Part shown: one piece after another, positions 1-64,000 of the stretch
Position numbering within the stretch: the first letter of the stretch is position 1
How the letters are laid out: each line of letters begins with the position of its first letter
Assembly (NCBI GenBank): GCA_016711705.1
Contig: JADJSK010000008.1
Coordinates: forward strand, 3,803-67,802
Source: Candidatus Brachybacter algidus
GTDB lineage: Bacteria > Bacteroidota > Bacteroidia > Chitinophagales > Saprospiraceae
Direction of reading: 5' to 3'
Length of the DNA: 64,000 nt
Notes under the pieces: model-generated
What the model was told of the DNA's origin: nothing
Databases searched by the model: none
Seen by the model: only the letters and a program-made list of their open reading frames with translations
Program-made: the position numbers and the translations under genes

Positions 1-480
1 AATAATCGCTGCTCTAAATGCTGTGAAGTTTCTTTATAATCTTCAAACTCTGCAAATTCTTTCTGTGCTAGCGGAAAAGATACAGAGTATTTTTTCTCCA
101 ACCAAGGGTTCTCCAAGATTATTAACCAAGTCGAACATGGATGAGCCTGTGGCTATTACTTTTATCCCTTCAATTGAATCAACGATCAGTTTGAGAATTA
201 AACCAATATCAGGAATATGTTGTGCCTCATCAATCACCAAGACATCTATACCTGAAAGTAATCGCTGGTAATTTGTGACCGATCGCTCCTTAAGTAAATC
301 TGAGTCCATGATGTCCTCACCATTGAGCTGTAAATATACATTTTGAGGATGCTCTTTAATAAAGTCTTTAATGAGCTTCGTTTTTCCAACTCGCCTTGCC
401 CCTAATAACAGTAGCACCTTTTCAGGAAGCAGTTTTTTACTGAATTCAGTGAAAAGTACCCTTTTAAAATAATTTGACAT
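1..480 (-). CDS. AAA+ ATPase (COG1373/DUF4143-type ATP-binding protein); 3' end runs off the window; frame broken once
   Basis: ORF 43..540 has Walker A GARRVGKT and Walker B VLVIDEAQ. The likely start is MSNYF at 478-480. After the T6 run at 90-95, the family-typical continuation KYSVSFPLAQKEFAEFEDYKE is in another frame and reads through to base 1. Confidence 0.6.
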
Positions 481-524
481 CCTTGGACTTACCTTTTGCA
501 CAGCAAAGATAGTGAAATAAACCT

Positions 525-605
525 TAATTGCGTCAACCAACTGACTGAATTTAGCTAAATTGCGTCAGTCAGTTGACTGAATTTAGCTAAATTGTGTCAA
601 TGGAT
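525..605. repeat. About 2.5 copies of a 32-bp direct repeat (tgactgaatttagctaaattgcgtca...) in the rfbA-ATPase spacer
   Basis: tgactgaatttagctaaattg is exact at 542-562 and 574-594. aattgYgtca recurs at 525-535, 557-567 and 589-599. Confidence 0.8.
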
Positions 606-607
606 AT

Positions 608-1465
608 TTATTTGATGCGCTTCAGATACACCCCGTACCCACTTTTTATATACAATTCTGCAAGTTCATTGAGTTGCTCCCTCGAGATAAACCCTTTTCT
701 AAAGGCGATCTCCTCGATGCAACCGATCTTATATCCCTGACGTTTTTCGATGACGCGGATGAATTCCGTTGCATCATGCAAAGAGTCGAAGGTGCCGGTA
801 TCCAGCCAGGCGGTGCCACGACCCAGGATAGCCACATTGAGATCTCCACGTTTCAGATATTCTCGATTGACATCCGTGATCTCGTATTCTCCACGGGGAG
901 AAGGAGCAAGGTCTCGTGCTATTTCCACAACAGAATTGTCATAGAAATAAAGTCCGGGAACAGCATAATTGGACTTTGGAGAATCAGGTTTTTCTTCTAT
1001 GCTGATGGCTTTTTTGTTCTCATCAAATTCCACCACACCATAACGTTCCGGATCTGACACCTCGTATGCAAATACATAACCACCTTCCACATTACTGAGC
1101 TTCTCTAATTGCTCTCCTAATCCCGCACCGTAAAAAATATTATCTCCCAGTACAAGGGCTACTTTATCATTGCCAATTAATTCTGCACCCAAGACAAATG
1201 CCTGAGCAAGTCCATTTGGCACTTCCTGAGCCACATATTCGAATCTGCAACCTATGTCAGAACCATCTCCAAGCAGCCTTTGAAACTGACTTTGATCTTC
1301 AGGAGTTGTGATGATCAGAATTTCCTTTATTCCTGCCATCATCAATACAGACAGGGGGTAGTAGATCATCGGTTTGTCATAGATCGGCATGAGTTGTTTG
1401 CTGATCGCTTTTGTGATGGGGTAGAGTCGTGTGCCGGATCCGCCGGCGAGGATTATTCCTTTCAT
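608..1465 (-). CDS. rfbA: Glucose-1-phosphate thymidylyltransferase
   Basis: 285 aa, [18 protein letters not shown]...; full-length RmlA-type sequence. Confidence 0.95.
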
Positions 1466-1477
1466 TTTTTTTAAGAG

Positions 1478-1631
1478 GTTAGAAAGTGAGAATGTGAGAA
1501 AGTGAGAAGGAGTCCACCCCCTTGGCCCCCTCCGAAGGGGGACATGTGGAGAGCCGCATGGTTTTGTTTATTATTCAATGTTTTAATATTAATGGAGTGA
1601 GAATGTGAGAAGGTGAGAAGGTGATGAGGAG
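1478..1631 (+). repeat. Arm-core-arm composite: GTGAGAAN octamer array (1478-1510), GC-hairpin element (1511-1545 plus conserved tail to about 1575), second octamer array (1594-1631)
   Basis: Read directly: gttagaaagtgagaatgtgagaaagtgagaagg / agtccacccccttggccccctccgaagggggacat... / ggagtgagaatgtgagaaggtgagaaggtgatgaggag. Confidence 0.9.
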
Positions 1632-1982
1632 TTAAACAAGTTTTTTTATTAATCCTGATAACATACTTTTGATATGATTCAATTTTCTGAACATCTCAGG
1701 ATCTTCTTTTATATATCCGATTCTATTTGATAAAATATATTGGGTTTCCAGTTCTGCGCAGGATCCAAGGGAATAAAAAAGAAACCTTTTAAATTCAGGA
1801 CCACTTTGCCTGGCTGCCCCTTCTGCTATATTAGACGGAATAGATATGGCGCATCTTCTCATTTGTGAGGAAAGTCCATATTTCTCATCTAAAGGTAAAC
1901 ATTTTGTGATTTCGTAAATGCTGGTAACTAAATCCATAGAAACTTGCCAGACCACGAGGTCTTTGTGGGATGAAATTTTCAT
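1632..1982 (-). CDS. Four-helix-bundle protein (TIGR02436, 23S rRNA intervening-sequence protein family)
   Basis: 116 aa with family hallmarks DLVVWQ, EKYGLSSQMRRCAISIPSNIAEG and GSCAELETQ. Confidence 0.9.
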   Translation of the reverse strand: MKISSHKDLVVWQVSMDLVTSIYEITKCLPLDEKYGLSSQMRRCAISIPSNIAEGAARQSGPEFKRFLFYSLGSCAELETQYILSNRIGYIKEDPEMFRKLNHIKSMLSGLIKKLV

Positions 1983-2066
1983 TTTAATTAAAATTTGGTG
2001 ATCAAAAACACTAAATTAAACATTATTCACCAAACCCTATAATAAATAACAAAAATATGCTTTTGA

Positions 2067-2106
2067 CCTCCCTTCTCACCTCCTCACTTCTTCACCTTCT
2101 CACCCC
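2067..2106 (-). repeat. Inverted copy of the GTGAGAAG array (reads cttctcac on the plus strand); partner arm of 1594-1631
   Basis: cctcccttctcacctcctcacttcttcaccttctcacccc. Its reverse complement aligns to 1594-1631 at about 28 of 38 positions (hand alignment). Confidence 0.85.
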
Positions 2107-2108
2107 TT

Positions 2109-3147
2109 CTATTCCAAATCTTCCAAACTTAATCTCTCCCCTTTTTCAATATTCCTCTTCACTTTCTTTCCCAACACTTCTTTAAAAAACTTCGGATGCA
2201 ATCCAAATCCCGGTCCTGATCGAACGGATATTCTTCTCAGTTAAAACTTCACCCTCAGCAATATTCTCTACTATATAAAGCGATCGACTAAAATCCTTCC
2301 CTTTTTTCTGCTTATCAGTCAGGTTATAATCAACTTTCCCTATTGCCTTTTCAGCTTCCCGGACTGCTTTTACCATCTCTGTGAATTCTGCTTCATTCAT
2401 GGAGAAGGATGAGTCAGGACCACCGATGGAACGGTCGAGGATGAAGTGCTTTTCAATTATTTTAGCTCCAAAACATGTAGCTACGACAGGTGCAGTGCTT
2501 CCGATGGTGTGATCCGACAATCCGACAATCATATTAAATCGTTCAGCGAAATCTTTTACCATGATCATATTTGCTTCTTCGATGGGAGCCGGGTAGGAAG
2601 ATGTGCATTTTAATAATGCGATATTTTCATTGCCCATGCGCTCACAAGCGTCGATGGCAAGTTCGATGTCTTCAAGTTCTGCGATGCCTGTGGAAATGAT
2701 GATGGGCTTTCCTTTGGATGCCACCAATTCTATCAATGGAATGTCTGTTATTTCAAAGGATGCTATTTTGTATGCCGGAACATTCAGACTTTCTAATAAT
2801 TCAACAGCTGTTGGGTCAAATGGCGATGAAAAACATTCTAATCCTTCTTCTCTTGCGACGGCGAACAATTGTTCGTGCCACTCCCACGGTGTAAATGCTT
2901 CCGAATACAAACTGTGTAAATTACGTCCTTCCCAGATGGTGCCTTTGATCAAAAAGTCATTCTTCTTTGAATCAATTGTGATGGTATCAGCTGTGTAAGT
3001 CTGAAATTTAATTGCGTCCGCACCGGCTCGTTTTGCGGCACGGATAGTTTCAATAGCTGTGTCCAGACTACCGTTGTGATTGGCGGATAGCTCAGCTATG
3101 ATGAAGACGGGGGAGGTGGAGGATATGGTGTAATTGCCTATTTGCAT
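2109..3147 (-). pseudogene. pseI: Pseudaminic acid synthase (NeuB/PseI family), one frameshift near the 3' end as sequenced
   Basis: ORF 2182..3147 has FIIAELSANHNG and the NeuB core. The SAF-domain tail SIRPGFGLHPKFFKEVLGKKVKRNIEKGERLSLEDLE is in another frame after about 2212-2217. The true stop is at 2109-2111. Confidence 0.85.
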
Positions 3148-3156
3148 TTTTATAAA

Positions 3157-3271
3157 GGTAGAAGTTAGAAGTTAGAAGGACGCTTTGGATGATATTTTAC
3201 TTTTTCTTAAAAGAGGATGCTTAAGGTTTAACAAAAGTTAGAAGGTGAGAATGTGAGAATGTGAGAAGGGG
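3157..3271 (+). repeat. Arm-core-arm composite with TTAGAAG/GTGAGAAT arrays (3157-3179 and 3236-3271) around a 56-nt core
   Basis: ggtagaagttagaagttagaagg ... agttagaaggtgagaatgtgagaatgtgagaagggg. Confidence 0.85.
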
Positions 3272-3528
3272 TCTTCGAAGTTTAATTTTTTGCTGAATGA
3301 AAAAGAAGATAAATCACAGAGGCAATTAGTTGCTATTATTTGCTGTTGTAATTGATATTCAGAATTTTAGAGAATTTAATGAAGATTTGAGATATATGAA
3401 TTCAATAATTATTTATATTAAAGATTCTACTTTGACTTAAATATTACACTACAAAATACAAGAGTTCACGGAGGGATTTTAATCTTTGATTAAAATTTTG
3501 CACAGATGAAACTGTTGTGCCTTGATTT

Positions 3529-3707
3529 GATTACCCATTACGCATTACCTATTTCCCATTATTTATCATTTATCATTTGAATTCATAATGTCACCACCTT
3601 CGGGGTTTTGGGATTTTCATGCATTTGATTTTCTATAAAAATGTCAACCTTTCAGGTTTTTTGCTTCATCATTACCCATTACTGATTACCCATTACTTAT
3701 AATCACC
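3529..3707 (+). repeat. Arm-core-arm composite with CATTACC heptamer arrays (3529-3579 and 3667-3707) around an 87-nt core
   Basis: gattacccattacgcattacctatttcccatt... and catcattacccattactgattacccattacttataatcacc. The right arm overlaps the last codons and stop of the pseG/H ORF. Confidence 0.85.
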
Positions 3708-5120
3708 ACATATCGATAATTATTCTCAACTTCAGTTCTTTCAAATCCCAGTTTTTCAAAGGAAGAGATGGAAGGAAGATTGCCTTTTGAAACAAAACCT
3801 TCGATCGTTAATGGTTTATGGTCCGGAGAAAGTATTTTTACAAATTCTTTACAACCTTTAGCGAGAATTGCCTGACCTAAACCCTTTCCATGAAATGCGG
3901 GATCCAGCAAATATGAAATAGTTGCAGTGTTTTCATTCATGTCAAATCGAATTGAACCGATTGGCTCATTATCCAACTTTGCAATGAAATAAACACAGTT
4001 TTGATCATTTATTTTCCTTGAAAACCAATTATTATGTTCCTCCAACAATATTGGATTTGTATTGAAGGACCACTTTCTTACTTCAGGGTCAGATGCCCAT
4101 TTGTAGGTAATTTCTGAGTCCTCAGGTTTAGCTCTGGTCAATTCGATTGATGCAATATTTTCCAGCAATTGAAAGCATTTATTTATGCGACTTTTTGATT
4201 TTCCATCAATTATTTCGGTAATATTAATATCTGAATTGAGGGCAATATTTACGGCATTTTCAATTGCTGTTTCAGAAAAATTATCGGCATCAATGAAGGC
4301 GTTTTGTGATAGAAAATTTTGATAAAAGTATTTTTGATTTTCAACAAAATATCCGGAAATTGGAATACAACCGGCTGCAAATACTTCCAATAAAATGGTG
4401 CTGCAGGGCACGATGGCGACATCAGAAGCCGACATTATTTCTGCCATTTGATATTCATCAATAGCATGTGATAATTTAATTTCTCTCATTTCCGACAAAC
4501 ACCTTTAATGATTCTGAATGCTTGTAGGCACTTCCTGTGACGACATTTATAGTTTTAAATGCCGAAAATTGAATTGCAATTTTTAAAGCTCTAAGAGTCA
4601 GATCTAATTGATCGCCTCCACCGAAACAAATAAAACAAGACTTAATAGAAGTAATTTTCCTTTTATTATTAGCTGCTTTTAAGAACGGTTCTCTAAGCAG
4701 AGCAAAGTTGGGTCCGAGTGCAAAATAATTAAATGGATCAGTTGAATAATCCGTGGAAGTTATTCCCGGAGCTTGATTTATGATGACATCAGAATGATAA
4801 TTTTTATCGTGCAGGTCATCGATGCAAACGATTTGAGAACCTTTCTCCCGCACTTTTTGGTACAGTTCTGAAGGAAAATGATGACCATCGATCACCACAA
4901 TTTTCTTTTCATCACACAGATCCAAAAATTCATTTTCTTTCTTAATTTGAATCAGTTTGTAATTATTTTTGGTCAGAATATACTCGAAATCACCGGTTAT
5001 TTCTCTACAAACGAATGTGATGTCATACTTGGAATCCAGCATTTGTACCATGGCCATACAGCGGTAGAGGTGGCCCATGCCGAGGGAGGTAGAGCCATCG
5101 GCGCGGAGGAGGATATTCAT
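3686..5120 (-). pseudogene. pseG: Fused PseG (UDP-2,4-diacetamido-2,4,6-trideoxy-beta-L-altropyranose hydrolase) and PseH-like GNAT acetyltransferase; one frameshift as sequenced
   Basis: The N-terminal part starts MNILLRADGSTSLGMGHLYRC (start 5118-5120; the 50 aa upstream in ORF 4476..5270 look spurious). The frame breaks at about 4489-4491 and continues as ...MREIKLSHAIDEYQMAEIMSASDVAIVPCST. The C-terminal GNAT domain has FHGKGLGQAIL. Confidence 0.75.
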
Positions 5121-5265
5121 GATATTATCTTTGATATTATTATGAACATGCCTACGACCTGAGATGATGAGGGAAATCCCAGGCCTACGACCTGGGTTAT
5201 GGGAAGTCGCCCTTTCAGGGCTAGTGGATAACCAAATATCATGAAATAAACTATTAAAATAACTA

Positions 5266-5310
5266 CTCATTACCCATTACCCATTACTCATTACCCATCT
5301 CCCATTTCAC
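5266..5310 (+). repeat. CATTACC heptamer array overlapping the pseF 3' end
   Basis: ctcattacccattacccattactcattacccatctcccatttcac. On the minus strand it encodes ...KWEMGNE and the stop. Confidence 0.85.
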
Positions 5311-5964
5311 CTCCGCCATCTTCCAGTCACTTTCATTGTCAATGTCCTGAACTTCCATTTCTGAAAGAATGATGACTTTAGAATTATCCGAGTACAAACT
5401 ATTACTAATTAATTCCGGTCGGAGCCAATACCACTGACCTGCATCGTGATAAGCCGCTGGTAGGTCCTGACTGCGGGTATGGCTGTATTCAGGCCAGTTC
5501 ATGGATACAAAATTATCTTCATCTACCTTTAAGGATCTAAGGATTGGAAATGAAAAAGGTACGACAGGAAATACACTTGCTATTTCATTTTCTAAAAGAT
5601 CTAAACCAGCTGTTAAATGCGATGATTTCATCAATGGAGCAGTGGGATAAATACAGCAAACTTCGTCGAATGTTCGATCTTCTTTTTTATAGGATTCCAG
5701 TACTTCTCTGATTACTTCAAGTGTCGTTGCTGTGTCGTTCGAAGTATTTTCTGACCTTAGGAACGGTACTTTAGCACCAAGTTCAAGGCTGATATTTTTT
5801 ATTTCTACATCATCTGTGGACACCATAACTTCATCAAATAAGCCACTTTTTAATGCGGCCTCGATCGAGTAAGCGATAATAGGTTTCCCGTGGAAATTTT
5901 TAATATTCTTTCTTGGAATTCTCTTACTTCCACCACGTGCCGGAATGATGGCCAGTCTAGCCAT
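5284..5964 (-). CDS. pseF: Pseudaminic acid cytidylyltransferase (CMP-sugar synthetase family)
   Basis: 226 aa, LAIIPARGGSKRIPRKNI motif, sits within the pse gene context. It is the only pse gene with an intact frame. Confidence 0.85.
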   Translation of the reverse strand: MARLAIIPARGGSKRIPRKNIKNFHGKPIIAYSIEAALKSGLFDEVMVSTDDVEIKNISLELGAKVPFLRSENTSNDTATTLEVIREVLESYKKEDRTFDEVCCIYPTAPLMKSSHLTAGLDLLENEIASVFPVVPFSFPILRSLKVDEDNFVSMNWPEYSHTRSQDLPAAYHDAGQWYWLRPELISNSLYSDNSKVIILSEMEVQDIDNESDWKMAEVKWEMGNE

Positions 5965-7139
5965 TATAGTAATTGTCGATGGTGTTGATGACGTATTGTT
6001 GTTCTTCTGAGGTCAATGTCGGAAACATAGGTAGACTAATGCAATGTCGGTAATATTGCTCTGAATGTGGCATATCTCCTTCCTTCCATCCAAATTGTTT
6101 GTAATAAGGCATCAAATGTGTAGGTATATAGTGGATCTGAGCAAAAATATTATGTTCCCTAAGATGTTTGTATAGACCTAATCTATTCTCTGCTTCAATC
6201 ACATACAAATGATAAGCATGACCTTCGATGACACCCGATTGACCTAGGATATATGTTTTTTCCTGAAATGCATTTTCATAAATTCTCGCTATTTCTCTTC
6301 TTCTTTTAATCCTTCTTCAGCTCGATTTAATTGGCTTAAGCCGAGGGCAGATTGAAATCTGTGATTCGATAATTGTATCCTAGTTGTTGCAATTCCATAT
6401 ACCATCCGGGTATTCATCGCCTCCACCACTGGCGAATTCCATAGAATTAGTATAATTATCATCTCCTTTAGTAATACCATGGGAGCGCAATCTATTTAAT
6501 TGCTTGTACAATTCTTCGTCATTGGTAGTGATCATCCCACCTTCCCCGCAAGCAATGTGTTTGACAGGGTGGAATGAAAATATGGCAAGTTCAGCAAATT
6601 TGCCATTTCCGCACCATTGTTCAACGCCATTTGTGTCTTTAAAATACCCTCCGGGAGCATGACAGGCATCTTCAATGATCCATAAACCGTATTCATCCGC
6701 TAATTTTCTAAATGCTTGCAAGTCCACTGCTCTTCCCGCAAAATCCACTGGAATAATTCTTTTGTAGTTCCCCTCATGGTCATTTTCTAATATCTTTCTT
6801 ACAGAATTAATATCAAGCAAATAAGTTTCAGGATCTATATCTCCAAAAACAACTTCTCCACCACAATATCTAACGCAATTAGCAGAAGCAGAAAAGGTAA
6901 TCGGAGTAGTTATTACCTTGTCTCCCGGTTTTACATCCAGCGACATTGTACAAAGATGCAGTGCGGCAGTGCCATTAGAAACTGCTACGCGTATTTGCTA
7001 CCTATGTATTTAGCAAAGCATTTTCAAACTCACCGATTTTAGGGCCTTGAGTCAGGTAGTCTGATTTCAGCGATTCTGTTACAGCTGCGATGTCGTCATC
7101 TGTTATATTTTGGCGTCCGTATGGAATGGGGTTTCTCAT
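5957..7139 (-). pseudogene. pseC: UDP-4-amino-4,6-dideoxy-N-acetyl-beta-L-altrosamine transaminase (DegT/DnrJ/EryC1 family), at least 5 frameshifts as sequenced
   Basis: The conserved protein is recoverable only by frame hopping: MRNPIPYGRQNITDDDI...GEFENA | FAKYIGSKYA | VAVSNGTAALHLCTMSLDVKPGDKV...GGGDEYP | GWYMELQQLGYNYRITDF | QSALGLSQLNRAEEGLK | RRREIARIYENAFQEK...YVIEAENR...DNYYNG. Breaks are near 7015, 6989, 6408, 6354 and 6305. Confidence 0.85.
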
Positions 7140-7168
7140 GTGAGTGTTGTGCTAATTATTTTTTTAGA

Positions 7169-7321
7169 AGTCCACCCCCTTGGCCCCCTCCGAAGGGGGA
7201 CATTCGTGTGGCCTCATGTTTGTTGTTATTAGTGAAAGTTGTACTAATAAGGATGGTTATATTTTTGTAATAAATATGATCGTATGATGTCCCCCCTTTG
7301 GAGGGGGCTAGGAGGTGGACT
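7169..7321. repeat. Two inverted copies of the GC-hairpin element (7169-7203 and 7287-7321), separated by 83 nt
   Basis: agtccacccccttggccccctccgaagggggacat versus atgtcccccctttggagggggctaggaggtggact (near reverse complements). Confidence 0.9.
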
Positions 7322-7386
7322 CGTTTGCACCTTCAAAGTTATTCAACATTTAGGTGGACCAACCAATTTACTATCCAATACTTCGC

Positions 7387-8397
<1,011 letters not shown>

Positions 8398-8415
8398 GGT
8401 TGTTTGTTTTTTGAT

Positions 8416-8471
8416 GGTCCACCCCCTTGGCCCCCTCCAAAGGGGGATATGCGTTTGGCCTCATATTTAAG
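8416..8471 (+). repeat. GC-hairpin element copy with conserved tail
   Basis: ggtccacccccttggccccctccaaagggggatatgcgtttggcctcatatttaag. It lies 18 nt from the pseB ATG. Confidence 0.9.
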
Positions 8472-8528
8472 TTTAATTTGAGAAACTTTTGCTCTTTGGT
8501 GTATTTTTCATTTTCATTCTTCATTAAT

Positions 8529-9581
8529 TTACCCGTACATCTCTTCATAATACTTCCTATAATCACCACTTGTCACGTGTTCCAGCCATTCGGAGTTAGA
8601 AAGGTACCAATCGATTGTTTTTTCTAGTCCTTCTTCGAAAGTGACGGATGGATACCAACCAAGTTCTTTGTTTATTTTGGAGGCATCGATGGCATAACGT
8701 CGGTCGTGGCCCGGACGGTCTTTGATGTAAGTAATTAACTGCTCTGATTCTCCCTGAGTTCTGTCTAGTTTCCGGTCCATGATGGAGCATAGTAACTTGA
8801 CGAGGTCGATATTTTTCCATTCGTTGAATCCACCGATATTGTAGGTTTCACCGATTTTTCCATTGTGAAACGCTGCGTCTATGGCTGTGCCGTGGTCTAT
8901 AACGTACAACCAGTCGCGAGTGTACAAACCATCTCCATACACCGGTAGGGATTTTTTTTGAATGATATTATTAATAAATAAAGGAATTAACTTTTCCGGA
9001 AAATGAAAAGGACCGTAATTGTTTGAACAATTAGAGATCATGACCGGCATGCCGTATGTGTCACCAAAAGCGCGGACCATATGATCCGAAGATGCTTTGC
9101 TGGCACTGTATGGTGAATGGGGATCGTACTTGGTTTCTTCAGTAAAGAAGCCAGTTTCTCCTAAAGCGCCATAAACTTCATCAGTGGAAACGTGGTAAAA
9201 TAAATGACCATCCTTTTCATTATCCCAATGTTCGCGGGCAGCCTGAAGCAGGTTTGCTGTTCCCATGACATTCGTTTCGATGAATACAAATGGATTTTCT
9301 ATCGATCGGTCTACATGACTTTCTGCTGCAAGATGAATGACATGGGTGATGTTATATTCTTTGAAAACATATCTCAAGGTCCCGAGGTCACAAATATCTC
9401 CTTTAATAAAGCGATAATTACCAGCGGCTTCGATGTCTTTGACATTTTCAAGATTACCTGCGTAGGTCAACAGATCGAAATTGAAAATATTATATTCCGG
9501 ATATTTATTGACAAATAGCCTGGCTACGTGTGAACCTATGAAGCCAGCTGCACCGGTGATAAGAATGTTTTTAGAACTCAT
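8529..9581 (-). CDS. rfbB: dTDP-glucose 4,6-dehydratase
   Basis: 350 aa, ILITGAAGFIGSH..., YSASKASSDH catalytic motif, RmlB-like throughout. Confidence 0.95.
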   Translation of the reverse strand: MSSKNILITGAAGFIGSHVARLFVNKYPEYNIFNFDLLTYAGNLENVKDIEAAGNYRFIKGDICDLGTLRYVFKEYNITHVIHLAAESHVDRSIENPFVFIETNVMGTANLLQAAREHWDNEKDGHLFYHVSTDEVYGALGETGFFTEETKYDPHSPYSASKASSDHMVRAFGDTYGMPVMISNCSNNYGPFHFPEKLIPLFINNIIQKKSLPVYGDGLYTRDWLYVIDHGTAIDAAFHNGKIGETYNIGGFNEWKNIDLVKLLCSIMDRKLDRTQGESEQLITYIKDRPGHDRRYAIDASKINKELGWYPSVTFEEGLEKTIDWYLSNSEWLEHVTSGDYRKYYEEMYG

Positions 9582-9585
9582 TAAA

Positions 9586-10554
9586 TTATTTTGATATTGA
9601 ATTTTTATACCAATCGAAGGATTTTTTCAAACCTTCCTTAACTTTTATTTTTGGGTCATAATTGAGCAGTGTTTTGGCTTTTGAAATATCTGCTAAACTT
9701 GCTCTAACGTCACCTTGTCTCGAACTTCGATAATTTGCATTAAGTTCAGAATTGCCAATTAATTTTAATTCATTCCACATTTCATTGATGGTAATACTAT
9801 CTCCAAGAGCGACATTATAAACCTGATTAAATGCTTCTTCATTTTCTGTAAATAAGGCCAATAGATTGATTTGAACTACGTTTTCGATAAATGTAAAATC
9901 TCTGCTTTGTTCACCATCTCCGTTGATAAATGGGGCATCATTGTCCAAAATAGCCTTGTTGAAAAGCGGAATTACTGCTGCGTATTGACCATTCGGATCT
10001 TGTCGTGGGCCGAACACATTAAAATATCTCAATCCGATAAATTCCAAGCCATATAAATCACCAAATACTTTTGCGTACAATTCATTGACATATTTTGTAA
10101 CCGCATAAGGTGAAAGCGGCAAGCCAATATTGTTTTCTACTTTAGGTAAATTTGGACTATCTCCATAAGTGGAAGATGATGCTGCATAGACAACTCTTGA
10201 AATGCCTGCATTTTTAGCTGCAGTGAAAATATTTAACGTCCCTGAAATATTTACATCATTGGTGGTTAACGGATCTTCAATGCTACGAGGCACGGATCCC
10301 AATGCTGCCTGGTGACAAACAATAGCAATGTCTTCCATTGCTTTCGTACAATCTTCAAAATTTCTGATATCACCTTGCTGGAATTGGAAATTTTCGTTTG
10401 AAAGATTGTGATTTATGTTTTGCATTTTGCCGGTAGCTAAATTATCCAGGACGCGCACAAATCCAATATCAGGCAATGCCAAAAGTGCATCAGCTATGTG
10501 CGAACCTATGAATCCTGCTCCACCGGTGATCAGTATATTTTGCTTCTTCATCAT
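9586..10554 (-). CDS. NAD-dependent sugar-nucleotide 4-epimerase (WbpP/TviC-like)
   Basis: 322 aa, [24 protein letters not shown] (YxxxK). The stop of the upstream dehydrogenase overlaps its start. Confidence 0.8.
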
Positions 10555-11828
10555 AATCGTTGGTCGACCCTACCTAATGGAAAAAAGCCTTTTACATCAT
10601 AAATAACGCTATCCTTTTTACAGATGGTATCTAAGTTGATTTCTCTAAATTCATTATGAGCGACAGCTAACACTACGGCATCATACCTCATGGATTCATC
10701 TAATGATTTTATACTTCTCCATCCATATTCATGGTGCATTTCATCAGGATTCACCCAAGGGTCCATTACTGTCACATTCGTATGATAAGTTGCAAGACAA
10801 TTTAAAATATCCACCACTCTGGTATTTCTGACATCTGGGCAATTTTCTTTGAAAGTAGCACCTAAAACCAGAATGTTTGAATTTTTAATATTGATATCTT
10901 TTTTTATCATCAATTTGATCACTTCTTCAGCAATATATTCACCCATGCTGTCATTTAAGCGACGCCCGGCAAGAATCATTTCGGGATGATATCCAACTTC
11001 TTGTGCTTTTTGTGCAAGATAATAAGGGTCTACTCCAATGCAATGACCTCCAACTAATCCTGGTTTAAAATTTAAGAAATTCCATTTGGTACCTGCTGCT
11101 TCCAGCACCTGAGTGGTATCCAAATCCAACCTGTTAAATATCTTTGATAGCTCATTGACAAAGGCAATGTTGATATCCCGCTGGGTATTTTCGATTACTT
11201 TGGCAGCTTCCGCAACTTTAATTGAGGCGGCTTTGTAAATTCCGGCAATAATTACTTGACCATATAAATCAGCAATTTTTTCGGTTATTTCCGCAGTGGA
11301 ACCTGAAACGATTTTCAGGATCTTTGTCACAGTGTGCTCTTTGTCACCGGGGTTTATTCTTTCAGGCGAATATCCGGCATGAAAATCGGTATTATATGTT
11401 AGACCAGATATTTTTTCCAATACAGGAATACAAATTTCTTCTGTTGCACCCGGATATACAGTCGATTCGTAAACTACTATTGCCCCTTGTCTCATGACTT
11501 TTCCGACAGTTTCACTTGCCTTAATTAAAGGGGTAAAATCAGGTTTATTATTTTTATCTACTGGAGTGGGAACTGTTACGATATAATAATCAAAGCTCTC
11601 AATATCTTTCAAAACCGAAGTTAAGGAAAGTCCAGTATTGCCTGTAGAATTAAGCACTGAATTTAAATTCTCAGAATCAATCTCTAAAGTTTTATCCAGA
11701 CCTGAATTTAATTCACTAAGTCTGGTTTGATTAATATCAAATCCGACGACTTTGAATTTTTTTGCAAATTCAACTGCGAGAGGAAGACCTACATATCCGA
11801 GGCCAATGATGGCTATTTTTTTACTCAA
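10551..11828 (-). CDS. Nucleotide-sugar dehydrogenase (UDP-N-acetyl-hexosamine dehydrogenase, WbpO/TviB-like)
   Basis: 425 aa, [14 protein letters not shown] Rossmann N-terminus, [11 protein letters not shown] catalytic Cys region. Confidence 0.85.
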
Positions 11829-11834
11829 TTACTT

Positions 11835-12302
11835 TTAGTTCTTTTTAGTTAATTGTTCTATATCATTCAAATCTTTGTGTCTGGCTGAAGATTTTTTAGC
11901 AGTAATTAATTGATTCAAATGAATGACATTAATAATTAAATCTTCTTCGACTTGGTATCTGACTTTATTATTAAAGACTTCCTCAAATTCTACTCCTTTC
12001 ATTTTTGTCATTATATCAATGGAGACCGGTGGTCGACCAAATTCAAAAACATCGAATTCTTTTATATTTAAAAATCGTTCCAATGTCATACTAAACAAGG
12101 ACATTCCAAATTCATCAAAGGCATGAATTATTTTGGAATAATTTTCACTAGTTGGATTTACAAATAGATCCATGTCTCCGGTAGTACGCTGATAACCATG
12201 AATTATAACAGAATATCCACCTACAAGAACATATTCAACACCTGCCCTTTCAAATGAAGATAAAAAATCATTAAAGTCAGAATTGAATATATTGTTTGTC
12301 AT
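11835..12302 (-). CDS. Minimal nucleotidyltransferase-fold protein (pol-beta superfamily, MNT/DUF6036-like)
   Basis: 155 aa, LVGGYSVIIHGYQRTTGDMDLFV, which fits the G[GS]...DxD NTase motif. Its ATG overlaps the stop of the upstream small ORF (ATGA at 12299-12302). Confidence 0.6.
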   Translation of the reverse strand: MTNNIFNSDFNDFLSSFERAGVEYVLVGGYSVIIHGYQRTTGDMDLFVNPTSENYSKIIHAFDEFGMSLFSMTLERFLNIKEFDVFEFGRPPVSIDIMTKMKGVEFEEVFNNKVRYQVEEDLIINVIHLNQLITAKKSSARHKDLNDIEQLTKKN

Positions 12303-12508
12303 TGACTTTTCCTCATATTGAAATGAGTTTTATCCATTATCCTTTTATTCGAATAAGGAATACCATAAGCTGAACATGTAAGCTGCCATGAAGCGGACAA
12401 TCGTTCTTTTACTGAACGGCTCAACCAATATTCAATATTATTTCCCTTTTCTTCAAAGGAAACAATGCGCATGGCAGTTCGGTCGAGTTTAATTTGGTTT
12501 TCTTTCAC
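12299..12508 (-). CDS. Small hypothetical protein, translationally coupled partner of the NTase
   Basis: 69 aa. Its GTG start overlaps the ugd stop (GTGA at 12505-12508). No recognisable domain. Confidence 0.45.
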   Translation of the reverse strand: MKENQIKLDRTAMRIVSFEEKGNNIEYWLSRSVKERLSASWQLTCSAYGIPYSNKRIMDKTHFNMRKSQ

Positions 12509-13809
12509 GGCCTCCCTATCGATTCAAAATAAAATCCATTTTGTTGCATCGTGGCCGGATCGAAGATATTTCTACCATCGAAGATTGCTTTGTCGATCAA
12601 TTTACTTTTAATAAAGTTGAAGTCAGGTGAACGGAATTCATTCCATTCAGTGAGTATCATCAGCGCATTTGCATTATTTAAAACCTCATATTGGTCATTC
12701 GCGAAGGCTATTTTATCACCATATAATTTTTCCACATTTTCCATTGCTTCCGGATCGAATGCCTGGACAATAGCTCCTGCTTTTAATAATTTTTCAATGA
12801 TGTATAATGCCGGAGCTTCACGGATATCGTCTGTATTTGGTTTGAATGCTAGACCCCAAAGAGCAATGGTTTTACCTTTCAGGTCACCTTTATAATAATT
12901 TCTGATCTTGTCGAATAGGACGGTTCTTTGTTTTTCATTGACCTTGATCACAGAATCCAGAATGCTGAACTCGTATTCGTTCTGGTCAGCTATTTTTGCC
13001 AAAGCTTTGACATCCTTCGGGAAACAAGACCCTCCATAACCAATGCCGGGAAATAAAAACCTTTTTCCAATTCTCGTATCAGAACCCATGCCTAGACGCA
13101 CCATGTCTACATTAGCACCTACTTTTTCACATAGATTTGCGATCTCATTCATGAAAGTGATCTTGGTAGCAAGAAATGAATTCGCAGCGTATTTGGTCAA
13201 CTCTGCAGAACGTTCATCCATGAAGTAAATCGGATTTCCTTGTTTGACGAAGGGTTCATAAAGGGTGCGCATCACTTCTCTGGCTCTCTCAGAATTAGTA
13301 CCGATTACGACTCTATCAGGCTTCATAAAATCTTCCACAGCAACTCCTTCTCTTAGAAATTCCGGATTGGAAACCACATCAAACAAATCTTCCGAAATAT
13401 TCTTTGCAATGGCATTATGAACCATTTCTGCTGTTCCTACAGGAACTGTGCTTTTATCGATAATGATTTTATATTTTTTTATCAAATTGCCCAACTTATT
13501 CGCTACATCGATAATGTAAGATAGGTCGGCAGAACCATCTTCTCCTTCCGGAGTAGGTAATGCAAGGAAAATAATATCACCAAAATCCACTGCTTTTGCA
13601 AGATCAGTGGTAAATTCCAGTCTTTTCTTTTCGATATTTCTGTGAAAAATTACTTCAAGTCCAGGTTCGTAAATAGTAATTTTACCTGCGCTAAGACTTT
13701 TGACTTTTTCCTCATTTATGTCCACACACATGACATGATTGCCTGTCTCAGAGAAACATGTTCCTGTGACGAGTCCAACGTAGCCGGTGCCGATAACTGT
13801 GATGTTCAA
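12505..13809 (-). CDS. ugd: UDP-glucose 6-dehydrogenase
   Basis: 434 aa, NITVIGTGYVGLVTG, GGSCFPKDV active-site motif. The apparent TTG start (13807-13809) lies inside a repeat arm. Confidence 0.93.
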   Translation of the reverse strand: MNITVIGTGYVGLVTGTCFSETGNHVMCVDINEEKVKSLSAGKITIYEPGLEVIFHRNIEKKRLEFTTDLAKAVDFGDIIFLALPTPEGEDGSADLSYIIDVANKLGNLIKKYKIIIDKSTVPVGTAEMVHNAIAKNISEDLFDVVSNPEFLREGVAVEDFMKPDRVVIGTNSERAREVMRTLYEPFVKQGNPIYFMDERSAELTKYAANSFLATKITFMNEIANLCEKVGANVDMVRLGMGSDTRIGKRFLFPGIGYGGSCFPKDVKALAKIADQNEYEFSILDSVIKVNEKQRTVLFDKIRNYYKGDLKGKTIALWGLAFKPNTDDIREAPALYIIEKLLKAGAIVQAFDPEAMENVEKLYGDKIAFANDQYEVLNNANALMILTEWNEFRSPDFNFIKSKLIDKAIFDGRNIFDPATMQQNGFYFESIGRP

Positions 13810-13990
13810 TTGTTAATTATTAGTTGTTAATTGTTATTCTACCCCGATGTGAAGGGACTGTAAAATGTTTGATTTGAGCAAGGAGGTTCAATTGTTAATT
13901 ATTAGTTGTTAATTGTTATACTACTTTGATTTGAAGGATCTATTAAACGGTTATTTTGTGCGAAGTTGGATAATTGTTAATTATTATTTG
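13805..13990 (+). repeat. About 2.3 tandem copies of an 82-bp unit (33-nt TTGTTAAT-type arm plus about 50-nt core)
   Basis: ttcaattgttaattattagttgttaattgttat is exact at 13805-13837 and 13887-13919. A partial arm ataattgttaattattatttgg lies at 13968-13990. Confidence 0.95.
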
Positions 13991-14358
13991 GGTGTGGGAT
14001 TCCTATTTTGCTTTGCTTTCGATGTTTTTATGATACTGGTTAGCATTTTTATTAGCTCGATGCTAATTGAATTTAGTCTTTCGAATTTATCTTTTGAAAT
14101 AAGATTCGAACCATTTAAAAGCTCTAACCAATATATTGTTTCATTGCTTTCTTTTTGAGCAATTGACAATTTATGAATAAAATCCTTTCCACTTTCGGCA
14201 TGTTGTGCTTCTCTATATAATGCACCGATCGCTGTTCCTGAGCGTAAGAGTTGATTTGATAAAACAAATTCTTTCTTTGTTGTTTGTAAATCTCTGCATA
14301 ATTCAACAACATCAAGGGCAAACTGAAAACTTTTGGTTTTAAAGTGATTCTCTGTCAT
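13984..14358 (-). CDS. Four-helix-bundle protein (TIGR02436 family, second subtype)
   Basis: 124 aa with LLRSGTAIGALYREAQHAES, FIHKLSIAQKESNETIYWLELL. Confidence 0.88.
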   Translation of the reverse strand: MTENHFKTKSFQFALDVVELCRDLQTTKKEFVLSNQLLRSGTAIGALYREAQHAESGKDFIHKLSIAQKESNETIYWLELLNGSNLISKDKFERLNSISIELIKMLTSIIKTSKAKQNRNPTPK

Positions 14359-14408
14359 AATTCCGGGTGAATTTATCTATTTTTATATATTCTTCAATCT
14401 GTGCAAAA

Positions 14409-14441
14409 ATAACAATTAACAACTAATAACTAACAATTACC
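14409..14441 (-). repeat. Inverted copy of the 33-nt arm; closes a stem around the four-helix-bundle ORF
   Basis: ataacaattaacaactaataactaacaattacc is the reverse complement of the 13887-13919 arm at 29 of 33 positions. Confidence 0.95.
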
Positions 14442-14545
14442 GCATGGCTTCGCCGTCAATAAGTCGCACTTATAGCCCTAAAATAAATCACTAAAATATT
14501 GATTATGTTATACTTAAAAATTTAAATAAACATAATATAAAATAA

Positions 14546-15058
14546 TTAAACGGTGGATGGTTCGAGTTGTTTTTTATTGATTTCTATTTGTAAAGCAATA
14601 CCAAGTGAGTCAAAATTGACAACTAATTTGCCTTTGGATTTTATTTGTGAAATGATGCCTTTCATGCCGAATAGCGGACCATTGGAGACTTTTACAGATT
14701 GGCCGAGACCATATTCTACCTCTGTTAAGATCAGATCTTCTTCAATTCCCTCAATTCTCCTTAGTATCTCTATCTCTCTATCCTGAACCGGTCTCAATTG
14801 AGGGCCGGTTTTGACAAAATTGTACACATATTCCGTTTCAAGAACTTTGATATAATCCTGAGCTGGTATCTGTACAAATAAGTAACATGGTAATATTGGA
14901 ACTGTGTGATGCACTATTTTCCTTTGGTAGCGCTTTGTATAATTGCGCATTGGAGCATACGAAATCACTCCTTTTTTATCAAGTTGTTGGAGTACAATTT
15001 TTTCACTTTTGTACTTCACCTTAATAGCATACCAAGCATTTTCACTTATATCCTGCAT
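14546..15058 (-). CDS. UpxY-family (NusG-like) transcription antiterminator
   Basis: 170 aa, WYAIKVKYKSEKIV NGN start and a KOW-like GQSVKVSNGPLFGMKGII. It sits at the head of the polysaccharide locus. Confidence 0.85.
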   Translation of the reverse strand: MQDISENAWYAIKVKYKSEKIVLQQLDKKGVISYAPMRNYTKRYQRKIVHHTVPILPCYLFVQIPAQDYIKVLETEYVYNFVKTGPQLRPVQDREIEILRRIEGIEEDLILTEVEYGLGQSVKVSNGPLFGMKGIISQIKSKGKLVVNFDSLGIALQIEINKKQLEPSTV

Positions 15059-15061
15059 CGA

Positions 15062-15598
15062 TTATATTTTTGATGACCATAGCAACAATGGCTCCTGACC
15101 TTTTACTGTCAATGCATATTGTCCATATTCTGAATTACTGAAAATTACATAGCGGATCTTACGTTTAATCACCACTTCCGCTTTTGATACCAATGTAGAA
15201 AGATACTCTCTGTCGATATCCCCAAGTATAATAAGGTCAACTATAGGCGAATCAACACCTGTAGCAAAGGCTCCTGTAAGATACACATGATCAACATTGC
15301 CTAATCTTTCTATCACATCATTGATGATCTGATCGATGCCGATATGCTTTAAAAGGATATTGTGAATCTCGCGGAAAAGTGGATGGGACGTATTTGCAGA
15401 GAAGATCTTTTTATTCCCATTGGGGATAGAATTGATTAATCCGGCCTTTTCAAACTTGTTTAATTCCAGTCTTATGGCATTGGTGGACTCACCCATCTCG
15501 CTCTCCAGACTACGAAGATACGCTGTCGCTCCCTTGTTCAAGAAGAACTTGAAAAGTAACTTGACTCTAGTCTTTGAGGATATTAATGTTTCTATCAT
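15062..15598 (-). CDS. Winged-helix (ArsR-like) transcriptional regulator with a C-terminal nucleotidyltransferase-like domain
   Basis: The N-terminus SKTRVKLLFKFFLN...AYLRSLESEMGESTNAIRLELNKFEKAGLI is wHTH-like. The C-terminus has YLTGAFATGVDSPIVDLIILGD. The likely start is MIETL (15596-15598). Confidence 0.6.
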   Translation of the reverse strand: MIETLISSKTRVKLLFKFFLNKGATAYLRSLESEMGESTNAIRLELNKFEKAGLINSIPNGNKKIFSANTSHPLFREIHNILLKHIGIDQIINDVIERLGNVDHVYLTGAFATGVDSPIVDLIILGDIDREYLSTLVSKAEVVIKRKIRYVIFSNSEYGQYALTVKGQEPLLLWSSKI

Positions 15599-15733
15599 AT
15601 CAAAAATGAGTAGCAAAACTACTCATTTTTAATTATTTGTGAAGCAAAATAGTGTTAAAAATCCCATGAATACTAAATATACAGAAAAACTACCAGTAGT
15701 TTTCTAACATAAATACGGTTTGGGTTTTTACAC

Positions 15734-15765
15734 AAAAGAAAAAAGGGCCGAAAATTCAGCCCTTT
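15734..15765 (-). terminator. Rho-independent terminator after the 15773-16401 gene
   Basis: On the minus strand, aagggc-N10-gccctt is followed by ttttttcttttg. Confidence 0.6.
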
Positions 15766-15772
15766 AAATTAT

Positions 15773-16401
15773 CTATTGACAATTGGCCAAACCTTCCTGA
15801 GCCTGATCAAGCCCCCATGTTGGGCTGAGGTCACTTGCAGGCTTAAATGCTTCAAACATTCTTACTGATTTTTCAAATATAGGTTTTGCAACAGCTTTGC
15901 CACCCCCAAATTGCTCCGGAGTATAAAATGTAGTTTGTGCTTCCAGCATATACGGCCTTGGATTGGTCGGATCCAGCTTCTTAGCTTTATCAAGTGCACT
16001 ACTGGCCTCCATACCATAAGTCTGCCATCTGGCCATGGGATCGACTGACATAGCCATCACAGCGGACATTTGCTTTAAGCAATATATCTCAGAATTATCC
16101 TTACTAAGTGCATCAGCCTGAGCAATCAATTCATTTGTTTTGGCAGAAACTTTATCTTTATCTGCTGTTTCATCCATCCATCCCGCAAGGTTATTTGTGA
16201 GCGCAGCGTAGTAATAAGGTAACCAATTTGTTTTTTCGAATTTGCAATTCTTTCAAAATATGCTGAAGCCGAACTCATTTCATTTGATGTCTTAGCATCT
16301 TTAATTTGCTGAAGTCCCGCAGCCATTGCTTTCTCATAACCGGATTGTGCAAACAAACCTGTCGAAAGTAATAGAACACATAATAGAAGTAAATTTTTCA
16401 T
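15773..16401 (-). CDS. Secreted hypothetical protein (signal peptide, helical/TPR-like); one frameshift as sequenced
   Basis: ORFs 16126..16401 and 15773..16177 join as ...FERIANSKK | TNWLPYYYAALTNNLAGWMDETADKD... across the T6 run at 16231-16236. Confidence 0.6.
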
Positions 16402-16440
16402 TTGTTAAAATTTATTGATAAAATGATTTTGTGAAAAAGT

Positions 16441-18681
16441 CTATAAATTATTATTGATATTATCCAATGTCCTGTCTACACCCCAACTCATAAATACTCC
16501 TAAGAAAACGCTTTGTGCAGTAGGAGGTTGAACGGCTTTTTCTTACATAAAGATTGTTTTCATCCAACAATCTTGAGCTATAATTATACCCAAATATTTG
16601 CTTTTGATTAAATACATTATTGAGACTAAATACCACTACCGCATTACTCTTGAAAATGTTAGTCAGCCAATTTACACTTACATTATGGCTTTGATAAACC
16701 CTTGTTTTTTCACTTAAGAAATCCTCAGCAGGTAAATTTGGGTTAAAATATGGTCTACCTGACGTCACTGTATAACTCCAATTGATGCCGATAAATTTAC
16801 TCATCCAGAATTTCTTTAGCACTATACTTCCGGAATGTCTTGCTGCAAAAGTGGGTGTGGCCGAAATAGGATAATTTAAATAATCTCTTTTTGTGTCGAT
16901 GTAAGAATAACTCAACCAGTAATTAAATCCCTTGAAAGTTTTTTTGTCTCTCCAGAAAAACTCAAGTCCACGCGCATAACCTGTGCCGTTGGTATTAGCT
17001 ATGCTTATAGCATTATCATCTGTCTTGACAAGGCTAACATATTCTTTATCATAAGCCTGAATCCTAAATGTATAATCTTTTGTCAGCCATTGATAAGTAA
17101 GGATGTAGTGATCAGCTCGTTGGAAGTCAAAATCATTGTCAAATAACAAGTATTTTCTTTCAGGTGTTTGGTAAAAGATACCGTAATCCGCTGTTAGTTG
17201 CATCTGTGGAGCAATCTTATAGGAAAGACTCATTCTTGGGGCAATATTGGCCCTTGAGATCAATTTACTATATTCAATTCTTATGCCGGGACGAAAGGCC
17301 AGATTTTTTGAAAGATAAATATCTGACTCAACAAATGCGGCTCCATAAGTATCCTCAATATCAGTTTCACCATTGAAAAATGCTGAATTGATATCCGCAT
17401 GATCTTTATTATACCATGCTTCTGCACCAAATCTCAAAGCATTCAAACCATCAAACTTCCTTTCAAGGAGCGACCTCAACTGCCACATTTGTTGGGTAGC
17501 AATAGATGAAAAATTGACATTGTCCAAGGATTCAATGCCGATATTCATCAATTGCTGATTTTGATCATTTAGTAATTTAGCATCTATGTTGTCCTTATTA
17601 TAACTATAACTCGCTACACCGAAGTATTTCCAATGCTTTCCTAGGGACTGTTTAAAACTTGTATTGAAGTAAACATTGGCATTGTCGACACGATAACCAT
17701 TTTTTAGACCGATAGAATCAAGTGACTCCTGCCGAATACCCTGCTTGCCAAAACTATATGTGGCGTATGCTTTGAAAATACCGTTCTTTTTGTTTTAAAC
17801 CTATAATTCATATCCCCGTCATGACCGATAGGTGCCTGAGATATGTCAAAACGTTGAGGAATAACAGCCATGTACAGTCCAAGATTGGCATAAGAATAGC
17901 TTGCTCCAAAACTTTGAGTCTTCTCCGAATTGACTTTTTGAAAGCCGGCTGAAAGAAAAATTGGTGACACTCCAAGTTGAAACTCACTTCTTGCAGGCAG
18001 ATCAACACTTTCCAGATTAAGTACAGCACTAAGTGCTTGTCCATATAATGCGCTATATCCACCGCTCGTAAAAGAGGTTCCGCTAAATAAAAAAGGCGAA
18101 AATCTGCCTCGTGAAGCAATGCCCGGAATACTGGAATAAAAGAAATTATTGACCACTGCCCCATCGATAATAATTTTGGCTTCTTCGGCAGAACCACCTC
18201 TAACGAATAAGCCTTCTTGCTCGCCGACTTTCTGCACACCAGGCACCGTCTGAAGAGTTGCTGAAATATCAGCGTCAGCTCCGGCAGTAGTAATTATATC
18301 CAGTAACGAAAGCACAGTAGCACGTTTTTTGTCACCTGCTTCAAATGAACCTGCGGTAATAACTACGGCATTCAGTTCAGAGATCTCTTCTATTAGCTTG
18401 AGATTAATTTCAATATTATTCTTGTTGATATCAAGATACTGCTCGGCAGACTTGTAACCAATAAAAGATCCTATGAGAGTCACCGGACCTTCGGAGGAAG
18501 TCTTAAATGTAAATTTTCCAGTAGAATCTGAAATAGCACCATCATAAGCATCCTTTATGTAGACATTTACACCAGGAATACTATTGCCATTTTCATCCGT
18601 GGTTTTTCCATGGATGGTATTTTGTGCGTATGAATCCAGTGAAAATAAAAGAAACAAAAATAGGGTAAGGACTTTAATCAT
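16441..18681 (-). pseudogene. TonB-dependent receptor (CarboxypepD_reg-like N-domain, plug, barrel); 2 frameshifts as sequenced
   Basis: The N-terminus has a signal peptide, then TIHGKTTDENGNSIPGVNVYIKD and a plug region. The frame breaks at the T5 run 17787-17791 (continues KKNGIFKAYATYSFG...) and at the T5 run 16537-16541 (true C-terminus ...AVQPPTAQSVFLGVFMSWGVDRTLDNINNNL, stop 16441-16443). Confidence 0.8.
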
Positions 18682-18720
18682 TTCTTCAATTATTTACAAG
18701 TAGTCGTAGTATAATCTTTG

Positions 18721-19422
18721 TTAGTCTCGGTTCATGCCGACATACCTCAAGACGAGATATACTAGCATAGCGAGTGATGAAAGTGCTGCTGCCACATACG
18801 TCATGGCTGCCCACCAAAGTGCATCTTTGGCTCCGGCATGTTCTTCACCATAAGCGATGCCGGAAGAGTCTAACCATGCGAGCGCTCTATTGCTGGCATC
18901 GAACTCAACAGGGAGCGTGATGATACTAAATACCGTGGTGATAAAGAAGGCAATAATGGTGATGAGTAATATAGTTGAGTTGCCTGTCGCCCCCAGAACT
19001 CCAAGTGCAAGCATCAGTAAAAATTGCTGTGCTGTGGCTGCAAATTGCACCACAGGAACGATGGCTGATCTGAATTTAAGCATGGCATAAGATGTAGCAT
19101 GCTGTACAGCATGGCCACATTCGTGTGCAGCGACTGCAGCTGCTGCAACACTTCTTCCATTAAAAACATCAGGGCTAAGGTTGACAGTTTTATTGCCGGG
19201 ATTGTAGTGGTCTGAAAGGAAGCCGTCTACCGATATGACCTGAACATCATAGATACCATTGTCTTTCAACATTTTTTCAGCGACTTCTTTGCCAGATAAT
19301 CTTGAATGAAGGCCGACTTGGCTATAATGGTTAAATTTTGATTTCAACCTTGCACTCAGAATCATTCCAACTACGGTTCCAATACCCCCAAGAATCATAT
19401 ATACTAAATAACCACCACCCAT
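18721..19422 (-). CDS. Membrane zinc metallopeptidase (YugP/Zn_peptidase_2-like)
   Basis: 233 aa, HECGHAVQH motif, hydrophobic N- and C-terminal segments. Confidence 0.8.
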   Translation of the reverse strand: MGGGYLVYMILGGIGTVVGMILSARLKSKFNHYSQVGLHSRLSGKEVAEKMLKDNGIYDVQVISVDGFLSDHYNPGNKTVNLSPDVFNGRSVAAAAVAAHECGHAVQHATSYAMLKFRSAIVPVVQFAATAQQFLLMLALGVLGATGNSTILLITIIAFFITTVFSIITLPVEFDASNRALAWLDSSGIAYGEEHAGAKDALWWAAMTYVAAALSSLAMLVYLVLRYVGMNRD

Positions 19423-19517
19423 TGAACAATATATTTTAGAAATTAAATTTATTAATAACTCGCTAAAAGGTCAAAGCTCTAATCCAGATTTACGACAAAT
19501 CCCTTTATTCAAGTTCC

Positions 19518-20798
19518 TCAATTAATGAATTCAGCTCCGAAAAAGTTCCTAAGTACTTCCGGTATCCGAATACCTTCTTCTGTTTGATTATTTTCAAGTA
19601 GAGCGGCTACTATGCGCGCCAGTGCTAGAGAACTACCATTCAGTGTGTGTAACAACTGCATATTATTGTCTTCATCCCTATATCTGAGTTTCAATCTATT
19701 CGACTGAAAGGTCTCAAAATTCGACACAGAGCTAACTTCTAACCATCTTTCCTGTCCTGCTGACCAAACTTCAAAATCATATGTCATTGCTGAAGCAAAT
19801 CCCATATCTCCGCCGCATAATCTTAGGATTCTATAAGGTAGTTCAAGACTTTCCATCAATCTGGCTACGTGTGCTACCATTTCCTGCAATGCCTCATAAG
19901 ATCTCTCTGGTTTCTCTACGCGGACGATCTCCACTTTATCGAACTGGTGGACTCTATTTAGACCCTTGACATGAGCTCCGTATGATCCTGCCTCTCTTCT
20001 AAAACAGGGCGTATAAGAGGTCATACAATACGGTATAAGGTGATCAGGCAGAATGTCGTCTCTAAGAATATTAGTGACAGGGACTTCGGATGTGGGAATC
20101 AGATAAAGATCATCTTTTTCACAATAATACATCTGACCTTCTTTGTCGGGCAACTGGCCTGTAGCCGTGGCACTGTCTTCATTTACAAGATGAGGAGGCA
20201 GTATTTCTTCATAACCGGCTTTAGTATTAAAGTCCAGGAAATAATTAATTAGCGCTCTTTGCAGCTTGGCTCCCTGGCCGCGATAAACTACAAACCCGCT
20301 TCCCGTGACTTTCACACCGAGTTTCAGATCAAACAAATTATATTTCTCACCAATCTCCCAGTGAGGGAGCGCATTGGGCGGCAATGTGGGCATAACTCCT
20401 GTGAAGTCCTGATATACCATATTGTCATCAGCACCAATGCCAAATGGCACACTTTCATGAGGAATATTCGGGATAGTATATAGATGCTCTTCAAGTTCTT
20501 CCTTAAGCGACTTGAGCATTTCTTCTTTGATCTTACTTGAATCTTTAAGCAGGCCTACTCTTACTTTCAAGCTATTGGCTTCATCAATGGCTTTATTTTT
20601 CATTAATTCTCCAATAGCCTTTGAGAGATTATTCATCTCTGAAAGTTCAGTTTCCAGAGCAGTTTGTACTTCTTTTCTCTGATCATCAAGTACTATGATC
20701 TGATCTATTATCACTAGTTTTTCTTCCGACCAATTCCTTTTTTTAAGGCCAACATCCACTCTATCTCTTTGGTTACGAAGCATTTCTACTTTAAGCAT
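19518..20798 (-). CDS. serS: Serine--tRNA ligase
   Basis: 426 aa, coiled-coil N-arm plus class II core (FRREAGSYG, TLNGSSLALARIVAALLEN). Confidence 0.95.
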   Translation of the reverse strand: MLKVEMLRNQRDRVDVGLKKRNWSEEKLVIIDQIIVLDDQRKEVQTALETELSEMNNLSKAIGELMKNKAIDEANSLKVRVGLLKDSSKIKEEMLKSLKEELEEHLYTIPNIPHESVPFGIGADDNMVYQDFTGVMPTLPPNALPHWEIGEKYNLFDLKLGVKVTGSGFVVYRGQGAKLQRALINYFLDFNTKAGYEEILPPHLVNEDSATATGQLPDKEGQMYYCEKDDLYLIPTSEVPVTNILRDDILPDHLIPYCMTSYTPCFRREAGSYGAHVKGLNRVHQFDKVEIVRVEKPERSYEALQEMVAHVARLMESLELPYRILRLCGGDMGFASAMTYDFEVWSAGQERWLEVSSVSNFETFQSNRLKLRYRDEDNNMQLLHTLNGSSLALARIVAALLENNQTEEGIRIPEVLRNFFGAEFIN

Positions 20799-21143
20799 GG
20801 GAATAAATTCATTAAATTATTGAAAATTGTAATTTTTAAGGTGCAAATATAGTTTAATAAAAAAAGATATTGTACATTTGCGAAATCATTTCAAGCCGAG
20901 AGGGCTTAAGCCATTCAAATCTGGGTTAAGGCTAATTTCAACGAAAGAATTTTCCGAATTAAAGTTTTTTACATTACCAAATCGGTCTTTTAAATTGTGT
21001 TATTGGCACTTGGTTTGAAATTTCAAATTTTTATCTTTTAATCTAATTTTAACTCTAGTTTATTCACCAGAATAAATAAATAGTCATAGTTGTTGTCCAA
21101 AAAGGGGCCCAACTATTTTTCCAAAAAAATAACATTTATTTGT

Positions 21144-22946
21144 ATGTATGACATTTTGCAATTGGACAGTATGTTGGTCCCGGAGCTAAGAGAAGTAGCA
21201 GAAGCAAATGATCTTAAAGGTTATAAAAAATTAAGCAAACAAGAGCTGATTTATAAGATCCTTGATCAACAAGCTTTAAATACTCAGATCACGCCGGAGC
21301 AAGTGCTGGCCATGGAAAAGGAAAGCTCAAAAAGCAAACCTCATCAAAAAGAAAGGATTTCCGCTCCAAGACCCAACAACAATCAAGACGAGGAGGAAGC
21401 AAACCTTTTCACCACGAGCAAACCAACTAAAGGAGCTGCCGCGGACAAAAAGCCAAAAGCTAAAAAACCTCTTCCTGCTAAGAAAGAAACTAAAACTGCG
21501 CAAGCAGAAGGCGAAAGTGCAAAAGGTCCACAGGAACCTGCAGTGATCGAACCAGTTGTTGAAAGAAAAAAATTCTTCACCTCCACTCATCTCAAAACCG
21601 CAGCAACAGAAACTGCACCTGCAGATATCGAGAAAAATTCAAAACCCGCAACCGAAACAGTCCAGAATACTCCTGCCGAAAAGCCCTTTAAAGCCAAAAA
21701 AGCTCTTAAAACTGAGAATGCTGTGACTGCAAACAATGAAGTTGCTGCTGAAGCGCCTAGAGAAGTTCGCGAATCAAGACAAACAACTAAACCGGAACCT
21801 GAAGCCCCAAAATTCAACATTGACTTTGATGGGATGATAGAAGGAGAAGGTATCCTGGAAATGATGTCTGACGGATATGGATTTCTAAGATCTTCAGATT
21901 ATAATTACTTAACATCTCCTGATGATATTTATGTATCACCTTCACAGATCAAATTATTTGGCTTGAAGACAGGTGATACTGTTAAAGGAGCTATACGACC
22001 ACCGAAGGAAGGTGAGAAATATTTCGCCCTTCTGAGAGTTGCTAACATCAACGGTCTATTGCCAAGTCAGATCAGAGACAGGGTTCCTTTTGACTATCTA
22101 ACGCCTTTATTCCCAATCGAAAAATTCAATTTGAGTGGAAGTAAAAATGGTAAAGATTATGGCAATAGGATGATCGATCTATTCACACCGATCGGAAAGG
22201 GTCAACGTGGATTGATAGTAGCTCAGCCTAAGACAGGAAAAACCTTCTTATTGAAAGACATCGCAAATGCTATAGCAACTAACCATCCTGAATGTTTCCT
22301 AATTGTCCTTTTGATCGACGAACGTCCGGAAGAGGTTACTGATATGAGAAGAAACGTAAATGCCGAAGTAATTGCATCCACATTTGACGAACCAGCAGAG
22401 AATCATGTTAAAGTGGCAGGTATCGTACTTGAGAAAGCAAAGAGACTTGTAGAATGTGGCCATGATGTGGTAATCCTTTTGGATTCAATCACAAGACTAG
22501 CAAGAGCATACAATACCGTGGCACCTGCCAGTGGTAAAGTATTATCTGGAGGTGTGGAAGCTAATGCTCTGCACAAACCTAAGAAGTTCTTTGGTGCTGC
22601 CAGAAAGATCGAAAATGGTGGTTCGTTGACTATCCTGGCTACGGCATTGATCGATACCGGTTCGAAAATGGACGGCGTCATCTTTGAAGAATTCAAGGGT
22701 ACGGGTAATATGGAATTACAACTTGACCGAACTTTGGCCAACAAAAGATTATATCCTGCCATTGATCTTACCAAGTCAAGTACACGAAGAGACGATCTAT
22801 TGCTTGATAAAGAAACATTACAACGCATGTTTATCCTTAGAAATCAGCTTGCTGATATGCGTCCTGATGAAGCAATGGAATTCCTCAGAAAGTATATTCT
22901 TGGAACAACCAGCAATGAAGAATTTCTGACCTCAATGAATGGTTAG
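21144..22946 (+). CDS. rho: Transcription termination factor Rho with an approximately 185-aa low-complexity N-terminal insertion
   Basis: [21 protein letters not shown]-terminal helix bundle, then the [18 protein letters not shown]-loop AQPKTGKT, C-terminus [19 protein letters not shown] 21144 is preferred over the TTG at 21090. Confidence 0.93.
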
Positions 22947-22970
22947 TATCTAAATTGAAAATATAGAAGT

Positions 22971-23005
22971 CCCTTATGACGCATGTTGTAGGGGATTTTT
23001 TTTTG
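22971..23005 (+). terminator. Rho-independent terminator after rho
   Basis: tccctta-N12-tagggga (one G:U) followed by T9. Confidence 0.6.
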
Positions 23006-23049
23006 TCCAATATTAAATTTTCTTAATTTTGGAGAAAATGGCAACGTTA

Positions 23050-23333
23050 TTGGAGGTGAGAGGGTTATGAGATTAGGAGAGGGGTGGAGAATTGAAAATT
23101 GAAAATTGAAAATTGAAAATGGGGCGAATAGTGGGAAGGATATATCTAATTTGACTTTTGGCTTGTAGTTAAAAGCTTATGGCTTTAATTCCTCTGAAGC
23201 AATTTGCATGTAGAAATCAGTGCAATCAAAGAAATCAATTTAATCAGTGGTTCAGACAAATTAATGATGGTTATTGGCAGGAAAGGGAAAGTTGAAAATG
23301 AGGAAGGAAAAATGAGCAATGGAAAATTACGGC
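23050..23333 (+). repeat. Composite: G/A-rich degenerate array, TTGAAAA heptamer array (23086-23124), core, degenerate GAAAAT array (23281-23333)
   Basis: ggagaattgaaaattgaaaattgaaaattgaaaatgggg, followed by the gcgaatagtgggaagga and aaagcttatggct modules. Confidence 0.85.
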
Positions 23334-23432
23334 ATCGCTAATGTATTCTAACATATGAATTTACGAATTCAAATCTTTCAAAAAATTAAATATAAATATC
23401 ATTTACATCACATAGTAAACCCTTAATTGAAA

Positions 23433-24251
23433 ATGAGCATAAAAAGAATTCTTGCACCAACAGACTTTAGTGAAGTCTCTAATAAAGCTATTGATGTGGC
23501 AGTGGCAATCGCTACCAAAGGCGATGCTGAGATCGTATTGATGCATACATCTCTTCCTACGGAAGGGATCAATAGCAATGTTTACGCTGCCATCTATATC
23601 CACGAATATCTTGAGATCAAGAGAAAAAACCTACAACAGATGGCTGAGCGCCTGAAGGAAAAAGGATTTGATGGTAAAATATCTACCGATAATAAGGTAG
23701 ATTTTACAGTTCCTTCTATCGTAAACGCTGCAGCGGAATTTGAGGCTGATCTCGTTATAATGGGCTCTACTGGGACCAGTGGACTCAGTGGGGTGATTCT
23801 TGGAAGCACAGCAGGCGGGGTTTTATCAAAGATCGATCATCCTTTATTTCTTATTCCAAAGGATTATGTCTTGCCTGAAAGTGGCCATTTACTCATCGGT
23901 ACTGACTACAAAACAGCTGTTGATCCAGGTTCTTTGAACATAATTGAATTCTTCAAGGAGAAACTTAATTTTAGAATCCAACTTATCCATATCGAAAAAG
24001 AAGGGGAAGAAAATGTAGATAGAGAAAAATATGTTAGAGATAATTTTAAATCTCTGATAGATGGAAGTATTAGCATACCTGGTGGTAAGGTTGAAGAAGC
24101 CCTATTGAAACTCAAAGAAAAATATACTAATGCTGTATTGTGTACCGTAACTAAGAAGCGTAATTGGTTTGAGAATATTTTTTACCACAGCGTATCGAAG
24201 TCGCTAGCACATTATTCTGATGTTGCTTTGTTGTGTTTGCATGAAGAGTAG
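23433..24251 (+). CDS. Universal stress protein (tandem Usp domains)
   Basis: SIKRILAPTDFSEVS..., GSTGTSGLSGVILGSTAGGV motif. ATG 23433 is preferred over the TTG at 23427. Confidence 0.85.
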   Translation: MSIKRILAPTDFSEVSNKAIDVAVAIATKGDAEIVLMHTSLPTEGINSNVYAAIYIHEYLEIKRKNLQQMAERLKEKGFDGKISTDNKVDFTVPSIVNAAAEFEADLVIMGSTGTSGLSGVILGSTAGGVLSKIDHPLFLIPKDYVLPESGHLLIGTDYKTAVDPGSLNIIEFFKEKLNFRIQLIHIEKEGEENVDREKYVRDNFKSLIDGSISIPGGKVEEALLKLKEKYTNAVLCTVTKKRNWFENIFYHSVSKSLAHYSDVALLCLHEE

Positions 24252-24254
24252 GTT

Positions 24255-24540
24255 TCGGCTGATGGCTATTGGCTGATGGCTGATGGCTCCATAGTAGTAG
24301 CGAGAATTGTTTGTGTCTTTAGGAAAGGGGAATTGAAAATTGAAAATTGAAAATTGAAAACGACGCGAAGATTAGGAAGTAATGCCTAAAGCTTAATGCT
24401 TATAGCTTTTGGCCATTGGCTGATGGCTCCATAATGGTATCGAGAATAGTTTGTATTCTTAGGAAATTGAAAATGATGCGAAGTTTGGGAAGTATTTTTT
24501 GGTGCAATTTCCGGGCTAAAGCCTAATGTTTATAGCTTAT
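24255..24540 (+). repeat. Two tandem copies of a multi-module composite (GGCTGAT array, unique 33-mer, TTGAAAA array, gcgaag module, AAGCTTAT module)
   Basis: Copy 1 is 24255-24406 and copy 2 is 24411-24540. For example, atagtagtagcgagaattgtttgtgtctttagg matches ataatggtatcgagaatagtttgtattcttagg. Confidence 0.85.
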
Positions 24541-24589
24541 GGTCAATGTCATTAAGTTAAGCAATTGAAATCAATAATATTTTACAGAC

Positions 24590-24743
24590 AATATTTCGGT
24601 GCGCTGCACCTGATAGTCTATCAAATCTATTTCTATAAATATCCCTGTGCGCTGCACCTTTGCTTTTCTTACAGGTGCAGCGCACCACAATATTTATACA
24701 GTTCGTATTAAGGCTGCTCCAAGGTGCAGCGCACCGAGATATT
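24590..24743. repeat. Nested inverted-repeat element built on four GGTGCGCTGCACC motifs
   Basis: The outer stem is 24590-24610 with 24723-24743 (21 nt, 1 mismatch). The inner stem is 24647-24659 with 24673-24685 (13 nt, perfect). Confidence 0.9.
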
Positions 24744-24840
24744 TTGAAAGAACCTATGGCTATAACTTTATGACATTGAGCTTATGCCTGAAGGCTAAAT
24801 TTGGTTAAAATACAAATCCTAATAGTATCGTGGGTAACAC

Positions 24841-24957
24841 CATCATTTGTAATTTATCATTTATAATTATTTACAGCACACCCATCACCCATCACCCTAT
24901 CACCCTATCATCCTGATCACCCGATCACCCTATCACCTGATCACCTGATCACCTGAT
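24841..24957 (+). repeat. ATCACCY heptamer/octamer array preceded by a TTATCAT-type degenerate array
   Basis: cacccatcacccatcaccctatcaccctatcatcctgatcacccgatcaccctatcacctgatcacctgatcacctgatc. Confidence 0.9.
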
Positions 24958-25035
24958 CTAACTCCCTATCAATTAAATTTTTACATAATTAAATAATTAC
25001 CAATCATTTATCCTAAAAATACTTTTAAAATAAAT

Positions 25036-25066
25036 TTTGATATTCAAAAACATTGACTTACCTTTG
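25036..25066 (+). promoter_or_regulatory. Bacteroidota sigma-A type promoter for rpmH (TTTG-N19-TACCTTTG)
   Basis: TTTG at 25036-25039, a 19-nt spacer, then TACCTTTG at 25059-25066, matching the -33/-7 consensus TTTG/TAnnTTTG. The rpmH ATG is 37 nt downstream. Confidence 0.55.
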
Positions 25067-25102
25067 TCCCACTTTTCTAAAAACATTTAATTATTAATTC
25101 CT

Positions 25103-25258
25103 ATGAAACGGACATTCCAGCCTTCAAGGCGTAAAAGAGTAAACAAACACGGATTCAGATCTCGTATGAGTACTAAAAACGGTAGGAGAGTCCTTGCCAA
25201 CAGAAGAGCGAAGGGAAGGCACAAGCTGACTGTTTCTGATGAGATGAAGACTAAGTAA
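25103..25258 (+). CDS. rpmH: 50S ribosomal protein L34
   Basis: Not in the ORF track because it is under 60 aa. Hand translation gives [51 protein letters not shown]. Confidence 0.95.
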
Positions 25259-25280
25259 GTTATCTTTATAAAACAAAGAG

Positions 25281-25322
25281 TAGGCTATTGGGCTATTGCA
25301 GCTTGATAGCCTATTTTATTTT
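25281..25322 (+). terminator. Hairpin plus T-rich tract between rpmH and rnpA (attenuator or partial terminator)
   Basis: taggctat-N17-atagccta followed by ttttatttt. Confidence 0.45.
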
Positions 25323-25325
25323 AAC

Positions 25326-25715
25326 GTGAAACGAACCTTTGCACTTCCCCGCGACAATAAACTCAAAAGTATTGTCACTATCTCAGAACTATTCAATGAG
25401 GGCAAAAGCCAATTTACTTATCCTATAAAGATGGTTTATTCCGTCCAACCTTCTTCTGGTCGGCTACTTTCCTTCAAAGTTGCTGTCTCGGTTCCCAAAA
25501 AACTATTTAAAAAGGCGGTGGACCGCAATACCTTAAAACGTCGATTAAGAGAATCTGTTAGGCTGAATCAGGCATCCCTACATGAAATATGCCAATCCGC
25601 AAACATTAGCCTCGACTTTATGTTGATCTTTGTAGGTAAAGAAATGACTGATTATCAACAAATCGACAAAGCTGTCCGTTCTTTATTTGAAAAATTAACC
25701 AGAAATGTTCAATAA
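25326..25715 (+). CDS. rnpA: Ribonuclease P protein component
   Basis: It follows rpmH. Sequence KRTFALPRDNKLKS..., basic RNR-like KKAVDRNTLKRRLRE. GTG 25326 is preferred because the TTG at 25296 lies inside the hairpin. Confidence 0.85.
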   Translation: MKRTFALPRDNKLKSIVTISELFNEGKSQFTYPIKMVYSVQPSSGRLLSFKVAVSVPKKLFKKAVDRNTLKRRLRESVRLNQASLHEICQSANISLDFMLIFVGKEMTDYQQIDKAVRSLFEKLTRNVQ

Positions 25716-26667
25716 AGTAAACTTCTTCATATTCGACCAACGAATCCGACCCGCTTTAAAGCTTTTACTTATTGTCCTTTTTTTATCTTCAACCCTACAT
25801 GTTTCTTTTGCACAAAAGTTTCTTCAATTAGAAAAAGACTTTGTTAAAACCAAACTCAAATATGGCTCAGGGGATGAGATCATCTTCAAACTCAGACAAA
25901 GTGATCAATGGATCCGAACTGCAATTGATGAGATAGATGTGGACAATAATGTCATACATATGTTTGGATTGACTGTGCCGATCGACTCAATTGAATATAT
26001 AAAAAGTTACAAACCTTTCATATCTCCTATCATTGGCGAAGTGCTGTGGAAGTCTGGACTTGCCACATTTGCCACTTCTGCTTTGTATGGTATATTTTTT
26101 CAACCTCCCAATACGGTAGACTTCTTAATAGCGACAGGCGCCATTGCTTTGACAGGATTGGGACTCAAACAAATGGCCAAGATCAGAAAAGTATACCCCA
26201 TCGGCAATAAATACAATTTCTTTCTATCACTTGTTCGAGTTGAGGCTCAAGATATACCTATGGTTAATTTTGATGGGTTGGCACCTTTCTTATCAAAGAA
26301 AAATGACACCACCTATGTCGTGAATTTCTGGGCAACATGGTGTAGACCTTGCGTGGAAGAGCTTCCATACTTTCTTGAGGCTGAAGAAAAATTTAAAGGA
26401 CAGAAAGTTAAATTCATCATGGTAAGTATGGATTTTCCAAAAATGTTGGAAAGTCGCTTAAAGCCATTTCTCCAAAAAAATAAATTACCCGGGCAAGTCA
26501 TTTTATTGAATGATCCTGACGGTAACACCTGGATTCCAAAAGTAAATAAGGATTGGGACGGAGCTATCCCTGTCACTTATATCTATAATAAAGAAAAAAG
26601 TATCTTTATCAGCACTAATTTTGAAAATGCTGAGCAACTAATAAAAAACATTAATTCAATAAATTAA
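25705..26667 (+). CDS. Membrane-anchored thioredoxin-fold thiol:disulfide oxidoreductase (TlpA/ResA-like)
   Basis: 320 aa, hydrophobic N-terminal half, FWATWCRPCVEELP CxxC motif. Confidence 0.75.
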   Translation: MFNKVNFFIFDQRIRPALKLLLIVLFLSSTLHVSFAQKFLQLEKDFVKTKLKYGSGDEIIFKLRQSDQWIRTAIDEIDVDNNVIHMFGLTVPIDSIEYIKSYKPFISPIIGEVLWKSGLATFATSALYGIFFQPPNTVDFLIATGAIALTGLGLKQMAKIRKVYPIGNKYNFFLSLVRVEAQDIPMVNFDGLAPFLSKKNDTTYVVNFWATWCRPCVEELPYFLEAEEKFKGQKVKFIMVSMDFPKMLESRLKPFLQKNKLPGQVILLNDPDGNTWIPKVNKDWDGAIPVTYIYNKEKSIFISTNFENAEQLIKNINSIN

Positions 26668-26674
26668 AAAACAC

Positions 26675-27289
26675 ATGAAACTATTTCTTTCTTTTCTAAG
26701 TATATCCTTTCTATATGTCGGAATTTCTGCCTTTACAATGCCGGCTGATGGTGGCTATAAAGTAGGTGATACTGCTTCAGATTTTAAACTTAAAAATGTG
26801 GATGGCAAGACCGTTTCGCTGGCAGACTTTAAAGACGCTAAGGGTTATATCGTTATTTTCACCTGCAATCATTGCCCCTTTTCTGTCGCTTATGAAGACA
26901 GAATCATAGCACTTAATAATAAATATGCCAGTCAGGGTTATCCTGTCATAGCTATCAATCCCAATGATCCTGCAGTTTCAGAAGGTGACAGTTACGAGCT
27001 GATGCAAGAAAGATCCAAAGAAAAAGCATTCACCTTCCCCTATCTATTTGATGATGGGCAGAAAGTATTTCCTGTATATGGAGCTACGAGAACACCGCAC
27101 GTCTTTTTGTTAGATAAAAACCGTGTTGTCAAGTACATTGGAGCTATCGATGATAATGTAAACGAACCTAAAAGCGTTCAGGTTAAATATTTGGAAAATG
27201 CTATTGAAGCACTAAAATCTGGAAAGGAAATCAAGACGAGTTATACAAAAGCCGTTGGTTGCTCGATCAAGTTAAAAAATAAGTTTTGA
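26675..27289 (+). CDS. Thioredoxin-fold redoxin (AhpC/TSA-TlpA superfamily) with signal peptide
   Basis: 204 aa, IFTCNHCPFSVAY motif, RTPHVFLLD. Confidence 0.75.
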   Translation: MKLFLSFLSISFLYVGISAFTMPADGGYKVGDTASDFKLKNVDGKTVSLADFKDAKGYIVIFTCNHCPFSVAYEDRIIALNNKYASQGYPVIAINPNDPAVSEGDSYELMQERSKEKAFTFPYLFDDGQKVFPVYGATRTPHVFLLDKNRVVKYIGAIDDNVNEPKSVQVKYLENAIEALKSGKEIKTSYTKAVGCSIKLKNKF

Positions 27290-27303
27290 GTATGTTTATC
27301 AAA

Positions 27304-27334
27304 AGAGAAGCGCCGCAATGCTTCTCTTTTTTTT
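27304..27334 (+). terminator. Rho-independent terminator
   Basis: agagaagc-gccgcaat-gcttctct followed by T7. Confidence 0.8.
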
Positions 27335-27590
27335 ATGTCCGGAACATTCTTTTATTTATAAGGCAGAATGCCTTAATTGATCCGGATCATTTAATTCAAA
27401 ATGAAAACAATGGCAAGCTTGCTTTTTATTATTTGGTCATTTAAGGAAAAATGTGCGCCGGTAAAAAGATAAACAAGTCCAATACCGAAAAGGCTTCATA
27501 ATAAACCGTTTACATTTGGATAACCTATTGTCGGCTCGGAATTCAACTACAAAAATTTGGTCCAAGAATAAAATACGATCCGCTTAATCT

Positions 27591-29006
27591 TTATAGCCCT
27601 GTTCCTTGCCTATTGATTTGATACTCATAATTTTTATTCATATTTCTGTACCTGCCCTTTAGTATCAATTGAGAATTGTTTTTTCTAATCTCTGAAATAA
27701 CATCATCAGCGCTCGAGACTTTCATGCCATTGACTTCATTTATAATGAAACCTGATTCCATGGCGGTTTTCCCTGAAGGAGTATTTTGATAGATCGTGTG
27801 AACTATAACTCCTTTCTCTCCATTCCGCATTATTTGTTCTCTGAGTTCTATACCTATCGCCTTCAATTCCAAATCAGACCTAATGATCACATCAAAAGCG
27901 GTTGAAATAGGACTTGTCAACTTGAGTGATCCTGTATAGGAATTATTGCTTCTTAAGTATTTTACGTTAACAATATCTCCCGGTTTATATAATGCTATTT
28001 GTTCCTGAAGGGCCGGACATGAGCGAACGATTTTACCATTAATTTCAGTAATTATATCACCATACAACATTCCTGCCTTTTCAGCTGCTGAACCTTGAGA
28101 AATTCGATTTATAAAAACGCCAGTTTCCGGATCTACTCCAATTTTCTTTGACAAAGCATCGCTTATATCTTCGATACCAACGCCAAGCATAGCCCTCTGA
28201 ACCTTGCCATAAGACATAATGTCGCTGACCATTTTACGTACAATATTGCTAGGTATTGCAAAAGAATAACCTTCAAATTTTCCACTTTTAGTAAAGATAG
28301 CAGTATTTACCCCTATGAGTTCGCCACGCGCGTTAAGTAATGCACCACCACTATTGCCTTCATTGAATACAGCGTCTGTTTGGATGAAAGATTCAAGAGG
28401 GTAAGCACCTTTTAAGAGATCGATAGTTCTTCCTTTAGCAGAGACTATTCCGCTGGTGACAGTAGAGCTGAGCTGATAAGGGTTGCCAATAGCGATGACC
28501 CATTGTCCGATCTGGACTGAATCACTATTGCCGAGAGATAAAAAAGGCAAAGAAGATTTATTGATTTTAAGAACTGCAATATCTGTTGATTCATCTGAAC
28601 CAATGAGGGTGGCTTTCCATTTTTTCTTGTCAGAGGTCATGACTTCAAAAGAATTGCCCATAGAGATTACATGATGATTGGTAACGATGTAACCATCTTC
28701 TGAAATAACTACTCCCGAACCCTCTGAAATGACAGCATTCTCTTCATTGTTCCAAAATTCATAACCACCGTTTCTAACAGCGATCTTGACCACAGCGGGT
28801 GTCCCTATTCTGGCTGCATTAATAAAATCTATCGGAGGGTAACTACTAGAAGAACCTAAACTATGGTTAACAAACTTGCTCCAGGCGTTTTGGTCAGTAT
28901 TCTTTAACTCCTTATCCTTACTTGAAAACAAGCTAAAAAGGACAGTACTTAAGAGGACAGATAATGCTATGATTATTAGATCTTTTTTTTGGATCATGCT
29001 TGTCAT
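27591..29006 (-). CDS. HtrA/DegP-family serine endoprotease with two PDZ domains
   Basis: Catalytic triad context TNHHV, DIAVLKI, GNSGGAL. The likely start is MTSMIQKK (29004-29006); the upstream ORF extension looks spurious. Confidence 0.88.
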   Translation of the reverse strand: MTSMIQKKDLIIIALSVLLSTVLFSLFSSKDKELKNTDQNAWSKFVNHSLGSSSSYPPIDFINAARIGTPAVVKIAVRNGGYEFWNNEENAVISEGSGVVISEDGYIVTNHHVISMGNSFEVMTSDKKKWKATLIGSDESTDIAVLKINKSSLPFLSLGNSDSVQIGQWVIAIGNPYQLSSTVTSGIVSAKGRTIDLLKGAYPLESFIQTDAVFNEGNSGGALLNARGELIGVNTAIFTKSGKFEGYSFAIPSNIVRKMVSDIMSYGKVQRAMLGVGIEDISDALSKKIGVDPETGVFINRISQGSAAEKAGMLYGDIITEINGKIVRSCPALQEQIALYKPGDIVNVKYLRSNNSYTGSLKLTSPISTAFDVIIRSDLELKAIGIELREQIMRNGEKGVIVHTIYQNTPSGKTAMESGFIINEVNGMKVSSADDVISEIRKNNSQLILKGRYRNMNKNYEYQINRQGTGL

Positions 29007-29134
29007 TTTTGAAACAATTAACTGATAATCAATTAAGAGAATTAAAGTTAAACAAATGAAACGAAATACTCTTAGCTTTGTTTTATCAAAATCACAAGTG
29101 ACATAACTCAATAACAAAAAATTAAGATTAAATA

Positions 29135-29920
29135 GTGGAAATTAATTTTAGTAAATATCAGGGTGCAGGGAATGATTTCATTATGATCAATGGCTTTGAG
29201 TATGATGAATATAAATCATTGACCCAACATCAGATTGAAATACTATGTGATCGGCGCTTTGGTATTGGTGCGGATGGATTGATTGTCATTAAACCAACAC
29301 CTAAGTATGATTTCGAGATGCTGTATTATAACGCAGATGGATTTCCCGGGTCTATGTGTGGTAATGGCGGCAGATGTTCTTTCAGGTTTGCACAAGACAT
29401 CCAAATTATAGGAGAAAAAGCTGATTTCAAAGCTAGTGATGGGCCCCATTCAGCTTTCCTGAATAGCGATGGCATGATCTCGCTCCAAATGAAAGATGTA
29501 GATCAGATCAAGGAAATAGAACATAATTTTTTTGAACTCAATACTGGTTCTCCGCACATTGTTAAGATAGTTGCCGATCTTTCAGAAGTGAGTGTGGTCA
29601 ATGAGGGAAGAGCCATCAGAAATAGTGAGCCCTATATTAAGGACGGAATCAACGTCAATTTCGTCCAACTATTTTCAGATCATATGTTAGTTGCTACATA
29701 TGAACGAGGAGTAGAGGATGAAACTTTATCCTGTGGCACCGGCGTGACCGCTTCAGCATTAGTTGCCATGAAAAAAGGGTGTTTCAGCGAAAAAGTGGAG
29801 GTCAGAACAAAAGGAGGAATACTAAATGTAATGGCAATCATGGATAAATCCGGAAAAATGTCAAATATTTGGTTGACAGGTCCGGCTGTATTTGTATTTG
29901 AGGGATGTATTGAGCTGTGA
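29135..29920 (+). CDS. dapF: Diaminopimelate epimerase
   Basis: 261 aa, GAGNDFI, two catalytic Cys contexts (SMCGNGGRC and LSCGTG). GTG start. Confidence 0.93.
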   Translation: MEINFSKYQGAGNDFIMINGFEYDEYKSLTQHQIEILCDRRFGIGADGLIVIKPTPKYDFEMLYYNADGFPGSMCGNGGRCSFRFAQDIQIIGEKADFKASDGPHSAFLNSDGMISLQMKDVDQIKEIEHNFFELNTGSPHIVKIVADLSEVSVVNEGRAIRNSEPYIKDGINVNFVQLFSDHMLVATYERGVEDETLSCGTGVTASALVAMKKGCFSEKVEVRTKGGILNVMAIMDKSGKMSNIWLTGPAVFVFEGCIEL

Positions 29921-30035
29921 GATGAAATGGAAAATTTATAAAGGGGCGAAGGAGAGTGAGTAGTTTTTCATGTTAAGGGTGGCCTAAAGCTATAGGCTGA
30001 TACCCAATGGCCAATAGCCAATAGCTGATGGCTTC
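29921..30035 (+). repeat. Composite of the same modules (GAAAAT, gcgaag, AAGCTAT, GGCTGAT/CCAATAG arrays)
   Basis: atggaaaatttataaaggggcgaaggagagtgagtag...ggcctaaagctataggctgatacccaatggccaatagccaatagctgatggcttc. Confidence 0.75.
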
Positions 30036-30185
30036 GTTGCAGAAAATAGGATACCTTTCTTTCACCAACCATCAATTCGTCAGGAAAAATTCAGTGTAAT
30101 CAAATAAATCAATTAAATTCCTGCCTTTGTTGGCAAGCAAGCGAGGATCAGACAAATAGCCAAAAGCTGATTACTGATTAACTAT

Positions 30186-30257
30186 AATACTCTAATACTG
30201 ACATACTCTAATACTGACATACTCTAATACTGACATACTTTAATACTGACATACTAA
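30186..30257 (+). repeat. About 4.5 copies of a 16-bp tandem repeat (atactctaatactgac)
   Basis: Read directly. It ends at the stop codon of the TPR gene. Confidence 0.95.
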
Positions 30258-30581
30258 CTACAGCATCAACTCCAGATTCATTTTAGCATTTTTTAATTCA
30301 GCCAGCGCATGCTGATCGCTCATTTTGGTAGCCATAAACACTCCTTCCTCATATATTTGAAGGGCATCTTCTGCATGTCCTATTTCTTCATAAAGCTTTG
30401 CGAGATGATAATAGAGACCTACGTAGGATGGATTTGCTTTTTTTAATTCCAAATAATAATGCTCTGCCTGATCCGGCATATCGTTAGTTTCATATTCTTT
30501 AGCCACAGCAAATAAAATAAAACTGTCATGCGGATCCTGCTCCAGAAGATCCATTAGTTCTGTCAATCGTTGCGTCATCAT
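30258..30581 (-). CDS. Tetratricopeptide-repeat protein
   Basis: 107 aa, AEHYYLELKKANPSYVGLYYHLAKLYEEIGHAEDAL is TPR-like. Confidence 0.65.
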   Translation of the reverse strand: MMTQRLTELMDLLEQDPHDSFILFAVAKEYETNDMPDQAEHYYLELKKANPSYVGLYYHLAKLYEEIGHAEDALQIYEEGVFMATKMSDQHALAELKNAKMNLELML

Positions 30582-31014
30582 TTCTCCACTTTTTTATAGG
30601 ACTAAATTACAAATTACAAGTGTATTCTTTCGCCAAAAGCGTTGCTATGGTTGTATATTAGAATACATTGATGACTATCATCTGTTATGTAAATATAATC
30701 ATTCATTATTTGGTAAAAGAAAATTTACATGCCTAATTTTCACCTGGATAATGTAGAATGCTTCAAATCCTTAACCTGCAATGCATTAGACTCCTGAAAA
30801 AAGTTAAAACTTTTTTGCTTTTTTAGTGCTTGATTTAAAAGCTACATTATAGGACTTTACAATTATTTTTTCAGAATATTTTTCCTTATCTTTGCAGCTT
30901 TTAAAACGAAATATTATTCCGATTATGGACGACAATCCTGATCATTTTAAAATACTATTTCGTTGAGCAAATCTTCGCTCTTTTATTGAATAAATGATAT
31001 TTAATTTTTAATCT

Positions 31015-31755
31015 ATGAAAATATTGGTTTGCATCAGCAAAACTCCTGATACGACAGCTAAAATAGCTTTTAAAAATGATGGTCGTGACTTTCAGGCGGA
31101 TGGCATACAATTTATAATGAATCCTTACGATGAATGGTATGCATTGGTCAGAGGACTTGAACTTACTGAAACCAGTGGCGGAACTGTTACGGTTATAAAT
31201 GTAGGTTTGGCGGACAATGATACGATTATCAGAAAAGGACTGGCTATCGGAGCCTCAGACGCTGTGCGCATCAATAAAGATCCCGAGGGAGCCTGGGATG
31301 TGGCGCATCAACTGGCAGCCTATATAAAAACACAACAATACGATTTAATCCTTTTGGGAAAAGAGACTATTGATTATAATGACTCTGAAGTAGGAGCTAC
31401 ACTGGCAGAAATATTAGACCTGCCTTTTATTTCATATGCAAATAAACTGGACTTGACAGGAACGACTGCAACTATCAACAGAGAGATCGAAGGTGGAACA
31501 GAAACGATGGAGGCTCAATTGCCTTTGGTAATTTCCTGCGCAAAAGGTATGGCTGAACAGCGTATTCCTAATATGAAAGGTATTATGACAGCTAAAAGTA
31601 AACCACTTGTAGTAGTTGAACCTTCGACTGTAGTTAATCATGTTACGCTGGTGACTCATGAACTACCTCCTGCTAAACAATCAGTCCATATGATCGCTCC
31701 TGAGGACACAGATGAGTTGATTAGACTTTTGCACGAAGAGGCAAAAGTGATCTGA
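31015..31755 (+). CDS. etfB: Electron transfer flavoprotein beta subunit
   Basis: 246 aa, MKILVCISKTPDT..., pairs with etfA downstream. Confidence 0.92.
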   Translation: MKILVCISKTPDTTAKIAFKNDGRDFQADGIQFIMNPYDEWYALVRGLELTETSGGTVTVINVGLADNDTIIRKGLAIGASDAVRINKDPEGAWDVAHQLAAYIKTQQYDLILLGKETIDYNDSEVGATLAEILDLPFISYANKLDLTGTTATINREIEGGTETMEAQLPLVISCAKGMAEQRIPNMKGIMTAKSKPLVVVEPSTVVNHVTLVTHELPPAKQSVHMIAPEDTDELIRLLHEEAKVI

Positions 31756-31802
31756 TCTTATTTAGTTAAATCATTTCCCAATAATTCAAAAAAAGATATC
31801 TT

Positions 31803-32765
31803 ATGTCAGTTATAATATTTGCAGAGTCTACAGATGGCAAAGTCAAAAAAAATGCATTTGAAGCTGTAACTTATGGCAAGAAAACAGCCGAGTTGATGGG
31901 CACTTCCTGCAAAGCCTTTACTTTAGGACTTGCCGAAAACGCTAACGAACTTGGCGCATACGGAGCTGAGGAGGTTTACAATATTTCAGATGAGGTTTTT
32001 AATAATTTTGATTCACAACTATTTACAAGAGCCATTGCAGATGTATTTAATCAATTGGGTGGTACTATCCTAATTTTGGTAAATACTGCAATGGGTAAGT
32101 CACTTACAGGAAGGCTGTCAGTGAAACTGGATGCTGGTTGTGTATCAGGAGCAAGTGGATTACCTCAAAATAATGCTGGGTTTCAGGTTCCTAAAAGTGT
32201 CTATTCGGGAAAGGCAAAAGCCCTGTACAATATAAGTTCAGATAAAAAGATCATATCACTGATGGGAAATGCTATCAAGCCTGAGAAAACCGGAAGTGCA
32301 GTAGATGTTAAATCATTATCAGTAAATATAGGCACACCAGCTATCAAAGTTATCTCTAGAAAAACAGTTAGCGGAATAGTGCCATTACCTGAAGCTTCTT
32401 TGGTTGTATCTGCAGGACGTGGTCTTAAAGACCCTTCCAACTGGGGTATAGTAGAAGAACTCGCCTCAGAACTAGGCGCAACTACTGCCTGTTCAAGACC
32501 AGTAGCTGATTCAGGGTGGAGACCTCACCATGAGCATGTAGGACAGACAGGTGTAGCTATCAGACCTACATTGTACATAGCGCTGGGAATTTCAGGAGCA
32601 ATACAGCACCTGGCAGGGGTGAACAATTCCAAAGTGATCGTAGTAATAAATAAAGATCCTGAAGCTCCTTTCTTTAAAGCAGCGGATTATGGTATCGTAG
32701 GTGATGTATTTGATGTCGTACCAAGATTGATAGAATCAGTAAAAAAATTCAAAGCAAGTCACTAA
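31803..32765 (+). CDS. etfA: Electron transfer flavoprotein alpha subunit
   Basis: 320 aa, FAD-binding C-terminus VGQTG..., AIGISGAIQHLAG, IVVINKDPEAP. Confidence 0.92.
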   Translation: MSVIIFAESTDGKVKKNAFEAVTYGKKTAELMGTSCKAFTLGLAENANELGAYGAEEVYNISDEVFNNFDSQLFTRAIADVFNQLGGTILILVNTAMGKSLTGRLSVKLDAGCVSGASGLPQNNAGFQVPKSVYSGKAKALYNISSDKKIISLMGNAIKPEKTGSAVDVKSLSVNIGTPAIKVISRKTVSGIVPLPEASLVVSAGRGLKDPSNWGIVEELASELGATTACSRPVADSGWRPHHEHVGQTGVAIRPTLYIALGISGAIQHLAGVNNSKVIVVINKDPEAPFFKAADYGIVGDVFDVVPRLIESVKKFKASH

Positions 32766-32853
32766 ACTAGACTTTCTCGTAAATTTGGTTTTAAATTAAT
32801 TTCATGATTTAAAACTCATTTTTCTATGTACATTTGATTAAAATAAAGCCTCG

Positions 32854-33441
32854 GTGGCCTCAGGAAAAAAAATACTATTAGAAATTGTTGCACTATCTCA
32901 TAGCGTGACACAGTCCAACAACTACGCAGTTGTATTAGGAGAGAAAAAAGGTGGGCGGAGACTACCCATCGTCATAGGAGGTTACGAAGCCCAGGCTATC
33001 GCAGTATCTATGGAAAGAATGGTGCCAAACAGACCACTTACCCATGATTTGTTTAAAAATGCTTTTGATACTTTTGGTATTCAGATCGTAGAGATTATTA
33101 TAAGTGATTTAGTAGAGGGTATTTTCTATGCCCAACTAGTGTGTGAAAGAAATGGAGAAGTCTACGAGATAGACAGCAGAACATCAGATGCACTTGCTAT
33201 GGCAGTTCGATTCGAATGTCCGATATACACATTTGATACTATTCTAGAGACAGCCGGTGTTGTGCTGGAAATTGCCCCTGATGGTGATGAAGAAGAGGAG
33301 GCATATGATGAAAGCAATAGTTACTCCACGAAATCATCTGAGACTTTGACAGAACTTCTTGAAGAGGCACTTGGTGAAGAAAATTATGAAAAAGCAGCCA
33401 AGATCCGCGATGAGATCAAAAAACGCAAAGGGACTAGCTGA
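32854..33441 (+). CDS. Bifunctional nuclease family protein (DUF151) with a C-terminal UVR-like motif
   Basis: RRLPIVIGGYEAQAIA, RPLTHDL, and EENYEKAAKIRDEI (UVR-like) at the C-terminus. Confidence 0.8.
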   Translation: MASGKKILLEIVALSHSVTQSNNYAVVLGEKKGGRRLPIVIGGYEAQAIAVSMERMVPNRPLTHDLFKNAFDTFGIQIVEIIISDLVEGIFYAQLVCERNGEVYEIDSRTSDALAMAVRFECPIYTFDTILETAGVVLEIAPDGDEEEEAYDESNSYSTKSSETLTELLEEALGEENYEKAAKIRDEIKKRKGTS

Positions 33442-34226
33442 ACATAGCTATAATATTTAATTTAAATCCATTGCTTACTTTTGAAGTTTTGGCCACAATA
33501 CACCCATGAAGATTAATACCACTTGTAAATCAGAATAGTTTAAACAAATTTGACCAAGCGACTTTCAGCTCGTTATCTTATGGTATAATTTTAGTCTCAT
33601 CTATATTTGCGTTTCGTACTACTTATCGCTCGCGGCGATATAAAGACAATATCTATTCGAAATTTATTATTTAATGCCACTGGTATAAAGTATATATCAT
33701 TTCGCAGTTAGCAGTAAGGTTATGTGGGGTATCAATGACATTTTTCTTTAAAGGTTTATTAGAACCCTTGCGGGCTAAAATCTACCTACACTTTTTCTTC
33801 AAAAAGAAAATTTGACTACCGAAACTTAAGTAATATATTATTCGAATTGTTATCATCAAGATAGCCGGCAATTCTGCACCCATTTCCGAATTTACAGTCA
33901 TTAGGCTAATTTAGTAAGTGTATTTGCTATTAAACTTTTTTCTTCTACAAAAATAAAAACAGCAATATTCATGTTGTTTTTTATAATATTAACATATACT
34001 AACAAAGTGTTAATATTGAAAATTTTATTGTACTTTTAAATCAACATTTAACACTAAAACTAAAAGTATACAGCTGTTTTTTTCAAAAATATATTTAATC
34101 AGTGATTAATAGTTGTATATAAATATATATTAATTTTAATATATTAATTTTTAATAAATCTGTACACTTTGACTGATATAATAAACTAACTATTAATTTT
34201 TTTTATCAACTACCAATACTACTAAA

Positions 34227-37200
34227 ATGAAAAAATTATTGAGCATTTCGTTTCTTTTTCTCTGCTTTCACTTATTCGCCCAGTCAGATCCAGGCGAAAC
34301 TCAAAAAGTGAATATTGCAAAAGAATTTCTAAAAACAAAAATCAACGATTTAGGATTTAGCGAAAAAGATCTTTTAGACCTTAAAGTTTTAAAATATACT
34401 ATTTCAAAGAAAACCAATTCTACCAACATCTATTTCAACCAGCTAATTAATGGGATGGAGGTACGGAATGCTACGGTCAATGTCCATTTAAAATCTGACA
34501 ACTCTGTCTTCAATTGGGGCAATAGTATAGAACCTATTTCAAATAAAGACAATGCTCCCATGGCTGCCTCACTCAATGAAATACAGGCTATTCAAGCAGC
34601 AGCAAGCCAATTAGGATACAGTTTTAAATCTGAAATTATTGAGAAGAAGGACAGTAAACTAAAAAATAATTACAGATTATATGGCAACGCTAAAATATTT
34701 AGTGTTCCGGATCTTTCCCGAGTAGACATTCCTGTAAAACTAATGTATGTCAATTTAGAGGGTGTTGTAGTACTGACATGGGAACTCAACATCTCTGCTG
34801 TTAATGGAAGCGATTGGTACAATATATATATAGATGCCAATAATGGCAATACCGTACTTAAAGAAAATTGGACAAAGGAATGTAACTTCGGTAGTCATGA
34901 AGGAAATCATAGTACTTGCGAAGTACACGACTTAAAAAAGAATAATCCTATTAATTATGTCACACCGACATCCATGTCGCCACTATCTATTACAGCTGTT
35001 GGAGATGGATCTTCTTATAGAGTATATGCTGCTCCTATCGAAGCACCTTCATTTGGTGCAAGAACATTATTGGCGGACCCTGCTGTGGCGTCGGCATCAC
35101 CATTTGGCTGGCATGATACCAATGGTGCCACGGGAGCTGAATTTACTACTACACAAGGCAATAACGCCCATGCATACACAGATCTAAATGATGATGATAA
35201 TCCAGATGCCGGTTCATCACCAAGCGGAGGAGCAGGATTAGATTTTGATTTTCCGATTGATCTGACTCTGCAACCCAGCACATATAGACCTGCTGCTGTA
35301 ACTAACTTATTTTATTTCAATAATTATATACACGATTTCGCCCACGTATATGGTTTCGATGAATCAAATGGCAACTTTCAGGAAAACAACTATGGAAATG
35401 GGGGACTTGGAAGTGACTATGTATATGCCGAAGCTCAGGATGGTGGTGGAACCAACAATGCAAATTTTGGCACACCAAATGATGGAAGTAATCCGAGAAT
35501 GCAGATGTACCTATGGAACTATTCAAGTCCAGGAAGGGACGGGGATTTCGACAATGGAGTAATAGCACATGAATATGCACATGGAATATCAAACAGGCTT
35601 GTAGGCACATCTGTGTCATGTTTAGATAATACCGAACAAATGGGAGAGGGATGGAGTGACTTTTTTGCCTATGCGAGTACATGGCAGGCAGGAACGAACC
35701 TTACCAGTTCCAGAGGTATTGGTACTTATGTATTGAATCAATCGACAAGTGGCAATGGTATCAGACCAACCAAGTATTCTTACGATTTGATAATTAATCC
35801 CTCTAAATACAACACCATTAAAACTGCCGCTATTCCACATGGAATTGGATATGTATGGGCGTCAATGCTTTGGGATCTTACTGTAAAGTTAATAGATAAA
35901 AATGGAGAAAGTCAGGGTCTGGATATAGCTTTAAATCTCGTCATGGAAGGTTTAAAACAAACAACTTGTTCTCCGGGTTTTGTAAGTGGTAGAGATGGAA
36001 TTTTAGCAGCAGATGCGTTGCTATACAATTCTGCAAATACTTGCCTTATTTGGGAAGTTTTTGCAAGAAGAGGATTAGGTGTTTCTGCAAGTCAGGGTAG
36101 TACTAGTAGTCGAAGTGATGGTGTAGAAGCTTATGATGTACCTCCTGTACCGGTTGGAATGGCCGCTCCTGCAGTTCAAAGTACTTGTTCAGGAAGTCCA
36201 ATTGCCGCAATAACACTAACGGCAGATGTTCTAGGTTCGACATTCTCATGGACCAGAGACAATACTGTTAACGTCACAGGTATCTCTGCAACTGGAACAG
36301 GAAACATTTCCGGTACCTTGACTAATCTCACAAATGCTCCAATCACTGTGACTTTCACCATCATTCCATCTAAAAACGGGTGCAATGGTTTAGCATATAC
36401 TGCCACAATTACTGTCAATCCTTCACCTACTTATATTGCTACCCCGGCATCACAGAATGTTTGCCAAGGAGCAGCTATAACAACGATTGTACCATCAGGT
36501 GGAGCTCCGGGAAGTATTTATAACTGGACCAGAGACAATACAGCCAATGTCACGGGTATCCCAGCTTCCGGTAGTGGAAATATTTCGGGCAACCTTATAA
36601 ATTCAACAAATGCTCCGATTACAGTAACATTTACAATAGTGCCTGTGAATGCTGAATGTCCCGGCACTAATATTTTGGTTACAGTTGTTGTCAATCCAAC
36701 ATTGAATATAACTTCAACCCCAGTTTCTCAAACAATTTGTTCGGGGAATTCAATTACAACTATCCAATTAACTGGATTAGCTGCTGGTTCAGCTGTTTCC
36801 TGGACGAGAAATAACACCGGAACTGTCACAGGAATAGCTGCTTCAGGCGCCGGAAATATAACCGGGACACTTACCAACACCACGACCAGCCCCGTGACTG
36901 TTACCTTCACTGCTCATTCTACCTTAAATGGATGTGCCGGCCCGGATATAACAACTACTGTTTTGGTCAATCCAACACCAACAATTTTGGCTACACCATT
37001 AACACAAAATGTTTGTTCGCAAAGTACCATCACACCTATAATAATTACAGGCGCAGTCACAGGAACAATTTTCAATTGGACCAGAAATAATACAGCTAAT
37101 GTAACTGGAATTGCTGCTTCAGGTAGCGGTAACATATCCGGAACTTTGATAAATACTACTAATGCACCAATCACTGTAACATTTACCATCACACCCGTAG

Positions 37201-39008
37201 CTAATGGCTGCACCGGAACCACATTACTTGCGACAGTTACAGTAAATCCTGCTCCACCAACCAGTATTTCTGCTAACCCTAATCCGGTATGTACAGGTGA
37301 AACAATGTATTTGTCAGCTACCGGCGGTACAAGTTATTCATGGACAGGTCCAAATGGATTTACGTCTTCACTTCAGAACCCTTCCAGAAACATTACTTCT
37401 GTAGCAGATGGTGGTTTGTATACAGTTGCTATGACTACTATACAAGGATGTAATTCTAATTTGAGTATAAATGTAGTGGTTAATCAAGGTCCTTTAGGAG
37501 CGATCTCTGCTAATCCCAATCCTTTATGTACCGGAAATACGTTGAATCTGGACGCACCATCTGGAACATTTTATGCATGGACGGGACCAAACGGATTTAC
37601 ATCTACATTAAAAAATCCATCAATTCCAGACGCACAATTGGTCAATGATGGCACTTATACGGTAGTTGTAACTTCTTCACAAGGATGTGTAAAGTCTTTC
37701 AGTGTGGACGTGGAGATAAAACTTTCCCCAATTGCCAAAATAGGATTCGATCAAACTACAGCATGCATGGGTTCTGAGCTTCAACTGTTTGCGAATGATG
37801 GTGGTTCGTATGCCTGGACAGGCCCGAATGGCTTTACATCTACCGCTCAAAACCCAACTATTGCCAATGCATCAGCAGTCAATAGTGGCAATTATAATTT
37901 TGTAATTACAGCGCCTAATGGTTGTTCTTCAGCATCTTCTACGAATATAGTTATTCAGGAACTTCCAATAGTTTCGGCGTTGGCCAGTGATTATGAAGTA
38001 TGTGAAGGAAGTACTGTTTCATTATTTTCCTCAGGAAATGGAGTTAATTACCAATGGAATGGACCATATGGTTATATATCTAATTATCAAAACCCTGTGA
38101 TAGAAAACATACCGGGCTACATGTCAGGTATTTATGCGGTAAAATCTACAGGAAATACAGGATGTGTCAATGCTGTTGGATTAAGTATTGTGGTGAGTTA
38201 TAGAATTGAAAGCAATGCATTCGCTACTCCAAATCCTGTGTGCGAAGGTTCGACCTTGGAACTGCATGCCACAGGAGGTGATTCTTATATCTGGACGGGT
38301 CCAAATGGATTTCATTCTTATGAACAAAATCCTGTGATCCACAATACATCATTGGCTGCCGCGGGTGAATATGCAGTGGTGATCCACAATACTGGCGGAT
38401 GCGAAGACGCAATCAATTCTTTTGACGTGGCAGTAACTCCAGTTACTTCAAAAGCTCAGGCTAGTGCTTCACCTAATCCGGTGAAAGAATATAATACTGT
38501 ACAATTTACTTCCAGTAATGGAGTATCACATAGTTGGACTGGTCCGCTCAACTTCAGTTCTGATATTCAGAATCCTTTCATTCTTAAGATAACACGATTT
38601 AGGGCTGGTGTTTATACAGTAGTGATAGAAAATGAAGAAGGCTGCTTATCTACTGCAAAAGTAAATCTGAAAGTTCTTCATACCAATAAGAATGGTCAAT
38701 TTATAATGGCAGGTGGTGATTCTGATCCAAATCTTAAGACTATTTTTGCCACCGAAACCACTACCAGTGATATTATAACAGGGAATATCTATCCAAATCC
38801 TACTGAGGATCTTTTACATTTTGATATGGATGCTGCTTCTATTGAGTTTACTATTTATAATATGCTTGGACAAGTAATAATAAACAATCAGACAACTTTT
38901 ACAAATTCGATAAATACTGCTGAGCTTAATTCCGGTATTTATTATATCATTTACAAATCATCTGATGATGATCAATTGTTCAAAAATCGGTTTGTAAAGA
39001 TAAAGTAA
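34227..39008 (+). CDS. Secreted M36 (fungalysin-type) zinc metalloprotease with 4 PKD-like repeats, 6 Ig-like repeats and a T9SS C-terminal sorting domain
   Basis: Signal peptide, then HEYAHGISNRL...EGWSDF (HExxH plus a downstream Glu). There are 92-aa repeats of about 276 nt from about 36160-37250 and 79-aa repeats (WTGPNGF core) from about 37250-38670. The tail is IYPNPTEDLLHF...FVKIK. Confidence 0.88.
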   Translation: MKKLLSISFLFLCFHLFAQSDPGETQKVNIAKEFLKTKINDLGFSEKDLLDLKVLKYTISKKTNSTNIYFNQLINGMEVRNATVNVHLKSDNSVFNWGNSIEPISNKDNAPMAASLNEIQAIQAAASQLGYSFKSEIIEKKDSKLKNNYRLYGNAKIFSVPDLSRVDIPVKLMYVNLEGVVVLTWELNISAVNGSDWYNIYIDANNGNTVLKENWTKECNFGSHEGNHSTCEVHDLKKNNPINYVTPTSMSPLSITAVGDGSSYRVYAAPIEAPSFGARTLLADPAVASASPFGWHDTNGATGAEFTTTQGNNAHAYTDLNDDDNPDAGSSPSGGAGLDFDFPIDLTLQPSTYRPAAVTNLFYFNNYIHDFAHVYGFDESNGNFQENNYGNGGLGSDYVYAEAQDGGGTNNANFGTPNDGSNPRMQMYLWNYSSPGRDGDFDNGVIAHEYAHGISNRLVGTSVSCLDNTEQMGEGWSDFFAYASTWQAGTNLTSSRGIGTYVLNQSTSGNGIRPTKYSYDLIINPSKYNTIKTAAIPHGIGYVWASMLWDLTVKLIDKNGESQGLDIALNLVMEGLKQTTCSPGFVSGRDGILAADALLYNSANTCLIWEVFARRGLGVSASQGSTSSRSDGVEAYDVPPVPVGMAAPAVQSTCSGSPIAAITLTADVLGSTFSWTRDNTVNVTGISATGTGNISGTLTNLTNAPITVTFTIIPSKNGCNGLAYTATITVNPSPTYIATPASQNVCQGAAITTIVPSGGAPGSIYNWTRDNTANVTGIPASGSGNISGNLINSTNAPITVTFTIVPVNAECPGTNILVTVVVNPTLNITSTPVSQTICSGNSITTIQLTGLAAGSAVSWTRNNTGTVTGIAASGAGNITGTLTNTTTSPVTVTFTAHSTLNGCAGPDITTTVLVNPTPTILATPLTQNVCSQSTITPIIITGAVTGTIFNWTRNNTANVTGIAASGSGNISGTLINTTNAPITVTFTITPVANGCTGTTLLATVTVNPAPPTSISANPNPVCTGETMYLSATGGTSYSWTGPNGFTSSLQNPSRNITSVADGGLYTVAMTTIQGCNSNLSINVVVNQGPLGAISANPNPLCTGNTLNLDAPSGTFYAWTGPNGFTSTLKNPSIPDAQLVNDGTYTVVVTSSQGCVKSFSVDVEIKLSPIAKIGFDQTTACMGSELQLFANDGGSYAWTGPNGFTSTAQNPTIANASAVNSGNYNFVITAPNGCSSASSTNIVIQELPIVSALASDYEVCEGSTVSLFSSGNGVNYQWNGPYGYISNYQNPVIENIPGYMSGIYAVKSTGNTGCVNAVGLSIVVSYRIESNAFATPNPVCEGSTLELHATGGDSYIWTGPNGFHSYEQNPVIHNTSLAAAGEYAVVIHNTGGCEDAINSFDVAVTPVTSKAQASASPNPVKEYNTVQFTSSNGVSHSWTGPLNFSSDIQNPFILKITRFRAGVYTVVIENEEGCLSTAKVNLKVLHTNKNGQFIMAGGDSDPNLKTIFATETTTSDIITGNIYPNPTEDLLHFDMDAASIEFTIYNMLGQVIINNQTTFTNSINTAELNSGIYYIIYKSSDDDQLFKNRFVKIK

Positions 39009-39055
39009 TTCAAAACGAAAAAATTTAATTGGTCATTTTTAATTAAGTCTGAAAT

Positions 39056-39095
39056 AAAAACCCCCTTAAAGAAATCATCATTAAGGGGGTTTTTT
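39056..39095. terminator. Bidirectional Rho-independent terminator between convergent genes
   Basis: aaaaa-cccccttaa-N11-ttaaggggg-tttttt. Confidence 0.85.
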
Positions 39096-39142
39096 AATTA
39101 TTTACAAGACCTGAAAATAAATTTTTGGAATTAAAAATGAAA

Positions 39143-40036
39143 TCATTCCTTCAAAAGATCAGCAGCTTCAGCGTTCATTCTTACTTGCTCTGGATTTTTA
39201 CATCCTGGGATGACAGCAGTAACACCCGGTTGATCGAGACACCATGCCATGGCCCATTGAGACATGGGAACACCTGATGGGACTTCTTCATTCCTGATTT
39301 TTTCAACTTCCACCAGTTGCTCTTTCAGCTGGTTGGCACTTTGTTTGGAGCGCACATCATTATCCGGAAAGGTACTTTTCAAATTATACTTTCCTGAAAG
39401 CAATCCACTGGCCAAAGGCACTCTGGCCAAAACACCTAAGTTATCTTTAATAGCTGCGGGCAGATGTCTTTGCTCTGCGCTTCGATCTAATCTGTTATAT
39501 AATATTTGAATGACGTCGATCCCATATTGTGAGGCTTCTTCTGCTTGGATCTGTGTCGTTTTATTTAATGAACAACCAAGATGTCTAATCTTGCCGGCAC
39601 TAATTTGTTTGTCTAATAACGTCCATAGTTTATCATTACGAAAAGCGTCATCAGGTCCGGAATGGAATTGATAAAGATCGATGTAATCCGTCTTTAATGC
39701 CCTTAGACTTAAGTCCAATTGTTCGACAACTTTATCAGCCTGGAACACATCCGTTCTGCTCAAGAAATCGTGAAACTTGTGTCCAAATTTTGTTGCCAGG
39801 AACCATCTTTCACGACCATTTCTTGAAAAATAATCCCCAATAAACTTTTCCGACAGGTGGTCGCCATAACATTCTGCAGTATCAACAAGCGTAATACCAC
39901 ATCGCTCGGATTCCTCCATAATGTCATCTACCATTGACTGAGTATAATCAATACCCCATTCTCCACCAAACTGCCATGTGCCGAGGCCTATGACGGAGAC
40001 TTGTTTATTTGTTTTGCCTAATGTTCTGTATATCAT
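39143..40036 (-). CDS. Aldo/keto reductase
   Basis: 297 aa, GLGTWQFGG, DTAECYG, AKR fold throughout. Confidence 0.88.
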   Translation of the reverse strand: MIYRTLGKTNKQVSVIGLGTWQFGGEWGIDYTQSMVDDIMEESERCGITLVDTAECYGDHLSEKFIGDYFSRNGRERWFLATKFGHKFHDFLSRTDVFQADKVVEQLDLSLRALKTDYIDLYQFHSGPDDAFRNDKLWTLLDKQISAGKIRHLGCSLNKTTQIQAEEASQYGIDVIQILYNRLDRSAEQRHLPAAIKDNLGVLARVPLASGLLSGKYNLKSTFPDNDVRSKQSANQLKEQLVEVEKIRNEEVPSGVPMSQWAMAWCLDQPGVTAVIPGCKNPEQVRMNAEAADLLKE

Positions 40037-40040
40037 GGGA

Positions 40041-40076
40041 ATTATAAATGATTAATGGTGAATGGTGAATATAAGA
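40041..40076 (+). repeat. GGTGAAT-type array with the attataaatg module (also at 62251-62290)
   Basis: aattataaatgattaatggtgaatggtgaatataag. Confidence 0.75.
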
Positions 40077-40400
40077 ATCACTAGTTTCTAAAGGGAAAAA
40101 CTTGAGAAATGTTTTGAAATATTTGAAAAAAATGAAATGTCACGAGATATCTAAAAAGAGGAAGCATTTAAAAAAGGTTATATTTTATCGCCTAAAGGGC
40201 TAAAAGAAAATTACTATAATAATTCCGTTTTTGTGATAAGAAAGAATACCTGAACCAAAATATATACAATACTTCCCTTTCCATTATTTTCGTACTTTTA
40301 TCCTATCTAAACTAACCTTTTCAGTTTATTATGATGCAACAGTTAAAATTTATGGTTTTTTCTACTGTTAATTTTCTTTTAACACATAATCAAATTTTCA

Positions 40401-42870
40401 ATGAAGTTTTTGTCTACCTTATTTTTTGCACTCTTCATCTTAACATTGTCCGCATCCAATTATCACGGTGAGATCCACCAATTTAAGCAGCCGGATGGCA
40501 CCGTAGTCGACGTCAAACTGTATGGCTCAGAGTTTTATATCAGAGCTGAAGGACTTGATGGTTTTACGTTGATTAGAGATAAAGCGACTAATTGGATTTA
40601 CTATGCCAACGTTTCATCCGATAGAACAGAATTGGTAGCAACCGATATTAAATACTTGGGACAACAGAATAATATCTTCAGCCTAAGATCCGATATTGGC
40701 CTTCCTCAGCATCTGGATATATCCCCAGAATCTTATAATAAGATCATGGACGACAACGCACATAAGATGTTTAACCAGCCTTCTATGGCGGCTGTGCAAA
40801 AAGGATACGGAAATCAAAATAGAGCAGATAAGGTTTTAGAAGGAAATTTGAAGGGTCTTTGCATCGTCATTGATTTTTCTGATGAAGTGAATCCATTAGG
40901 TATCGAAGAATATGAAAATCTATGTAATGGATTAAATTATACTAAGTACTCCAATAACGGTTCATTAAGACAGTACTATCTGGATGTGTCAGGTGGCCTT
41001 TTGGATTATGAAAATGTGGTTTATGGGATCTTCAGAGCACCAAAGACTTTCCAGGAATATGATGACATGCCCTATGCGCAAGGAGCACAGGAAATATTGG
41101 GGCTAACACTGAAATGGATAGATGAACAAGGTTTTGACTTTTCAAATCTATCCACAGATGAAAATGGTACTATCATGGCTATAAATATGATGTACACAGG
41201 CAATCCTCCTGACTGGGCTCAAGGTATGTGGTATCATCAGGGATATTATGGTGCATTCCAGGCAGATGGTGTCAGAACAGGACGATATAATACTTCACCT
41301 GCTGCCGCCCCTCTTTCTATTGGAACCGTGGTGCACGAAAACGGACATATGATTGGTCAGTGGCCCGATACTTATAAGTATGACAATACTACAGGACCAG
41401 ATGGCATAGGAGCTTTTGATGTAATGTGTGCAACGGGTCCTGAACATAATCCCGTTTTGCCTAATCCTTACTTTATTAACAGAGTGGGATGGGGCCATGC
41501 TCTTGAAGTGAATGACCTGAATACAAGATTAAGAGATACTGCCAATATTTATTCAAGTTATATTTATAGAAATAAGGCTAATGAAAGAGAATTTTATATT
41601 TTTCAAAATAGATTAAAACAAGGTAGAAGTGCCGGTATTCCTGATGAAGGATTGACTATCTGGCATATAGACAGAGATGGAGATAATCAGACAGAACATC
41701 ACGAAACATATCTGGTGCACAACAATAACAACATTAACGAACATAGTGGTGCTTGCTTCAGAAAAGGCAGAAATGAGGAGTTCAATTTCGATTCTACTCC
41801 AAATTCTGACTGGTATGATGGGAATCCGAGTGGTCTTAGGTTATGGAATTTTGGCGAAAAAAATGCAGAAATGCAGTATAATATTGGCAGAGGACCTGCT
41901 ATATCTGTGGCATATTTAAGTCATACCAATGATAGCAATGGTGATGGTCAAATAATAGGTGGTGAGACATTCGACCTTAATGTAAATCTTACCAACCTTG
42001 ATCTTGGGCTTTCAACAACTTCAGTAGTGCGTTGCAAGGCTGTAGGTCCGAATGCTTCTTATGTAACAGTCATCAATCCGGTAATTCAACCTGGTGATAT
42101 TGAGCCAAACGCAACAATCTCTGTGAGTTTTCAGATTTCTTTAGAACCCGGGACACCAGATTATACTGTACTAAAATTTAGGTTTGAGGCCGAAGAAGAC
42201 GACAGAACAGACTTTGTGGAGAAGGAAATATCCACTGGATTCGTATATCTCATGGATAGCATTCAGGTATCTTCCTGCAGCGCCTTGTACTTGGATCCTG
42301 GAGGATTGGATGCTCTATGATAATAACATTGATTATGTTCAAACTTTCTACCCTGCTGATCCAAATGGAAAGGTCAGCGTGGAATTTTTTGAATTCAATG
42401 TAGAATTCGGCTCTGGGTGTAATAATGATTATTTGAGGGTCTTCAATGGTCCGGATATTTCGGGTGCGGTTCCTAAAAAGTATTGCGGAGAGACATTGCC
42501 TCCCAAAATTGTATCAACTGATCCCAGCGGTGCATTAACTTTTCAGTTTCATTCAGGTCTATTCAATGTATCTCCAGGGTGGAAGGCCTTTATAAATTGT
42601 GAGTTTCCATTGAAAAACAATAAGACCAAAGATGGCTTAATTTCAAATATTTATCCAAATCCAACACACGATAAGATCCATATTACTTTCGGTAAAATAG
42701 CAAATTACAACATCACTATAATGGATATGATGGGCAATAAAATAAAGGACTACGACTTGAAAAATGATGACGTATTAACCCTACCTCTAAATAATTTGGT
42801 AAGTGGGGTTTATAATGTTCAGATCGTGTCAGGGCAAAACTTTACGACAAAAAAATTGATCATTCAGTAA
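40401..42870 (+). CDS. Secreted zinc metalloprotease (M6/InhA-like HExxH) with CUB-like domain and T9SS C-terminal sorting domain; one frameshift as sequenced
   Basis: Signal peptide and VVHENGHMIG. ORF 40401..42320 ends in ...LDPGGLDAL, and the conserved continuation YDNNIDYVQTFYPADPNGK...YLRVFNGPD (CUB-like) plus IYPNPTHDKIHI...KKLIIQ is in ORF 42184..42870. The break is near 42310-42316. Confidence 0.75.
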
Positions 42871-42895
42871 TCAAACATTAATTAAATTTGGAATA

Positions 42896-43915
42896 ATGGG
42901 CAAGATCCTGGTAACGGGCGGATGCGGTTATATAGGAAGTCATACTATAGTAGAACTTATTCAACTTGGATATGAGGTGGTATGTATAGATGATCTGAGC
43001 AATTCTGATGGTTCCGCCATCGAGGGAATCGAAAGCATAACAGGTGTTAAAGTAAAGAATACAAAAATCAGTGTTGGCGATTCAGTTGCATTGCAGACTT
43101 TTTTTAAGGAAGAAGGTCCGATTGAAGCGGTGATACACTTTGCCGCATTTAAGGCTGTAAATGAATCAGTTATTTTCCCTCTAAAATATTATCAAAATAA
43201 TCTTGCAAGTCTCCTTGCCTTAATTGAGACTATGAAAAGTTATCACTGTAATAATTTGATTTTTTCCTCTTCTTGCAGTGTATATGGAGATGCGGAAACA
43301 CTTCCTGTCAATGAGCAAACTACATTGGGTGTGATTCAAAGCCCTTATGCCAGAACAAAACTTATTGGAGAAGAAATATTACAGGATTGTTGTCTTGCAG
43401 ATCCTGAATTTAAAGTCATCGCTCTGAGGTATTTTAATCCGGCAGGAGCGCACATTAGTAATTTTATAGGAGAATCCCCTACCATAAATGCTTCAAATCT
43501 GGTACCTGTGATCACAGAAACTGCCATAGGCAAACGACAGGAAATGAGTGTATTTGGAGATGATTATCCTACCAGGGATGGCACTTGTATCAGAGATTAT
43601 ATTCATGTATCAGATATCGGATCAGCTCATGCCATAGCTATTTCTTATATGAAAGATAAAATGGATGTTTCCAATTTTGAAATTTTCAATTTGGGTTCAG
43701 CAAATGGAAATACTGTACTCGAAGTAATTCATGCATTCGAAAAATCAAACGGTCTTTTTCCAAAATTCAAAATTGTACCAAGAAGAGCAGGAGATGTCAT
43801 AGCAATATATGCAGATAATAGGAAAGCCTTGGATCTATTGAATTGGAAGATTAAGCACAATCTAGAGGATATTGTGAGAACGGCGTGGGAATGGGAGAAG
43901 AAACGATCGATATGA
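42896..43915 (+). CDS. galE: UDP-glucose 4-epimerase
   Basis: 339 aa, VTGGCGYIGSH, SPYARTKLIGE (YxxxK). Confidence 0.93.
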   Translation: MGKILVTGGCGYIGSHTIVELIQLGYEVVCIDDLSNSDGSAIEGIESITGVKVKNTKISVGDSVALQTFFKEEGPIEAVIHFAAFKAVNESVIFPLKYYQNNLASLLALIETMKSYHCNNLIFSSSCSVYGDAETLPVNEQTTLGVIQSPYARTKLIGEEILQDCCLADPEFKVIALRYFNPAGAHISNFIGESPTINASNLVPVITETAIGKRQEMSVFGDDYPTRDGTCIRDYIHVSDIGSAHAIAISYMKDKMDVSNFEIFNLGSANGNTVLEVIHAFEKSNGLFPKFKIVPRRAGDVIAIYADNRKALDLLNWKIKHNLEDIVRTAWEWEKKRSI

Positions 43916-44063
43916 GTAATGAGTAATTCAGTGGTCAGTGGTCAGTAATCAGTGGTCAGTTATCAGTAATCAGTTATCAGTGGTCAGTAACTTAGAATTT
44001 AGATATCAAGTTTTAGGTGAGAAAGGAAGAATGGAAAATTGAGAATGGAAAATTGAAAATGAT
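43914..44063 (+). repeat. CAGTRRT heptamer array (43914-43991) followed by a GAAAAT/GGAAGA degenerate array (44016-44063)
   Basis: gagtaatgagtaattcagtggtcagtggtcagtaatcagtggtcagttatcagtaatcagttatcagtggtcagtaac. Confidence 0.9.
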
Positions 44064-44091
44064 GGTCAGTTTCCTTAAGCAATGCTATCTC

Positions 44092-44412
44092 GTTTCCACA
44101 GCAGAGCTATCAGCCAATAGCCAATGGCCGGCAGCTTTAGTGAGAGGTGAGAAGGTGAGAAGGTGAGAAGGTATGAGAAATTCAATATTCAGACTTCCGG
44201 TTTAATATCAATATACAATACTGTCCTTTAGGATATTATATGTTCTAGTTTCCACAGCAGAGCTATCAGCCAATAGCCAATGGCCGGCAGCTTTAGTGAA
44301 GAGGTGAGAAGGTGAGAAGGTATGAGAAATTAATATAGGACGGTTTAATTTATATGTTCTAGTTTCCACAGCAGAGCAAACAGCCAATAGCCAATAGCCA
44401 TCAGCCATAAAT
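44092..44412 (+). repeat. Three direct copies of a composite unit (gtttccacagcagagc, CCAATAG array, GTGAGAAG array), starting at 44092, 44248 and 44362
   Basis: gtttccacagcagagctatcagccaatagccaatggccggcagctttagtga is exact in copies 1 and 2. Copy 3 is truncated. Confidence 0.9.
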
Positions 44413-44829
44413 TAGTACAGCCGCTTTTCTCCAAGGTTTTCCCAAGTATCGAAAGGAGCATTAAAATTACTCATGTCCATTTTTATAAATGGAATACTAC
44501 GATCACTATGTGGAAGATCCAATTCGCGATAAATGAAAGAATCATCAAATCCTGCCTTCGCAGCATCGTCCTTACTTGCAATATAATAAACGCAGGATAC
44601 AATCTGTCAGTTGAAAATCGTTCAAGGCCTTGCACGCATTCCTGATGGCTATCACTTCTGCATGAGCAGTAGGATCATTCGTGGTGGTGACACTATTGGC
44701 GCCGGAAGCGATTATTTTGCCATCTTTCACTACAATTGCTCCAAATGGTCCACCTCCATCCAGGACATTTTGAACAGCAAGGTTGATGGCACTTTCACCA
44801 AGTTCGCGTAAAGTCAGATCTTCATTCAT
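44413..44829 (-). pseudogene. Guanine/nucleoside deaminase (CDA fold) with an internal deletion removing the PCxxC zinc site
   Basis: The N-terminal part has TAHAEVIAIRNACKALNDFQLTDCIL, then leaves the frame. The C-terminal part VYYIASKDDAAKAGFDDSFIYRELDLPHSDRSIPF...GEKRLY is in another frame. About 20 codons expected between them (YxSCEPCPMCxGAIxWAR) are absent. Confidence 0.75.
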
Positions 44830-45180
44830 TTTTTATCAATTAGTAACTCAAGTTTTCGAGTAAGGTTAAATATTGCTTAACATATATATATAATAGAATA
44901 ATAATATATCTTAATATTTTGATATCTAATTTATTATCCAAACAATTAATATTTTAATTAATCTGTTCTCTCAAATATAAGCGTAACACAACATTCGAAG
45001 TTTTATCCTAACTTAATCCCGAGTCATTTTATAAGATTTTTCTACTCCTAATGCAAACGTGTATAACCTAGCTCGGGGACTTCCGCTATACTCCAGGTTT
45101 CTGACTTCTAACCAAAGATCAATGATACCAACGGGTTAAACGAATATAATCGCGTTGAAACTTCATTTAGTATGGTTGAT

Positions 45181-46020
45181 TTAGTAGGTCTCAGCCCTAT
45201 GCTTAGCAGTTTCTAATTTCCAATTTTTCCATTTTTCTCCCAATACTTTTTTCATACCTTTATCTATGACAGAGTGCTGAACAAGGTTTCTAACAGCTAC
45301 AAATTTATTAGCAATACTGTTATGAGCTCTCAGTGCCAAGGAGAAACCACTATCCACGTATTCAATATAATGCCACCAATGAGGGGGTATATAAATAGTA
45401 TCACCATGTTCGAGGATGGCTTCGATGCCTTCTGCCTTGCGCAATGCGGGAAATTTGTCATAGTCCGGATTATGCAAATCTACTTGACTTTGGACTGTAA
45501 ATGGCTGATGATAAAGGTATTTTGATTGATCTTTGTCAAAGAGTAAGACTTTCTTTTTTGTATGGAATTGTGTGAGAAAATTAGAAGGACAATCAATATC
45601 AAAATGCAATGGCGTGATGCTGTCTTTACCTCCAAAAAACATAAAAGGGAGCGTTTTTACAAAACCATCCATAATAGTAGGCCAGGTAAAATCTTCTCTT
45701 AATTCCGGAGCTTCAGCAAAAATATTAAATAAGAATAGGCGCAAATCTGTTGGACCTTTTTCGATAGCCTCAATATATGTCTTGAAAGCAACCTTCTTCT
45801 TTTCCATATAATGCGCACCAGGATTATGGAAATTTTTATCCACAAGGGGTACCTGAAGGTCTCCGTATTTTTCTTTAAAGAAATCAAAGGACCACTTATC
45901 CAACCCTACCCAATCCTTCGACATGTCGGTAAGTATAACCGGCAGATTCTTATCCAAATATTCATTTTTAAATGCTTCTTTGGATAAATTTGACCTTCTT
46001 TCTATTGACTTGAGAATCAT
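45181..46020 (-). CDS. Cupin-like / JmjC-domain protein
   Basis: 279 aa, TPLHFD...GDTIYIPPHWWHYIEY is a typical JmjC-cupin signature. Confidence 0.75.
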   Translation of the reverse strand: MILKSIERRSNLSKEAFKNEYLDKNLPVILTDMSKDWVGLDKWSFDFFKEKYGDLQVPLVDKNFHNPGAHYMEKKKVAFKTYIEAIEKGPTDLRLFLFNIFAEAPELREDFTWPTIMDGFVKTLPFMFFGGKDSITPLHFDIDCPSNFLTQFHTKKKVLLFDKDQSKYLYHQPFTVQSQVDLHNPDYDKFPALRKAEGIEAILEHGDTIYIPPHWWHYIEYVDSGFSLALRAHNSIANKFVAVRNLVQHSVIDKGMKKVLGEKWKNWKLETAKHRAETY

Positions 46021-46231
46021 GAGCTTAGAAAATATACTTGATAAATTTTTAATATATATATTAAATCTATAACTGAAGGCTATAAAGCCTTATTAAGATT
46101 TAATCATCTCCATACCCTATTAACTAAAATATGGAATCTAAGTTTCATTTTGACTTAGTTTTTATTCAAATTAATTAACGCCAGTTTTGTTCAAATCGTG
46201 CATAAAATTTGAAGTAAATTCTTTGTATATT

Positions 46232-48103
46232 TTATTTAATTAAAAATTCGATGCTGGAGGGATGTACCTTGTCTCTAAATACTTCAACTTTAGACTTTAC
46301 AAAGTCAGATTGTTTACATGTGTAGATATTTACAAATTGTTGAGGATTCCTGTCGAAAAGAGGAAACCACGAACTCTGTATCTGCACCATGATGCGATGT
46401 CCCTTTCTAAAATTGTGTGCAATGTCCGGCAAATTGAACTTTACTCTATCATCCTTACCGGGTTTGAAGCCCTCCGGATCAGAAAAACTATTCCTATATC
46501 TGCCACGCATTATCTCGCCACGAACCAGCATCTGATAACCACCCATGGGCACTTTATCAGAAGAGTATTCTTTGAAATCATCAGGAAAGACATCAATTAT
46601 TTTTACAACAAAATCAGCATCTGTAGTAGATAATTTAACAAAAAGGTCTGCTATTACAGGACCTATTGCCGTCACATCTTCTTCAAGTATATCGGATTGA
46701 TAGGTGAGAACATCACTCCTTTGGGAAGTAAATCTTTGATCATCAAGCATATATTCTCTGGTTCTGTTCCAGCCAATCTCACTTCTGTAAGGAACCGGAT
46801 GGGCAGGATCACTTATGTAAGAATCTGACCCGGTAGCTTTATCTGATGCAGCATTCTGACTTAGGCCATTCTCTGATGTCAAGTACAACTTATAAGGACG
46901 TGAACCACTAGGTGGCCATGTTTCAAATTTATGCCAATTATTTTCTCCTGTTATGAAGACATTCACTTTGCCACCTTCCATTTTGTTAGGGCTGTCTTCC
47001 AGATATTTTTTAAAAAACGGGATCTCCATTTCATTCTGATACCATTCGGCAGTTTTTTGTCCAAATTTTACATTTCCAATTGAAGCTCCATCTCCTCTTC
47101 CACCCCAATTACCATGATACCATGGTCCCATGACGAGCATATTATCGGAAGAGCTGCTTTGTGATTCAAGGGTTTTAAAGGTATTCCATGCACCATAACA
47201 GTCTTCTGCATCGAAGAGACCACCGACGACCATCACGGCTGGTTTAATGTCATTTAGATGAGGCAGTGGATTGCGGTCAGCCCAAAATTTATCCAAATCA
47301 GGATGTGCATACATATCATTCATAAACTGAAGACTATCTCCAAAGTAATTCTTTTTAATATCGGACAATGCTCCGGCCTTCAACATAAAGTCGTATGAAT
47401 CTTCTGAAAATTTTGATTTAACTGATGCATACTGCTTTAATGGATTTGGTCTTGGCAATCCAAAGCTCCTGTAAAAATTAAAAGCATCCATCAATGCAAA
47501 TGCTCCATTATGATGAAAATCATCTCCTCTGAACCAATCTGTCACAGGTGCTTGCGGGCTTACGGCTTTCAACGCTGGATGCCCTGACAGTGCAGCCATC
47601 GTAGCGTAAAAACCGGGATATGAAATACCCATGATACCAACATTGCCATTATTGTTTTTCACATTATTGACCAGCCAATCAACGGTATCATAAGTATCTG
47701 AAGCCTCGTCTATATCCTTGCTTGATTTTTTGTTAGTGATAAATGGCCTGATATCTTCAAATACGCCTTCACTCATAAACCTTCCGCGCACATCCTGAAA
47801 CACTATAATATATCCTGCTCTTAGGTAATATTTATGATAGGTATTGTATAGTTCGGCAAATTTTTCCACGCCATAAGGTCTACATGAATACGGGGTTCTT
47901 ACCATTATGATAGGATGCTTTTTTGACAAATCCGTGGGAATATAAACGGAAGTAAAAAGGCTTATACCATCGCGCATTTTGATCATCTTCTCCTCCTTTG
48001 TATAATGCATCCGCATATACAGGGAGTCCTGACTGTTCTGGGCTGATAGTGAGTGAAATACATTTAAACAAAGGAATAGAAGAAAAAATCTAGCAAATCT
48101 CAT
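46232..48103 (-). CDS. CocE/NonD-family serine hydrolase (S15 Xaa-Pro dipeptidyl-peptidase-like), secreted
   Basis: 623 aa, signal peptide, GISYPG nucleophile elbow, C-terminal beta-sandwich typical of the family. Confidence 0.85.
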   Translation of the reverse strand: MRFARFFLLFLCLNVFHSLSAQNSQDSLYMRMHYTKEEKMIKMRDGISLFTSVYIPTDLSKKHPIIMVRTPYSCRPYGVEKFAELYNTYHKYYLRAGYIIVFQDVRGRFMSEGVFEDIRPFITNKKSSKDIDEASDTYDTVDWLVNNVKNNNGNVGIMGISYPGFYATMAALSGHPALKAVSPQAPVTDWFRGDDFHHNGAFALMDAFNFYRSFGLPRPNPLKQYASVKSKFSEDSYDFMLKAGALSDIKKNYFGDSLQFMNDMYAHPDLDKFWADRNPLPHLNDIKPAVMVVGGLFDAEDCYGAWNTFKTLESQSSSSDNMLVMGPWYHGNWGGRGDGASIGNVKFGQKTAEWYQNEMEIPFFKKYLEDSPNKMEGGKVNVFITGENNWHKFETWPPSGSRPYKLYLTSENGLSQNAASDKATGSDSYISDPAHPVPYRSEIGWNRTREYMLDDQRFTSQRSDVLTYQSDILEEDVTAIGPVIADLFVKLSTTDADFVVKIIDVFPDDFKEYSSDKVPMGGYQMLVRGEIMRGRYRNSFSDPEGFKPGKDDRVKFNLPDIAHNFRKGHRIMVQIQSSWFPLFDRNPQQFVNIYTCKQSDFVKSKVEVFRDKVHPSSIEFLIK

Positions 48104-48341
48104 AGAATGAATATTAATTACAGATAAAATTAATTAAATCTTCATCAGTTGGGCAAATATTAATGCAAGCAAAGTCAAATTTTGAAAAGTATTGTAATTT
48201 TTGAAAGGTAATTGTCTTATTGGATGTGAACGAATCTATTAAGGAGTATTTGCTATTATAGCAACGACATTCTGTATAAGAGAATAAAACAACGATTCAA
48301 ATAGGTGGGACATCTATGTGGTAATGCGATAGGAAGCTAAT

Positions 48342-48375
48342 AAAAAGCAGATCCGGAAAATGGATCTGCTTTTTT
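48342..48375. terminator. Hairpin terminator 18 nt downstream of sprA (bidirectional form)
   Basis: aaaaa-gcagatcc-ggaaaat-ggatctgc-tttttt. Confidence 0.75.
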
Positions 48376-48392
48376 ACCAATAATATTCTTAG

Positions 48393-51300
48393 TTAATTCA
48401 AAAGGAATCGGAATGTTACCCCTCCTCTTTGAGATATCGTCTTAAACTGTTGTGATGTCTTAGGACTTGAAAGATTGTAGTCATAAAACAGTCTGAGTGT
48501 AAGATTCTTGTTGTATTCATACTCAATATTCGGGGCTATTCTAAATGTAGTAGCACCTCTTGAAGTAAGTGTCCTGTCCTGATCTATAAAATGACTCACA
48601 GAAATATCATCTCGGTAAGATACATCCAGTCTAAAAATAAGGTCATTGGCAGAAGGTGCTTTTCTGGAGCCACCGGCACCTGGCTGTGAGGAAGTTTTGG
48701 TTGTATCTTTTTCCTTATCCTTTTTCTTCTTAGATTTTTTCTTTTGGAATTCTTTCATGAAAGGCAACTTTACATTGTGCATTTCATATCCTGCTCCAAT
48801 CGTGAAATCAGAAGTTTTAGTCTCATTCACCAGGTTATCAACGAATGACAAAGAAAGGTTTCTGATTTTTTTATAATCTACATTAAAGGTAATGTCATTT
48901 TTAGTTTTAAAATCGAACCTGATCAAAGGGGACAATCCTTCAGTGATAGAAATAGCAGGTATCTCCAGCCTACTGTAATAGTTCTGTGTGATCGGATTGA
49001 CCAATGTCGGGTCATTAGCATCGAAATAAGGAGAGGTATTAAAGCTATTGACTGTCAACGTAGATTTATAGGCATGAGAAACATTGATACTCGAAAAATA
49101 TTTCTTAAAGAAAGCAATCTTAGTCAGTCCATTATATGTCACTTGCCAGTTGACCTTTGGAGTAGTCTTAAATGCATCTAAATTCTGCGTGGCGGCACTT
49201 TTGTTTGAATAAGCAGCCAGGAAGGCAGGTACAAGCACCTCTTGCTGTATCCTTCCAAACCCTTCAGCATATCCTGTAGTTGGATCCGGATTAGTACCTA
49301 ACCTATTTGAAATAACCACTCTATTGGATTCAAATCGCTTGAACACATCGTCAATATCATTAAAGAAAGTACCCAATGTAAAGAAAGTCGTGGTATAAGA
49401 ACCGACATCCCTGCCGCTATATCTACCAAACCCTTCTCCGGGGGCCTTGATCTTGAACAATTCTGTGTGCGTTTCCTGATAGGTCTTACCCGCGTTTAGA
49501 TCAATTTTAAAATCGTTGAAAGGTTCTAAATTGACTCTTCCTTCTATGACTTGATTCTTACCAAGGATAACCAATTGATTTTGGAATATATTCTTAGTGA
49601 TCCATTGATTATTCGGTGCTATGGCCCTTTCAAAATATGCATTGTCGGGTTGCCAGCCAGCTACATAACTAAGTCCGGGAGCATCCCAGGAGTCCATACC
49701 CAAAGCTGTGGTCTTAGGTGTATATCCAGGAATTGATGAGTTTAAGTTTTCCGTATAGGTTAATCTGGCTTTTCTCACACTAAGCAATGGCCTTATCAAT
49801 ATACGTTCTGCAAGGGATGGTTGATAGTTCGCCCTCCTCTCTATTCGTTCCTGCTTGCGTTTAGCCTTGTCTTTTTCTTTCTTAAGCTTAGCTTTTTCTG
49901 CTTTAGTCAGACTCGCTGTGGAAGTAGAGTCTACTTTTGCATCACCATCCTTATTTTTACCTATTTTACCATCTTCAGGAGTATTTTTATCGCCTTGTTT
50001 CTTTGGAGGTGTGACTTTATCACCTTTTTTAGGAGTAGTCTTAGTACCGGGTTTTTCAATCTTTTTGAGATAGTCCCATTTAGCATATAATCTATCAAAA
50101 CTTAGATCAGCATTGATCTGTCTGATCTGAGTATTCTGGATCACATTACCCAAAGTATCCACATTGATAGCAGCAGCACTCCAGGTATATGAACCTCCGT
50201 ACAATGCCCGCATCGTAACCCACTCCATGAATGGAATGTTTTTAAATGGCACGTTATAGTTCAGGTTGAATGTATGCTTATAGTTTTTATTCCTTCCAAG
50301 ATTTTTTACATTATTCCATATTTCGGCTCGATTGCTATTGGTATTAAAAGCAGGATCAGGAAGCCCGGAATCTACAAATCTGTCACTTAATTCATCTATT
50401 ACTGCAGTATTCTGAGCGACAAAATCAAATTTCAATGATTTGGTGAGATCCCAGTTAAGACTGTAATTTCTATCCCACAAGAAGTTCCTTGTTCTCCAGG
50501 TACTTTGGAATGGATCCGTAAACCTGTACAATTTAGTGCTGTATAATCTATTGAGTTGGGTATTAAAGGTAAATGTATTGGGAACCAAATTAAAATTAAG
50601 GTCCGTAATAAACTTGACGTATTTATCCTTTTTGATTGCCTTAGCAAATGGAGCTATATAAAGAGGCTTCATTGTAAAGTTGTAATCGAATCCACCTTTG
50701 TATTGATCTGTTTGATCATTGGCTATGATGGGATCAGTACGTTTAGTTCTGGAATGTCCATAAGTAAAACTAAAGTTTTCTATGTCCCACGGAAGCGGAG
50801 TTGAGGCTTTGTTTAATCTCTCTTTGCGTACATTATTGAATGAATAACTGGTAATATTTTCGTATTCTATCGCTTGTTCGCGAAGACTATCTTTGACATT
50901 TGCATCTACAGTATTCAGTTTATCTTTCAATTTTATATCGAGATCGTAAGGATCATATTCTGGTGTTTTGACACTGGTAGTATACTGATAGTAAAAAGGA
51001 ATTTTAATTCCGGTCTTACCCGGTATAAATTTACCAAGTTCCAGATTGGTGCTGATATCATATTGATAGTTGGATTCAATAGCTCTCTCCTGGAGTCTTT
51101 GATCCAGCGCTCCCCATCCAAGTGAAGAATATGCGCCTGAAAGCGTAAGTGTTCCGAGGTCAGCAAGTTGAAAATCTAATCTGGAGATAGCAGCTACACC
51201 ACCTCGCTCATCGAATCCTGTCATCCGGAGTTCATTGACCCAGATCTCACCACACCGGGGTATTCCGCCATCTTTATTATGGATGCCTATCATGATTCCT

Positions 51301-54300
51301 TTGACGTAACCAAGGTTAGGATTCCCTTTACAGTAATGGTATTATTTGGTTTCTCTGGATCCGGCTTGGAGTAATAAGTACCTACACCATTTAATTTATT
51401 CCTTTCTTCTTTCAATTTAGTGAGCACTTCCAAAGGAAAATTGAAAGCATTCTGTTCCAGCCATACTTCATCACTGTATAAAAAGATGTCATTGGACAAT
51501 GCTTTAAGTTTGTCCAGATCTGACATTTTTAATGGAACCTCATATTCATAATAGTTATCAGTAAAGTCACTACCGATTCTCAGGAAGAGGCTTAAATCTC
51601 CTTCAGGAATTGAGTTATTCTGATCAGCAAGAGTCTCCGCATGAACAAACATTTTCAATCGGTCATATCTCCTCATGTCAATGTTTGTATTTTTAAATAC
51701 ACCTACTCTATAATCTTCAGGTAGATTACAGAAATTCATTGCAAGTGATTGTTCATTCTGAAATGTCTCTGCATATGCACCTACAGCTCTCTCCAATCTC
51801 AAACCTTTAGGCAGGACATAGGATACCGGGATTTTGGCAGAGTTGTCTTCAAAATTGACTGCATTCAGATCAAATTTTAGATCTGAAAAAGGTGGTTGAA
51901 TAATGATAGGACCGTCTATAGCGCCCGTAATACCTCTGGTGTACTTCCTCCATTGATTCCTGACAAGATCCATTCGTGCAAATCGCATGATGGTTTGTTG
52001 ACCGAAATCTTTCATGAATAATCTCATGAATCGAATAGATCGAAAATCGCTAATACCTCCTACTGTTTGTGTTGGCTGATTGATCGGAACTTTAAATCTG
52101 TACCAAACCTCCTCATCATTTCGGCCATGTATCGTATCTGTAATGAATTGGTTCAGCTTAATTCCATTACCACCGTCCCACTCTATTGGAATCTCGTATT
52201 GATAATATGCTTCAGATTCGTTCAGCGAGTTGTCATTGTTTATATCTTCGCGATCGGGATAGTTGGTAGAGGCTGATTGGACACTTGCATTACTTTGTGT
52301 AGGCTTTGAATTACCTTCTTGTCCGTTGAACTTCCTATATCTTTCAAGAATGGGAGAATTGTTGTCAAATTCTCTAAAATGCTGGAAGTCATCGGCAGAA
52401 GGATCAGCAAGGATTTTTGCTTTTGCATCCGCACTCAAATTCGAGTTTTGAATTGCATTGATAAAATCAGTATAGTATGCTCTTTCCTGTTCGCTGTTTA
52501 ATGCATCAAGTCCAACATCCTGAGCCTGACGCTTGGTAAGGTCATTGTCAAAAGCATTGATAAATTGGTTCACTGCCGGAATATTACCCCATACTGAATT
52601 AAATATTTTTTGATTGTCATCATTTGGACCAGGCAAACCGTTTTCAAAGAAATTTCTTGAATCCCTCAATACATCCTCAGAAACATTCCCTAAATTGATA
52701 AATATCTTACCGCTTGAAGTGTTTTGAACACCATTAGGTCTGGCCAAGAAAGGGCTTAACATATAGAATTCAATAAATTCATAGTTTTGTGCCTCAAAAT
52801 CAGAGTTTGTAATAGCCCGTTGAATACCTGCCCATCTAGAAGTAGGTTCATTGAGACCACCCGCAGAGTTTAATCCTGCAGAAAATCCAGGATAACCACC
52901 CGGGATATCAAAGTTATAAGGCCCTCGCTCTGTTGGATCATATACTACGTCAAAAGTATATAAGCCGTTGTTGATACCTACGACATTGTTCCTTCTTTTG
53001 AATACCTCATTAATAGCAACAAATCTCGAGTATGGGTCATTGATATCAGTTGGGTTTAAGGCATTAACCTCTGCACGGAACCAATTCAAGTGCGCTCTAT
53101 TGGCACCATAGGCAAGATTGTTCGTCAACATTGATTCCTTGAAAAGCGGGTTATTGTTGGCATTATCGTTCTGAGGTACACTTGAGATAAACCATTCCTG
53201 GGTCGGGGTTCTTAGATCAAAACTCGATGTACTGCCTTCAAAGTCATCTATATAAGCAGAACCTCCTACGTCAGCCAAGTTATTGATAAACTTCGAATGA
53301 CCCGGTTGTAGCAAGGCAAATTCGGAAGTCAAATTGACTTTTGAAGCTTCTTTAGTCTGAATCAAAGGCAACTTATCGACTAGTCTTGTCAACCATTCAG
53401 CATCTTTCGAAAAGTTGAAATCTACCCCATACACTTTATTATTAAGTGGATCATCTCCGAGATTGACTTTTTGAGTATATGGCCTTTCTGAGAGTCTCAT
53501 GAAAGTACCTCCGATATTGATATTCTTATTTATAGCATAGTCAGCGCGCAAGCCCATCATTGACTTTTGCTGAAAACTGAATAAAGCATTATCCTCAAAG
53601 GAGACATTGACAGGTACTCCTGAAGTGAGATAGGCATCATTGATGATGTTGACCTTACCCGCAGAATAATCTATGGTATAATCTTGATTTTCTACCAGTT
53701 GCGTACCTCCGGCTGTCACCTTCACAGAACCCTGAGGCACATTAAATGCACCTAATGAGATCTCAGAAGAGACTGAAGATTTATACGACCCCTTTAAAGT
53801 AAATCGATTTTTCTCGGGATATTCACGTGCCCTGGTTATTGTCCTGGTATAAAGATCAGGATAAGTATAGCGTTCAGCGAGGCTAGAATTATTAATTTTT
53901 TTGGCGAGGTCACTTCCAAATGGCTCTAGTACAGGGAACATGATCCTACCAGTTCTGCTATTGATCGTGACGCCTTCCACAAAGTCAAATACTCCATCCG
54001 GCTGCGGATCACCCGTAGTGTTCAAGTTGTCCAGATTGAAAATTCTCAAAAGAGGTTGACCTTTGAGGTCTGTATCTGGAAGGAATCTCTTCTGCCCATA
54101 ACCCGGATCTTCGTAAAAAACATCAAGTCTGAAGTCAAGCGCATTTGTTTGATAAGCTCCGACAGAATAGATGTTTTTCATCATCAGATTCCAAAGTGGA
54201 ACTTCCGTTTTCTGCGAGGTCGCTTTCAGTAATTTGACAAAAATCACATTCGGCTCTACCGGATTGACGGGAACTTCATAAGAGAATTCTCCTACTTGAT

Positions 54301-55765
54301 AGATCTTGTCATTATATCTATATCTGTAGGATACACCCAATACTTGATCTGGTCTTAAGCCAATATTTATTGAAACGAAGCCTAATTCAGGATGAAAGGT
54401 ATAATCAGTTCCGCTTCGAAGCTTTCTTGCTCTTACTTTTTCAAAATCCTTAGTTTGAACAAGGTTTAATGGGGAGCCTTGCAGGGTATTAATAGTTCTG
54501 CTGAGCGGACGACTATTTAATGAATCCTGAATAGCAAGCTGATTATACAACTTGTTTGAATTGTTGTTCGGCAACTCAATTCTTCCTGTATAATCAGGAT
54601 GATTTACAGATAATGTGTCGTTGATCAGTGGATTATAAGTGGTTAATGTCTTCCATTCACCCAAATCCGCCAATGCTACAATGTCCCTTACATCCTCAGT
54701 CTCCTGGCGGTCATTGGTTACCCAAACCTCAATATCTGTTATGGAGAAAAGAGAATTGATCTGAGGAAGTGTTTTCAACGCTTTATTAAACTCATTTCTA
54801 TTGTACTGTGACAATAGGAAGTGTTTGTTTTCATCATATTGGTCGATGGGTAGTGAAAAAGTCTGTAACTGACTACCACCTTGCAATTGTAAGTTTTTCC
54901 GTTCTGATTTCTGTTGGGATATCAAACCGGTTACTTTCAAATGACCGAACTGGAGATCAGCTTTTATTCCGAAAAGTGACTGACTACCTTGAATTAACGA
55001 ACTACGCAATGGCAAACTAACGTTACCCGCTTCAATTTTTCTAAGAATATCGTCCTCTCCAAAGCTTCCTCCATCAAAATTTATCTTGATCACCTGGTCA
55101 AAATCAAATTGGGATTGAGTATTGTAATTGGCGTTAATATTTAATTTTTCGCCTACTTTCCCAGCAATACTTAAGTCTATGGTAGGTTGAAAATCAAAAT
55201 TGGTATATTTTCTTTGGCGCTCAGTAGCTGTTGGATTGAAGGTATTATTGGAGCTCAAGCCCAGGTTGATGTCTACACTACCTGCCGGTTTGATATCTAT
55301 ATTATCACTTCCAAAGAGTCTGGTGATGATGGAAGTACTGGTCTTATACCCTTCTAATGGGTCTTTTGCCTGGCCAGAATTTTTACCATCCGATATACCT
55401 GCCAACTTATTAAAATAAGACGTTTCTTGTTCTTTGGCTTTTGCTGCCATAAATTCTGAGAAGGTCATTCCCACAGGAGCTTCCAGAAAATCAGAACCTA
55501 ATTTTGTAGATTCAAAGTAACTATCAGTTTCAGGATCATAATTGAATCCCTGATCGATATCAGGAGGTAATTTTAGATTGATTGGATTGGTCGTATCGAT
55601 GGGATAGATGGACTTGCGCACCGGAATTGTATCCTGTGCGTGTTCATCTGTAGATTCTTTAGTGTTATTTAAGAATCCTCTTCTAATCAGGTTCCCGGCG
55701 GTCAAGGCATAAATCCCGAGACAAATGATTAAAACAGGACCGAATGTGTTGATTTTAAAATTCAT
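48393..55765 (-). CDS. sprA: T9SS translocon SprA (about 2450 aa), one frameshift as sequenced
   Basis: ORFs 51290..55765 (1491 aa) and 48393..51293 (966 aa) are the N- and C-terminal parts of one SprA. The junction reads ...NNTITVK | GNPNLGYVKGIMIGIHNKDGG... if one base is restored at the TT run at 51322-51323. Confidence 0.88.
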
Positions 55766-56003
55766 ATAAATAAGTCAACTTGCATTATTCGCAACAAAAA
55801 AATAGATGATATTTGAGCTAGCGCGGTTCTTTAAAAAGAATAATCTGTGCTCAACTAATTACTGTTTTTATTCGTGGTGAATTGCTTTATTCAAAATTTA
55901 TGTGTTTATCTTTAAGGTTTCGACTTACACTAAACGCATAAGTTTTTGATTTCGTTTGTATTCTGAAAAATTAACACTTTTTCTTTTAATCTCTCATATT
56001 CAA

Positions 56004-56597
56004 CTAGCCCGACAAAGCCCTTAAGGCTGCCTTGACAAGTTGTTCCAAATTATATTCTTTCCCTTCTTTCAATAGTGATGTAAGCGTCTTTTCTATGGCA
56101 GCCTTCTGAAATCCAAGAGCCTGCAAGGCAGCTGACGATTCATCCCTAAGAATATTGGTACTATTACCTTGCATGGTGACATGCTCAGATTCAGGCTCCT
56201 TGGCTAATTTGTCCTTCAAGTCAATAATGATGCGTTTGGCAGTCTTTGGGCCGATACCTTTGACCTGACCAAAAACTCTTTCATTATCATAAATAATAGC
56301 CTGACGAATGTCGTGAGGCATTACGGAGGAAAGAATCAATCGCGCTATGCCTGCCCCAACACCATTGACAGAAATCAAATGCTGAAATAAAGAACGTTCT
56401 TCTTCGGTAAAAAAACCATATAAAGTATGTGAGTCTTCTTTGATTAGTAAGACAGTCAATAACTTAACCCGCTCCTTACCCTCCAACTGAGAGTAAGTAT
56501 TGAGGCTAATATTTACATGGTAACCGATACCTGATGTCTCCAAAAGGACATAGGTTGGTGTCATCAAAGTAATTTTCCCATCAATGTATGAAATCAT
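56004..56597 (-). CDS. ruvA: Holliday junction branch migration complex subunit RuvA
   Basis: MISYIDGKI...GIGYHVNISL, HhH region VNGVGAGIARLIL, KGIGPKTAKRII. Start at 56595-56597. Confidence 0.92.
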   Translation of the reverse strand: MISYIDGKITLMTPTYVLLETSGIGYHVNISLNTYSQLEGKERVKLLTVLLIKEDSHTLYGFFTEEERSLFQHLISVNGVGAGIARLILSSVMPHDIRQAIIYDNERVFGQVKGIGPKTAKRIIIDLKDKLAKEPESEHVTMQGNSTNILRDESSAALQALGFQKAAIEKTLTSLLKEGKEYNLEQLVKAALRALSG

Positions 56598-56753
56598 GAG
56601 GCAAATCTGTGTTTTTTGCGCGGCAAAGGTACACAAAATATAATACCAAGCTAGCTTTTAAGCCGTAGTAATTTAATACACACCAATAGAGAACATGAAA
56701 ATTGCAAATTATGACTAATAGGAAATTAAAGTTGGCAAAACCTACATTCTGCT

Positions 56754-57317
56754 TCAATTTTCGTCCGTAAAATGTTTCCTTCTTTTTTCCTGATTGAATT
56801 TCTCAGCATTGAAGGCCTTCGTGCCACCTCTAGGTATTGAAAGTGACTGCCAGGGATCCTTGGCTAAGAGTTTGGCTAAAAATACGATTTGTCCTACATG
56901 GTAAGGGTAGTGCGCAAGTTGGCGATTGATAGCCTCCATCACAGTGTGGCCCTCATTGCGAATATAGATTATTCTATCCAAATCCTGACTTCCTACTGAA
57001 TTAAGCGCATCTAAAAAACATTTCCACCCTTCTTCCCAATGCCGCATGATGTCTGCCGATTTAGAAAGGTCATTGTCAAATTCTGCTTCTCTCTCCCGCC
57101 ATTCCTTCTCCCCGTCAGATATTAAGAAATCTGTCCAACGTGACATCATATTACCCCAAAGATGTTTAACTATAGTCCCGATACTATTGCTTTCATCATT
57201 CAACTTTATCACAAAATGCTCGTCGCTCAGTTGACTCATCGCCTTTTCGCCCAAAGATTTATAGTATTCCATTTGCTTTATCACACTTCCCAGATAATTG
57301 TCATTGATGTTGTCCAT
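56754..57317 (-). CDS. DinB-like four-helix protein (DUF1572 family)
   Basis: 187 aa, IVKHLWGNMMSRWTDFL, LAHYPYHVGQIVFLAK. Confidence 0.7.
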   Translation of the reverse strand: MDNINDNYLGSVIKQMEYYKSLGEKAMSQLSDEHFVIKLNDESNSIGTIVKHLWGNMMSRWTDFLISDGEKEWREREAEFDNDLSKSADIMRHWEEGWKCFLDALNSVGSQDLDRIIYIRNEGHTVMEAINRQLAHYPYHVGQIVFLAKLLAKDPWQSLSIPRGGTKAFNAEKFNQEKRRKHFTDEN

Positions 57318-57318
57318 C

Positions 57319-59853
57319 TCAATCTTTTGTTATTTCTAAAAAGCCCTTGACTGCACGAAGTTGCCCAAAGGTGAACCTGTCTGGCAACTTTTGTTTTAGT
57401 TCAGTCAAGCTTAAGTCAAGGTGACCTTTTATTGCCTTAGTAATATCTTCAATATCAGGAACTTCCACGTAGTCATATATGGATAGTTTTTGCTCGCCTA
57501 TAAGATGGGCGATGTGGCCTTCAATAGTGCTTTGAGCCAGATTTCTTTCCTCCGCTATTTGTGGAATTGATTTTTCCTCTTGCAACATTTGTAAAGTGAT
57601 CATTCTAGTATCTACTTTGACTTTCTTTTCACTTGGAGCTCTAATTTTTCGCTCTCGTTTGACGGGAACTATCGAATCTAAAACTTCGTCCCTCCTGTCC
57701 GGTACTATATCAAATTCATCACAATAATCTTTAATGATACCTAAGATTTCCTCGCCATATCTATTGACTTTAGCCTTCCCAAAACCTTTAACTTTCAATA
57801 ACTCTGACTCATTTTGAGGCATATATGTCGATAATATCCTGAACACTTCCTGATTTCCGATTAGATAAATCGGAATATCTATGGACTTACAAAGTTCATC
57901 CCGCCACTTTTTCAGCTTTAAGTATAATAGATTATGATCTCCCGGATCAGCCATATCACTACCGGCTCCTGCTTTTTGTTCGTTGTTGTAAACGGAAAGT
58001 TTTTTTGCCGGAGGAGCATATCCGGTCTTGGCATTTAAATATGTGACAATACTAAAATTATCCACCATCTTCTCCATGAGATAGACTTTCAGGCTCATGA
58101 GTTGGTATAATTCATTTAAATTTTCAGTGACCTTCGAAGATAGATCTTTTAATTCTGTTGATATTTTATTTTCCAGAATATTGCTCAGTGTCTGCTTATG
58201 ATGTGGAAGGAAGTACTTCAAAGCATCATTTAACCTTTGATTCAGGTCGGCAAGTCCCGCTTCTCCACCGCTTTCATCACTCAATTTCCTGAGGCTCGGT
58301 AAAAATTTGTCCACGATGATCTGTTGATTCGTAAAGGACGTCCTTAATGCTTCTGCTTCCGGAAGACTATCTTTGGAAAATTTGTCCACGACCTTTCGGA
58401 TCTCAGCATGCATAAAGTTTGAAAACTTCAGTAAATCACTGCAGTCAAGCATTTCAGCCATTAAAAGATATGCATATTTCTGCTTAGAGTCCTGCAAATA
58501 TTTATCTATTTGGCCTTGAAATGTTAGTTTATTGACTCCTTCCTTAATCCTGCTATCATAAACAATGGCATTCGAATCTATCCTCGATAGCAATACGATA
58601 CCCGCTAAACTGGTGCATCTGGATAGTGCGACATATACCTGGCCGCTGCTGAAGGAAAATGCAGCATCGATCATTACTTTGTCAAATGTCAATCCCTGGC
58701 TTTTGTGAATGGTGATGGCCCAAGCCAGTTTGAGAGGGAATTGCAAATACCGGCCTAATACTTTCTGTTCCACAGTACTTGTCCCATCAGTAATGCTGTA
58801 TTTGGTATTTTCCCAAAAATCCCTGCCAACATATATCTTTTCACCTTCACAATCGACCACGACCGTATCGTCGGTGCAGGAATGGACCACACCGATCTTA
58901 CCATTAAAGTATTTTCGGCCCATATTATCATTCTTGATGAACATGACCTGAGCCCCTACTTTCAAGACAAGATTAAATTCATTAGGGTATAGATATTCGG
59001 GAAAATCGTCTTCTATTTCCGCCGTGTATGTGTAAGCTTTTGTATCGAGCTCCTCCAGCTTTGATTGATTCGCCTTGTCGGCACGCGCATTATGAGACGT
59101 AAGTGTGATGTATTTGTCGTCCTTGAATGGGATAAAGTCAGGTTGATAGTTTTTATTGAGCAGGGCGACGTCCTGAGGAGTGAGTGCATTGTTCCGTACT
59201 TTATTAAGCAATTCAATAAAACTTTCCTCCTTCTGACGGTATATTTTAGTAAATTCAATACAAATCGGTCTGTTTTCTTCCACAACCTTTGATTCGAAGA
59301 AATAAGGAGACTTATAATATTTGGAAAGCAACTGCCATTCTTCCTGTTTAGCTACAGGAGACAACTGACTTAAATCACCAATAAACAGCAACTGAACCCC
59401 ACCAAAAGCCTGACGGTGATTGCGCCTTACGCTTCTAAGCATGGTATCTATTGCATCGAGGACATCGCATCTTACCATCGAGATTTCATCGATGACCAGC
59501 ACATCCATATTGCGCAGGAGATCCAGCTTTTTTTTGTTCTGACGGATGTTGCGATTTAACTCTGCTTTGTATTCATCTGTGGGTATAAATGGTGCAAAAG
59601 GCAGTTGAAATAAACTGTGCAATGTCACTCCACCTGCATTTAGTGCAGCAATACCTGTCGGCGCTGCCACCAAGATGTTTTTTGGGCTGTTGTTGATGAT
59701 GTATTTTAGGAAGGAAGTCTTACCGGTACCGGCATTTCCTGTGACAAAAATACTTTCATTTGTTTCATTGATGAAGCGGCATGCGAGTTCGAATGACTCA
59801 TTGATTTCTAGTGTTTGCATTGGTTTAAAATTAGCACTTATTGAAGAATTCAT
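57319..59853 (-). CDS. Pif1/RecD-family SF1B helicase with C-terminal HRDC and helix-turn-helix domains
   Basis: Walker A GNAGTGKTS, DVLVIDEISMV, TIHKSQGLTFD. HRDC-like LKLKKWRDELCKSIDIPIYLIGNQEVF...VKGFGKAKVNRYGEEIL. C-terminal HTH SIPQIAEERNLAQSTIEGHIAHLI. Confidence 0.85.
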   Translation of the reverse strand: MNSSISANFKPMQTLEINESFELACRFINETNESIFVTGNAGTGKTSFLKYIINNSPKNILVAAPTGIAALNAGGVTLHSLFQLPFAPFIPTDEYKAELNRNIRQNKKKLDLLRNMDVLVIDEISMVRCDVLDAIDTMLRSVRRNHRQAFGGVQLLFIGDLSQLSPVAKQEEWQLLSKYYKSPYFFESKVVEENRPICIEFTKIYRQKEESFIELLNKVRNNALTPQDVALLNKNYQPDFIPFKDDKYITLTSHNARADKANQSKLEELDTKAYTYTAEIEDDFPEYLYPNEFNLVLKVGAQVMFIKNDNMGRKYFNGKIGVVHSCTDDTVVVDCEGEKIYVGRDFWENTKYSITDGTSTVEQKVLGRYLQFPLKLAWAITIHKSQGLTFDKVMIDAAFSFSSGQVYVALSRCTSLAGIVLLSRIDSNAIVYDSRIKEGVNKLTFQGQIDKYLQDSKQKYAYLLMAEMLDCSDLLKFSNFMHAEIRKVVDKFSKDSLPEAEALRTSFTNQQIIVDKFLPSLRKLSDESGGEAGLADLNQRLNDALKYFLPHHKQTLSNILENKISTELKDLSSKVTENLNELYQLMSLKVYLMEKMVDNFSIVTYLNAKTGYAPPAKKLSVYNNEQKAGAGSDMADPGDHNLLYLKLKKWRDELCKSIDIPIYLIGNQEVFRILSTYMPQNESELLKVKGFGKAKVNRYGEEILGIIKDYCDEFDIVPDRRDEVLDSIVPVKRERKIRAPSEKKVKVDTRMITLQMLQEEKSIPQIAEERNLAQSTIEGHIAHLIGEQKLSIYDYVEVPDIEDITKAIKGHLDLSLTELKQKLPDRFTFGQLRAVKGFLEITKD

Positions 59854-60183
59854 AGGACAAATATTTTGGTGAATAGGTTTTGAATTTGTGAAGATTAAGC
59901 AGTGGTGCTTGTTTTATTAAGAGATTTATTTTAGTTTTTGTATTTAAAATAGGATTTTATAGAAAGCATTTTTTTAGAAAAATGTTAGATTTTAATTTTT
60001 ATGTAAAGCATTTTATATATCGATAGACATCGTTGGCCAAGTATATTCTCTACTTTTGTATTGACACAAAAAGTAGCAAAAAAAGTCAAGGCTGGACGTC
60101 CTGCCTACGTCACGCATCTGCCAGCTAGGGTTCATACACATCTTTTTAATTTATATCAAAGTGAAACTTTGGTGACACCCCGA

Positions 60184-60280
60184 CGTAGGTTAACCTACGC
60201 CGAACCTTCACGATCATTGTTTTGACTATAAATTAATGTACATCATTCGCTGTGGAACGTTGAGCTTAGGTTAACCTAAG
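60184..60280. promoter_or_regulatory. Two perfect 16-bp palindromes sharing a TAGGTTAACCTA core, 81 bp apart
   Basis: cgtaggttaacctacg at 60184-60199 and cttaggttaacctaag at 60265-60280, in the 850-bp divergent helicase/PLD spacer. Confidence 0.5.
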
Positions 60281-60709
60281 TTCGTGTGTCTGCAAAATTC
60301 ATTTTGCTTATAATAAACTTAAAATCAATAAATTATCTTGCTATTCATAGAAGAGCCTTTATTGAAAAAATACTTATGTATAAACCCTACCTCTACAACA
60401 GGGGAAGTAAAAATTTTAACGCCCAATCCCAACCAGCCAGCCATCCATCTTCATTTAATTAATAAAGCAATTATTTTGTATCAACCATCTACAATCTTTT
60501 ATTAACTAAATAAATTCAAGTAATTTATACACTCAAATTGACCTAACAAAGATAATTCGAAAAACAAAGAAGTTTCAATTTACAAACGTTTATAGTCGTT
60601 TGTAAGCGTTTATTATCGGTTATCTTGAATAAATGGAAGATTTTTGAAATACACTTTTCGACTACAATAAATATACACTCAACAATCTAACAACTCCTTA
60701 TATTTGTAC

Positions 60710-62248
60710 ATGCGCATCCTCCTACTTCCGACTTATTTATTTTTACTGACTCTGGTATTATTTTCCTGTACCAAAACACCTCCTCCGATGACTGAAGCAA
60801 CTGATTTCTGTTCCAAAATCCACAGAAATGATTCAATTAGTTTGACTCAGGAATTATCCGATTACCAGGAAAAAATGAAGACCCAAACAGGCGTATATGT
60901 TTTGGAAGATGGCGGCAGGTCGTTGATAACCCGGGCATGGCTTTCTGAGTATGCAGAAAAGACCATAGATATTCAATACTTTATATTTTCAACAGACAAC
61001 GTCGGCCTCATTGCATGTGATTATTTGGTGCGAGCAGCAGATCGTGGTGTAAAAGTCAGAATCCTTGTCGATGATATTATGGTGGATGCAGCATTGGAGG
61101 ATATTCTCATCTTTGACAGCCATCCAAATATTGAGGTCAAAATTTACAATCCCGGTGTCAATCTTGGGAAGAATATTTTCAATAAACTCCACAAATTTGC
61201 CACCGATTTTCGCTCTGCCAATCAACGTATGCACAACAAGACCTTTATCGTCGATAAGCAAGTCGTCATCACCGGAGGCAGAAATATAGCAGATGAATAT
61301 TTTGATTACGATCATGAATACAATTTCCGGGACAGAGATGTCCTACTGATGGGAAAGGTTTCCGGAGAGGTAAATAAATCCTTTGAAGAATTTTGGAACA
61401 GCGATCTGAGCATTCCTGCCGTCGATCTTATAGGAAAGGACAAGATTGTGCCAACTGAAGCGAAACGTTTCGACAAACTTCATGAATATGCATGCAATCC
61501 GGATAATTTCTGGCCACAAGTCAGAAACGAAATCGAAAATTTTAGAGACATCATTGAAGAAATCAAAAAGTCAAATCATTTCATTTGGTTAGATAATGTC
61601 GAATTTGTCTCAGATATACCCGGCAAAAACGACGGCAGCAAAGGCCTTGGAGGTGGCGGAGTTTGCACCGATGCACTGATCAAACTGATTAAAAATGCAA
61701 ATACAAGTTTAGATCTACAGACGCCATATTTAATAACAACTGAGCTCAGCCGCGGGCTTTTCAGAGATGCTGTAAATCGTGGAGTAAAGGTTAGAATACT
61801 TACAAATAGTCTATCTTCCACTGACAATGTCGAAGCCTTTAGCGCCTATCAATCGGACCGCAAGGAGTTGTTGGCGACCGGTGTCAGAATCTTTGAATTC
61901 CGTCCGGATGCTGAAGAACGTATGTCCATCATGACCGGTGAATTACAAAAGACAATCGATTACAAACCTATATTTGGTCATCATGCCAAATCTATGGTCG
62001 TAGATGGCAAAATCGCTGTCATAGGCACTTTCAATCTTGACCCGCGTAGTGCCAATCTCAACACAGAATGTGTGGCTATTGTACACTCAGATCTAATTGC
62101 TCAAGGAGTATTAAAAGGAATGGAAGAGGAATACAAACCCGGCAATAGTTGGGAGATAACTAAGGATTTCAACCCTGATTCAAAAGTTTCGAGAAAGAAG
62201 CGGTTGAAGACATGGACGAGGAAGGTGCTGCCGAAGGGGATACTGTGA
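60710..62248 (+). CDS. Phospholipase D-family lipoprotein (two HKD motifs)
   Basis: Lipobox LVLFSC. HKD motifs HNKTFIVDKQVVITGGRN and HAKSMVVDGKIAVIGTFN. ATG 60710 is preferred over the TTG at 60704. Confidence 0.85.
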   Translation: MRILLLPTYLFLLTLVLFSCTKTPPPMTEATDFCSKIHRNDSISLTQELSDYQEKMKTQTGVYVLEDGGRSLITRAWLSEYAEKTIDIQYFIFSTDNVGLIACDYLVRAADRGVKVRILVDDIMVDAALEDILIFDSHPNIEVKIYNPGVNLGKNIFNKLHKFATDFRSANQRMHNKTFIVDKQVVITGGRNIADEYFDYDHEYNFRDRDVLLMGKVSGEVNKSFEEFWNSDLSIPAVDLIGKDKIVPTEAKRFDKLHEYACNPDNFWPQVRNEIENFRDIIEEIKKSNHFIWLDNVEFVSDIPGKNDGSKGLGGGGVCTDALIKLIKNANTSLDLQTPYLITTELSRGLFRDAVNRGVKVRILTNSLSSTDNVEAFSAYQSDRKELLATGVRIFEFRPDAEERMSIMTGELQKTIDYKPIFGHHAKSMVVDGKIAVIGTFNLDPRSANLNTECVAIVHSDLIAQGVLKGMEEEYKPGNSWEITKDFNPDSKVSRKKRLKTWTRKVLPKGIL

Positions 62249-62250
62249 AA

Positions 62251-62400
62251 AAATTATAAATGGTGAATGATAAATTATAAATGGTGAGTAATGGGTAATG
62301 GGTAATGGGTAATGGGTAATGGGTAATAGGTAATGGGTAATGGGTAATGGGTAATAGGTAATAGGTAATAGGTAATAGGTAATGAGTGATAATTGATAAG
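62251..62400 (+). repeat. Longest heptamer array in the window: about 15 units of GGTAATR, preceded by the attataaatggtgaatg module
   Basis: taatgggtaatgggtaatgggtaatgggtaatgggtaataggtaatgggtaatgggtaatgggtaataggtaataggtaataggtaataggtaatg. Confidence 0.95.
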
Positions 62401-62609
62401 TGCAGTTACTTCGCATTTAAAAAATTAAATAAAATTCACTACATGAATAATGAATAACTTAGCCAAAATAGAAGCGACAAAAGTGAGACATAGCGAGCGG
62501 ATTTGGGTGGATTGGTTCATAAAATTAGACATATAAACTAGTTAGTGGTAAGTAAAACGTAGAATCGAGAAAAGACAGAATTTAACAACAAAATTTTATC
62601 AATATTTTA

Positions 62610-63137
62610 ATGGCAATTTATCAATATTATTTAGCATTTATTCCTAAAATTGGAATACTTAAAAAACACGAAGTAATTCCAAATCAGATTGAAATAAGTA
62701 AAGAAACTGAATATTTTGAAGCAAATACAGATGAATATTGGGAATTAGCTCAAGTAACTTTTCACGAGATTAAATTGGAAATTGACAAAATTGTTGAAAA
62801 AGCAAATTGGGGAAATAAAAATGACAGTTTTAATTGGAAAACTTATAAAGACGAAATAGATAATGATGCTTCGATGTTAATAAAACCTGAAACTGAAAAG
62901 ATAATTGAACTTTCATTCAGAGCTGATTTAAGAGAACCTAATTTAAAATTTTTATATGGAATGTTGGAATTGGCTAAAAATTATAAAATGATGCTTATGG
63001 ACAGAAAAGGAAACTTAATAAACCCAAATTTTGATGAATTAAAAACTTTTATAAAAATGTCAAATTCTTTTAAATTTATTGAAAATCCAGAAAAATTTAT
63101 TGATGATTTGCATACCGGAAAAATAAATATTGAATAA
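62610..63137 (+). CDS. Hypothetical protein (orphan, very AT-rich gene)
   Basis: 175-aa ORF with no signal peptide and no domain I recognise. Composition is visibly more AT-rich than its neighbours. Confidence 0.5.
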   Translation: MAIYQYYLAFIPKIGILKKHEVIPNQIEISKETEYFEANTDEYWELAQVTFHEIKLEIDKIVEKANWGNKNDSFNWKTYKDEIDNDASMLIKPETEKIIELSFRADLREPNLKFLYGMLELAKNYKMMLMDRKGNLINPNFDELKTFIKMSNSFKFIENPEKFIDDLHTGKINIE

Positions 63138-63224
63138 ATAACCAGACACTTATCGAGTAGACGGCCTCACCAGATTACTACGATGTATGTGCGGTTCACA
63201 CCACCCCAATATCATTAAGTTAAG

Positions 63225-63284
63225 GCCATATGTTCATTCAAAATATCTCGGTGCGCTGCACCTTGGAGCAGCCTTAATACGAAC
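63225..63284 (-). repeat. Inverted remote copy of the right half of the 24590-24743 element
   Basis: 63241-63284 is the exact reverse complement of 24701-24744 (44 nt). Similarity extends to 63225 with 2 mismatches. Confidence 0.9.
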
Positions 63285-63339
63285 TCCATAAATCTAGTTT
63301 CCTCATTCCACTTTCTATTGTCATCCTCGATTTGTATTA

Positions 63340-63467
63340 GATTCCTCGTTTCACTCGGAATGACATCATAATCTATTTTTTGGGAAGTTAAGCGGTGGCA
63401 CAGCCACCGCCTAACTTCCCCCTTAAACCCCAGACACTGATCGTCATTCCGAGCTACGCGAGGAATC
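63340..63467. repeat. Inverted pair of gtcattccgag...cgaggaatc REP-like units flanking an 18-bp hairpin (63382-63420)
   Basis: gattcctcgtttcactcggaatgac (63340-63364) and gtcattccgagctacgcgaggaatc (63443-63467). The hairpin is gggaagttaagcggtggc-aca-gccaccgcctaacttccc (1 mismatch). Confidence 0.85.
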
Positions 63468-63527
63468 TTCCCCTATATAACTAAATTTAATGTGCTGTAA
63501 ATTAAGTAATTAAAATAATTAGTAATA

Positions 63528-63562
63528 GCTCCCCCTTGGCCCCCTCAAACAAGGGGGATATG
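63528..63562 (+). repeat. Fifth, more diverged copy of the GC-hairpin element
   Basis: gctcccccttggccccctcaaacaagggggatatg. Confidence 0.75.
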
Positions 63563-63712
63563 TTTTCACCGCTTACTCTTCACTCTTATTTTTACCTTTT
63601 TAATTTTGGAAGCAAAGCATTACAGTGGAACCAACATCTAATCGCGCAGCTGCGGGACCATCTACCTTTGTTTGTTAACTGCCGAAACTTGAGTACTTAA
63701 AACTAATTAAAA

Positions 63713-64000
63713 ATGCAAAATTTACCAATCTACGTTTACATCACATTTGGTGTTACTGTACTCGCTGCTATCTTGCTTTTCTTCAGAGCCACCAATTATT
63801 CGAAGCCATTTATTATTGGTTCGCTTTCTTGGATAGGACTTCAGTCAGCGCTAGCCATTTCGGGGTTTTACAATGATACTGCCACCATGACGACAAGATT
63901 TACCTTGTTATTTCTGCCGGCGCTGCTTTATATATTGTCGCTGTTCTTCTTTAAGAAGGGAAGGCAAATTATTGATGACTTGAATTTGCCAACGCTTACA
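63713..64000 (+). CDS. Hypothetical integral membrane protein, 5' part (runs off the window)
   Basis: Hand translation gives MQNLPIYVYITFGVTVLAAILLFFRATNYSKPFIIGSLSWIGLQSALAISGFYND.... The frame is open to base 64000, with several hydrophobic spans. Confidence 0.5.
   Translation, partial: MQNLPIYVYITFGVTVLAAILLFFRATNYSKPFIIGSLSWIGLQSALAISGFYNDTATMTTRFTLLFLPALLYILSLFFFKKGRQIIDDLNLPTLT

Follow-up and report, generated by a model that had tools for sequence, protein, structure and literature searches.

In the genome of a member of the Saprospiraceae, available as a metagenome-assembled genome (MAG), a gene for a four-helix-bundle protein is located inside a polysaccharide operon, between pseI and rfbA, with short tandem arrays in inverted orientation on its two sides. 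The locus raises the question of what kind of element this gene and its arrays form, and at which level, RNA or DNA, the arrays are kept complementary. Since 1993, intervening sequences (IVSs) that carry an ORF within 23S rRNA have posed a puzzle as to where they come from, whether they move, and what their conserved protein does; an ORF-containing 23S rRNA IVS was reportedly described in Leptospira by Ralph and McClelland in that year. Heptamer arrays (STRR, TAACTGA) are a separate unexplained curiosity dating from 1990. The window referred to below is the whole stretch of DNA analysed, 64 kb in length.

The element, denoted here as a cassette, lies on the minus strand and consists of a 5' arm, a leader of about 84 nt, a gene of 116 codons, and a 3' arm, placed between the stop codon of pseI and the start codon of rfbA. 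Both neighbors are co-oriented with it. A pseI/neuB-type synthase gene (2109..3147, minus strand; PF03102) is found directly upstream, and rfbA, encoding a glucose-1-phosphate thymidylyltransferase (608..1465, minus strand; PF00483, E 7e-74), directly downstream. The 5' arm (2067..2106, minus strand) comprises approximately five octamer units and is purine-rich in the minus-strand RNA (GGGGUGAGAAGGUGAAGAAGUGAGGAGGUGAGAAGGGAGG); the plus-strand letters of this inverted array read CCTCCCTTCTCACCTCCTCACTTCTTCACCTTCTCACCCC. It is followed by the AT-rich leader of 84 nt (1983..2066, minus strand) and the four-helix-bundle gene (1632..1982, minus strand), whose stop codon (1632-1634) adjoins the proximal 3' arm without a gap. 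This arm (1594..1631, minus strand; GGAGTGAGAATGTGAGAAGGTGAGAAGGTGATGAGGAG) is a pyrimidine-rich array in the RNA. A core (1511..1593, minus strand) separates it from a distal 3' arm (1478..1510, minus strand; GTTAGAAAGTGAGAATGTGAGAAAGTGAGAAGG), which stops 12 nt short of the AUG of rfbA (1465). The three arrays thus have the coordinates assigned to them in the first-pass annotation, and, as stated there, 2 nt separate the outermost array from the pseI stop codon. This stop (TAG, 2109-2111) was placed according to the end of NeuB in ten near-identical relatives, where the protein is intact, comprises 345 aa, and ends 126 nt 5' of the four-helix-bundle ATG; in the window copy, the pseI frame is broken at approximately position 2182.

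For the leader, folding predicts a hairpin of UUUGGUGA (2034-2027) with UCACCAAA (2001-1994). The motif AUCACCAAA (2002-1994), positioned 11 nt 5' of the AUG, is common to the 91%-identical orthologue L012 and to the 72-73% relatives L011 and L015. A promoter could not be assigned to the leader, since a single TAnnTTTG-like match in the window is not kept in L012 and scans for sigma-70 promoters and terminators stayed at background.

The protein encoded by ORF 1632-1982 belongs to family PF05635 (23S_rRNA_IVP; TIGR02436). It covers profile positions 1-106 of 106 of PF05635 (E 4.4e-36) and reaches 119.9 bits against TIGR02436, for which the cut-off is 24; the nearest solved structure is that of the pentameric Xcc0516 (PDB 2GSC, E 1.8e-26). 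The family motif GxxRxxxSxxxNxxE (PMC3936711) is present as QMRRCAISIPSNIAEG, and across 26 homologues the residues R43 and E54 never vary, whereas S47 and N51 vary very little. No variation is seen in SIPSNIAEG, the surface motif with the highest conservation. The dN/dS of 0.07 against L012 indicates strong purifying selection on the ORF. Many close homologues also match bAvd (PF22296), and plasmid matches of the protein family come mostly from Nostocales. In the assembly index, the protein of this species was found in 197 blocks.

Pairing between the arms was reproduced exactly as it had been counted by hand: in the best ungapped register, 2067-2106 and 1594-1631 form 28 Watson-Crick and 4 G:U pairs over 38 positions. 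The distal arm 1478-1510 offers 26 Watson-Crick and 4 G:U pairs over 33 positions. The duplex of the 5' arm with the proximal 3' arm is predicted at -52.3 kcal/mol, compared with -33.3 +/- 4.4 for a shuffled arm; predicted stems of the cassette span -44 to -52 kcal/mol (shuffled arm about -33), and the fold of the whole cassette RNA has a z-score of -5.9. Partition functions computed for 1440-3300 of the minus strand (1.86 kb) assign 31 expected pairs to the 5' arm with the proximal 3' arm and 0.4 to the 5' arm with an array upstream of pseI (3237-3270). When 1466-2111 is folded alone, the minimum-free-energy partner of the 5' arm is the distal 3' arm 1478-1510. Terminal inverted repeats that enclose an ORF and form a duplex of at least 20 bp, as in an IVS, are found in silico in the 38-nt arms. 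Judged by the refuting condition named in the first-pass annotation, the arms linked to the gene show no special match: the unlinked arrays 44138-44176 and 3237-3270 pair with the 5' arm at -54.1 and -46.2 kcal/mol, respectively, and random arrays of the cassette's own repeat unit at -49.7 +/- 5.5.

This repeat unit is abundant in the window. Allowing up to two mismatches, GTGAGAANGTGAGAA occurs 18 times, compared with 0.64 expected from shuffles. The array at 3237..3270 (minus strand; unit GTGAGAAN), detected by an inverted-repeat search and complementary to the 5' arm, stands solo upstream of pseI, and 44140-44321 likewise carries the unit without a four-helix-bundle gene. Another array, TCAGTTA/TCAGTGG at 43928-43990, is the reverse complement of the TAACTGA type. 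Neither extra nor decayed four-helix-bundle genes were found close to the other GTGAGAAG arrays in the window, and ORF-less array hairpins, present at other loci, are absent from it.

The same operon harbors a sister cassette (13805..14438, minus strand) between a NusG/UpxY-like gene and ugd. Its 5' arm (14409-14438), its PF05635 ORF (13984-14358), and its two 3' arms of the TGTTAAT type (13890-13919 and 13805-13836) all lie on the minus strand; the arms of 30 nt are 97% complementary, the flank score is 57, and the fold z-score is -4.0. Both four-helix-bundle genes of the window hence have inverted arrays on their two sides, with units unrelated between the two cassettes, as had been noted from the sequence, and their proteins are only 20% identical. 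Each of the two genes has the sole inverted copy of its own unit exactly on its 5' side. The 3' arms and solo arrays stop just short of start codons, namely those of rfbA, pseI, and ugd.

From these two cassettes, a conserved order of inverted arm, ORF, arm, core, and arm had been proposed. The inverted bracketing holds across the family, as described below; the sequence of arm, core, and arm does not, since L012, L011, and L015 possess one 3' arm only and no core. The GC hairpin seen in the core is real (1511-1550) and had been counted as a cassette part. It belongs to a repeat of roughly 85 nt with a GC hairpin (GTCCACCCCCTTGGCCCCCTCCGAAGGGGGACAT...), of which three further copies lie within 8.5 kb (7169-7203, 7287-7321, and 8417-8450), one GC-hairpin copy giving a weak, sub-threshold match to Rfam whalefall-1. 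The core is an independent dispersed repeat outside the conserved cassette. With ACTCC on either side of 1511-1593, it seems to be an insertion into a single array with a flanking duplication, a feature of the inserted core and not of the cassette, and the distal 3' arm is probably the other half of the array divided by this insertion.

Whether gene and arrays belong together was assessed in a census of 80 homologues that span more than ten phyla, including Bacteroidota, Planctomycetota, Clostridia, Cloacimonadota, Ignavibacteriota, Nitrospirota, CPR, and Proteobacteria. Duplex energies over whole 200-nt flanks were discarded as a metric because they yielded whole-length pseudo-duplexes and uninformative z-scores; they were replaced by a local complementarity score, with control genes from the same loci and a score of at least 24 defining complementary arms. 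Complementary flanks were found in 75% of the 80 homologues, compared with 11% of 298 control ORFs (Mann-Whitney p 1.6e-21), and the inverted score exceeded the direct score in 64 loci, with the reverse in 16. About one quarter of the homologues show no detectable arms. Cultured carriers in the census include Flavobacterium pectinovorum (L092), Pedobacter ureilyticus (L058), Sphingobacterium alkalisoli (L019), and a Chryseobacterium sp. (L042). Tandem arrays on both sides, with period 7 dominant, accompany 49 of 81 genes (60%) and 11 of 157 distant controls (7%). The arms are arrays of 7-8-nt units, typically three to five, and the unit differs at almost every locus, ranging from AT-rich (TGTTAAT) to GC-rich (GCGACGGA), with GTGA recurrent in many 5' arm units.

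The PF05635 gene is thus tied, throughout its family, to inverted tandem arrays, and the cassettes are co-oriented with the genes beside them. At 58 of 72 loci both neighbors lie on the cassette strand; the median lengths of the two spacers are 74 and 57 nt. Arms occur in untranslated spacers only, and the downstream Shine-Dalgarno sequence is left outside. A G-rich 5' arm is combined with a C-rich 3' arm at 44 of 48 loci. In this order, a C-rich, G-poor stretch is never left unpaired during transcription, and the arrangement may be linked to avoidance of Rho loading. Mismatches within the arms show no excess of G:U on the sense strand (62 G:U and 93 A:C, 49 loci); a strongly selected RNA helix would usually differ in this respect, so that the complementarity may instead be maintained in the DNA. 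Across 375 kb sampled without bias, the loop of most inverted array pairs is free of ORFs, so that such arrays exist independently of the gene. The literature searched, including that on STRR and heptamers, contained no link of PF05635/S23p genes to flanking tandem repeats outside rRNA.

Close relatives offer little variation. Mobility had been expected to appear as presence/absence polymorphism, and no such polymorphism of the cassette was found among ten same-species contigs. Eleven same-species sequences have equal lengths in all three arrays and differ within them by two substitutions only; the 5' arm 2067-2106 is identical across ten relatives, and covariation in the ten orthologous contigs is uninformative at 99% identity. 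At greater distance, both arms differ in step in L011, L012, and L015 (GTGAGAA/TTCTCAC here, GTGATAA/TTATCAC in L015), and the array measures 40 nt in the window versus about 200 nt in L012. A four-helix-bundle gene is also linked to rfbA in L012, L022, L029, L100, L107, L156, and L158. The site upstream of rfbA is filled in 5 of 76 related loci, in a patchy manner across genera; the four-helix-bundle genes found there are 31-56% mutually identical, and the accompanying RfbA proteins are 70-80% identical to that of the window. The closest relatives of ORF 1632-1982 reside upstream of a host gene other than rfbA. The rfbA-upstream site is thus independently occupied by unrelated four-helix-bundle lineages.

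Among known systems, the 23S rRNA IVS with an S23p ORF comes closest to the cassette, a connection that the first-pass annotation had not drawn. In Coxiella burnetii, terminal inverted repeats of the IVS form a 28-bp stem that is cut by RNase III, three tandem GACAGAT heptamers of variable copy number lie by the start codon of S23p, and the ORF is decaying and apparently untranslated; S23p proteins form homopentamers (Warrier et al., 2016, PMC4990558). The cassette shares with this IVS the protein family (PF05635), the ORF in the loop of a long inverted-repeat stem, tandem heptamers by the start codon in the Coxiella 5' arm region, with copy number varying between relatives, and the embedding in, and transcription with, a host transcription unit. 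In contrast, its host is the spacer of a protein-coding operon and not 23S rRNA helix 25 or 45, its arms consist wholly of tandem octamers, its ORF shows a dN/dS of 0.07 where that of Coxiella decays, and RNase III cleavage, demonstrated in Coxiella, is proposed here by analogy. Flanked by pseI (PF03102) and rfbA (PF00483), and with no rRNA match (Rfam) in window positions 1-16000, the cassette is not a 23S rRNA IVS proper.

Cyanobacterial STRRs are 7-bp tandem arrays in operon spacers that can form hairpins, e.g. at hupS-hupL, and a role in transcript stability or translational coupling was proposed (PMC2670836); reportedly, they are present within the gene of a structural RNA as well (Vioque, 1997). 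They resemble the arms as short tandem intergenic arrays with hairpin potential, and Nostocales dominate the plasmid matches of the cassette protein family. STRRs comprise a few specific heptamers of filamentous/heterocystous cyanobacteria, whereas the units here are locus-specific, with the octamer GTGAGAAN in a member of the Saprospiraceae. The array is therefore not a canonical STRR, and the likeness is one of form only. Direct repeats of the heptamer TAACTGA are known from Beggiatoaceae, Cyanobacteria, and some Bacteroidetes, spread in a patchy, horizontal-looking manner with one inverted case in 170, and end a few nucleotides before start codons; read as protein-binding sites, they were proposed to serve a post-transcriptional regulator (MacGregor, 2015, PMC4679880). 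Their placement before start codons matches that of the 3' arms and solo arrays at rfbA, pseI, and ugd; they differ in having one conserved unit, direct orientation, and no enclosed ORF.

The Avd protein of diversity-generating retroelements (bAvd, PF22296) has a homologous pentameric four-helix-bundle fold. The cassette, neighbored by pseI and rfbA, has no reverse transcriptase, template, or variable repeat nearby, and among the called genes within +/-10 kb at ten orthologous loci no reverse-transcriptase domain was detected; without an adjacent reverse transcriptase, it was rejected as part of such a retroelement. Intercistronic hairpins processed by RNase III, of the phage T7 early mRNA and rpsO-pnp type, resemble the cassette in the proposed action, a long intercistronic duplex being cut to separate messages. 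They are short local stems devoid of cargo, unlike the tandem-repeat stem with its 435-nt gene loop.

These comparisons suggest, at about an even chance of being correct, that the cassette is an IVS-type selfish element residing in the spacer of an mRNA operon, with arms that form a processing stem. The cassette would be co-transcribed with pseI and rfbA, and the G-rich 5' arm and the C-rich 3' arm would zip into a duplex of about 33-38 bp, looping out the four-helix-bundle message; as the arms are built of tandem 8-nt units, pairing in several registers is possible. Such pairing in the RNA is suggested by the predicted folds. The duplex would then be a substrate of RNase III, as demonstrated for the rRNA versions, and cleavage would free the cassette RNA and leave the pseI and rfbA messages separate, so that an insertion could be tolerated within an essential transcription unit. 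During spread, the arms would travel with the gene and turn over rapidly by repeat slippage, with complementarity retained. Counted against this explanation are the lack of a G:U excess, the equally good pairing of unlinked same-unit arrays, the quarter of homologues devoid of arms, the ORF-less array pairs, and the decay of the Coxiella ORF.

Alternatively, complementarity may be kept in the DNA, the arms being either the terminal inverted repeats of a mobile but non-autonomous cassette or the halves of a hairpin-forming target into whose loop the gene went, with the RNA stem as a by-product. This reading is considered unlikely, though it would account for the settlement of one rfbA-upstream site by unrelated lineages and its filling in few loci, for a decayed four-helix-bundle copy (L137), for close paralogues that share arm units (GTGAGAA, GTGATAA, GTTAGAA) at different host sites, upstream of rfbA versus LMWPc, for ORF-less inverted array hairpins at similar sites (L149, L169), and for arm mismatches that lack G:U enrichment. 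The location of rRNA IVSs at helix tips fits loop-targeted insertion, too. Their position in rRNA helices is discussed for Coxiella (PMC4990558). Neither the cassette nor its adjoining genes encode a transposase, recombinase, or reverse transcriptase, and no sequence-specific enzyme could recognize arms that differ between loci. No target-site duplication was seen outside the arms; these points also speak against a transposon or MITE. A filled and an empty site at close range were not found among the ten same-species contigs, and the co-orientation bias, seen in the great majority of loci and the reason for rejecting an invertible segment (inverton), points together with the exact confinement to spacers to a constraint at the transcript level. 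Relatives of Avd bind nucleic acid, and it is conceivable, albeit distinctly improbable, that an oligomeric protein binds the tandem units and thereby governs how the cassette and the downstream gene are translated or how stable their RNA is, with the inversion being secondary. The binding protein could be the pentamer encoded by the cassette or an RNA-binding protein of the host, for example one of the cold-shock or S1-domain type. The regular period of 7-8 nt in typically three to five units, the homopentameric family (Xcc0516, 2GSC; PMC4990558), the recurrent GTGA, and the ends of 3' arms and solo arrays a few nucleotides from start codons, as for the TAACTGA heptamers with their proposed post-transcriptional regulator (PMC4679880), would all agree with this. 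Yet the units range from AT-rich to GC-rich while the SIPSNIAEG surface motif is invariant, the reverse-complement array opposite in 64 of 80 loci is left unexplained, and most arrays of the window are far from any four-helix-bundle gene.

The latter fact, 31 short-period arrays in 64 kb with only 6 near a four-helix-bundle gene, would be expected if the arrays were functionless intergenic filler of a repeat-rich genome and the bracketing a coincidence, as would same-unit arrays at 3237-3270 and 44140-44321 that lack the gene and pair no worse than the arms. This is very improbable and already largely refuted by the census, array, and orientation counts: same-locus controls and two-sided arrays deviate strongly, inverted prevails over direct orientation, both genes of the window have the sole inverted unit copy exactly at their 5' side, and the association extends to phyla that otherwise have few such arrays. 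Scarcely any weight is given to hypermutable repeats that phase-vary the polysaccharide genes as a contingency locus. The cassette does lie in a locus of the capsule/O-antigen type that differs from strain to strain in its downstream part, the length of the array differs between the window and L012, and heptanucleotide repeats combined with RNase III are reported to govern phase variation in Haemophilus (PMC12721329). Against it stand the eleven same-species sequences without change in copy number and the occurrence of the same architecture beside housekeeping genes in many phyla.

For the family as a whole, a wider generalization can be offered tentatively, as something somewhat more likely to fail than to hold: PF05635 genes with inverted tandem-repeat arms may be widespread, unrecognized intervening cassettes, present in operon spacers and rRNA helices of most bacterial phyla and tolerated via excision by RNase III, and solo arrays and ORF-less array hairpins (STRR, Beggiatoaceae, Bacteroidota) may be remnants that they leave behind or non-autonomous derivatives of them. 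Should this ORF family carry the same kind of stem-forming arms at every location, the puzzles of the IVSs and of the heptamer arrays may be one phenomenon. Potentially stem-forming arms between ordinary genes occur at 60-75% of the 80 loci from many phyla, and inverted arms around a PF05635 gene make such cassettes simple to recognize from sequence; annotation may confuse them with CRISPR-like or other repeat features. As the cassettes are located within capsule/O-antigen operons, directly 5' of start codons, they may affect the expression of surface-polysaccharide genes.

A minus-strand polysaccharide-biosynthesis operon occupies positions 1-20,000 of the window, and within it the ORF at 1632-1982(-) lies between a NeuB/PseI-type synthase gene (pseI) and rfbA. 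Its 116-aa product matches the full PF05635 profile (23S rRNA intervening-sequence protein, E 4.4e-36) as well as NCBIfam TIGR02436 ('four helix bundle protein'), has the pentameric Xcc0516 (2GSC, E 1.8e-26) as its nearest solved structure, and is identical to a protein named 'four helix bundle protein [Saprospiraceae bacterium]'. Purifying selection on the ORF is strong (dN/dS 0.07 at dS 0.73). The gene is bordered by a 5' arm (2067-2106), a proximal 3' arm (1594-1631) and, beyond a core, a distal 3' arm (1478-1510); the positions given for all three arrays in the first-pass annotation were exact. The distance of 2 nt between the pseI stop and the inverted array also holds, but it takes ten near-identical contigs with a 345-aa NeuB to see it, the frame being broken in the window near 2182. 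Frameshifts at 2182-2230, 5964-7140 and 7677-8380 break several genes whose near-identical counterparts are whole (the 345-aa NeuB, a 395-aa aminotransferase, and a 337-aa epimerase/dehydratase) and are probably long-read assembly indel errors, not marks of pseudogenes. A sister cassette with its own four-helix-bundle gene and arms (13805-14438(-)) lies in the same operon between a NusG/UpxY-like antiterminator gene (14546-15058) and ugd, the position of a polysaccharide operon leader. In Bacteroides, UpxY-type antitermination acts in such leaders.

The pairing counted earlier by hand between the 5' arm and the proximal 3' arm, 28 Watson-Crick plus 4 G:U of 38 positions, was reproduced. The window has 18 matches to the octamer pattern (0.64 expected), the arm duplex reaches -52.3 kcal/mol versus -33.3 +/- 4.4 for a shuffled arm, and the folds of the cassette RNA and its sister have z-scores of -5.9 and -4.0. 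When a 1.86-kb transcript is modelled, the main partner of the 5' arm is the proximal 3' arm (31 expected pairs), against 2 pairs for the distal arm and 0.4 for a same-unit array lying 5' of pseI, so that the favoured stem encloses the four-helix-bundle gene and not pseI. Unlinked same-unit arrays are equally good partners for the 5' arm (-54.1 for 44138-44176, -46.2 for 3237-3270), as are synthetic ones assembled from the unit variants observed (-49.7 +/- 5.5). The pairing thus exceeds chance when judged by a shuffled arm but not when judged by further arrays of this unit, and by the criterion set in the first-pass annotation the two arms are not specially co-adapted. The non-random element is the occurrence of one unit on both sides of the gene in opposite orientation.

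At 1511-1593, the core is a copy of a ~85-nt GC-hairpin repeat, GTCCACCCCCTTGGCCCCCTCCRAAGGGGGACAT + GTGG.GCC.CATGTTT, that is dispersed over four operon spacers of the window (further copies at 7169-7203, 7287-7321 (inverted), and 8417-8450); for one copy, Rfam whalefall-1 is a weak hit below the threshold (24 bits, E 0.015). Within the cassette, ACTCC stands on each side of the core. An orthologue of 91% identity (L012) has a single 3' arm reaching up to the rfbA ATG and lacks the core, as do two relatives of 72-73% identity (L011 and L015), each likewise with a single 3' arm. The simplest reading is one 3' array that was later split by insertion of the core. In the sister cassette, the same succession is an 82-nt tandem duplication, and its core is unrelated. 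The order arm, core, arm, once regarded as a conserved arrangement, is therefore not one, and the GC-hairpin core is outside the cassette proper.

Across the cassette, the ten contigs encoding the identical protein are 99% identical, and their arrays do not differ in length. Since they vary by substitutions only, neither array copy-number polymorphism nor a covariation signal was found within the species, nor the presence/absence polymorphism that had been named as possible evidence of mobility. The L012 gene is also located 5' of rfbA, behind a different upstream gene; its GGTGAGAA 5' array is ~200 nt long, and its 3' array is of CCCTCTAA/CCTTCTAA type; positions 1-11 of this public metagenome sequence (TCTTCCGATCT) are an Illumina adapter remnant. 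In L011, the order is HipA, four-helix-bundle gene, low-molecular-weight phosphatase, with GTTAGAAG-type arms. L015, also 5' of a low-molecular-weight phosphatase gene, carries GGTGATAA upstream and TTATCAC downstream, which means that both arms switched together. Common to the window and these three loci is a leader of 72-85 nt with a ATCACCAAA motif right before the ATG.

A census with a profile of 26 homologues on one-genome-per-species contigs yielded 80 loci from Bacteroidota, Planctomycetota, Clostridia, Cloacimonadota, Ignavibacteriota, Nitrospirota, candidate phyla radiation (CPR), Proteobacteria, and others. Local complementarity, scored for 300 nt of 5' flank against 200 nt of 3' flank, had a median score of 36 for four-helix-bundle genes (n=80; at least 24 in 75%) versus 18 for other ORFs of the same loci (n=298; at least 24 in 11%, several of these high-scoring controls being neighbours with a shared arm; Mann-Whitney p 1.6e-21). 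Inverted exceeded direct scores in 64 loci, with the reverse in 16 (Wilcoxon p 5e-7). Tandem arrays (period 5-11, at least 2.5 copies) were present on both sides of 49/81 four-helix-bundle genes versus 11/157 controls located >700 nt from such a gene, with a period of 7 in 84 and of 8 in 26 of 120 flanks. The unit differs in nearly every locus, e.g. GCGACGGA/CTCCGTCG, TAGTGGT/CCACTAA, GATGAACA/CTGTTCAT, TTTCGGT/CCGAAAA, TCGTATG/CGACATA, and AAGGGAC/TTGTCCC, and is common only to proteins that are at least ~70% identical. Both neighbours lie on the same strand in 58/72 loci (median spacers 74 and 57 nt), and in Shine-Dalgarno-using organisms the downstream gene's Shine-Dalgarno follows just beyond the 3' arm. 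G exceeds C in the 5' arm in 44/48 loci (p 1.5e-9), a polarity that is unchanged whichever strand is read and hence an intrinsic handedness of the element. Many otherwise different 5' arm units begin with GTGA (GTGAGAA, GTGATGA, GTGAATT, GTGACAA, GTGAAAA, and others; loci L016, L020, L023, L033, L035, L038, L052, L060, L062, L063, L086, L087, L093, and the window), which could reflect shared descent within a subfamily or a sequence preference.

Occupancy of the rfbA site is sporadic: in 80 metagenomic rfbA loci, selected at 70-80% RfbA identity to the window, a four-helix-bundle gene stands directly 5' of rfbA in only five, and one of these is a decayed fragment. This truncated, frame-broken remnant with vestigial arms only (L137, 2070-2294) is an example of cassette decay. 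The rfbA-linked proteins share only 31-56% identity, and the window protein's closest relatives other than orthologues are encoded 5' of another gene; the site has therefore been occupied independently. ORF-less inverted heptamer hairpins stand at the equivalent place in two other rfbA loci, GCCCAAA/TTTGGGC in L149 (2294-2466) and GTTGACG/CCGTCAA in L169 (2322-2444). These two loci are related and equal in gene order (phosphate transporter, then rfbA), their hairpin units are unrelated, and the G/C polarity in L149 is opposite to that of the four-helix-bundle cassettes. In all, this unbiased sample of rfbA loci (375 kb) contained 21 inverted same-unit array pairs, most with loops of 25-130 nt, and only 2 enclosed a four-helix-bundle gene; array hairpins thus occur with and without it, as do rRNA intervening sequences (IVSs). 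One four-helix-bundle protein, WP_010994075.1, is annotated on both the alpha (L176, 698-1100) and gamma (L177, 704-1100) plasmids of Nostoc sp. PCC 7120, each copy having only a 3' CTCTGCC heptamer array. On gamma, its gene follows ~80 nt after an annotated ISL3-family transposase gene; on alpha, the 5' sequence resembles the last part of such a gene, with none in the listed annotation. These copies suggest that IS elements, too, can carry the four-helix-bundle gene as a passenger.

Solo 7-8-nt tandem arrays are very dense in the window (31 in 64 kb, of many units, several adjoining start or stop codons), and only 6 adjoin a four-helix-bundle gene; examples lie at 5264-5306, 23090-23120, 24331-24360, 24879-24958, 30181-30255, and 62288-62384, with units such as GTAATGG x14 and CACCCGAT x10. 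A 500-nt intergenic block (43916-44410) combines TCAGTGG/TCAGTTA and GGAAAAT arrays with ~3 copies of a ~115-nt unit (GTTTCCACAGCAGAGCTATCAGCCAATAGCCAATGGCCGGCAGCTTTAGTGAGAGGTGAGAAGG...) ending in a GTGAGAAG array. Nested inverted repeats on GGTGCGCTGCACCT (24535-24787), flanked by GGCTGAT and CACCCGAT arrays, fill part of the 1-kb spacer that separates rnpA from a universal stress protein gene. Between an AAA_14 ATPase gene and rfbA, a palindromic 32-nt unit, AATTGCGTCAACCAACTGACTGAATTTAGCTA, is repeated 2.3 times (516-600), and a spacer beside a TACCCAT array (5178-5222) gives a sub-threshold match to the Rfam Acido-Lenti-1 RNA (29.8 bits, gathering score 37, E 0.002).

Comparable repeats have been described. 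The TCAGTTA-type unit is the reverse complement of the TAACTGA heptamer (MacGregor 2015), whose repeats stop just 5' of start codons in Beggiatoaceae, Cyanobacteria, and some Bacteroidetes (PMC4679880), and in operon spacers of cyanobacteria, the STRR, tandem repeats of 7 bp, form hairpins (PMC2670836). The Coxiella burnetii IVS (428 nt, inserted in 23S rRNA helix 45) has terminal inverted repeats that pair into a 28-bp stem cut by RNase III, and beside its start codon GACAGAT heptamers stand in tandem, three in number but with a copy number that varies; transposon-remnant and mobile-element origins are listed by the authors as hypotheses (PMC4990558). PF05635 genes have been noted within cas loci, the repeats not being remarked on (PMC3936711). 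A link of non-rRNA PF05635 genes to flanking inverted tandem arrays was not found in the literature searched, which is weak evidence, as few subscription-journal papers were covered.

The main rival to an RNA stem is that the arms arose or are maintained at the DNA level, with which the RNA-stem reading is compatible. A strongly selected RNA helix normally shows an excess of G:U-type mismatches. The arm mismatches of 49 loci comprise 62 of G:U type versus 93 of A:C type, and among the results obtained here this missing G:U enrichment speaks most strongly against an explanation by RNA alone. In the most likely mechanism, suggested by in silico folding and by analogy, the arms would form a stem in the polycistronic RNA, which RNase III would process, thereby insulating the host genes from the insertion; we give this reading about an even chance. 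The feature itself is real. It shares its protein family and stem architecture with the rRNA IVS class but differs in the location that defines that class, which makes it a variant of this kind, for which IVS-type cassette of an mRNA operon is the most fitting description.

Follow-up and report, generated by a model that had tools for sequence, protein, structure and literature searches.

The window, that is, the whole stretch of 64,000 nucleotides analysed here, carried SprA, a T9SS C-terminal domain and UpxY, in agreement with the Bacteroidota host named in an earlier sequence-only reading; the source was Candidatus Brachybacter algidus. Two genes for four-helix-bundle proteins were found in it, both on the reverse strand and both bracketed by short tandem arrays. 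Gene 1 (1632–1982) encodes 116 aa and belonged to the 23S_rRNA_IVP/TIGR02436 family, with matches to Pfam PF05635 (E=4e-36), TIGR02436 (119.9 bits, cutoff 24) and PDB 2GSC (E=2e-26). The last of these, the sole solved structure of the family, comes from Xanthomonas campestris. On the sense strand of the gene, the 5' arm (2067–2109, reverse strand) consisted of C-free GGTGAGAAGG-type 8-mers detected by TRF; it was inverted relative to 1597–1624 and closed the predicted stem. The 3' arm (1595–1631, reverse strand) was made of G-free CCTTCTCAC-type units on that strand and was identical in 7 assemblies. A further GTGAGAAG array lay nearby at 1478–1510 (TRF), and this arm unit of the cassette was found again at 3240, 44140 and 44302. 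The segment 1508–1592, read earlier as the core of a first arm-core-arm module, was a copy of a dispersed element of about 85 nt with a CCCCCTCCGAAGGGGG hairpin. The element had 3–5 copies in the window, others lying at 7166–7250, 8413–8497 and, partially, 63531–63565 (repeat search, families D4 and D6).

Gene 2 (13984–14358, reverse strand) encodes 124 aa (PF05635, E=5e-25; TIGR02436, 104 bits) and lay directly downstream of the UpxY antiterminator gene at 14546–15058, a position kept in 9 assemblies. Its 5' arm (14409–14438, reverse strand) showed TTGTTAAT/TTAGTTA units on the sense strand, was 97% complementary to 13890–13919 (inverted repeat I20) and closed the stem. The 3' arm (13803–13990, reverse strand) was an 82-nt array-plus-core tandem repeat of 2.3 copies (TRF, family D13), identical in the covering assemblies, and corresponded to one of the arm-core-arm modules. 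For both genes, a C-poor array was located upstream and its reverse-complement, G-poor counterpart downstream. In minimum-free-energy and centroid folds, the array stem closed both cassettes (z = −5.0 and −4.45). The sequence-only reading had not noted that each of these two sets of arrays forms an inverted pair around a gene.

The arrays of the window were counted with TRF (score of at least 30), with expectations from third-order Markov shuffles. There were 25 rows of period 7 against 1.9 expected and 17 of period 8 against 2.2, while other periods were at expectation or only modestly above it; a stricter detector gave 10 arrays where 0 were expected, and all had a period of 7 or 8. Accordingly, these are true 7-/8-nt tandem arrays of the known heptamer or "STRR-like" class, and every range listed in the sequence-only reading held units of the sequence given there. 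The proposed intergenic bias was also borne out: 34 of 43 merged array blocks were intergenic, and arrays covered 1279 of 11,881 intergenic bases versus 242 of 52,119 coding bases. The claim that nearly every spacer carries an array was overstated, because only 16 of the 37 spacers of at least 30 nt did so. Pairing of like arrays exceeded chance, with 4 direct-like pairs among 17 adjacent ones versus 0.36 expected (permutation, P=0.0002). Each window array was nearly C-free or nearly G-free. C-type arrays tended to stand before start codons and G-type arrays after stop codons (p=0.024), a rule that failed for arrays away from the gene in metagenome loci (p=0.78).

About 35 of the 43 blocks had no adjoining four-helix-bundle gene, and no remnant of a PF05635-type gene was detected in any other window spacer. 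TTAGAAG and GTGAGAAT arrays with a 61-nt core (3155–3271, TRF) ended 8 nt upstream of the NeuB start codon and were inverted relative to 2067–2109. Further orphan arrays were CATTACC and ATTTATC around a 91-nt core (3530–3697; TRF, family D9), six TACCCAT units at a gene junction (5264–5306; TRF and stricter detector), 4.4 AATTGAA units (23090–23120; TRF and stricter detector, family D7) and CCAATAG (30000–30025; TRF, family D10). An AATGGTG array (40040–40070; TRF, family D12) lay 18 nt upstream of the start of the gene at 39143–40036. Upstream of rpmH, an ATTTATA array was followed by a 10-unit CACCCGAT/ATCACCC array (24842–24958; TRF and stricter detector). In addition, an AAATGAT array and then a 14-unit GTAATGG array (62251–62384; TRF and stricter detector) directly followed the stop codon of the gene at 60704–62248. 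A 16-nt tandem repeat, ATACTCTAATACTGAC, in 4.3 copies (30181–30255; TRF, family D8) comprised two related 8-mers and ended 3 nt from the stop of the TPR gene at 30258–30581.

Higher-order repeats were found in two composites: GGCTGAT, AATTGAA and TAAAGCT arrays in a unit of about 140 nt (24257–24540; TRF, families D14 and D15), and TCAGTGG, GGAAAAT, GTGAGAAG and CAGCCAAT arrays in a 156-nt repeat (43912–44412; TRF, families D3 and D5). The arm-core-arm appearance, previously taken as the basic organisation, was therefore secondary, being due to higher-order duplications of 82–156 nt and to one dispersed element inside an array. Not every core was unique; one core was the dispersed element of about 85 nt, and others belonged to the 82-, 140- and 156-nt repeats. 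In their periods and in their C-free or G-free composition, the orphan arrays agreed with the cassette arms, and some units were common to both. Perhaps they arose through local spread and higher-order tandem duplication, with cassette arms or the same process as their source.

Independent assemblies from NCBI, JGI and ENA were compared. The unit number was equal in 7 assemblies for the arrays at 1478–2109, in 8–9 for those at 13803–14438 and in 9 for the 14-unit array at 62288–62384, where only point changes occurred. Copy-number variation among strains was thus absent at these three loci, which does not agree with the dynamic spacers proposed earlier. Elsewhere, in strains L001 and L002 the spacer at 3155–3271 was swapped for another with three CCACTGA units, and the composite at 43912–44412 varied between assemblies, with differences in L115. 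An assembly or sequencing artefact might be suspected from several split genes in the window and from a lineage known from metagenome-assembled genomes. However, identical arrays and unit counts recurred in independent assemblies of Candidatus Brachybacter algidus from all three sources, so the arrays are not artefacts; this explanation is refuted and hardly conceivable.

The family was then considered in a sample of 80 metagenome loci, selected by protein motifs only, 2 cyanobacterial MAGs, 10 named genomes and the 2 window genes. Among 86 members checked from at least five phyla, Nostoc and Calothrix included, arrays of 7/8 nt flanked the gene on both sides in 49, on one side in 26 and on neither in 11. 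The flanking period was almost exclusively 7 (85 rows) or 8 (37 rows), with a median of 4.4 units per array. The inverted-complement score of the flanks was above all 20 shuffles in 63 of 77 loci, and the downstream unit was the reverse complement of the upstream one, with at most one mismatch, in 26 of 40 comparable pairs. C was rarer than G in 51 of 56 upstream arms, and G rarer than C in 61 of 68 downstream arms. Moreover, when inverted pairs of like units were searched for blindly, four additional members of the family came to light. Deviant forms were also observed, such as direct arms in Pseudanabaena and a 3' arm only in Nostoc PCC 7120. These results showed that a defined subset of the arrays makes up the inverted ends of a gene cassette, which consists of a C-poor array (about 4 units, about 32 nt), a short leader, a gene of 115–125 aa and a G-poor, reverse-complement array. 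Its gene is a member of PF05635/TIGR02436, a family named "23S rRNA intervening-sequence protein" and related to Avd, and the array-bracketed architecture is a general property of this family across phyla.

Gain or loss involved the arms and the ORF together, at sites between neighbouring genes that were usually co-directional. The order was nrdB/cassette/nrdA in N. edaphicum and nrdB/nrdA in Calothrix NIES-4105, and likewise cas10/cassette/cmr3 in Picosynechococcus PCC 7003 and cas10/cmr3 in PCC 7002; arrays were absent from both empty sites. Both neighbours were co-directional with the family gene in 45 of 50 loci. The period followed the phylogeny of the protein, the nearest neighbour having an equal period in 61 of 74 cases, compared with 42.7 expected, and units were kept in orthologous cassettes whose neighbouring proteins were 51–93% identical. 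GGGAAAA/TTTTCCC of Geminocystis corresponded to GGGAACA/TGTTCCC of a Nostoc relative in a different context. As the gene diverges, every unit on either arm takes on the new sequence together with the others. It has been suggested that heptamers are in excess because of the polymerase footprint, an account quoted in a passage of PMC4692102, and the intergenic position and point degeneracy of the units would suit neutral slippage by-products under weak selection, with an incidental gene association. This seems quite improbable, since array density was 18.9% within 150 nt of the ORF and 1.66% beyond 400 nt in the same contigs (11 times), the two arms are complementary and follow strict rules of composition and polarity, units are conserved across species, and unit number was constant across strains at the three loci. 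Arrays did extend further, with 111 of 254 blocks in the 82 loci lying more than 200 nt from any family member, and gene-carrying contigs held 89 period-7 arrays versus 16 expected even beyond 400 nt from the gene.

How the cassette is tolerated can be outlined by analogy. It would be transcribed by read-through within the host operon transcript, and the arms would then pair into a duplex of 25–60 bp with the ORF looped out. RNase III might cut this duplex as in the 23S rRNA intervening sequence of Coxiella, an extrapolation for cassettes outside rRNA, so that insertion would do little harm to the host transcript. A G-rich arm coming first on either strand may avoid an exposed C-rich, G-poor, unstructured site for Rho loading. 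Taken as a whole, cassette arms with an RNA duplex processed by RNase III, and orphan arrays perhaps derived from such arms, is the explanation towards which we lean, although it gives no reason for the period of 7–8.

The complementarity may instead be a matter of DNA. Eukaryotic foldback transposons carry terminal inverted repeats built of short tandem units, and the cassettes resemble them in their ends; they differ in that the transposons are eukaryotic, much longer and unrelated, and the cassettes have no known transposase partner. A mobile element of foldback type is a possible but doubtful alternative. Its arms would be recognised as hairpins or cruciforms by a recombination or replication-repair activity, possibly with the encoded protein taking part, and template switching within the molecule or gene conversion, not selection on RNA, would keep them complementary. 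G:U wobble was not in excess (89 G:U versus 101 A:C juxtapositions in 64 stems), so that nothing indicated that the sense transcript is under selection, and pairing could therefore be kept at the DNA level. Gain and loss as one block, related cassettes in unrelated contexts (L028 versus L012/L034, Geminocystis versus N. edaphicum) and the concerted spread of unit changes over both arms point the same way. On the other hand, the cassette has no recombinase gene, target-site duplication was not visible at the two filled sites, and the window copies were 29% identical with different arms, hence without sign of recent transposition. Co-orientation in 45 of 50 loci was also unexpected for a symmetric DNA element, unless expression needs read-through.

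Arrays could further be operators or binding sites for a repeat-binding protein; regulators of this kind, even one that is mobile, were proposed by MacGregor 2015 (PMC4679880). Candidate binders would be the four-helix-bundle protein, each subunit of an Avd-like pentamer taking one unit, or a general single-strand binder such as S1 or Csp, and orphan arrays with an equal unit would form a post-transcriptional regulon. The median of 4.4 units, the retention of its own unit and period by each gene lineage, the cassette-1 unit in distant spacers and the many window arrays 3–20 nt from start or stop codons suit this idea. Nevertheless, that unit and gene are inherited together is accounted for by simple linkage, the Coxiella protein is apparently not expressed, and about nine unit families stand against only two family genes in the window; such sites are putative, and we regard this role as unlikely. 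G-quadruplex or i-motif elements, a nature suggested for the GGGNATC repeats of Xanthomonas and Nostoc, are very improbable: G3 tracts were regular in the 14-unit GGGTAAT array (62288–62384) and its complement (5264–5306), but most window units (GTGAGAAG, AATTGAA, TTGTTAAT, TCAGTGG, GGCTGAT) and most arms in other genomes (AGTTAAT, CGTATTG, AAATAGA) lacked them.

Within the cassette explanation, the end-pieces of cassettes may account for part of the origin of these puzzling 7–8-base repeats. The STRR of heterocystous cyanobacteria, with small dispersed repeats nested in heptamer arrays, are said to have been described by Mazel in 1990 and Elhai in 2008; to our knowledge, these descriptions tie the arrays to no gene family. 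The window arrays were STRR-like, as had been proposed, in their periods of 7–8, their intergenic position, their several unit families per genome and the dispersed element inside one array (1508–1592). They were different in the Saprospiraceae host, in 8-mers as common as 7-mers and in three-letter units (C-free or G-free). The likeness to cyanobacteria was real. A shared element links the two phyla, since PF05635 cassettes with inverted 7/8-nt arms also occurred in Nostoc, Calothrix, Geminocystis and Picosynechococcus, and in further phyla. Of the two origins suggested earlier, a shared insertion mechanism is therefore favoured, and pure convergence is not.

The 23S rRNA intervening sequences of Coxiella burnetii and Leptospira similarly hold an S23p/PF05635 ORF inside inverted repeats forming a long stem. 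In C. burnetii, 2–3 GACAGAT heptamers lie just upstream of the ORF, which is sense to the host transcript, and the mapped RNase III 5' cut falls at the first heptamer, within the stem (Warrier et al. 2016, PMC4990558). By contrast, the sampled cassettes were located between protein-coding genes, for example in polysaccharide, CRISPR-Cas, nrd, par and T2SS operons, both arms were multi-unit arrays, and no 23S rRNA similarity was found in about 110 loci examined. Avd of diversity-generating retroelements has a distantly related four-helix-bundle fold (PF22296 bAvd co-matches; NF033474 weak, 16.9 bits against a cutoff of 80), whereas the cassette neighbours were ordinary operon genes, not reverse transcriptase or template/variable repeats. 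The GGGNATC heptamers of Xanthomonas and Nostoc, read as G-quadruplex elements, are likewise located between co-directional ORFs, no more than 50 bp from a stop or start codon, form 70–75 convergent inverted pairs per Xanthomonas genome and are stable between species (Rehm et al. 2015, PMC4692102); a single unit is used genome-wide, and four-helix-bundle genes are unmentioned in the passages on these repeats. TAACTGA and other heptamer direct repeats were reported from Beggiatoaceae, Cyanobacteria and five Bacteroidetes (MacGregor 2015, PMC4679880), so that such arrays in Bacteroidota, which the sequence-only reading had found unexpected, have a precedent. Those repeats are also intergenic, near start codons and suspected of horizontal spread, but in that genome one unit dominates and no carrier element was identified, whereas many unit families and a defined cassette were found here.

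The source of the window was Candidatus Brachybacter algidus, a member of the Saprospiraceae from activated sludge, and it encodes SprA, an M36 peptidase with a T9SS tail and the antiterminator UpxY. The TRF search (score of at least 30) returned 25 arrays of period 7 and 17 of period 8, where third-order Markov shuffles gave 1.9 and 2.2, and the other periods were at expectation or slightly over. With a stricter self-match detector, ten arrays were found where none was expected, and 10/10 had a period of 7 or 8. The 7- or 8-nt units named in the sequence-only reading were found in every range that it listed. Arrays covered 1279 of the 11881 intergenic bases (10.8%) and 242 of the 52119 coding bases (0.5%), and 34 of the 43 merged array blocks were intergenic. 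The claim that they occupied nearly every spacer was overstated, since of the 37 spacers measuring 30 nt or more, 16 had arrays. Almost every array was nearly C-free or nearly G-free, and about nine unit families occurred at dispersed spacers. The GTGAGAAG unit recurred at 1.5, 3.2 and 44 kb, CATTACC at 3.5, 5.3 and 62 kb, and AATTGAA at 23, 24 and 44 kb; a CACCATT array at 40 kb was related to the CATTACC arrays. Assignment to the G-quadruplex GGGNATC-type class was rejected because G3 was absent from most units; the GGGTAAT arrays (62288-62384 and 5264-5306) alone had four or more regularly spaced G3 tracts. The window arrays are a known repeat class of the heptamer or STRR type. The sequence-only reading was largely right in what it observed, and only in part in how it interpreted it.

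The unit counts matched in independent NCBI, JGI and ENA assemblies at three loci, which indicates that the arrays were neither assembly artefacts, as had been considered, nor hypervariable. At about 1478-2109, arrays and unit counts were unchanged in 7 sequences, and at about 13803-14438 in the 8-9 assemblies covering each spacer. The 14-unit GTAATGG array kept a constant unit count in 9 assemblies, which differed there solely by point changes. Thus, the copy-number variation between strains that had been proposed as a check was absent at the three loci (7-9 assemblies), and the contingency-locus or phase-variation reading was dropped. The variation in unit number expected of slippage-prone repeats was not seen at these loci, and the sole differing array was the composite at 43.9-44.4 kb, in the comparison sequence L115. 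The spacer 3148-3685, at the acetyltransferase-NeuB junction, had another allele in L001 and L002, strains of the same species. The 3-unit heptamer was CTTCTAA in the window or CCACTGA in L001/L002, and 8-9 nt separated the end of each of these arrays from the start codon of NeuB.

Two small ORFs on the minus strand, 1632-1982 and 13984-14358, were members of PF05635/TIGR02436 with a match to PDB 2GSC. The family is also named "23S rRNA intervening-sequence protein" or four-helix-bundle protein. Both ORFs had like-unit arrays on either side, inverted to each other, and the gene with its two arms is referred to here as a cassette. Cassette 1 (ORF 1632-1982) had a GGTGAGAAGG-type upstream arm and a CCTTCTCACC-type downstream arm, and cassette 2 (ORF 13984-14358) had a TTGTTAAT-type arm and the complement of that type. 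In the predicted RNA folds, the array duplex closed the MFE and centroid structures of both cassettes (z = -5.0 and -4.45). The two copies were 29% identical to each other, and their neighbours were the genes for UpxY, UDP-glucose dehydrogenase, NeuB and a nucleotidyltransferase. Cassette 2 (13984-15058 region) directly separated the gene of the UpxY antiterminator from the first biosynthetic gene in the polysaccharide locus, and this placement was kept in 9/9 assemblies examined. A six-frame profile search of the window for decayed four-helix-bundle genes returned just the two intact ones. The ORF 62610-63137, downstream of the 14-unit array, was also considered, and membership of the family was ruled out by domain and profile searches.

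This architecture was general across phyla. The sample comprised 80 metagenome loci picked solely via two peptide motifs of the protein, two cyanobacterial MAG loci from a scan of genome contigs with an alignment of two sequences, ten loci from named genomes and the two window genes; 86 genes were assessed for flanking arrays. The named Cyanobacteria were Nostoc PCC 7120 (two plasmids), N. edaphicum, Calothrix, Geminocystis, Pseudanabaena and Picosynechococcus, and the other named genomes were Gemmatirosa, Kaistella, Flavobacterium, an Omnitrophota MAG and Stygiobacter. Arrays of 7- or 8-nt units flanked the gene on both sides in 49 of the 86 cases, on one side in 26 and on neither in 11, with a period of 7 (85 rows) or 8 (37 rows) and hardly any other. 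The inverted-complement score of the flanks was higher than in all 20 shuffles in 63/77 loci, whereas the direct-orientation score equalled the background. For the comparable pairs, the downstream unit was the reverse complement of the upstream unit with at most one mismatch in 26/40. The upstream arm held less C than G in 51/56 and the downstream arm less G than C in 61/68, and the median arm had 4.4 units, about 32 nt. Array density was 18.9% within 150 nt of the ORF versus 1.66% more than 400 nt away. Furthermore, a blind search for inverted like-unit array pairs led to four additional members of the four-helix-bundle family. A second cassette family was not obtained, as the ORFs within other inverted array pairs were ordinary cassette neighbours (GyrB, Adk, epimerases and kinases). 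The homologue search for the family gave at least 7960 matches among the best 8000 candidates scored.

The cassettes were co-oriented with their host operons, with co-directional gene neighbours on both sides in 45 of 50 loci. The neighbours included wzm/wzt, cas10/cmr3, cas6/cas4, parA/parB, T2SS E/F, gyrB/adk and polysaccharide genes. Four cyanobacterial cassettes were inside or beside CRISPR-Cas loci (two in MAGs, L007 and L008, at 8000-10300, together with L094 and L095), which may reflect chance or a preference for such operons. L094, from Pseudanabaena galeata pPg_01 (367-1066), was a deviant cassette between cas6 and cas4; its arms were in direct orientation, AAAAGCT x15.6 upstream and AAAAGCC x14 downstream, with an inverted GCTTTTA x10.9 array further upstream. 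The Nostoc PCC 7120 plasmids gamma and alpha (L089 and L090) encoded the identical four-helix-bundle protein WP_010994075.1. These copies had transposase genes adjacent and the downstream CTTCTGC/TCTGCCC array only, the upstream arm having apparently been removed by IS insertion.

Two filled/empty comparisons showed that, within operons, the arms and the gene come and go together as a single block. The nrdB/cassette/nrdA order of N. edaphicum corresponded to a spacer of about 20 nt in Calothrix NIES-4105, and the cas10/cassette/cmr3 order of Picosynechococcus PCC 7003 to a 12-nt spacer in PCC 7002. No arrays were present at the empty sites in two of the two comparisons. In PCC 7003, the 3' arm directly abutted the cmr3 start codon. 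Moreover, arms and protein evolved together. The array period tracked the protein tree, with the nearest neighbour having an equal period in 61/74 cases versus 42.7 expected, and units were retained in orthologous cassettes whose flanking proteins were only 51-93% identical. Related cassettes were also found in unrelated contexts, as for L028 and for Geminocystis compared with the second N. edaphicum cassette. In the latter pair, GGGAAAA/TTTTCCC of Geminocystis was changed to GGGAACA/TGTTCCC in all units of both arms. The concerted and compensatory nature of this change points to arm complementarity being either under selection or homogenised.

The design of the Coxiella 23S rRNA intervening sequence (IVS) suggests how the arms might act. 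By analogy, they would pair within the read-through transcript, and the duplex would be processed by RNase III. The Coxiella IVS has a PF05635-family ORF, tandem GACAGAT heptamers before the ORF and an inverted-repeat stem, and the RNase III cut maps to the first repeat (PMC4990558). RNase III excision has been demonstrated for rRNA IVSs only. In 64 stems, G:U juxtapositions (89) were about as frequent as A:C juxtapositions (101), with no bias toward selection at the RNA level. This equality counts against an RNA-only view, and a DNA-level role of the arms, such as foldback termini or homogenisation by template switching, is a live rival to pairing in the transcript. The arms are inverted repeats, so that whichever strand is read, the G-rich arm is the first. 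Rho loading prefers C-rich, G-poor, unstructured RNA, and an arm of this kind, if transcribed first, would look like a Rho-loading site. Judged from these sequence preferences, the G-rich-arm-first polarity may protect the host operons.

Like arrays were paired beyond chance in the window (4 of 17 neighbouring pairs versus 0.36 expected, P=0.0002), in agreement with the sequence-only reading. The arm-core-arm modules that it described, paired like-unit arrays around a core of 50-160 nt, were visible, but their origins were simple: higher-order tandem duplication or one embedded dispersed element. Tandem duplications of array plus core were found at 13803-13990 (82-nt period), 24257-24540 (about 140-nt period) and 44088-44412 (156-nt period). 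One candidate for a nested repeat of the Nostoc type was at 1508-1592, where a dispersed element of about 85 nt lay within a GTGAGAAG array; this was the single such case in the window, and the other cores belonged to higher-order tandem repeats. Further copies of this element were outside arrays, with full copies at 7166-7250 and 8413-8497, a partial copy at 63531-63565 and an inverted partial copy near 7285-7330. In this element an AT-rich tail comes after a GC-rich hairpin (GTCCACCCCCTTGGCCCCCTCCGAAGGGGGAC), and each of the three full copies shortly preceded the start of a polysaccharide-locus gene on the minus strand. An Rfam search of the window matched no family, the 85-nt element included. 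A second small dispersed element was represented by a 92-nt inverted repeat pair (24687-24778 and 63207-63298), which was 89% complementary over a distance of 38 kb and held GGTGCGCTGCACC palindromes, with related palindromes at 24620-24660.

Some other features of the window were also recorded. A 32-nt tandem repeat of 2.3 copies, partly palindromic (AATTGCGTCAACCAACTGACTGAATTTAGCTA), was located at 516-600, where two minus-strand genes meet, and fell outside the 7/8-nt class. Four in-frame 276-nt repeats (PKD-like domains) were at 36249-37189, within the gene of the 1593-aa M36 peptidase. Rho (21090-22946; 618 aa in total) had a long, low-complexity N-terminal insertion. SprA was split into the overlapping ORFs 48393-51293 and 51290-55765, and an aminotransferase (about 5957-7154), an epimerase (about 7402-8415) and a Por_Secre_tail fragment (42184-42895) were broken compared with other assemblies. 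The breaks may mark true pseudogenes or come from frameshift errors in a long-read MAG. A tRNA search of the window found none.

About 35 of the 43 window blocks did not adjoin a four-helix-bundle gene. These orphan arrays had the period and the three-letter composition in common with cassette arms, and GTGAGAAG arrays reappeared 40 kb from cassette 1. Near cassettes, same-unit arrays alternated in orientation around neighbour genes, namely NeuB in the window and gyrB/adk and others elsewhere. Away from the gene, the gene-bearing contigs held 89 period-7 arrays versus 16 expected and 38 period-8 arrays versus 16, and 50 kb of E. coli held 1 and 0, respectively. No gene remnants were found in the orphan-array spacers of the window, and as the six-frame search gave two intact genes only, the orphan cores were not demonstrable as dead cassettes. 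In the window, G-type arrays followed stop codons and C-type arrays preceded start codons (p=0.024), but this polarity was absent from the orphan arrays of the metagenome loci (p=0.78). With the rule failing there, descent of orphan arrays from cassette arms is plausible and no stronger. A wider reading is that one widespread selfish element, the PF05635 foldback cassette, might have left as its footprint much of the heptamer and octamer repeat load seen in Cyanobacteria, Bacteroidota, Xanthomonas, Beggiatoaceae and others, with 23S rRNA IVSs as a rare special case. Its Avd-like oligomeric protein would recognise or maintain its own arms with about one unit per subunit, setting the 7-8-nt period and seeding orphan arrays. 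We consider this proposal as a whole rather unlikely.

STRR heptamer arrays have been known for decades in cyanobacteria, and for about ten years in Xanthomonas, Beggiatoaceae and a few Bacteroidetes. To our knowledge, no carrier or mechanism for them has been found so far. The sequence-only reading had held such arrays to be unexpected in Bacteroidota; they had been reported earlier from Flexibacter, Gramella, Aequorivita, Paludibacter and Elizabethkingia, together with a suspicion that they had spread horizontally among Cyanobacteria, Beggiatoaceae and Bacteroidetes (MacGregor 2015, PMC4679880). GGGNATC arrays of Xanthomonas and Nostoc were mapped close to stop and start codons in the spacers of co-directional ORFs, and included 70-75 convergent inverted pairs per Xanthomonas genome; the authors read the arrays as G-quadruplexes (Rehm 2015, PMC4692102). 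Neither study (PMC4679880, PMC4692102) mentioned the four-helix-bundle gene. In searchable full texts, whose coverage is incomplete so that earlier notice is possible, the single Coxiella IVS case was the only published link between the family and heptamer arrays.

Identity with the DGR accessory protein Avd was rejected, as NF033474 scored 16.9 bits against a cutoff of 80 and the neighbours were not DGR-like. Avd is placed beside a reverse transcriptase and a template repeat. Like MITEs or foldback elements, the cassettes have terminal inverted repeats, and no target-site duplication was evident at the two filled sites. With 23S rRNA IVSs, the window cassettes share the PF05635/TIGR02436 protein and the inverted repeats that enclose the ORF in a long predicted stem. 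IVSs are inserted at helix 9, 25 or 45 of the 23S rRNA, whereas the window cassettes are not in rRNA and the window has none; similarity to 23S rRNA was absent among all sampled cassette loci. The nearly constant bracketing of the gene by complementary 7/8-nt arrays, together with the block-wise gain and loss in two comparisons, ties the puzzles of the heptamer arrays and of the four-helix-bundle family together. A carrier can be named for a defined subset of arrays: a four-helix-bundle cassette of IVS-like design, whose arms are tandem arrays and which sits in operons across phyla. This gives heptamer arrays a testable origin, and inverted arrays of like units provide a rule for finding cassettes, which explain many long "empty" spacers in polysaccharide, CRISPR-Cas and other operons. 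PF05635/TIGR02436 is a very large family named after its rare rRNA context, and in this view rRNA intervening sequences are one niche among others of a general cassette that invades operons.

Follow-up and report, generated by a model that had tools for sequence, protein, structure and literature searches.

A four-helix-bundle gene between inverted heptanucleotide arrays in the upxY-ugd spacer of Candidatus Brachybacter algidus: a cassette probably excised from operon RNA

The intervening sequence (IVS) within the 23S rRNA of Coxiella burnetii carries an open reading frame (ORF) between complementary ends, which form a 28-bp terminal stem with tandem GACAGAT heptamers, and is excised by RNase III without religation; its protein is apparently not made, yet the IVS is processed, and the number of heptamer copies differs between strains (PMC4990558). 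Heptanucleotide arrays are also known in dispersed form, being intergenic, built of lineage-specific units, often located beside start or stop codons and sometimes arranged as convergent pairs, i.e. the cyanobacterial STRR, GGGAATC in Xanthomonas (about 70 convergent pairs), TAACTGA in Beggiatoaceae, and the four- and five-heptamer elements of Geobacter (PMC4692102, PMC4679880, PMC2700814). Four-helix-bundle or S23 genes were unmentioned in two of these papers according to a full-text term search (PMC4692102, PMC4679880), and the Geobacter paper (PMC2700814) gave no match to the single term 'four-helix'.

The locus described here is located in a window of 64,000 nucleotides (the whole stretch of DNA that was analysed) on contig JADJSK010000008.1 of Candidatus Brachybacter algidus, where a 30-bp inverted repeat encloses a four-helix-bundle gene in the upxY-ugd spacer (13805-14441, minus strand). 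The reading preferred here, with a probability of roughly 0.6, is that the repeat represents the local copy of a family-wide array-gene-array cassette, which is excised from the operon RNA as an IVS-like element.

The cassette in the upxY-ugd spacer

On the basis of profile matches, the ORF at 13984-14358 is assigned to the TIGR02436/PF05635 family of 23S rRNA intervening-sequence proteins, with 88.2 bits against PF05635 (E-value 5e-25, cutoff 33.8) and 104 bits against TIGR02436 (cutoff 24). The nearest solved structure was 2RLD (E-value 1.5e-30), an entry with five chains, and by this sequence homology the protein would be a four-helix bundle that may assemble as a pentamer. Identity as UpxZ was rejected. 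ORF positions together with profile matches confirmed that upxY, the cassette and ugd are all on the minus strand, as had been read from the sequence alone in an earlier note. The cassette is situated between two protein-coding genes and outside any 23S rRNA gene, in contrast to an IVS, and an Rfam search of 13000-15800 at E-values up to 1 returned no rRNA, just two weak, unrelated matches.

Table 1. Features of the two cassettes in the window and of the genes next to the upxY-ugd cassette.
Feature	Position	Strand	Details
upxY, upstream neighbour	14546-15058	-	UpxY-family NusG-like antiterminator; NF033644 106.5 bits (cutoff 100)
5′ arm	14409-14441	-	G/T-rich, 4-5 heptamers AATTGTT AGTTATT AGTTGTT AATTGTT (coding strand); 49 nt upstream of ORF start
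Leader, 5′ arm to ATG	14359-14408	-	49 nt; TATTTTTG at 14411-14404 fits Bacteroidota -7 box pattern
Four-helix-bundle gene	13984-14358	-	124 aa, pI 9.4; PF05635 / TIGR02436 profile matches
Partial 3′ array TAATAATTAACAATTA	13968-13990	-	Overlaps ORF stop codon; repeat family D2 (13972-13990)
Proximal full 3′ arm	13887-13919	-	A/C-rich, reverse complement of 5′ arm; preferred pairing partner (predicted)
Distal full 3′ arm	13805-13837	-	Identical to proximal arm; last unit supplies ugd TTG start (13809-13807)
82-nt tandem unit (arm + 49-nt core)	13806-13990	-	2.3 copies; fills entire spacer from ORF stop to ugd start; repeat family D1
ugd, downstream neighbour	12505-13809	-	UDP-glucose 6-dehydrogenase, TTG start; profile match
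Second cassette, 5′ array	2071-2108	-	G-rich octamers, GGTGAGAAG-type
Second cassette, four-helix-bundle gene	1632-1982	-	Other subfamily, 116 aa, pI 9.0; PF05635 E-value 4.4e-36, 123.8 bits
Second cassette, proximal 3′ array	1596-1629	-	C-rich octamers, CTTCTCAC-type; starts 3 nt past stop codon
Second cassette, second 3′ array	1473-1510	-	Ends 7 nt before next gene's ATG (1465); inverted pair I1

The 30-mer AATTGTTAATTATTAGTTGTTAATTGTTAT was present in exact copies at 13808-13837 and 13890-13919, and its inverted copy on the opposite strand (14409-14438) matched at 29 of 30 positions with one mismatch; 100 dinucleotide shuffles gave zero matches. The arm as first reported was 33 nt long, repeated exactly at 13805-13837 and 13887-13919 with a period of 82, and inverted at 14409-14441 with 29 of 33 positions matching; both the copies and the count were recovered. 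Tandem Repeats Finder resolved 13806-13990 into an 82-nt unit of 2.3 copies (80% matches), and the third, partial copy noted over the ORF stop codon was identified at 13972-13990 (18/19, 95%). Each arm is composed of 4-5 tandem heptamers (TTGTTAA/TTATTAG/TTGTTAA/TTGTTAT; AATTGTT-type), and period 7 was found in the 5′ arm at 14410-14436, that is, upstream of the ORF as in the ORF-bearing IVS of Coxiella. The arms could be explained as one repeat family placed in opposite orientation. At the downstream edge, the 82-nt duplication takes in the first two codons of ugd, and an in-frame TAA is found two codons upstream of its TTG. In all eight related contigs with this cassette the arms were identical and the array copy number constant.

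The sole internal mismatch of the arms becomes G:U in the minus-strand RNA, for which a duplex of 31 contiguous pairs (-35.8 kcal/mol) was computed, in keeping with the approximately 30 pairs around the ORF proposed in the earlier note. When minus-strand RNA of 13795-14450 was folded against shuffled controls, the long stem was predicted in both the minimum-energy and the centroid structures (z = -5.6; 0/20 shuffles as good), enclosing a loop of 489 nt between ends complementary at 29 of 30 positions, as the termini of an IVS are. In the ensemble, the 5′ arm had about 20 expected base pairs with the proximal and about 10 with the distal 3′ arm. The G:U detail, while true at this locus, was without general support, as sense-strand G:U (46) was not commoner than A:C (65) among the arm mismatches of 53 loci, so that mismatch types carry no signature of the RNA strand or of fine selection for pairing in the sense RNA.

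A -7-like box, TATTTTTG, is located between the 5′ array and the ATG in both family genes of the window. In the window, 84 sites fitted the -7 box pattern where chance alone would give 75, and scanning for TANNTTTG revealed no overall enrichment; sigma-70 promoter scans are unsuited to Bacteroidota. Judged from its position and pattern, TATTTTTG is a weak candidate promoter of the four-helix-bundle gene, and if it acts as one, the gene's own transcript would be without the 5′ arm.

The second cassette of the window (1473-2108) shares with the first (13805-14441) a G-rich 5′ array, a complementary C-rich 3′ array, and a spacer between co-directional genes. Its gene, neighboured by a NeuB-family gene and an RmlA-like nucleotidyltransferase gene, showed no similarity to the gene at 13984-14358 in BLASTP, and its protein gave no matches in a viral-contig scan and a phage search. 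In the predicted RNA fold of this cassette (z = -4.0), the partner of the array at 1473-1510 is the outer portion of the 5′ array. Inverted array pairs occurred in the window only at the two family genes, and the other period-7/8 arrays were unpaired in the four array-rich regions checked, including GTGAGAAG-type arrays at 44140-44321. Unpaired arrays in the window were G-rich right after stop codons and C-rich right before start codons. Approximately 25 further unpaired period-7/8 arrays were found in spacers of the genome, which indicates that arrays have some role or origin needing no partner.

Flanking arrays and insertion sites of the protein family

The census comprised 81 homologous loci, of which one (L005) came from a metagenome assembly and the other 80 from reference genomes that span many phyla. 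Inverted-repeat scores reached 14 or more for 41 of 78 family genes against 10 of 223 control ORFs (Fisher p ~1e-19), and two of these ten high-scoring controls were second family genes themselves. At least one signal (period-7 and/or inverted) was present in the 45-nt flanks of 85% of the family genes and 16% of the controls. Complementary flanks are accordingly the rule for TIGR02436/PF05635 genes, and the census of flanking arms that the earlier note had proposed came out strongly in favour of its architecture. Pooled autocorrelation at lags 7, 14 and 21 was 0.51, 0.49 and 0.45 in the 60-nt upstream flanks and 0.51, 0.47 and 0.42 in the 60-nt downstream flanks, with 0.27 in the controls; this measure and the inverted-repeat scores were used instead of a strict lag-7 detector (at least 18/21 matches), which misses heterogeneous arrays and undercounts.

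The cassette consists of a TIGR02436/PF05635 gene with a G-rich array of 7-nt (sometimes 8-nt) units on its 5′ side and a reverse-complementary C-rich array on its 3′ side. In the census, AATTGTT and AATGGTT were the most frequent units of the upstream flanks, and the reverse complements of these two were the most frequent ones downstream. Arrays ranged from 2 to more than 15 units, and in one locus (L037) the arms mirrored each other at 29 of 30 positions with the order of variant units kept. The 5′ arm was the G-rich one in 50 of 54 census loci and in 11 of 14 other loci, a polarity which argues for a strand-specific constraint. Both neighbours were co-directional in 68 of 81 loci, the gaps to them had medians of 36 and 42 nt, and cassettes were often found within restriction-modification, CRISPR and other defence operons, and within polysaccharide loci. 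The protein family is large, as 7,992 of the 8,000 scored candidates listed matched, from many phyla, which is a lower bound.

Divergent homologues on plasmids (28-55% identity) had the cassette layout with other repeat units in 13 of 14 loci, i.e. ATTCGTA, GATTTTA, GTAGGGA, AAGGGAA, GGAGATA, GGTTTAA and the octamer GGCAGGAG. Plasmid loci with inverted arrays were found in Cyanobacteriota, Spirochaetota, Bacillota, Chloroflexota, Gemmatimonadota and Bacteroidota. The exception was a Nostoc PCC 7120 plasmid (L107), with mutually non-complementary arrays on both sides. On plasmid AZO_p2 of Azospirillum lipoferum (L112), the homologous ORF was identified inside LSU rRNA (653 bits) between heptamer arms with the units CAGAGGA/CGGATGA.

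Three pairs of occupied and empty sites on cyanobacterial plasmids, whose boundaries coincide with the outer array ends or lie no more than about 20 nt from them, show that array-gene-array is the inserted unit. A Nostoc pair had 432 bp in place of 176 bp, the cas10-cmr3 spacer 448 bp in Picosynechococcus PCC 7003 against 32 bp in PCC 7002, and the nrdB-nrdA spacer 494 bp in Nostoc edaphicum against 13 bp in Calothrix. The earlier note had suggested a comparison of upxY-ugd spacers for empty sites; such sites were found on these plasmids and not for upxY-ugd, where each related contig reaching the spacer had a near-identical cassette. A metagenome scan with UpxY returned same-species contigs only, three with a near-identical cassette (L089, L094, L095), three that end short of the spacer (L091-L093), and one (L090) that diverges within upxY and resembles an assembly or rearrangement junction; contigs L001-L004 are of the same strain and uninformative. 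L089 and the window differed mainly across the 3′ half of ugd and past it, with no cluster of differences near the cassette. Judged by the occupied and empty sites, the array-gene-array unit behaves as a discrete insertion, usually in a short spacer between co-directional genes, and elsewhere within 23S rRNA as an IVS.

Excision from operon RNA and competing explanations

In a read-through upxY-cassette-ugd RNA, the arrays would base-pair over about 30 bp around the gene, provided that the genes are co-transcribed and the pairing forms in vivo. A duplex of this length is an RNase III substrate, and for this reason the cassette is most likely cut from the upxY-ugd transcript; by analogy with the IVS of pre-23S rRNA, excision would part the upxY portion of the transcript from the ugd portion. 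The 3′ array with its 49-nt core is tandemly duplicated as the 82-nt unit, which places a second identical 3′ array on the TTG start of ugd. According to the modelled ensemble, the 5′ arm may pair with either 3′ copy at approximately 2:1 in favour of the proximal one, and probably the duplication leaves the initiation region of ugd free or makes it titratable. Any influence of the cassette on ugd, and any part that its protein may play, are inferences. The proposal in the earlier note of an IVS-like, stem-enclosed ORF in an mRNA spacer gains support from the census, the fold, the layout inside the Azospirillum rRNA, and the second cassette.

A tentative extension, less probable than excision as such, is that the four-helix-bundle proteins are trans-acting partners of the arrays, with a unit of its own recognised by each protein lineage, and that the cassettes are a widespread self-propagating class and the source of the ORF-bearing IVS. 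If so, cassettes would insert into operon spacers and rRNA helices and would leave unpaired arrays, and hairpins without a gene, scattered over genomes; a large share of the surplus of heptanucleotide repeats that has long been noted in bacteria would then be accounted for.

It is rather unlikely that the stem and RNase III are incidental, and that the arrays would be cognate DNA or RNA binding sites of the four-helix-bundle protein or another factor, acting in autoregulation, in the control of further genes that bear arrays, or in mobility. A period of 7-8 is kept while the unit sequence varies between protein clades, and AATTGAG-type arrays track a protein sub-clade present in three phyla, whose members share 76% identity among themselves and 60% with the main class, but AGTGGTT-type arrays do not follow protein identity (68% within, 66.5% to the main class). 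The two dissimilar paralogues of the window each have their own unit, the GTGAGAAG-type arrays recur unpaired, both proteins are basic (pI 9.0-9.4), Avd, which binds nucleic acids and reverse transcriptase, belongs to the family (PMC10053308), and the arms lack a sense-strand G:U signature over 53 loci, all of which would suit binding sites. However, the Coxiella IVS is processed with its protein apparently untranslated (PMC4990558), and neither the polarity of G-rich 5′ and C-rich 3′ arrays nor their tight abutment to starts and stops is predicted by simple DNA binding.

Translational punctuation with arm complementarity as a by-product is improbable. A G-rich 5′ array would then halt upstream frames, as periods of 7 and 8 are not multiples of 3 and a stop-bearing unit thus blocks all three frames, and the C-rich, G-poor 3′ array would be an unstructured, start-codon-free leader for the next gene. 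Array units do provide upstream genes and the family gene with their stop codons, and ugd with its start codon; the unpaired arrays of the window have the corresponding composition after stops and before starts, and the TAACTGA arrays of Beggiatoaceae, just upstream of starts, carry stops in all three frames (PMC4679880). Yet the units AAGGGAA, GGCAGGAG and TTACGAA are without a stop codon, heterogeneous arms mirror the order of variant units (29/30 both here and in L037), which punctuation alone does not require, and the layout is present in 23S rRNA, where translation signals are irrelevant.

A contingency switch, in which slippage of simple-sequence repeats tunes or phase-varies the polysaccharide genes, is very improbable: the strain-dependent heptamer number in the Coxiella IVS (PMC4990558), the range of 2 to more than 15 units among loci, and the reported phase variation in Haemophilus via heptamer repeats combined with an RNase III-targeted 5′ UTR (PMC12721329) speak for it, but the arrays were identical in all eight related contigs with the cassette and are here short (4-5 units) and heterogeneous, which disfavours slippage. 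Hardly credible, and rejected, are a classical transposon remnant (miniature inverted-repeat/IS-type) whose passenger is the four-helix-bundle gene, and a match that arose by chance in AT-rich, repetitive sequence. Terminal inverted repeats and insertion/deletion behaviour are present, but the three occupied/empty pairs had no target-site duplication and 13-176 bp replaced per insertion. Neither the unit nor the sequence within 6 kb of it contained a transposase, and in place of fixed termini there are tandem arrays of variable length. The supposed passenger is always of the same protein family, and 0/100 shuffles matched.

Significance and comparison with known systems

The origin and spread of the ORF-bearing 23S IVS and the function of their protein family have been standing questions since the 1990s. 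With array-gene-array units in hundreds of mRNA spacers, the rRNA elements become a special case. The dispersed heptanucleotide repeats are hereby linked with the intervening-sequence protein family, a connection not found in the literature; the search returned nothing tying non-rRNA family genes to inverted repeat arrays, in line with the earlier note, which knew of no description of this architecture for them. If cassettes are excised as IVS-like elements, the transcripts of many operons should be processed by RNase III; natural occupied/empty strain pairs, such as Picosynechococcus PCC 7003 and PCC 7002 at cas10-cmr3, are at hand for experiments. In the present locus this suggests that a capsule-type operon has the expression of its first biosynthetic gene coupled to the spacer that directly follows the gene for its UpxY antiterminator, a spacer that is structured and possibly cleaved.

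Enterobacterial intercistronic RNase III hairpins and REP/BIME elements are stem-forming repeats within operons that can uncouple the stability or translation of the flanking cistrons; unlike the cassette, they are short, have a gene-free loop, and are not tandem arrays of 7-8 nt. Avd, the accessory protein of diversity-generating retroelements (DGR), forms a pentamer, and to our knowledge Avd genes have not been described as bracketed by inverted short-repeat arrays. Avd is small, basic, and homologous to PF05635 by sequence and structure (PMC10053308). In contrast to Avd systems, reverse transcriptase is absent within 6 kb of the upxY-ugd cassette, and identity as a DGR accessory gene was rejected because the genes called within 6 kb on contigs L001-L003 had no reverse transcriptase domain. 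With respect to the dispersed heptamer arrays, the inverted pairs of the cassettes specifically flank a four-helix-bundle gene, with unpaired arrays elsewhere in the genome.

The ORF-bearing 23S rRNA IVS of Coxiella burnetii, Leptospira and the Azospirillum plasmid share the PF05635 protein family with the upxY-ugd cassette. Both have complementary termini around the ORF (a stem of 28 bp in Coxiella and about 30 bp here), tandem heptamers in the 5′ arm (GACAGAT in Coxiella, CAGAGGA/CGGATGA in Azospirillum, AATTGTT here), and a length of about 430-500 nt (PMC4990558). The IVS are situated in helix 45 or 25 of the rRNA, whereas the cassette occupies the spacer of a protein-coding operon, and RNase III excision, demonstrated for the rRNA elements, would apply to the cassette by analogy. 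Unlike in the 23S IVS, the 3′ arm of the upxY-ugd cassette is duplicated, and it also provides the following gene with a leader and a start codon.

The four-helix-bundle gene of the upxY-ugd spacer

The protein encoded between upxY and ugd, a member of the PF05635/TIGR02436 four-helix-bundle family, matched the solved Bacteroides thetaiotaomicron protein 2RLD with an E-value of 1.5e-30. The direct, partial and inverted repeats that the earlier note described around its gene were all confirmed, including a third arm copy (18/19) overlapping the stop codon of the four-helix-bundle ORF. A chance match was rejected, as dinucleotide-preserving shuffles of the window gave no matches to the AATTGTTAATTATTAGTTGTTAATTGTTAT arm repeat. 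According to Tandem Repeats Finder, 13806-13990 comprises 2.3 copies of an 82-nt unit, i.e. the arm and a 49-nt core, and this unit accounts for all of the sequence between the ORF stop codon and the start of ugd. The full 3′ arms are identical across 33 nt and the cores have diverged. Four to five heptamers in tandem make up each arm: on the coding strand AATTGTT, AGTTATT, AGTTGTT and AATTGTT upstream, and their mirror image downstream. The gene ugd takes its TTG start codon from the last unit of the distal arm, with an in-frame TAA two codons upstream, and TTGAAC (ugd codons 1-2) falls within the duplicated 82-nt unit.

Features of the two array-gene-array cassettes, their neighbours and other arrays in the window
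Feature	Position	Strand	Remarks
ugd (UDP-glucose dehydrogenase)	12505-13809	minus	neighbour, same strand as cassette gene
AATTGTTAATTATTAGTTGTTAATTGTTAT 30-mer, distal	13808-13837		exact copy
AATTGTTAATTATTAGTTGTTAATTGTTAT 30-mer, proximal	13890-13919		exact copy
Third arm copy	13972-13990		partial
Four-helix-bundle ORF	13984-14358	minus	124 aa; PF05635 E 5e-25; TIGR02436 104 bits vs cutoff 24
AATTGTTAATTATTAGTTGTTAATTGTTAT inverted copy	14409-14438		opposite strand, 1 mismatch
UpxY-family antiterminator	14546-15058	minus	neighbour, same strand as cassette gene
Second cassette, further 3′ array	1473-1510	minus	ends 7 nt ahead of next gene's ATG
Second cassette, 3′ octamer array	1596-1629	minus	CTTCTCAC-type, begins 3 nt past stop
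Second family ORF	1632-1982	minus	116 aa; PF05635 E 4.4e-36
Second cassette, 5′ octamer array	2071-2108	minus	GGTGAGAAG-type, coding strand
Further arrays	62251-62384, 43912-44407, 24257-24408, 24845-24999, 30000-30255, 23090-23120, 3155-3697, 5264-5306, 40054-40070

In the leader at about 14372 the window has one extra A (GATAAATTC) relative to the contigs L001-L004 (GATAATTC), in which a 145-aa product is annotated at source because the indel opens a longer upstream frame there.

The second cassette, at 1473-2108 on the minus strand, carries inverted octamer arrays of GTGAGAAG type and a CCCCCTTCGGAGGGGG hairpin between its two 3′ arrays, and its gene has a NeuB-family gene and an RmlA-like gene as neighbours. 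BLASTP found no similarity between the two family proteins of the window. In the predicted fold, the long 5′ array pairs with both 3′ arrays (z = -4.0). In both cassettes the octamer TATTTTTG lies between 5′ array and ATG (14404-14411 and 2050-2057, minus strand); it fits the Bacteroidota -7 promoter pattern and is not enriched window-wide (84 matches vs 75 expected).

About 25 further tandem arrays of period 7 or 8 occupy intergenic spacers of the window, e.g. GTAATGG x14, TCAGTGA x9 and CACCCGAT x10, tending to be G-rich (coding strand) right after stop codons and C-rich right before start codons. They were unpaired in the four array-rich regions examined, and inverted pairs occur in the window only at the two family genes. 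Five pairs of nested inverted repeats of 22-36 nt, based on GGTGCGCTGCACCT, were seen at 24535-24790, in the spacer that precedes a small basic ORF (25103-25258). Between two UDP-glucose/GDP-mannose dehydrogenase genes, 11835-12508 (minus) holds a DUF6036/DUF2204 nucleotidyltransferase-like ORF (155 aa) overlapped by one of 69 aa; within the polysaccharide operon the two resemble a toxin-antitoxin-type pair. The CarboxypepD_reg/Plug outer-membrane-receptor-like gene at 16460-18681 (minus) is a single 746-aa gene in near-identical L001 and L003, and is broken into ORFs of 325 and 363 aa in the window; it is likewise split in L002.

Conservation of the array-gene-array layout

Homologues are very numerous. 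The census comprised 81 loci, of which 80, sharing 52-63% identity, were obtained from reference genomes by family profile search (Bacteroidota, Chlorobiota, Ignavibacteria, Acidobacteriota, Nitrospira, Desulfobacteraceae, Spirochaetes, Leptospiraceae, Anaerolineales, Omnitrophota and Gammaproteobacteria) and one from a metagenome (L005). Heptamer repeats make up the flanks of nearly all of them, with G/T-rich units upstream (AATTGTT, AATGGTT, AGTGGTT, AAGGGTT, AATTGAG) and their reverse complements downstream. The earlier note proposed scoring family genes for flanking inverted arms, and with 150-nt flanks 41/78 family genes reached an inverted-repeat score of 14 or more vs 10/223 other ORFs from these loci (Fisher p ~1e-19), two of these ten being second family genes and most others adjoining one. 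Pooled autocorrelation in 60-nt flanks peaked at lags 7, 14 and 21, with upstream values of 0.51/0.49/0.45 and downstream values of 0.51/0.47/0.42 (controls, 0.27), and a sensitive measure on 45-nt flanks gave a signal in 85% of family genes vs 16% of controls.

The usual order is stop codon of the upstream gene, G-rich array, family gene, C-rich array and start of the next gene, with both neighbours co-directional in 68/81 loci and median gaps of 36 and 42 nt. The first TAA of the 3′ array often serves as the family gene stop codon, and the G-rich arm is on the 5′ side in 50/54 census loci and 11/14 others. The cassette is a conserved unit with complementary arms and polar orientation, normally embedded in an operon.

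Gene-less hairpins made from the cassette heptamers, in which a short loop joins a G-rich arm to a C-rich one, were observed in spacers of loci which also hold a cassette (L026 2405-2478; L062 3478-3673; L046 725-807 and 1156-1216; L082 2371-2453), and are reminiscent of ORF-less rRNA intervening sequences. In other taxa, cassettes were seen within defence operons (L099, L097 (H53/H54), L100, L101, L108, L075, L005, L017/L046/L048), for example in the settings hsdS-cassette-hsdR, DrmD-cassette-PglX or MmeI, DUF1156-cassette-Swt1 HEPN, cas10-cassette-cmr3, downstream of cas1, and hsdS-cassette-AlbA_2; restriction/defence genes were about half of 20 sampled cassette neighbours.

With the two window family proteins as queries, the analysis covered 14 plasmid-borne loci at 28-55% identity. 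The layout is kept with other repeat units in 12 of the 13 non-rRNA loci: (ATTCGTA)4/(TTACGAA)4 in Nostoc flagelliforme, GATTTTA in Gloeocapsa and Chlorohelix, (GTAGGGA)8/(TCCCTAC)5 in Nostoc edaphicum, AAGGGAA in Geminocystis, GGAGATA in Picosynechococcus, GGTTTAA in Riemerella, AATTAGG/AATGAGG in the Firmicute Monoglobus, GAAAGTG-type arrays in Treponema, and the octamer GGCAGGAG in Gemmatirosa. Complementary arms were absent from the sole exception, L107 of Nostoc PCC 7120. The remaining locus, L112, lies on Azospirillum lipoferum 4B plasmid AZO_p2 and proved to be a genuine intervening sequence of 23S rRNA (Rfam LSU rRNA, 653 bits); its arms TCAGAGGACGGATGACAGAGGACGGAGGACAGA and TCCGTCCTCTGTCTTCTGTCATCCGTCTTCTGA enclose a homologous ORF.

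As a rival explanation, the arrays may be binding sites for the family protein or another factor: both window family proteins are basic (pI 9.0-9.4), clades share the repeat period but have units of their own, and the presence of AATTGAG-type arrays follows one protein sub-clade through three phyla. Translational punctuation would account for arrays that do provide stop and start codons, periods 7 and 8 bringing any stop codon into all three frames, but several units hold no stop codon and the identical layout occurs inside rRNA. A contingency switch is disfavoured by arrays that are identical in eight related contigs.

Occupied and empty sites

On the mobility raised in the earlier note, no empty upxY-ugd site was seen among the related contigs examined. 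Three occupied/empty comparisons were found, all in cyanobacterial plasmids, and in each the insertion boundaries coincide with the outer array ends or lie no more than about 20 nt from them. In Nostoc flagelliforme pNFSY06, array, gene and array (1131-1562, 432 bp) stand in place of 176 bp of a Cys/His-rich ORF of about 100 aa, which three other Nostoc plasmids with 85-90% identical flanks carry intact at this site. Picosynechococcus PCC 7003 has 448 bp where PCC 7002 pAQ6 carries the final 20 nt of cas10 followed by 12 nt of spacer ahead of cmr3, and the first array unit provides the new cas10 stop codon. The nrdB-nrdA spacer holds 494 bp in Nostoc edaphicum, with the cassette antisense to the operon, vs 13 bp in Calothrix. 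A classical transposon was rejected, since no target-site duplication was seen in the three pairs and the inserted unit encodes no recombinase. Separately, at 560-720 of L090, a metagenome contig identical to the window as far as 14639 in upxY, the match gives way to an unrelated histidine-kinase-like gene, and this junction is probably an assembly chimera or rearrangement.

Predicted RNA structure and relation to intervening sequences

A long stem was predicted for the minus-strand RNA of 13795-14450 in minimum-energy and centroid structures alike (z = -5.6). The isolated arm duplex forms 31 contiguous pairs including one G:U (-35.8 kcal/mol), in agreement with the approximately 30 pairs and the G:U anticipated for this transcript. 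Either full 3′ copy can partner the 5′ arm in the thermodynamic ensemble, with ~20 expected pairs for the proximal and ~10 for the distal one, and the predicted energies of the two alternatives differ by no more than 2 kcal/mol. Arm mismatches at 53 loci comprised 46 G:U vs 65 A:C, with the sense-strand signature absent, and a further 127 transversions, mostly G/T unit variants.

In read-through RNA from upxY, a duplex of about 30 bp would form between the arms. RNase III shows little preference for sequence when it cleaves long perfect duplexes, and therefore would cut this one, releasing the family gene RNA and separating the upxY and ugd transcripts. Pairing with the proximal 3′ copy would leave the duplicate arm free as a G-poor leader and start codon of ugd, and pairing with the distal copy would occlude the ugd initiation region. 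This scheme is tempered by the missing sense-strand signature, by the many unpaired arrays of the genome and by the -7-like octamer between 5′ array and ATG. The earlier interpretation is supported, with RNase III processing and an effect on ugd as its putative parts.

The arrays of the window and census resemble the dispersed heptanucleotide repeats of cyanobacteria, Xanthomonas, Beggiatoaceae and Geobacter (PMC4692102, PMC4679880, PMC2700814), which in Xanthomonas include about 70 convergent pairs; a term search of these three papers found no mention of four-helix-bundle genes. Like the author of the earlier note, who was unaware of a published stem-enclosed architecture for non-rRNA family copies, we found no description of array-gene-array architecture for them in a full-text literature search (curated family notes may mention it).

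The Coxiella intervening sequence is reported to have a 28-bp terminal stem and two to three GACAGAT heptamers before its ORF, in strain-variable number, and to be excised by RNase III (PMC4990558). The proposal of an intervening-sequence-like cassette is borne out by the layout in the census, the plasmid loci and the true rRNA intervening sequence L112, but not as strict class membership, because the upxY-ugd cassette is not in rRNA, the defining feature. A broader reading of the cassette may also apply. With ORF-bearing 23S rRNA intervening sequences the first cassette has the protein family and the arm design in common, and it probably works as they do.
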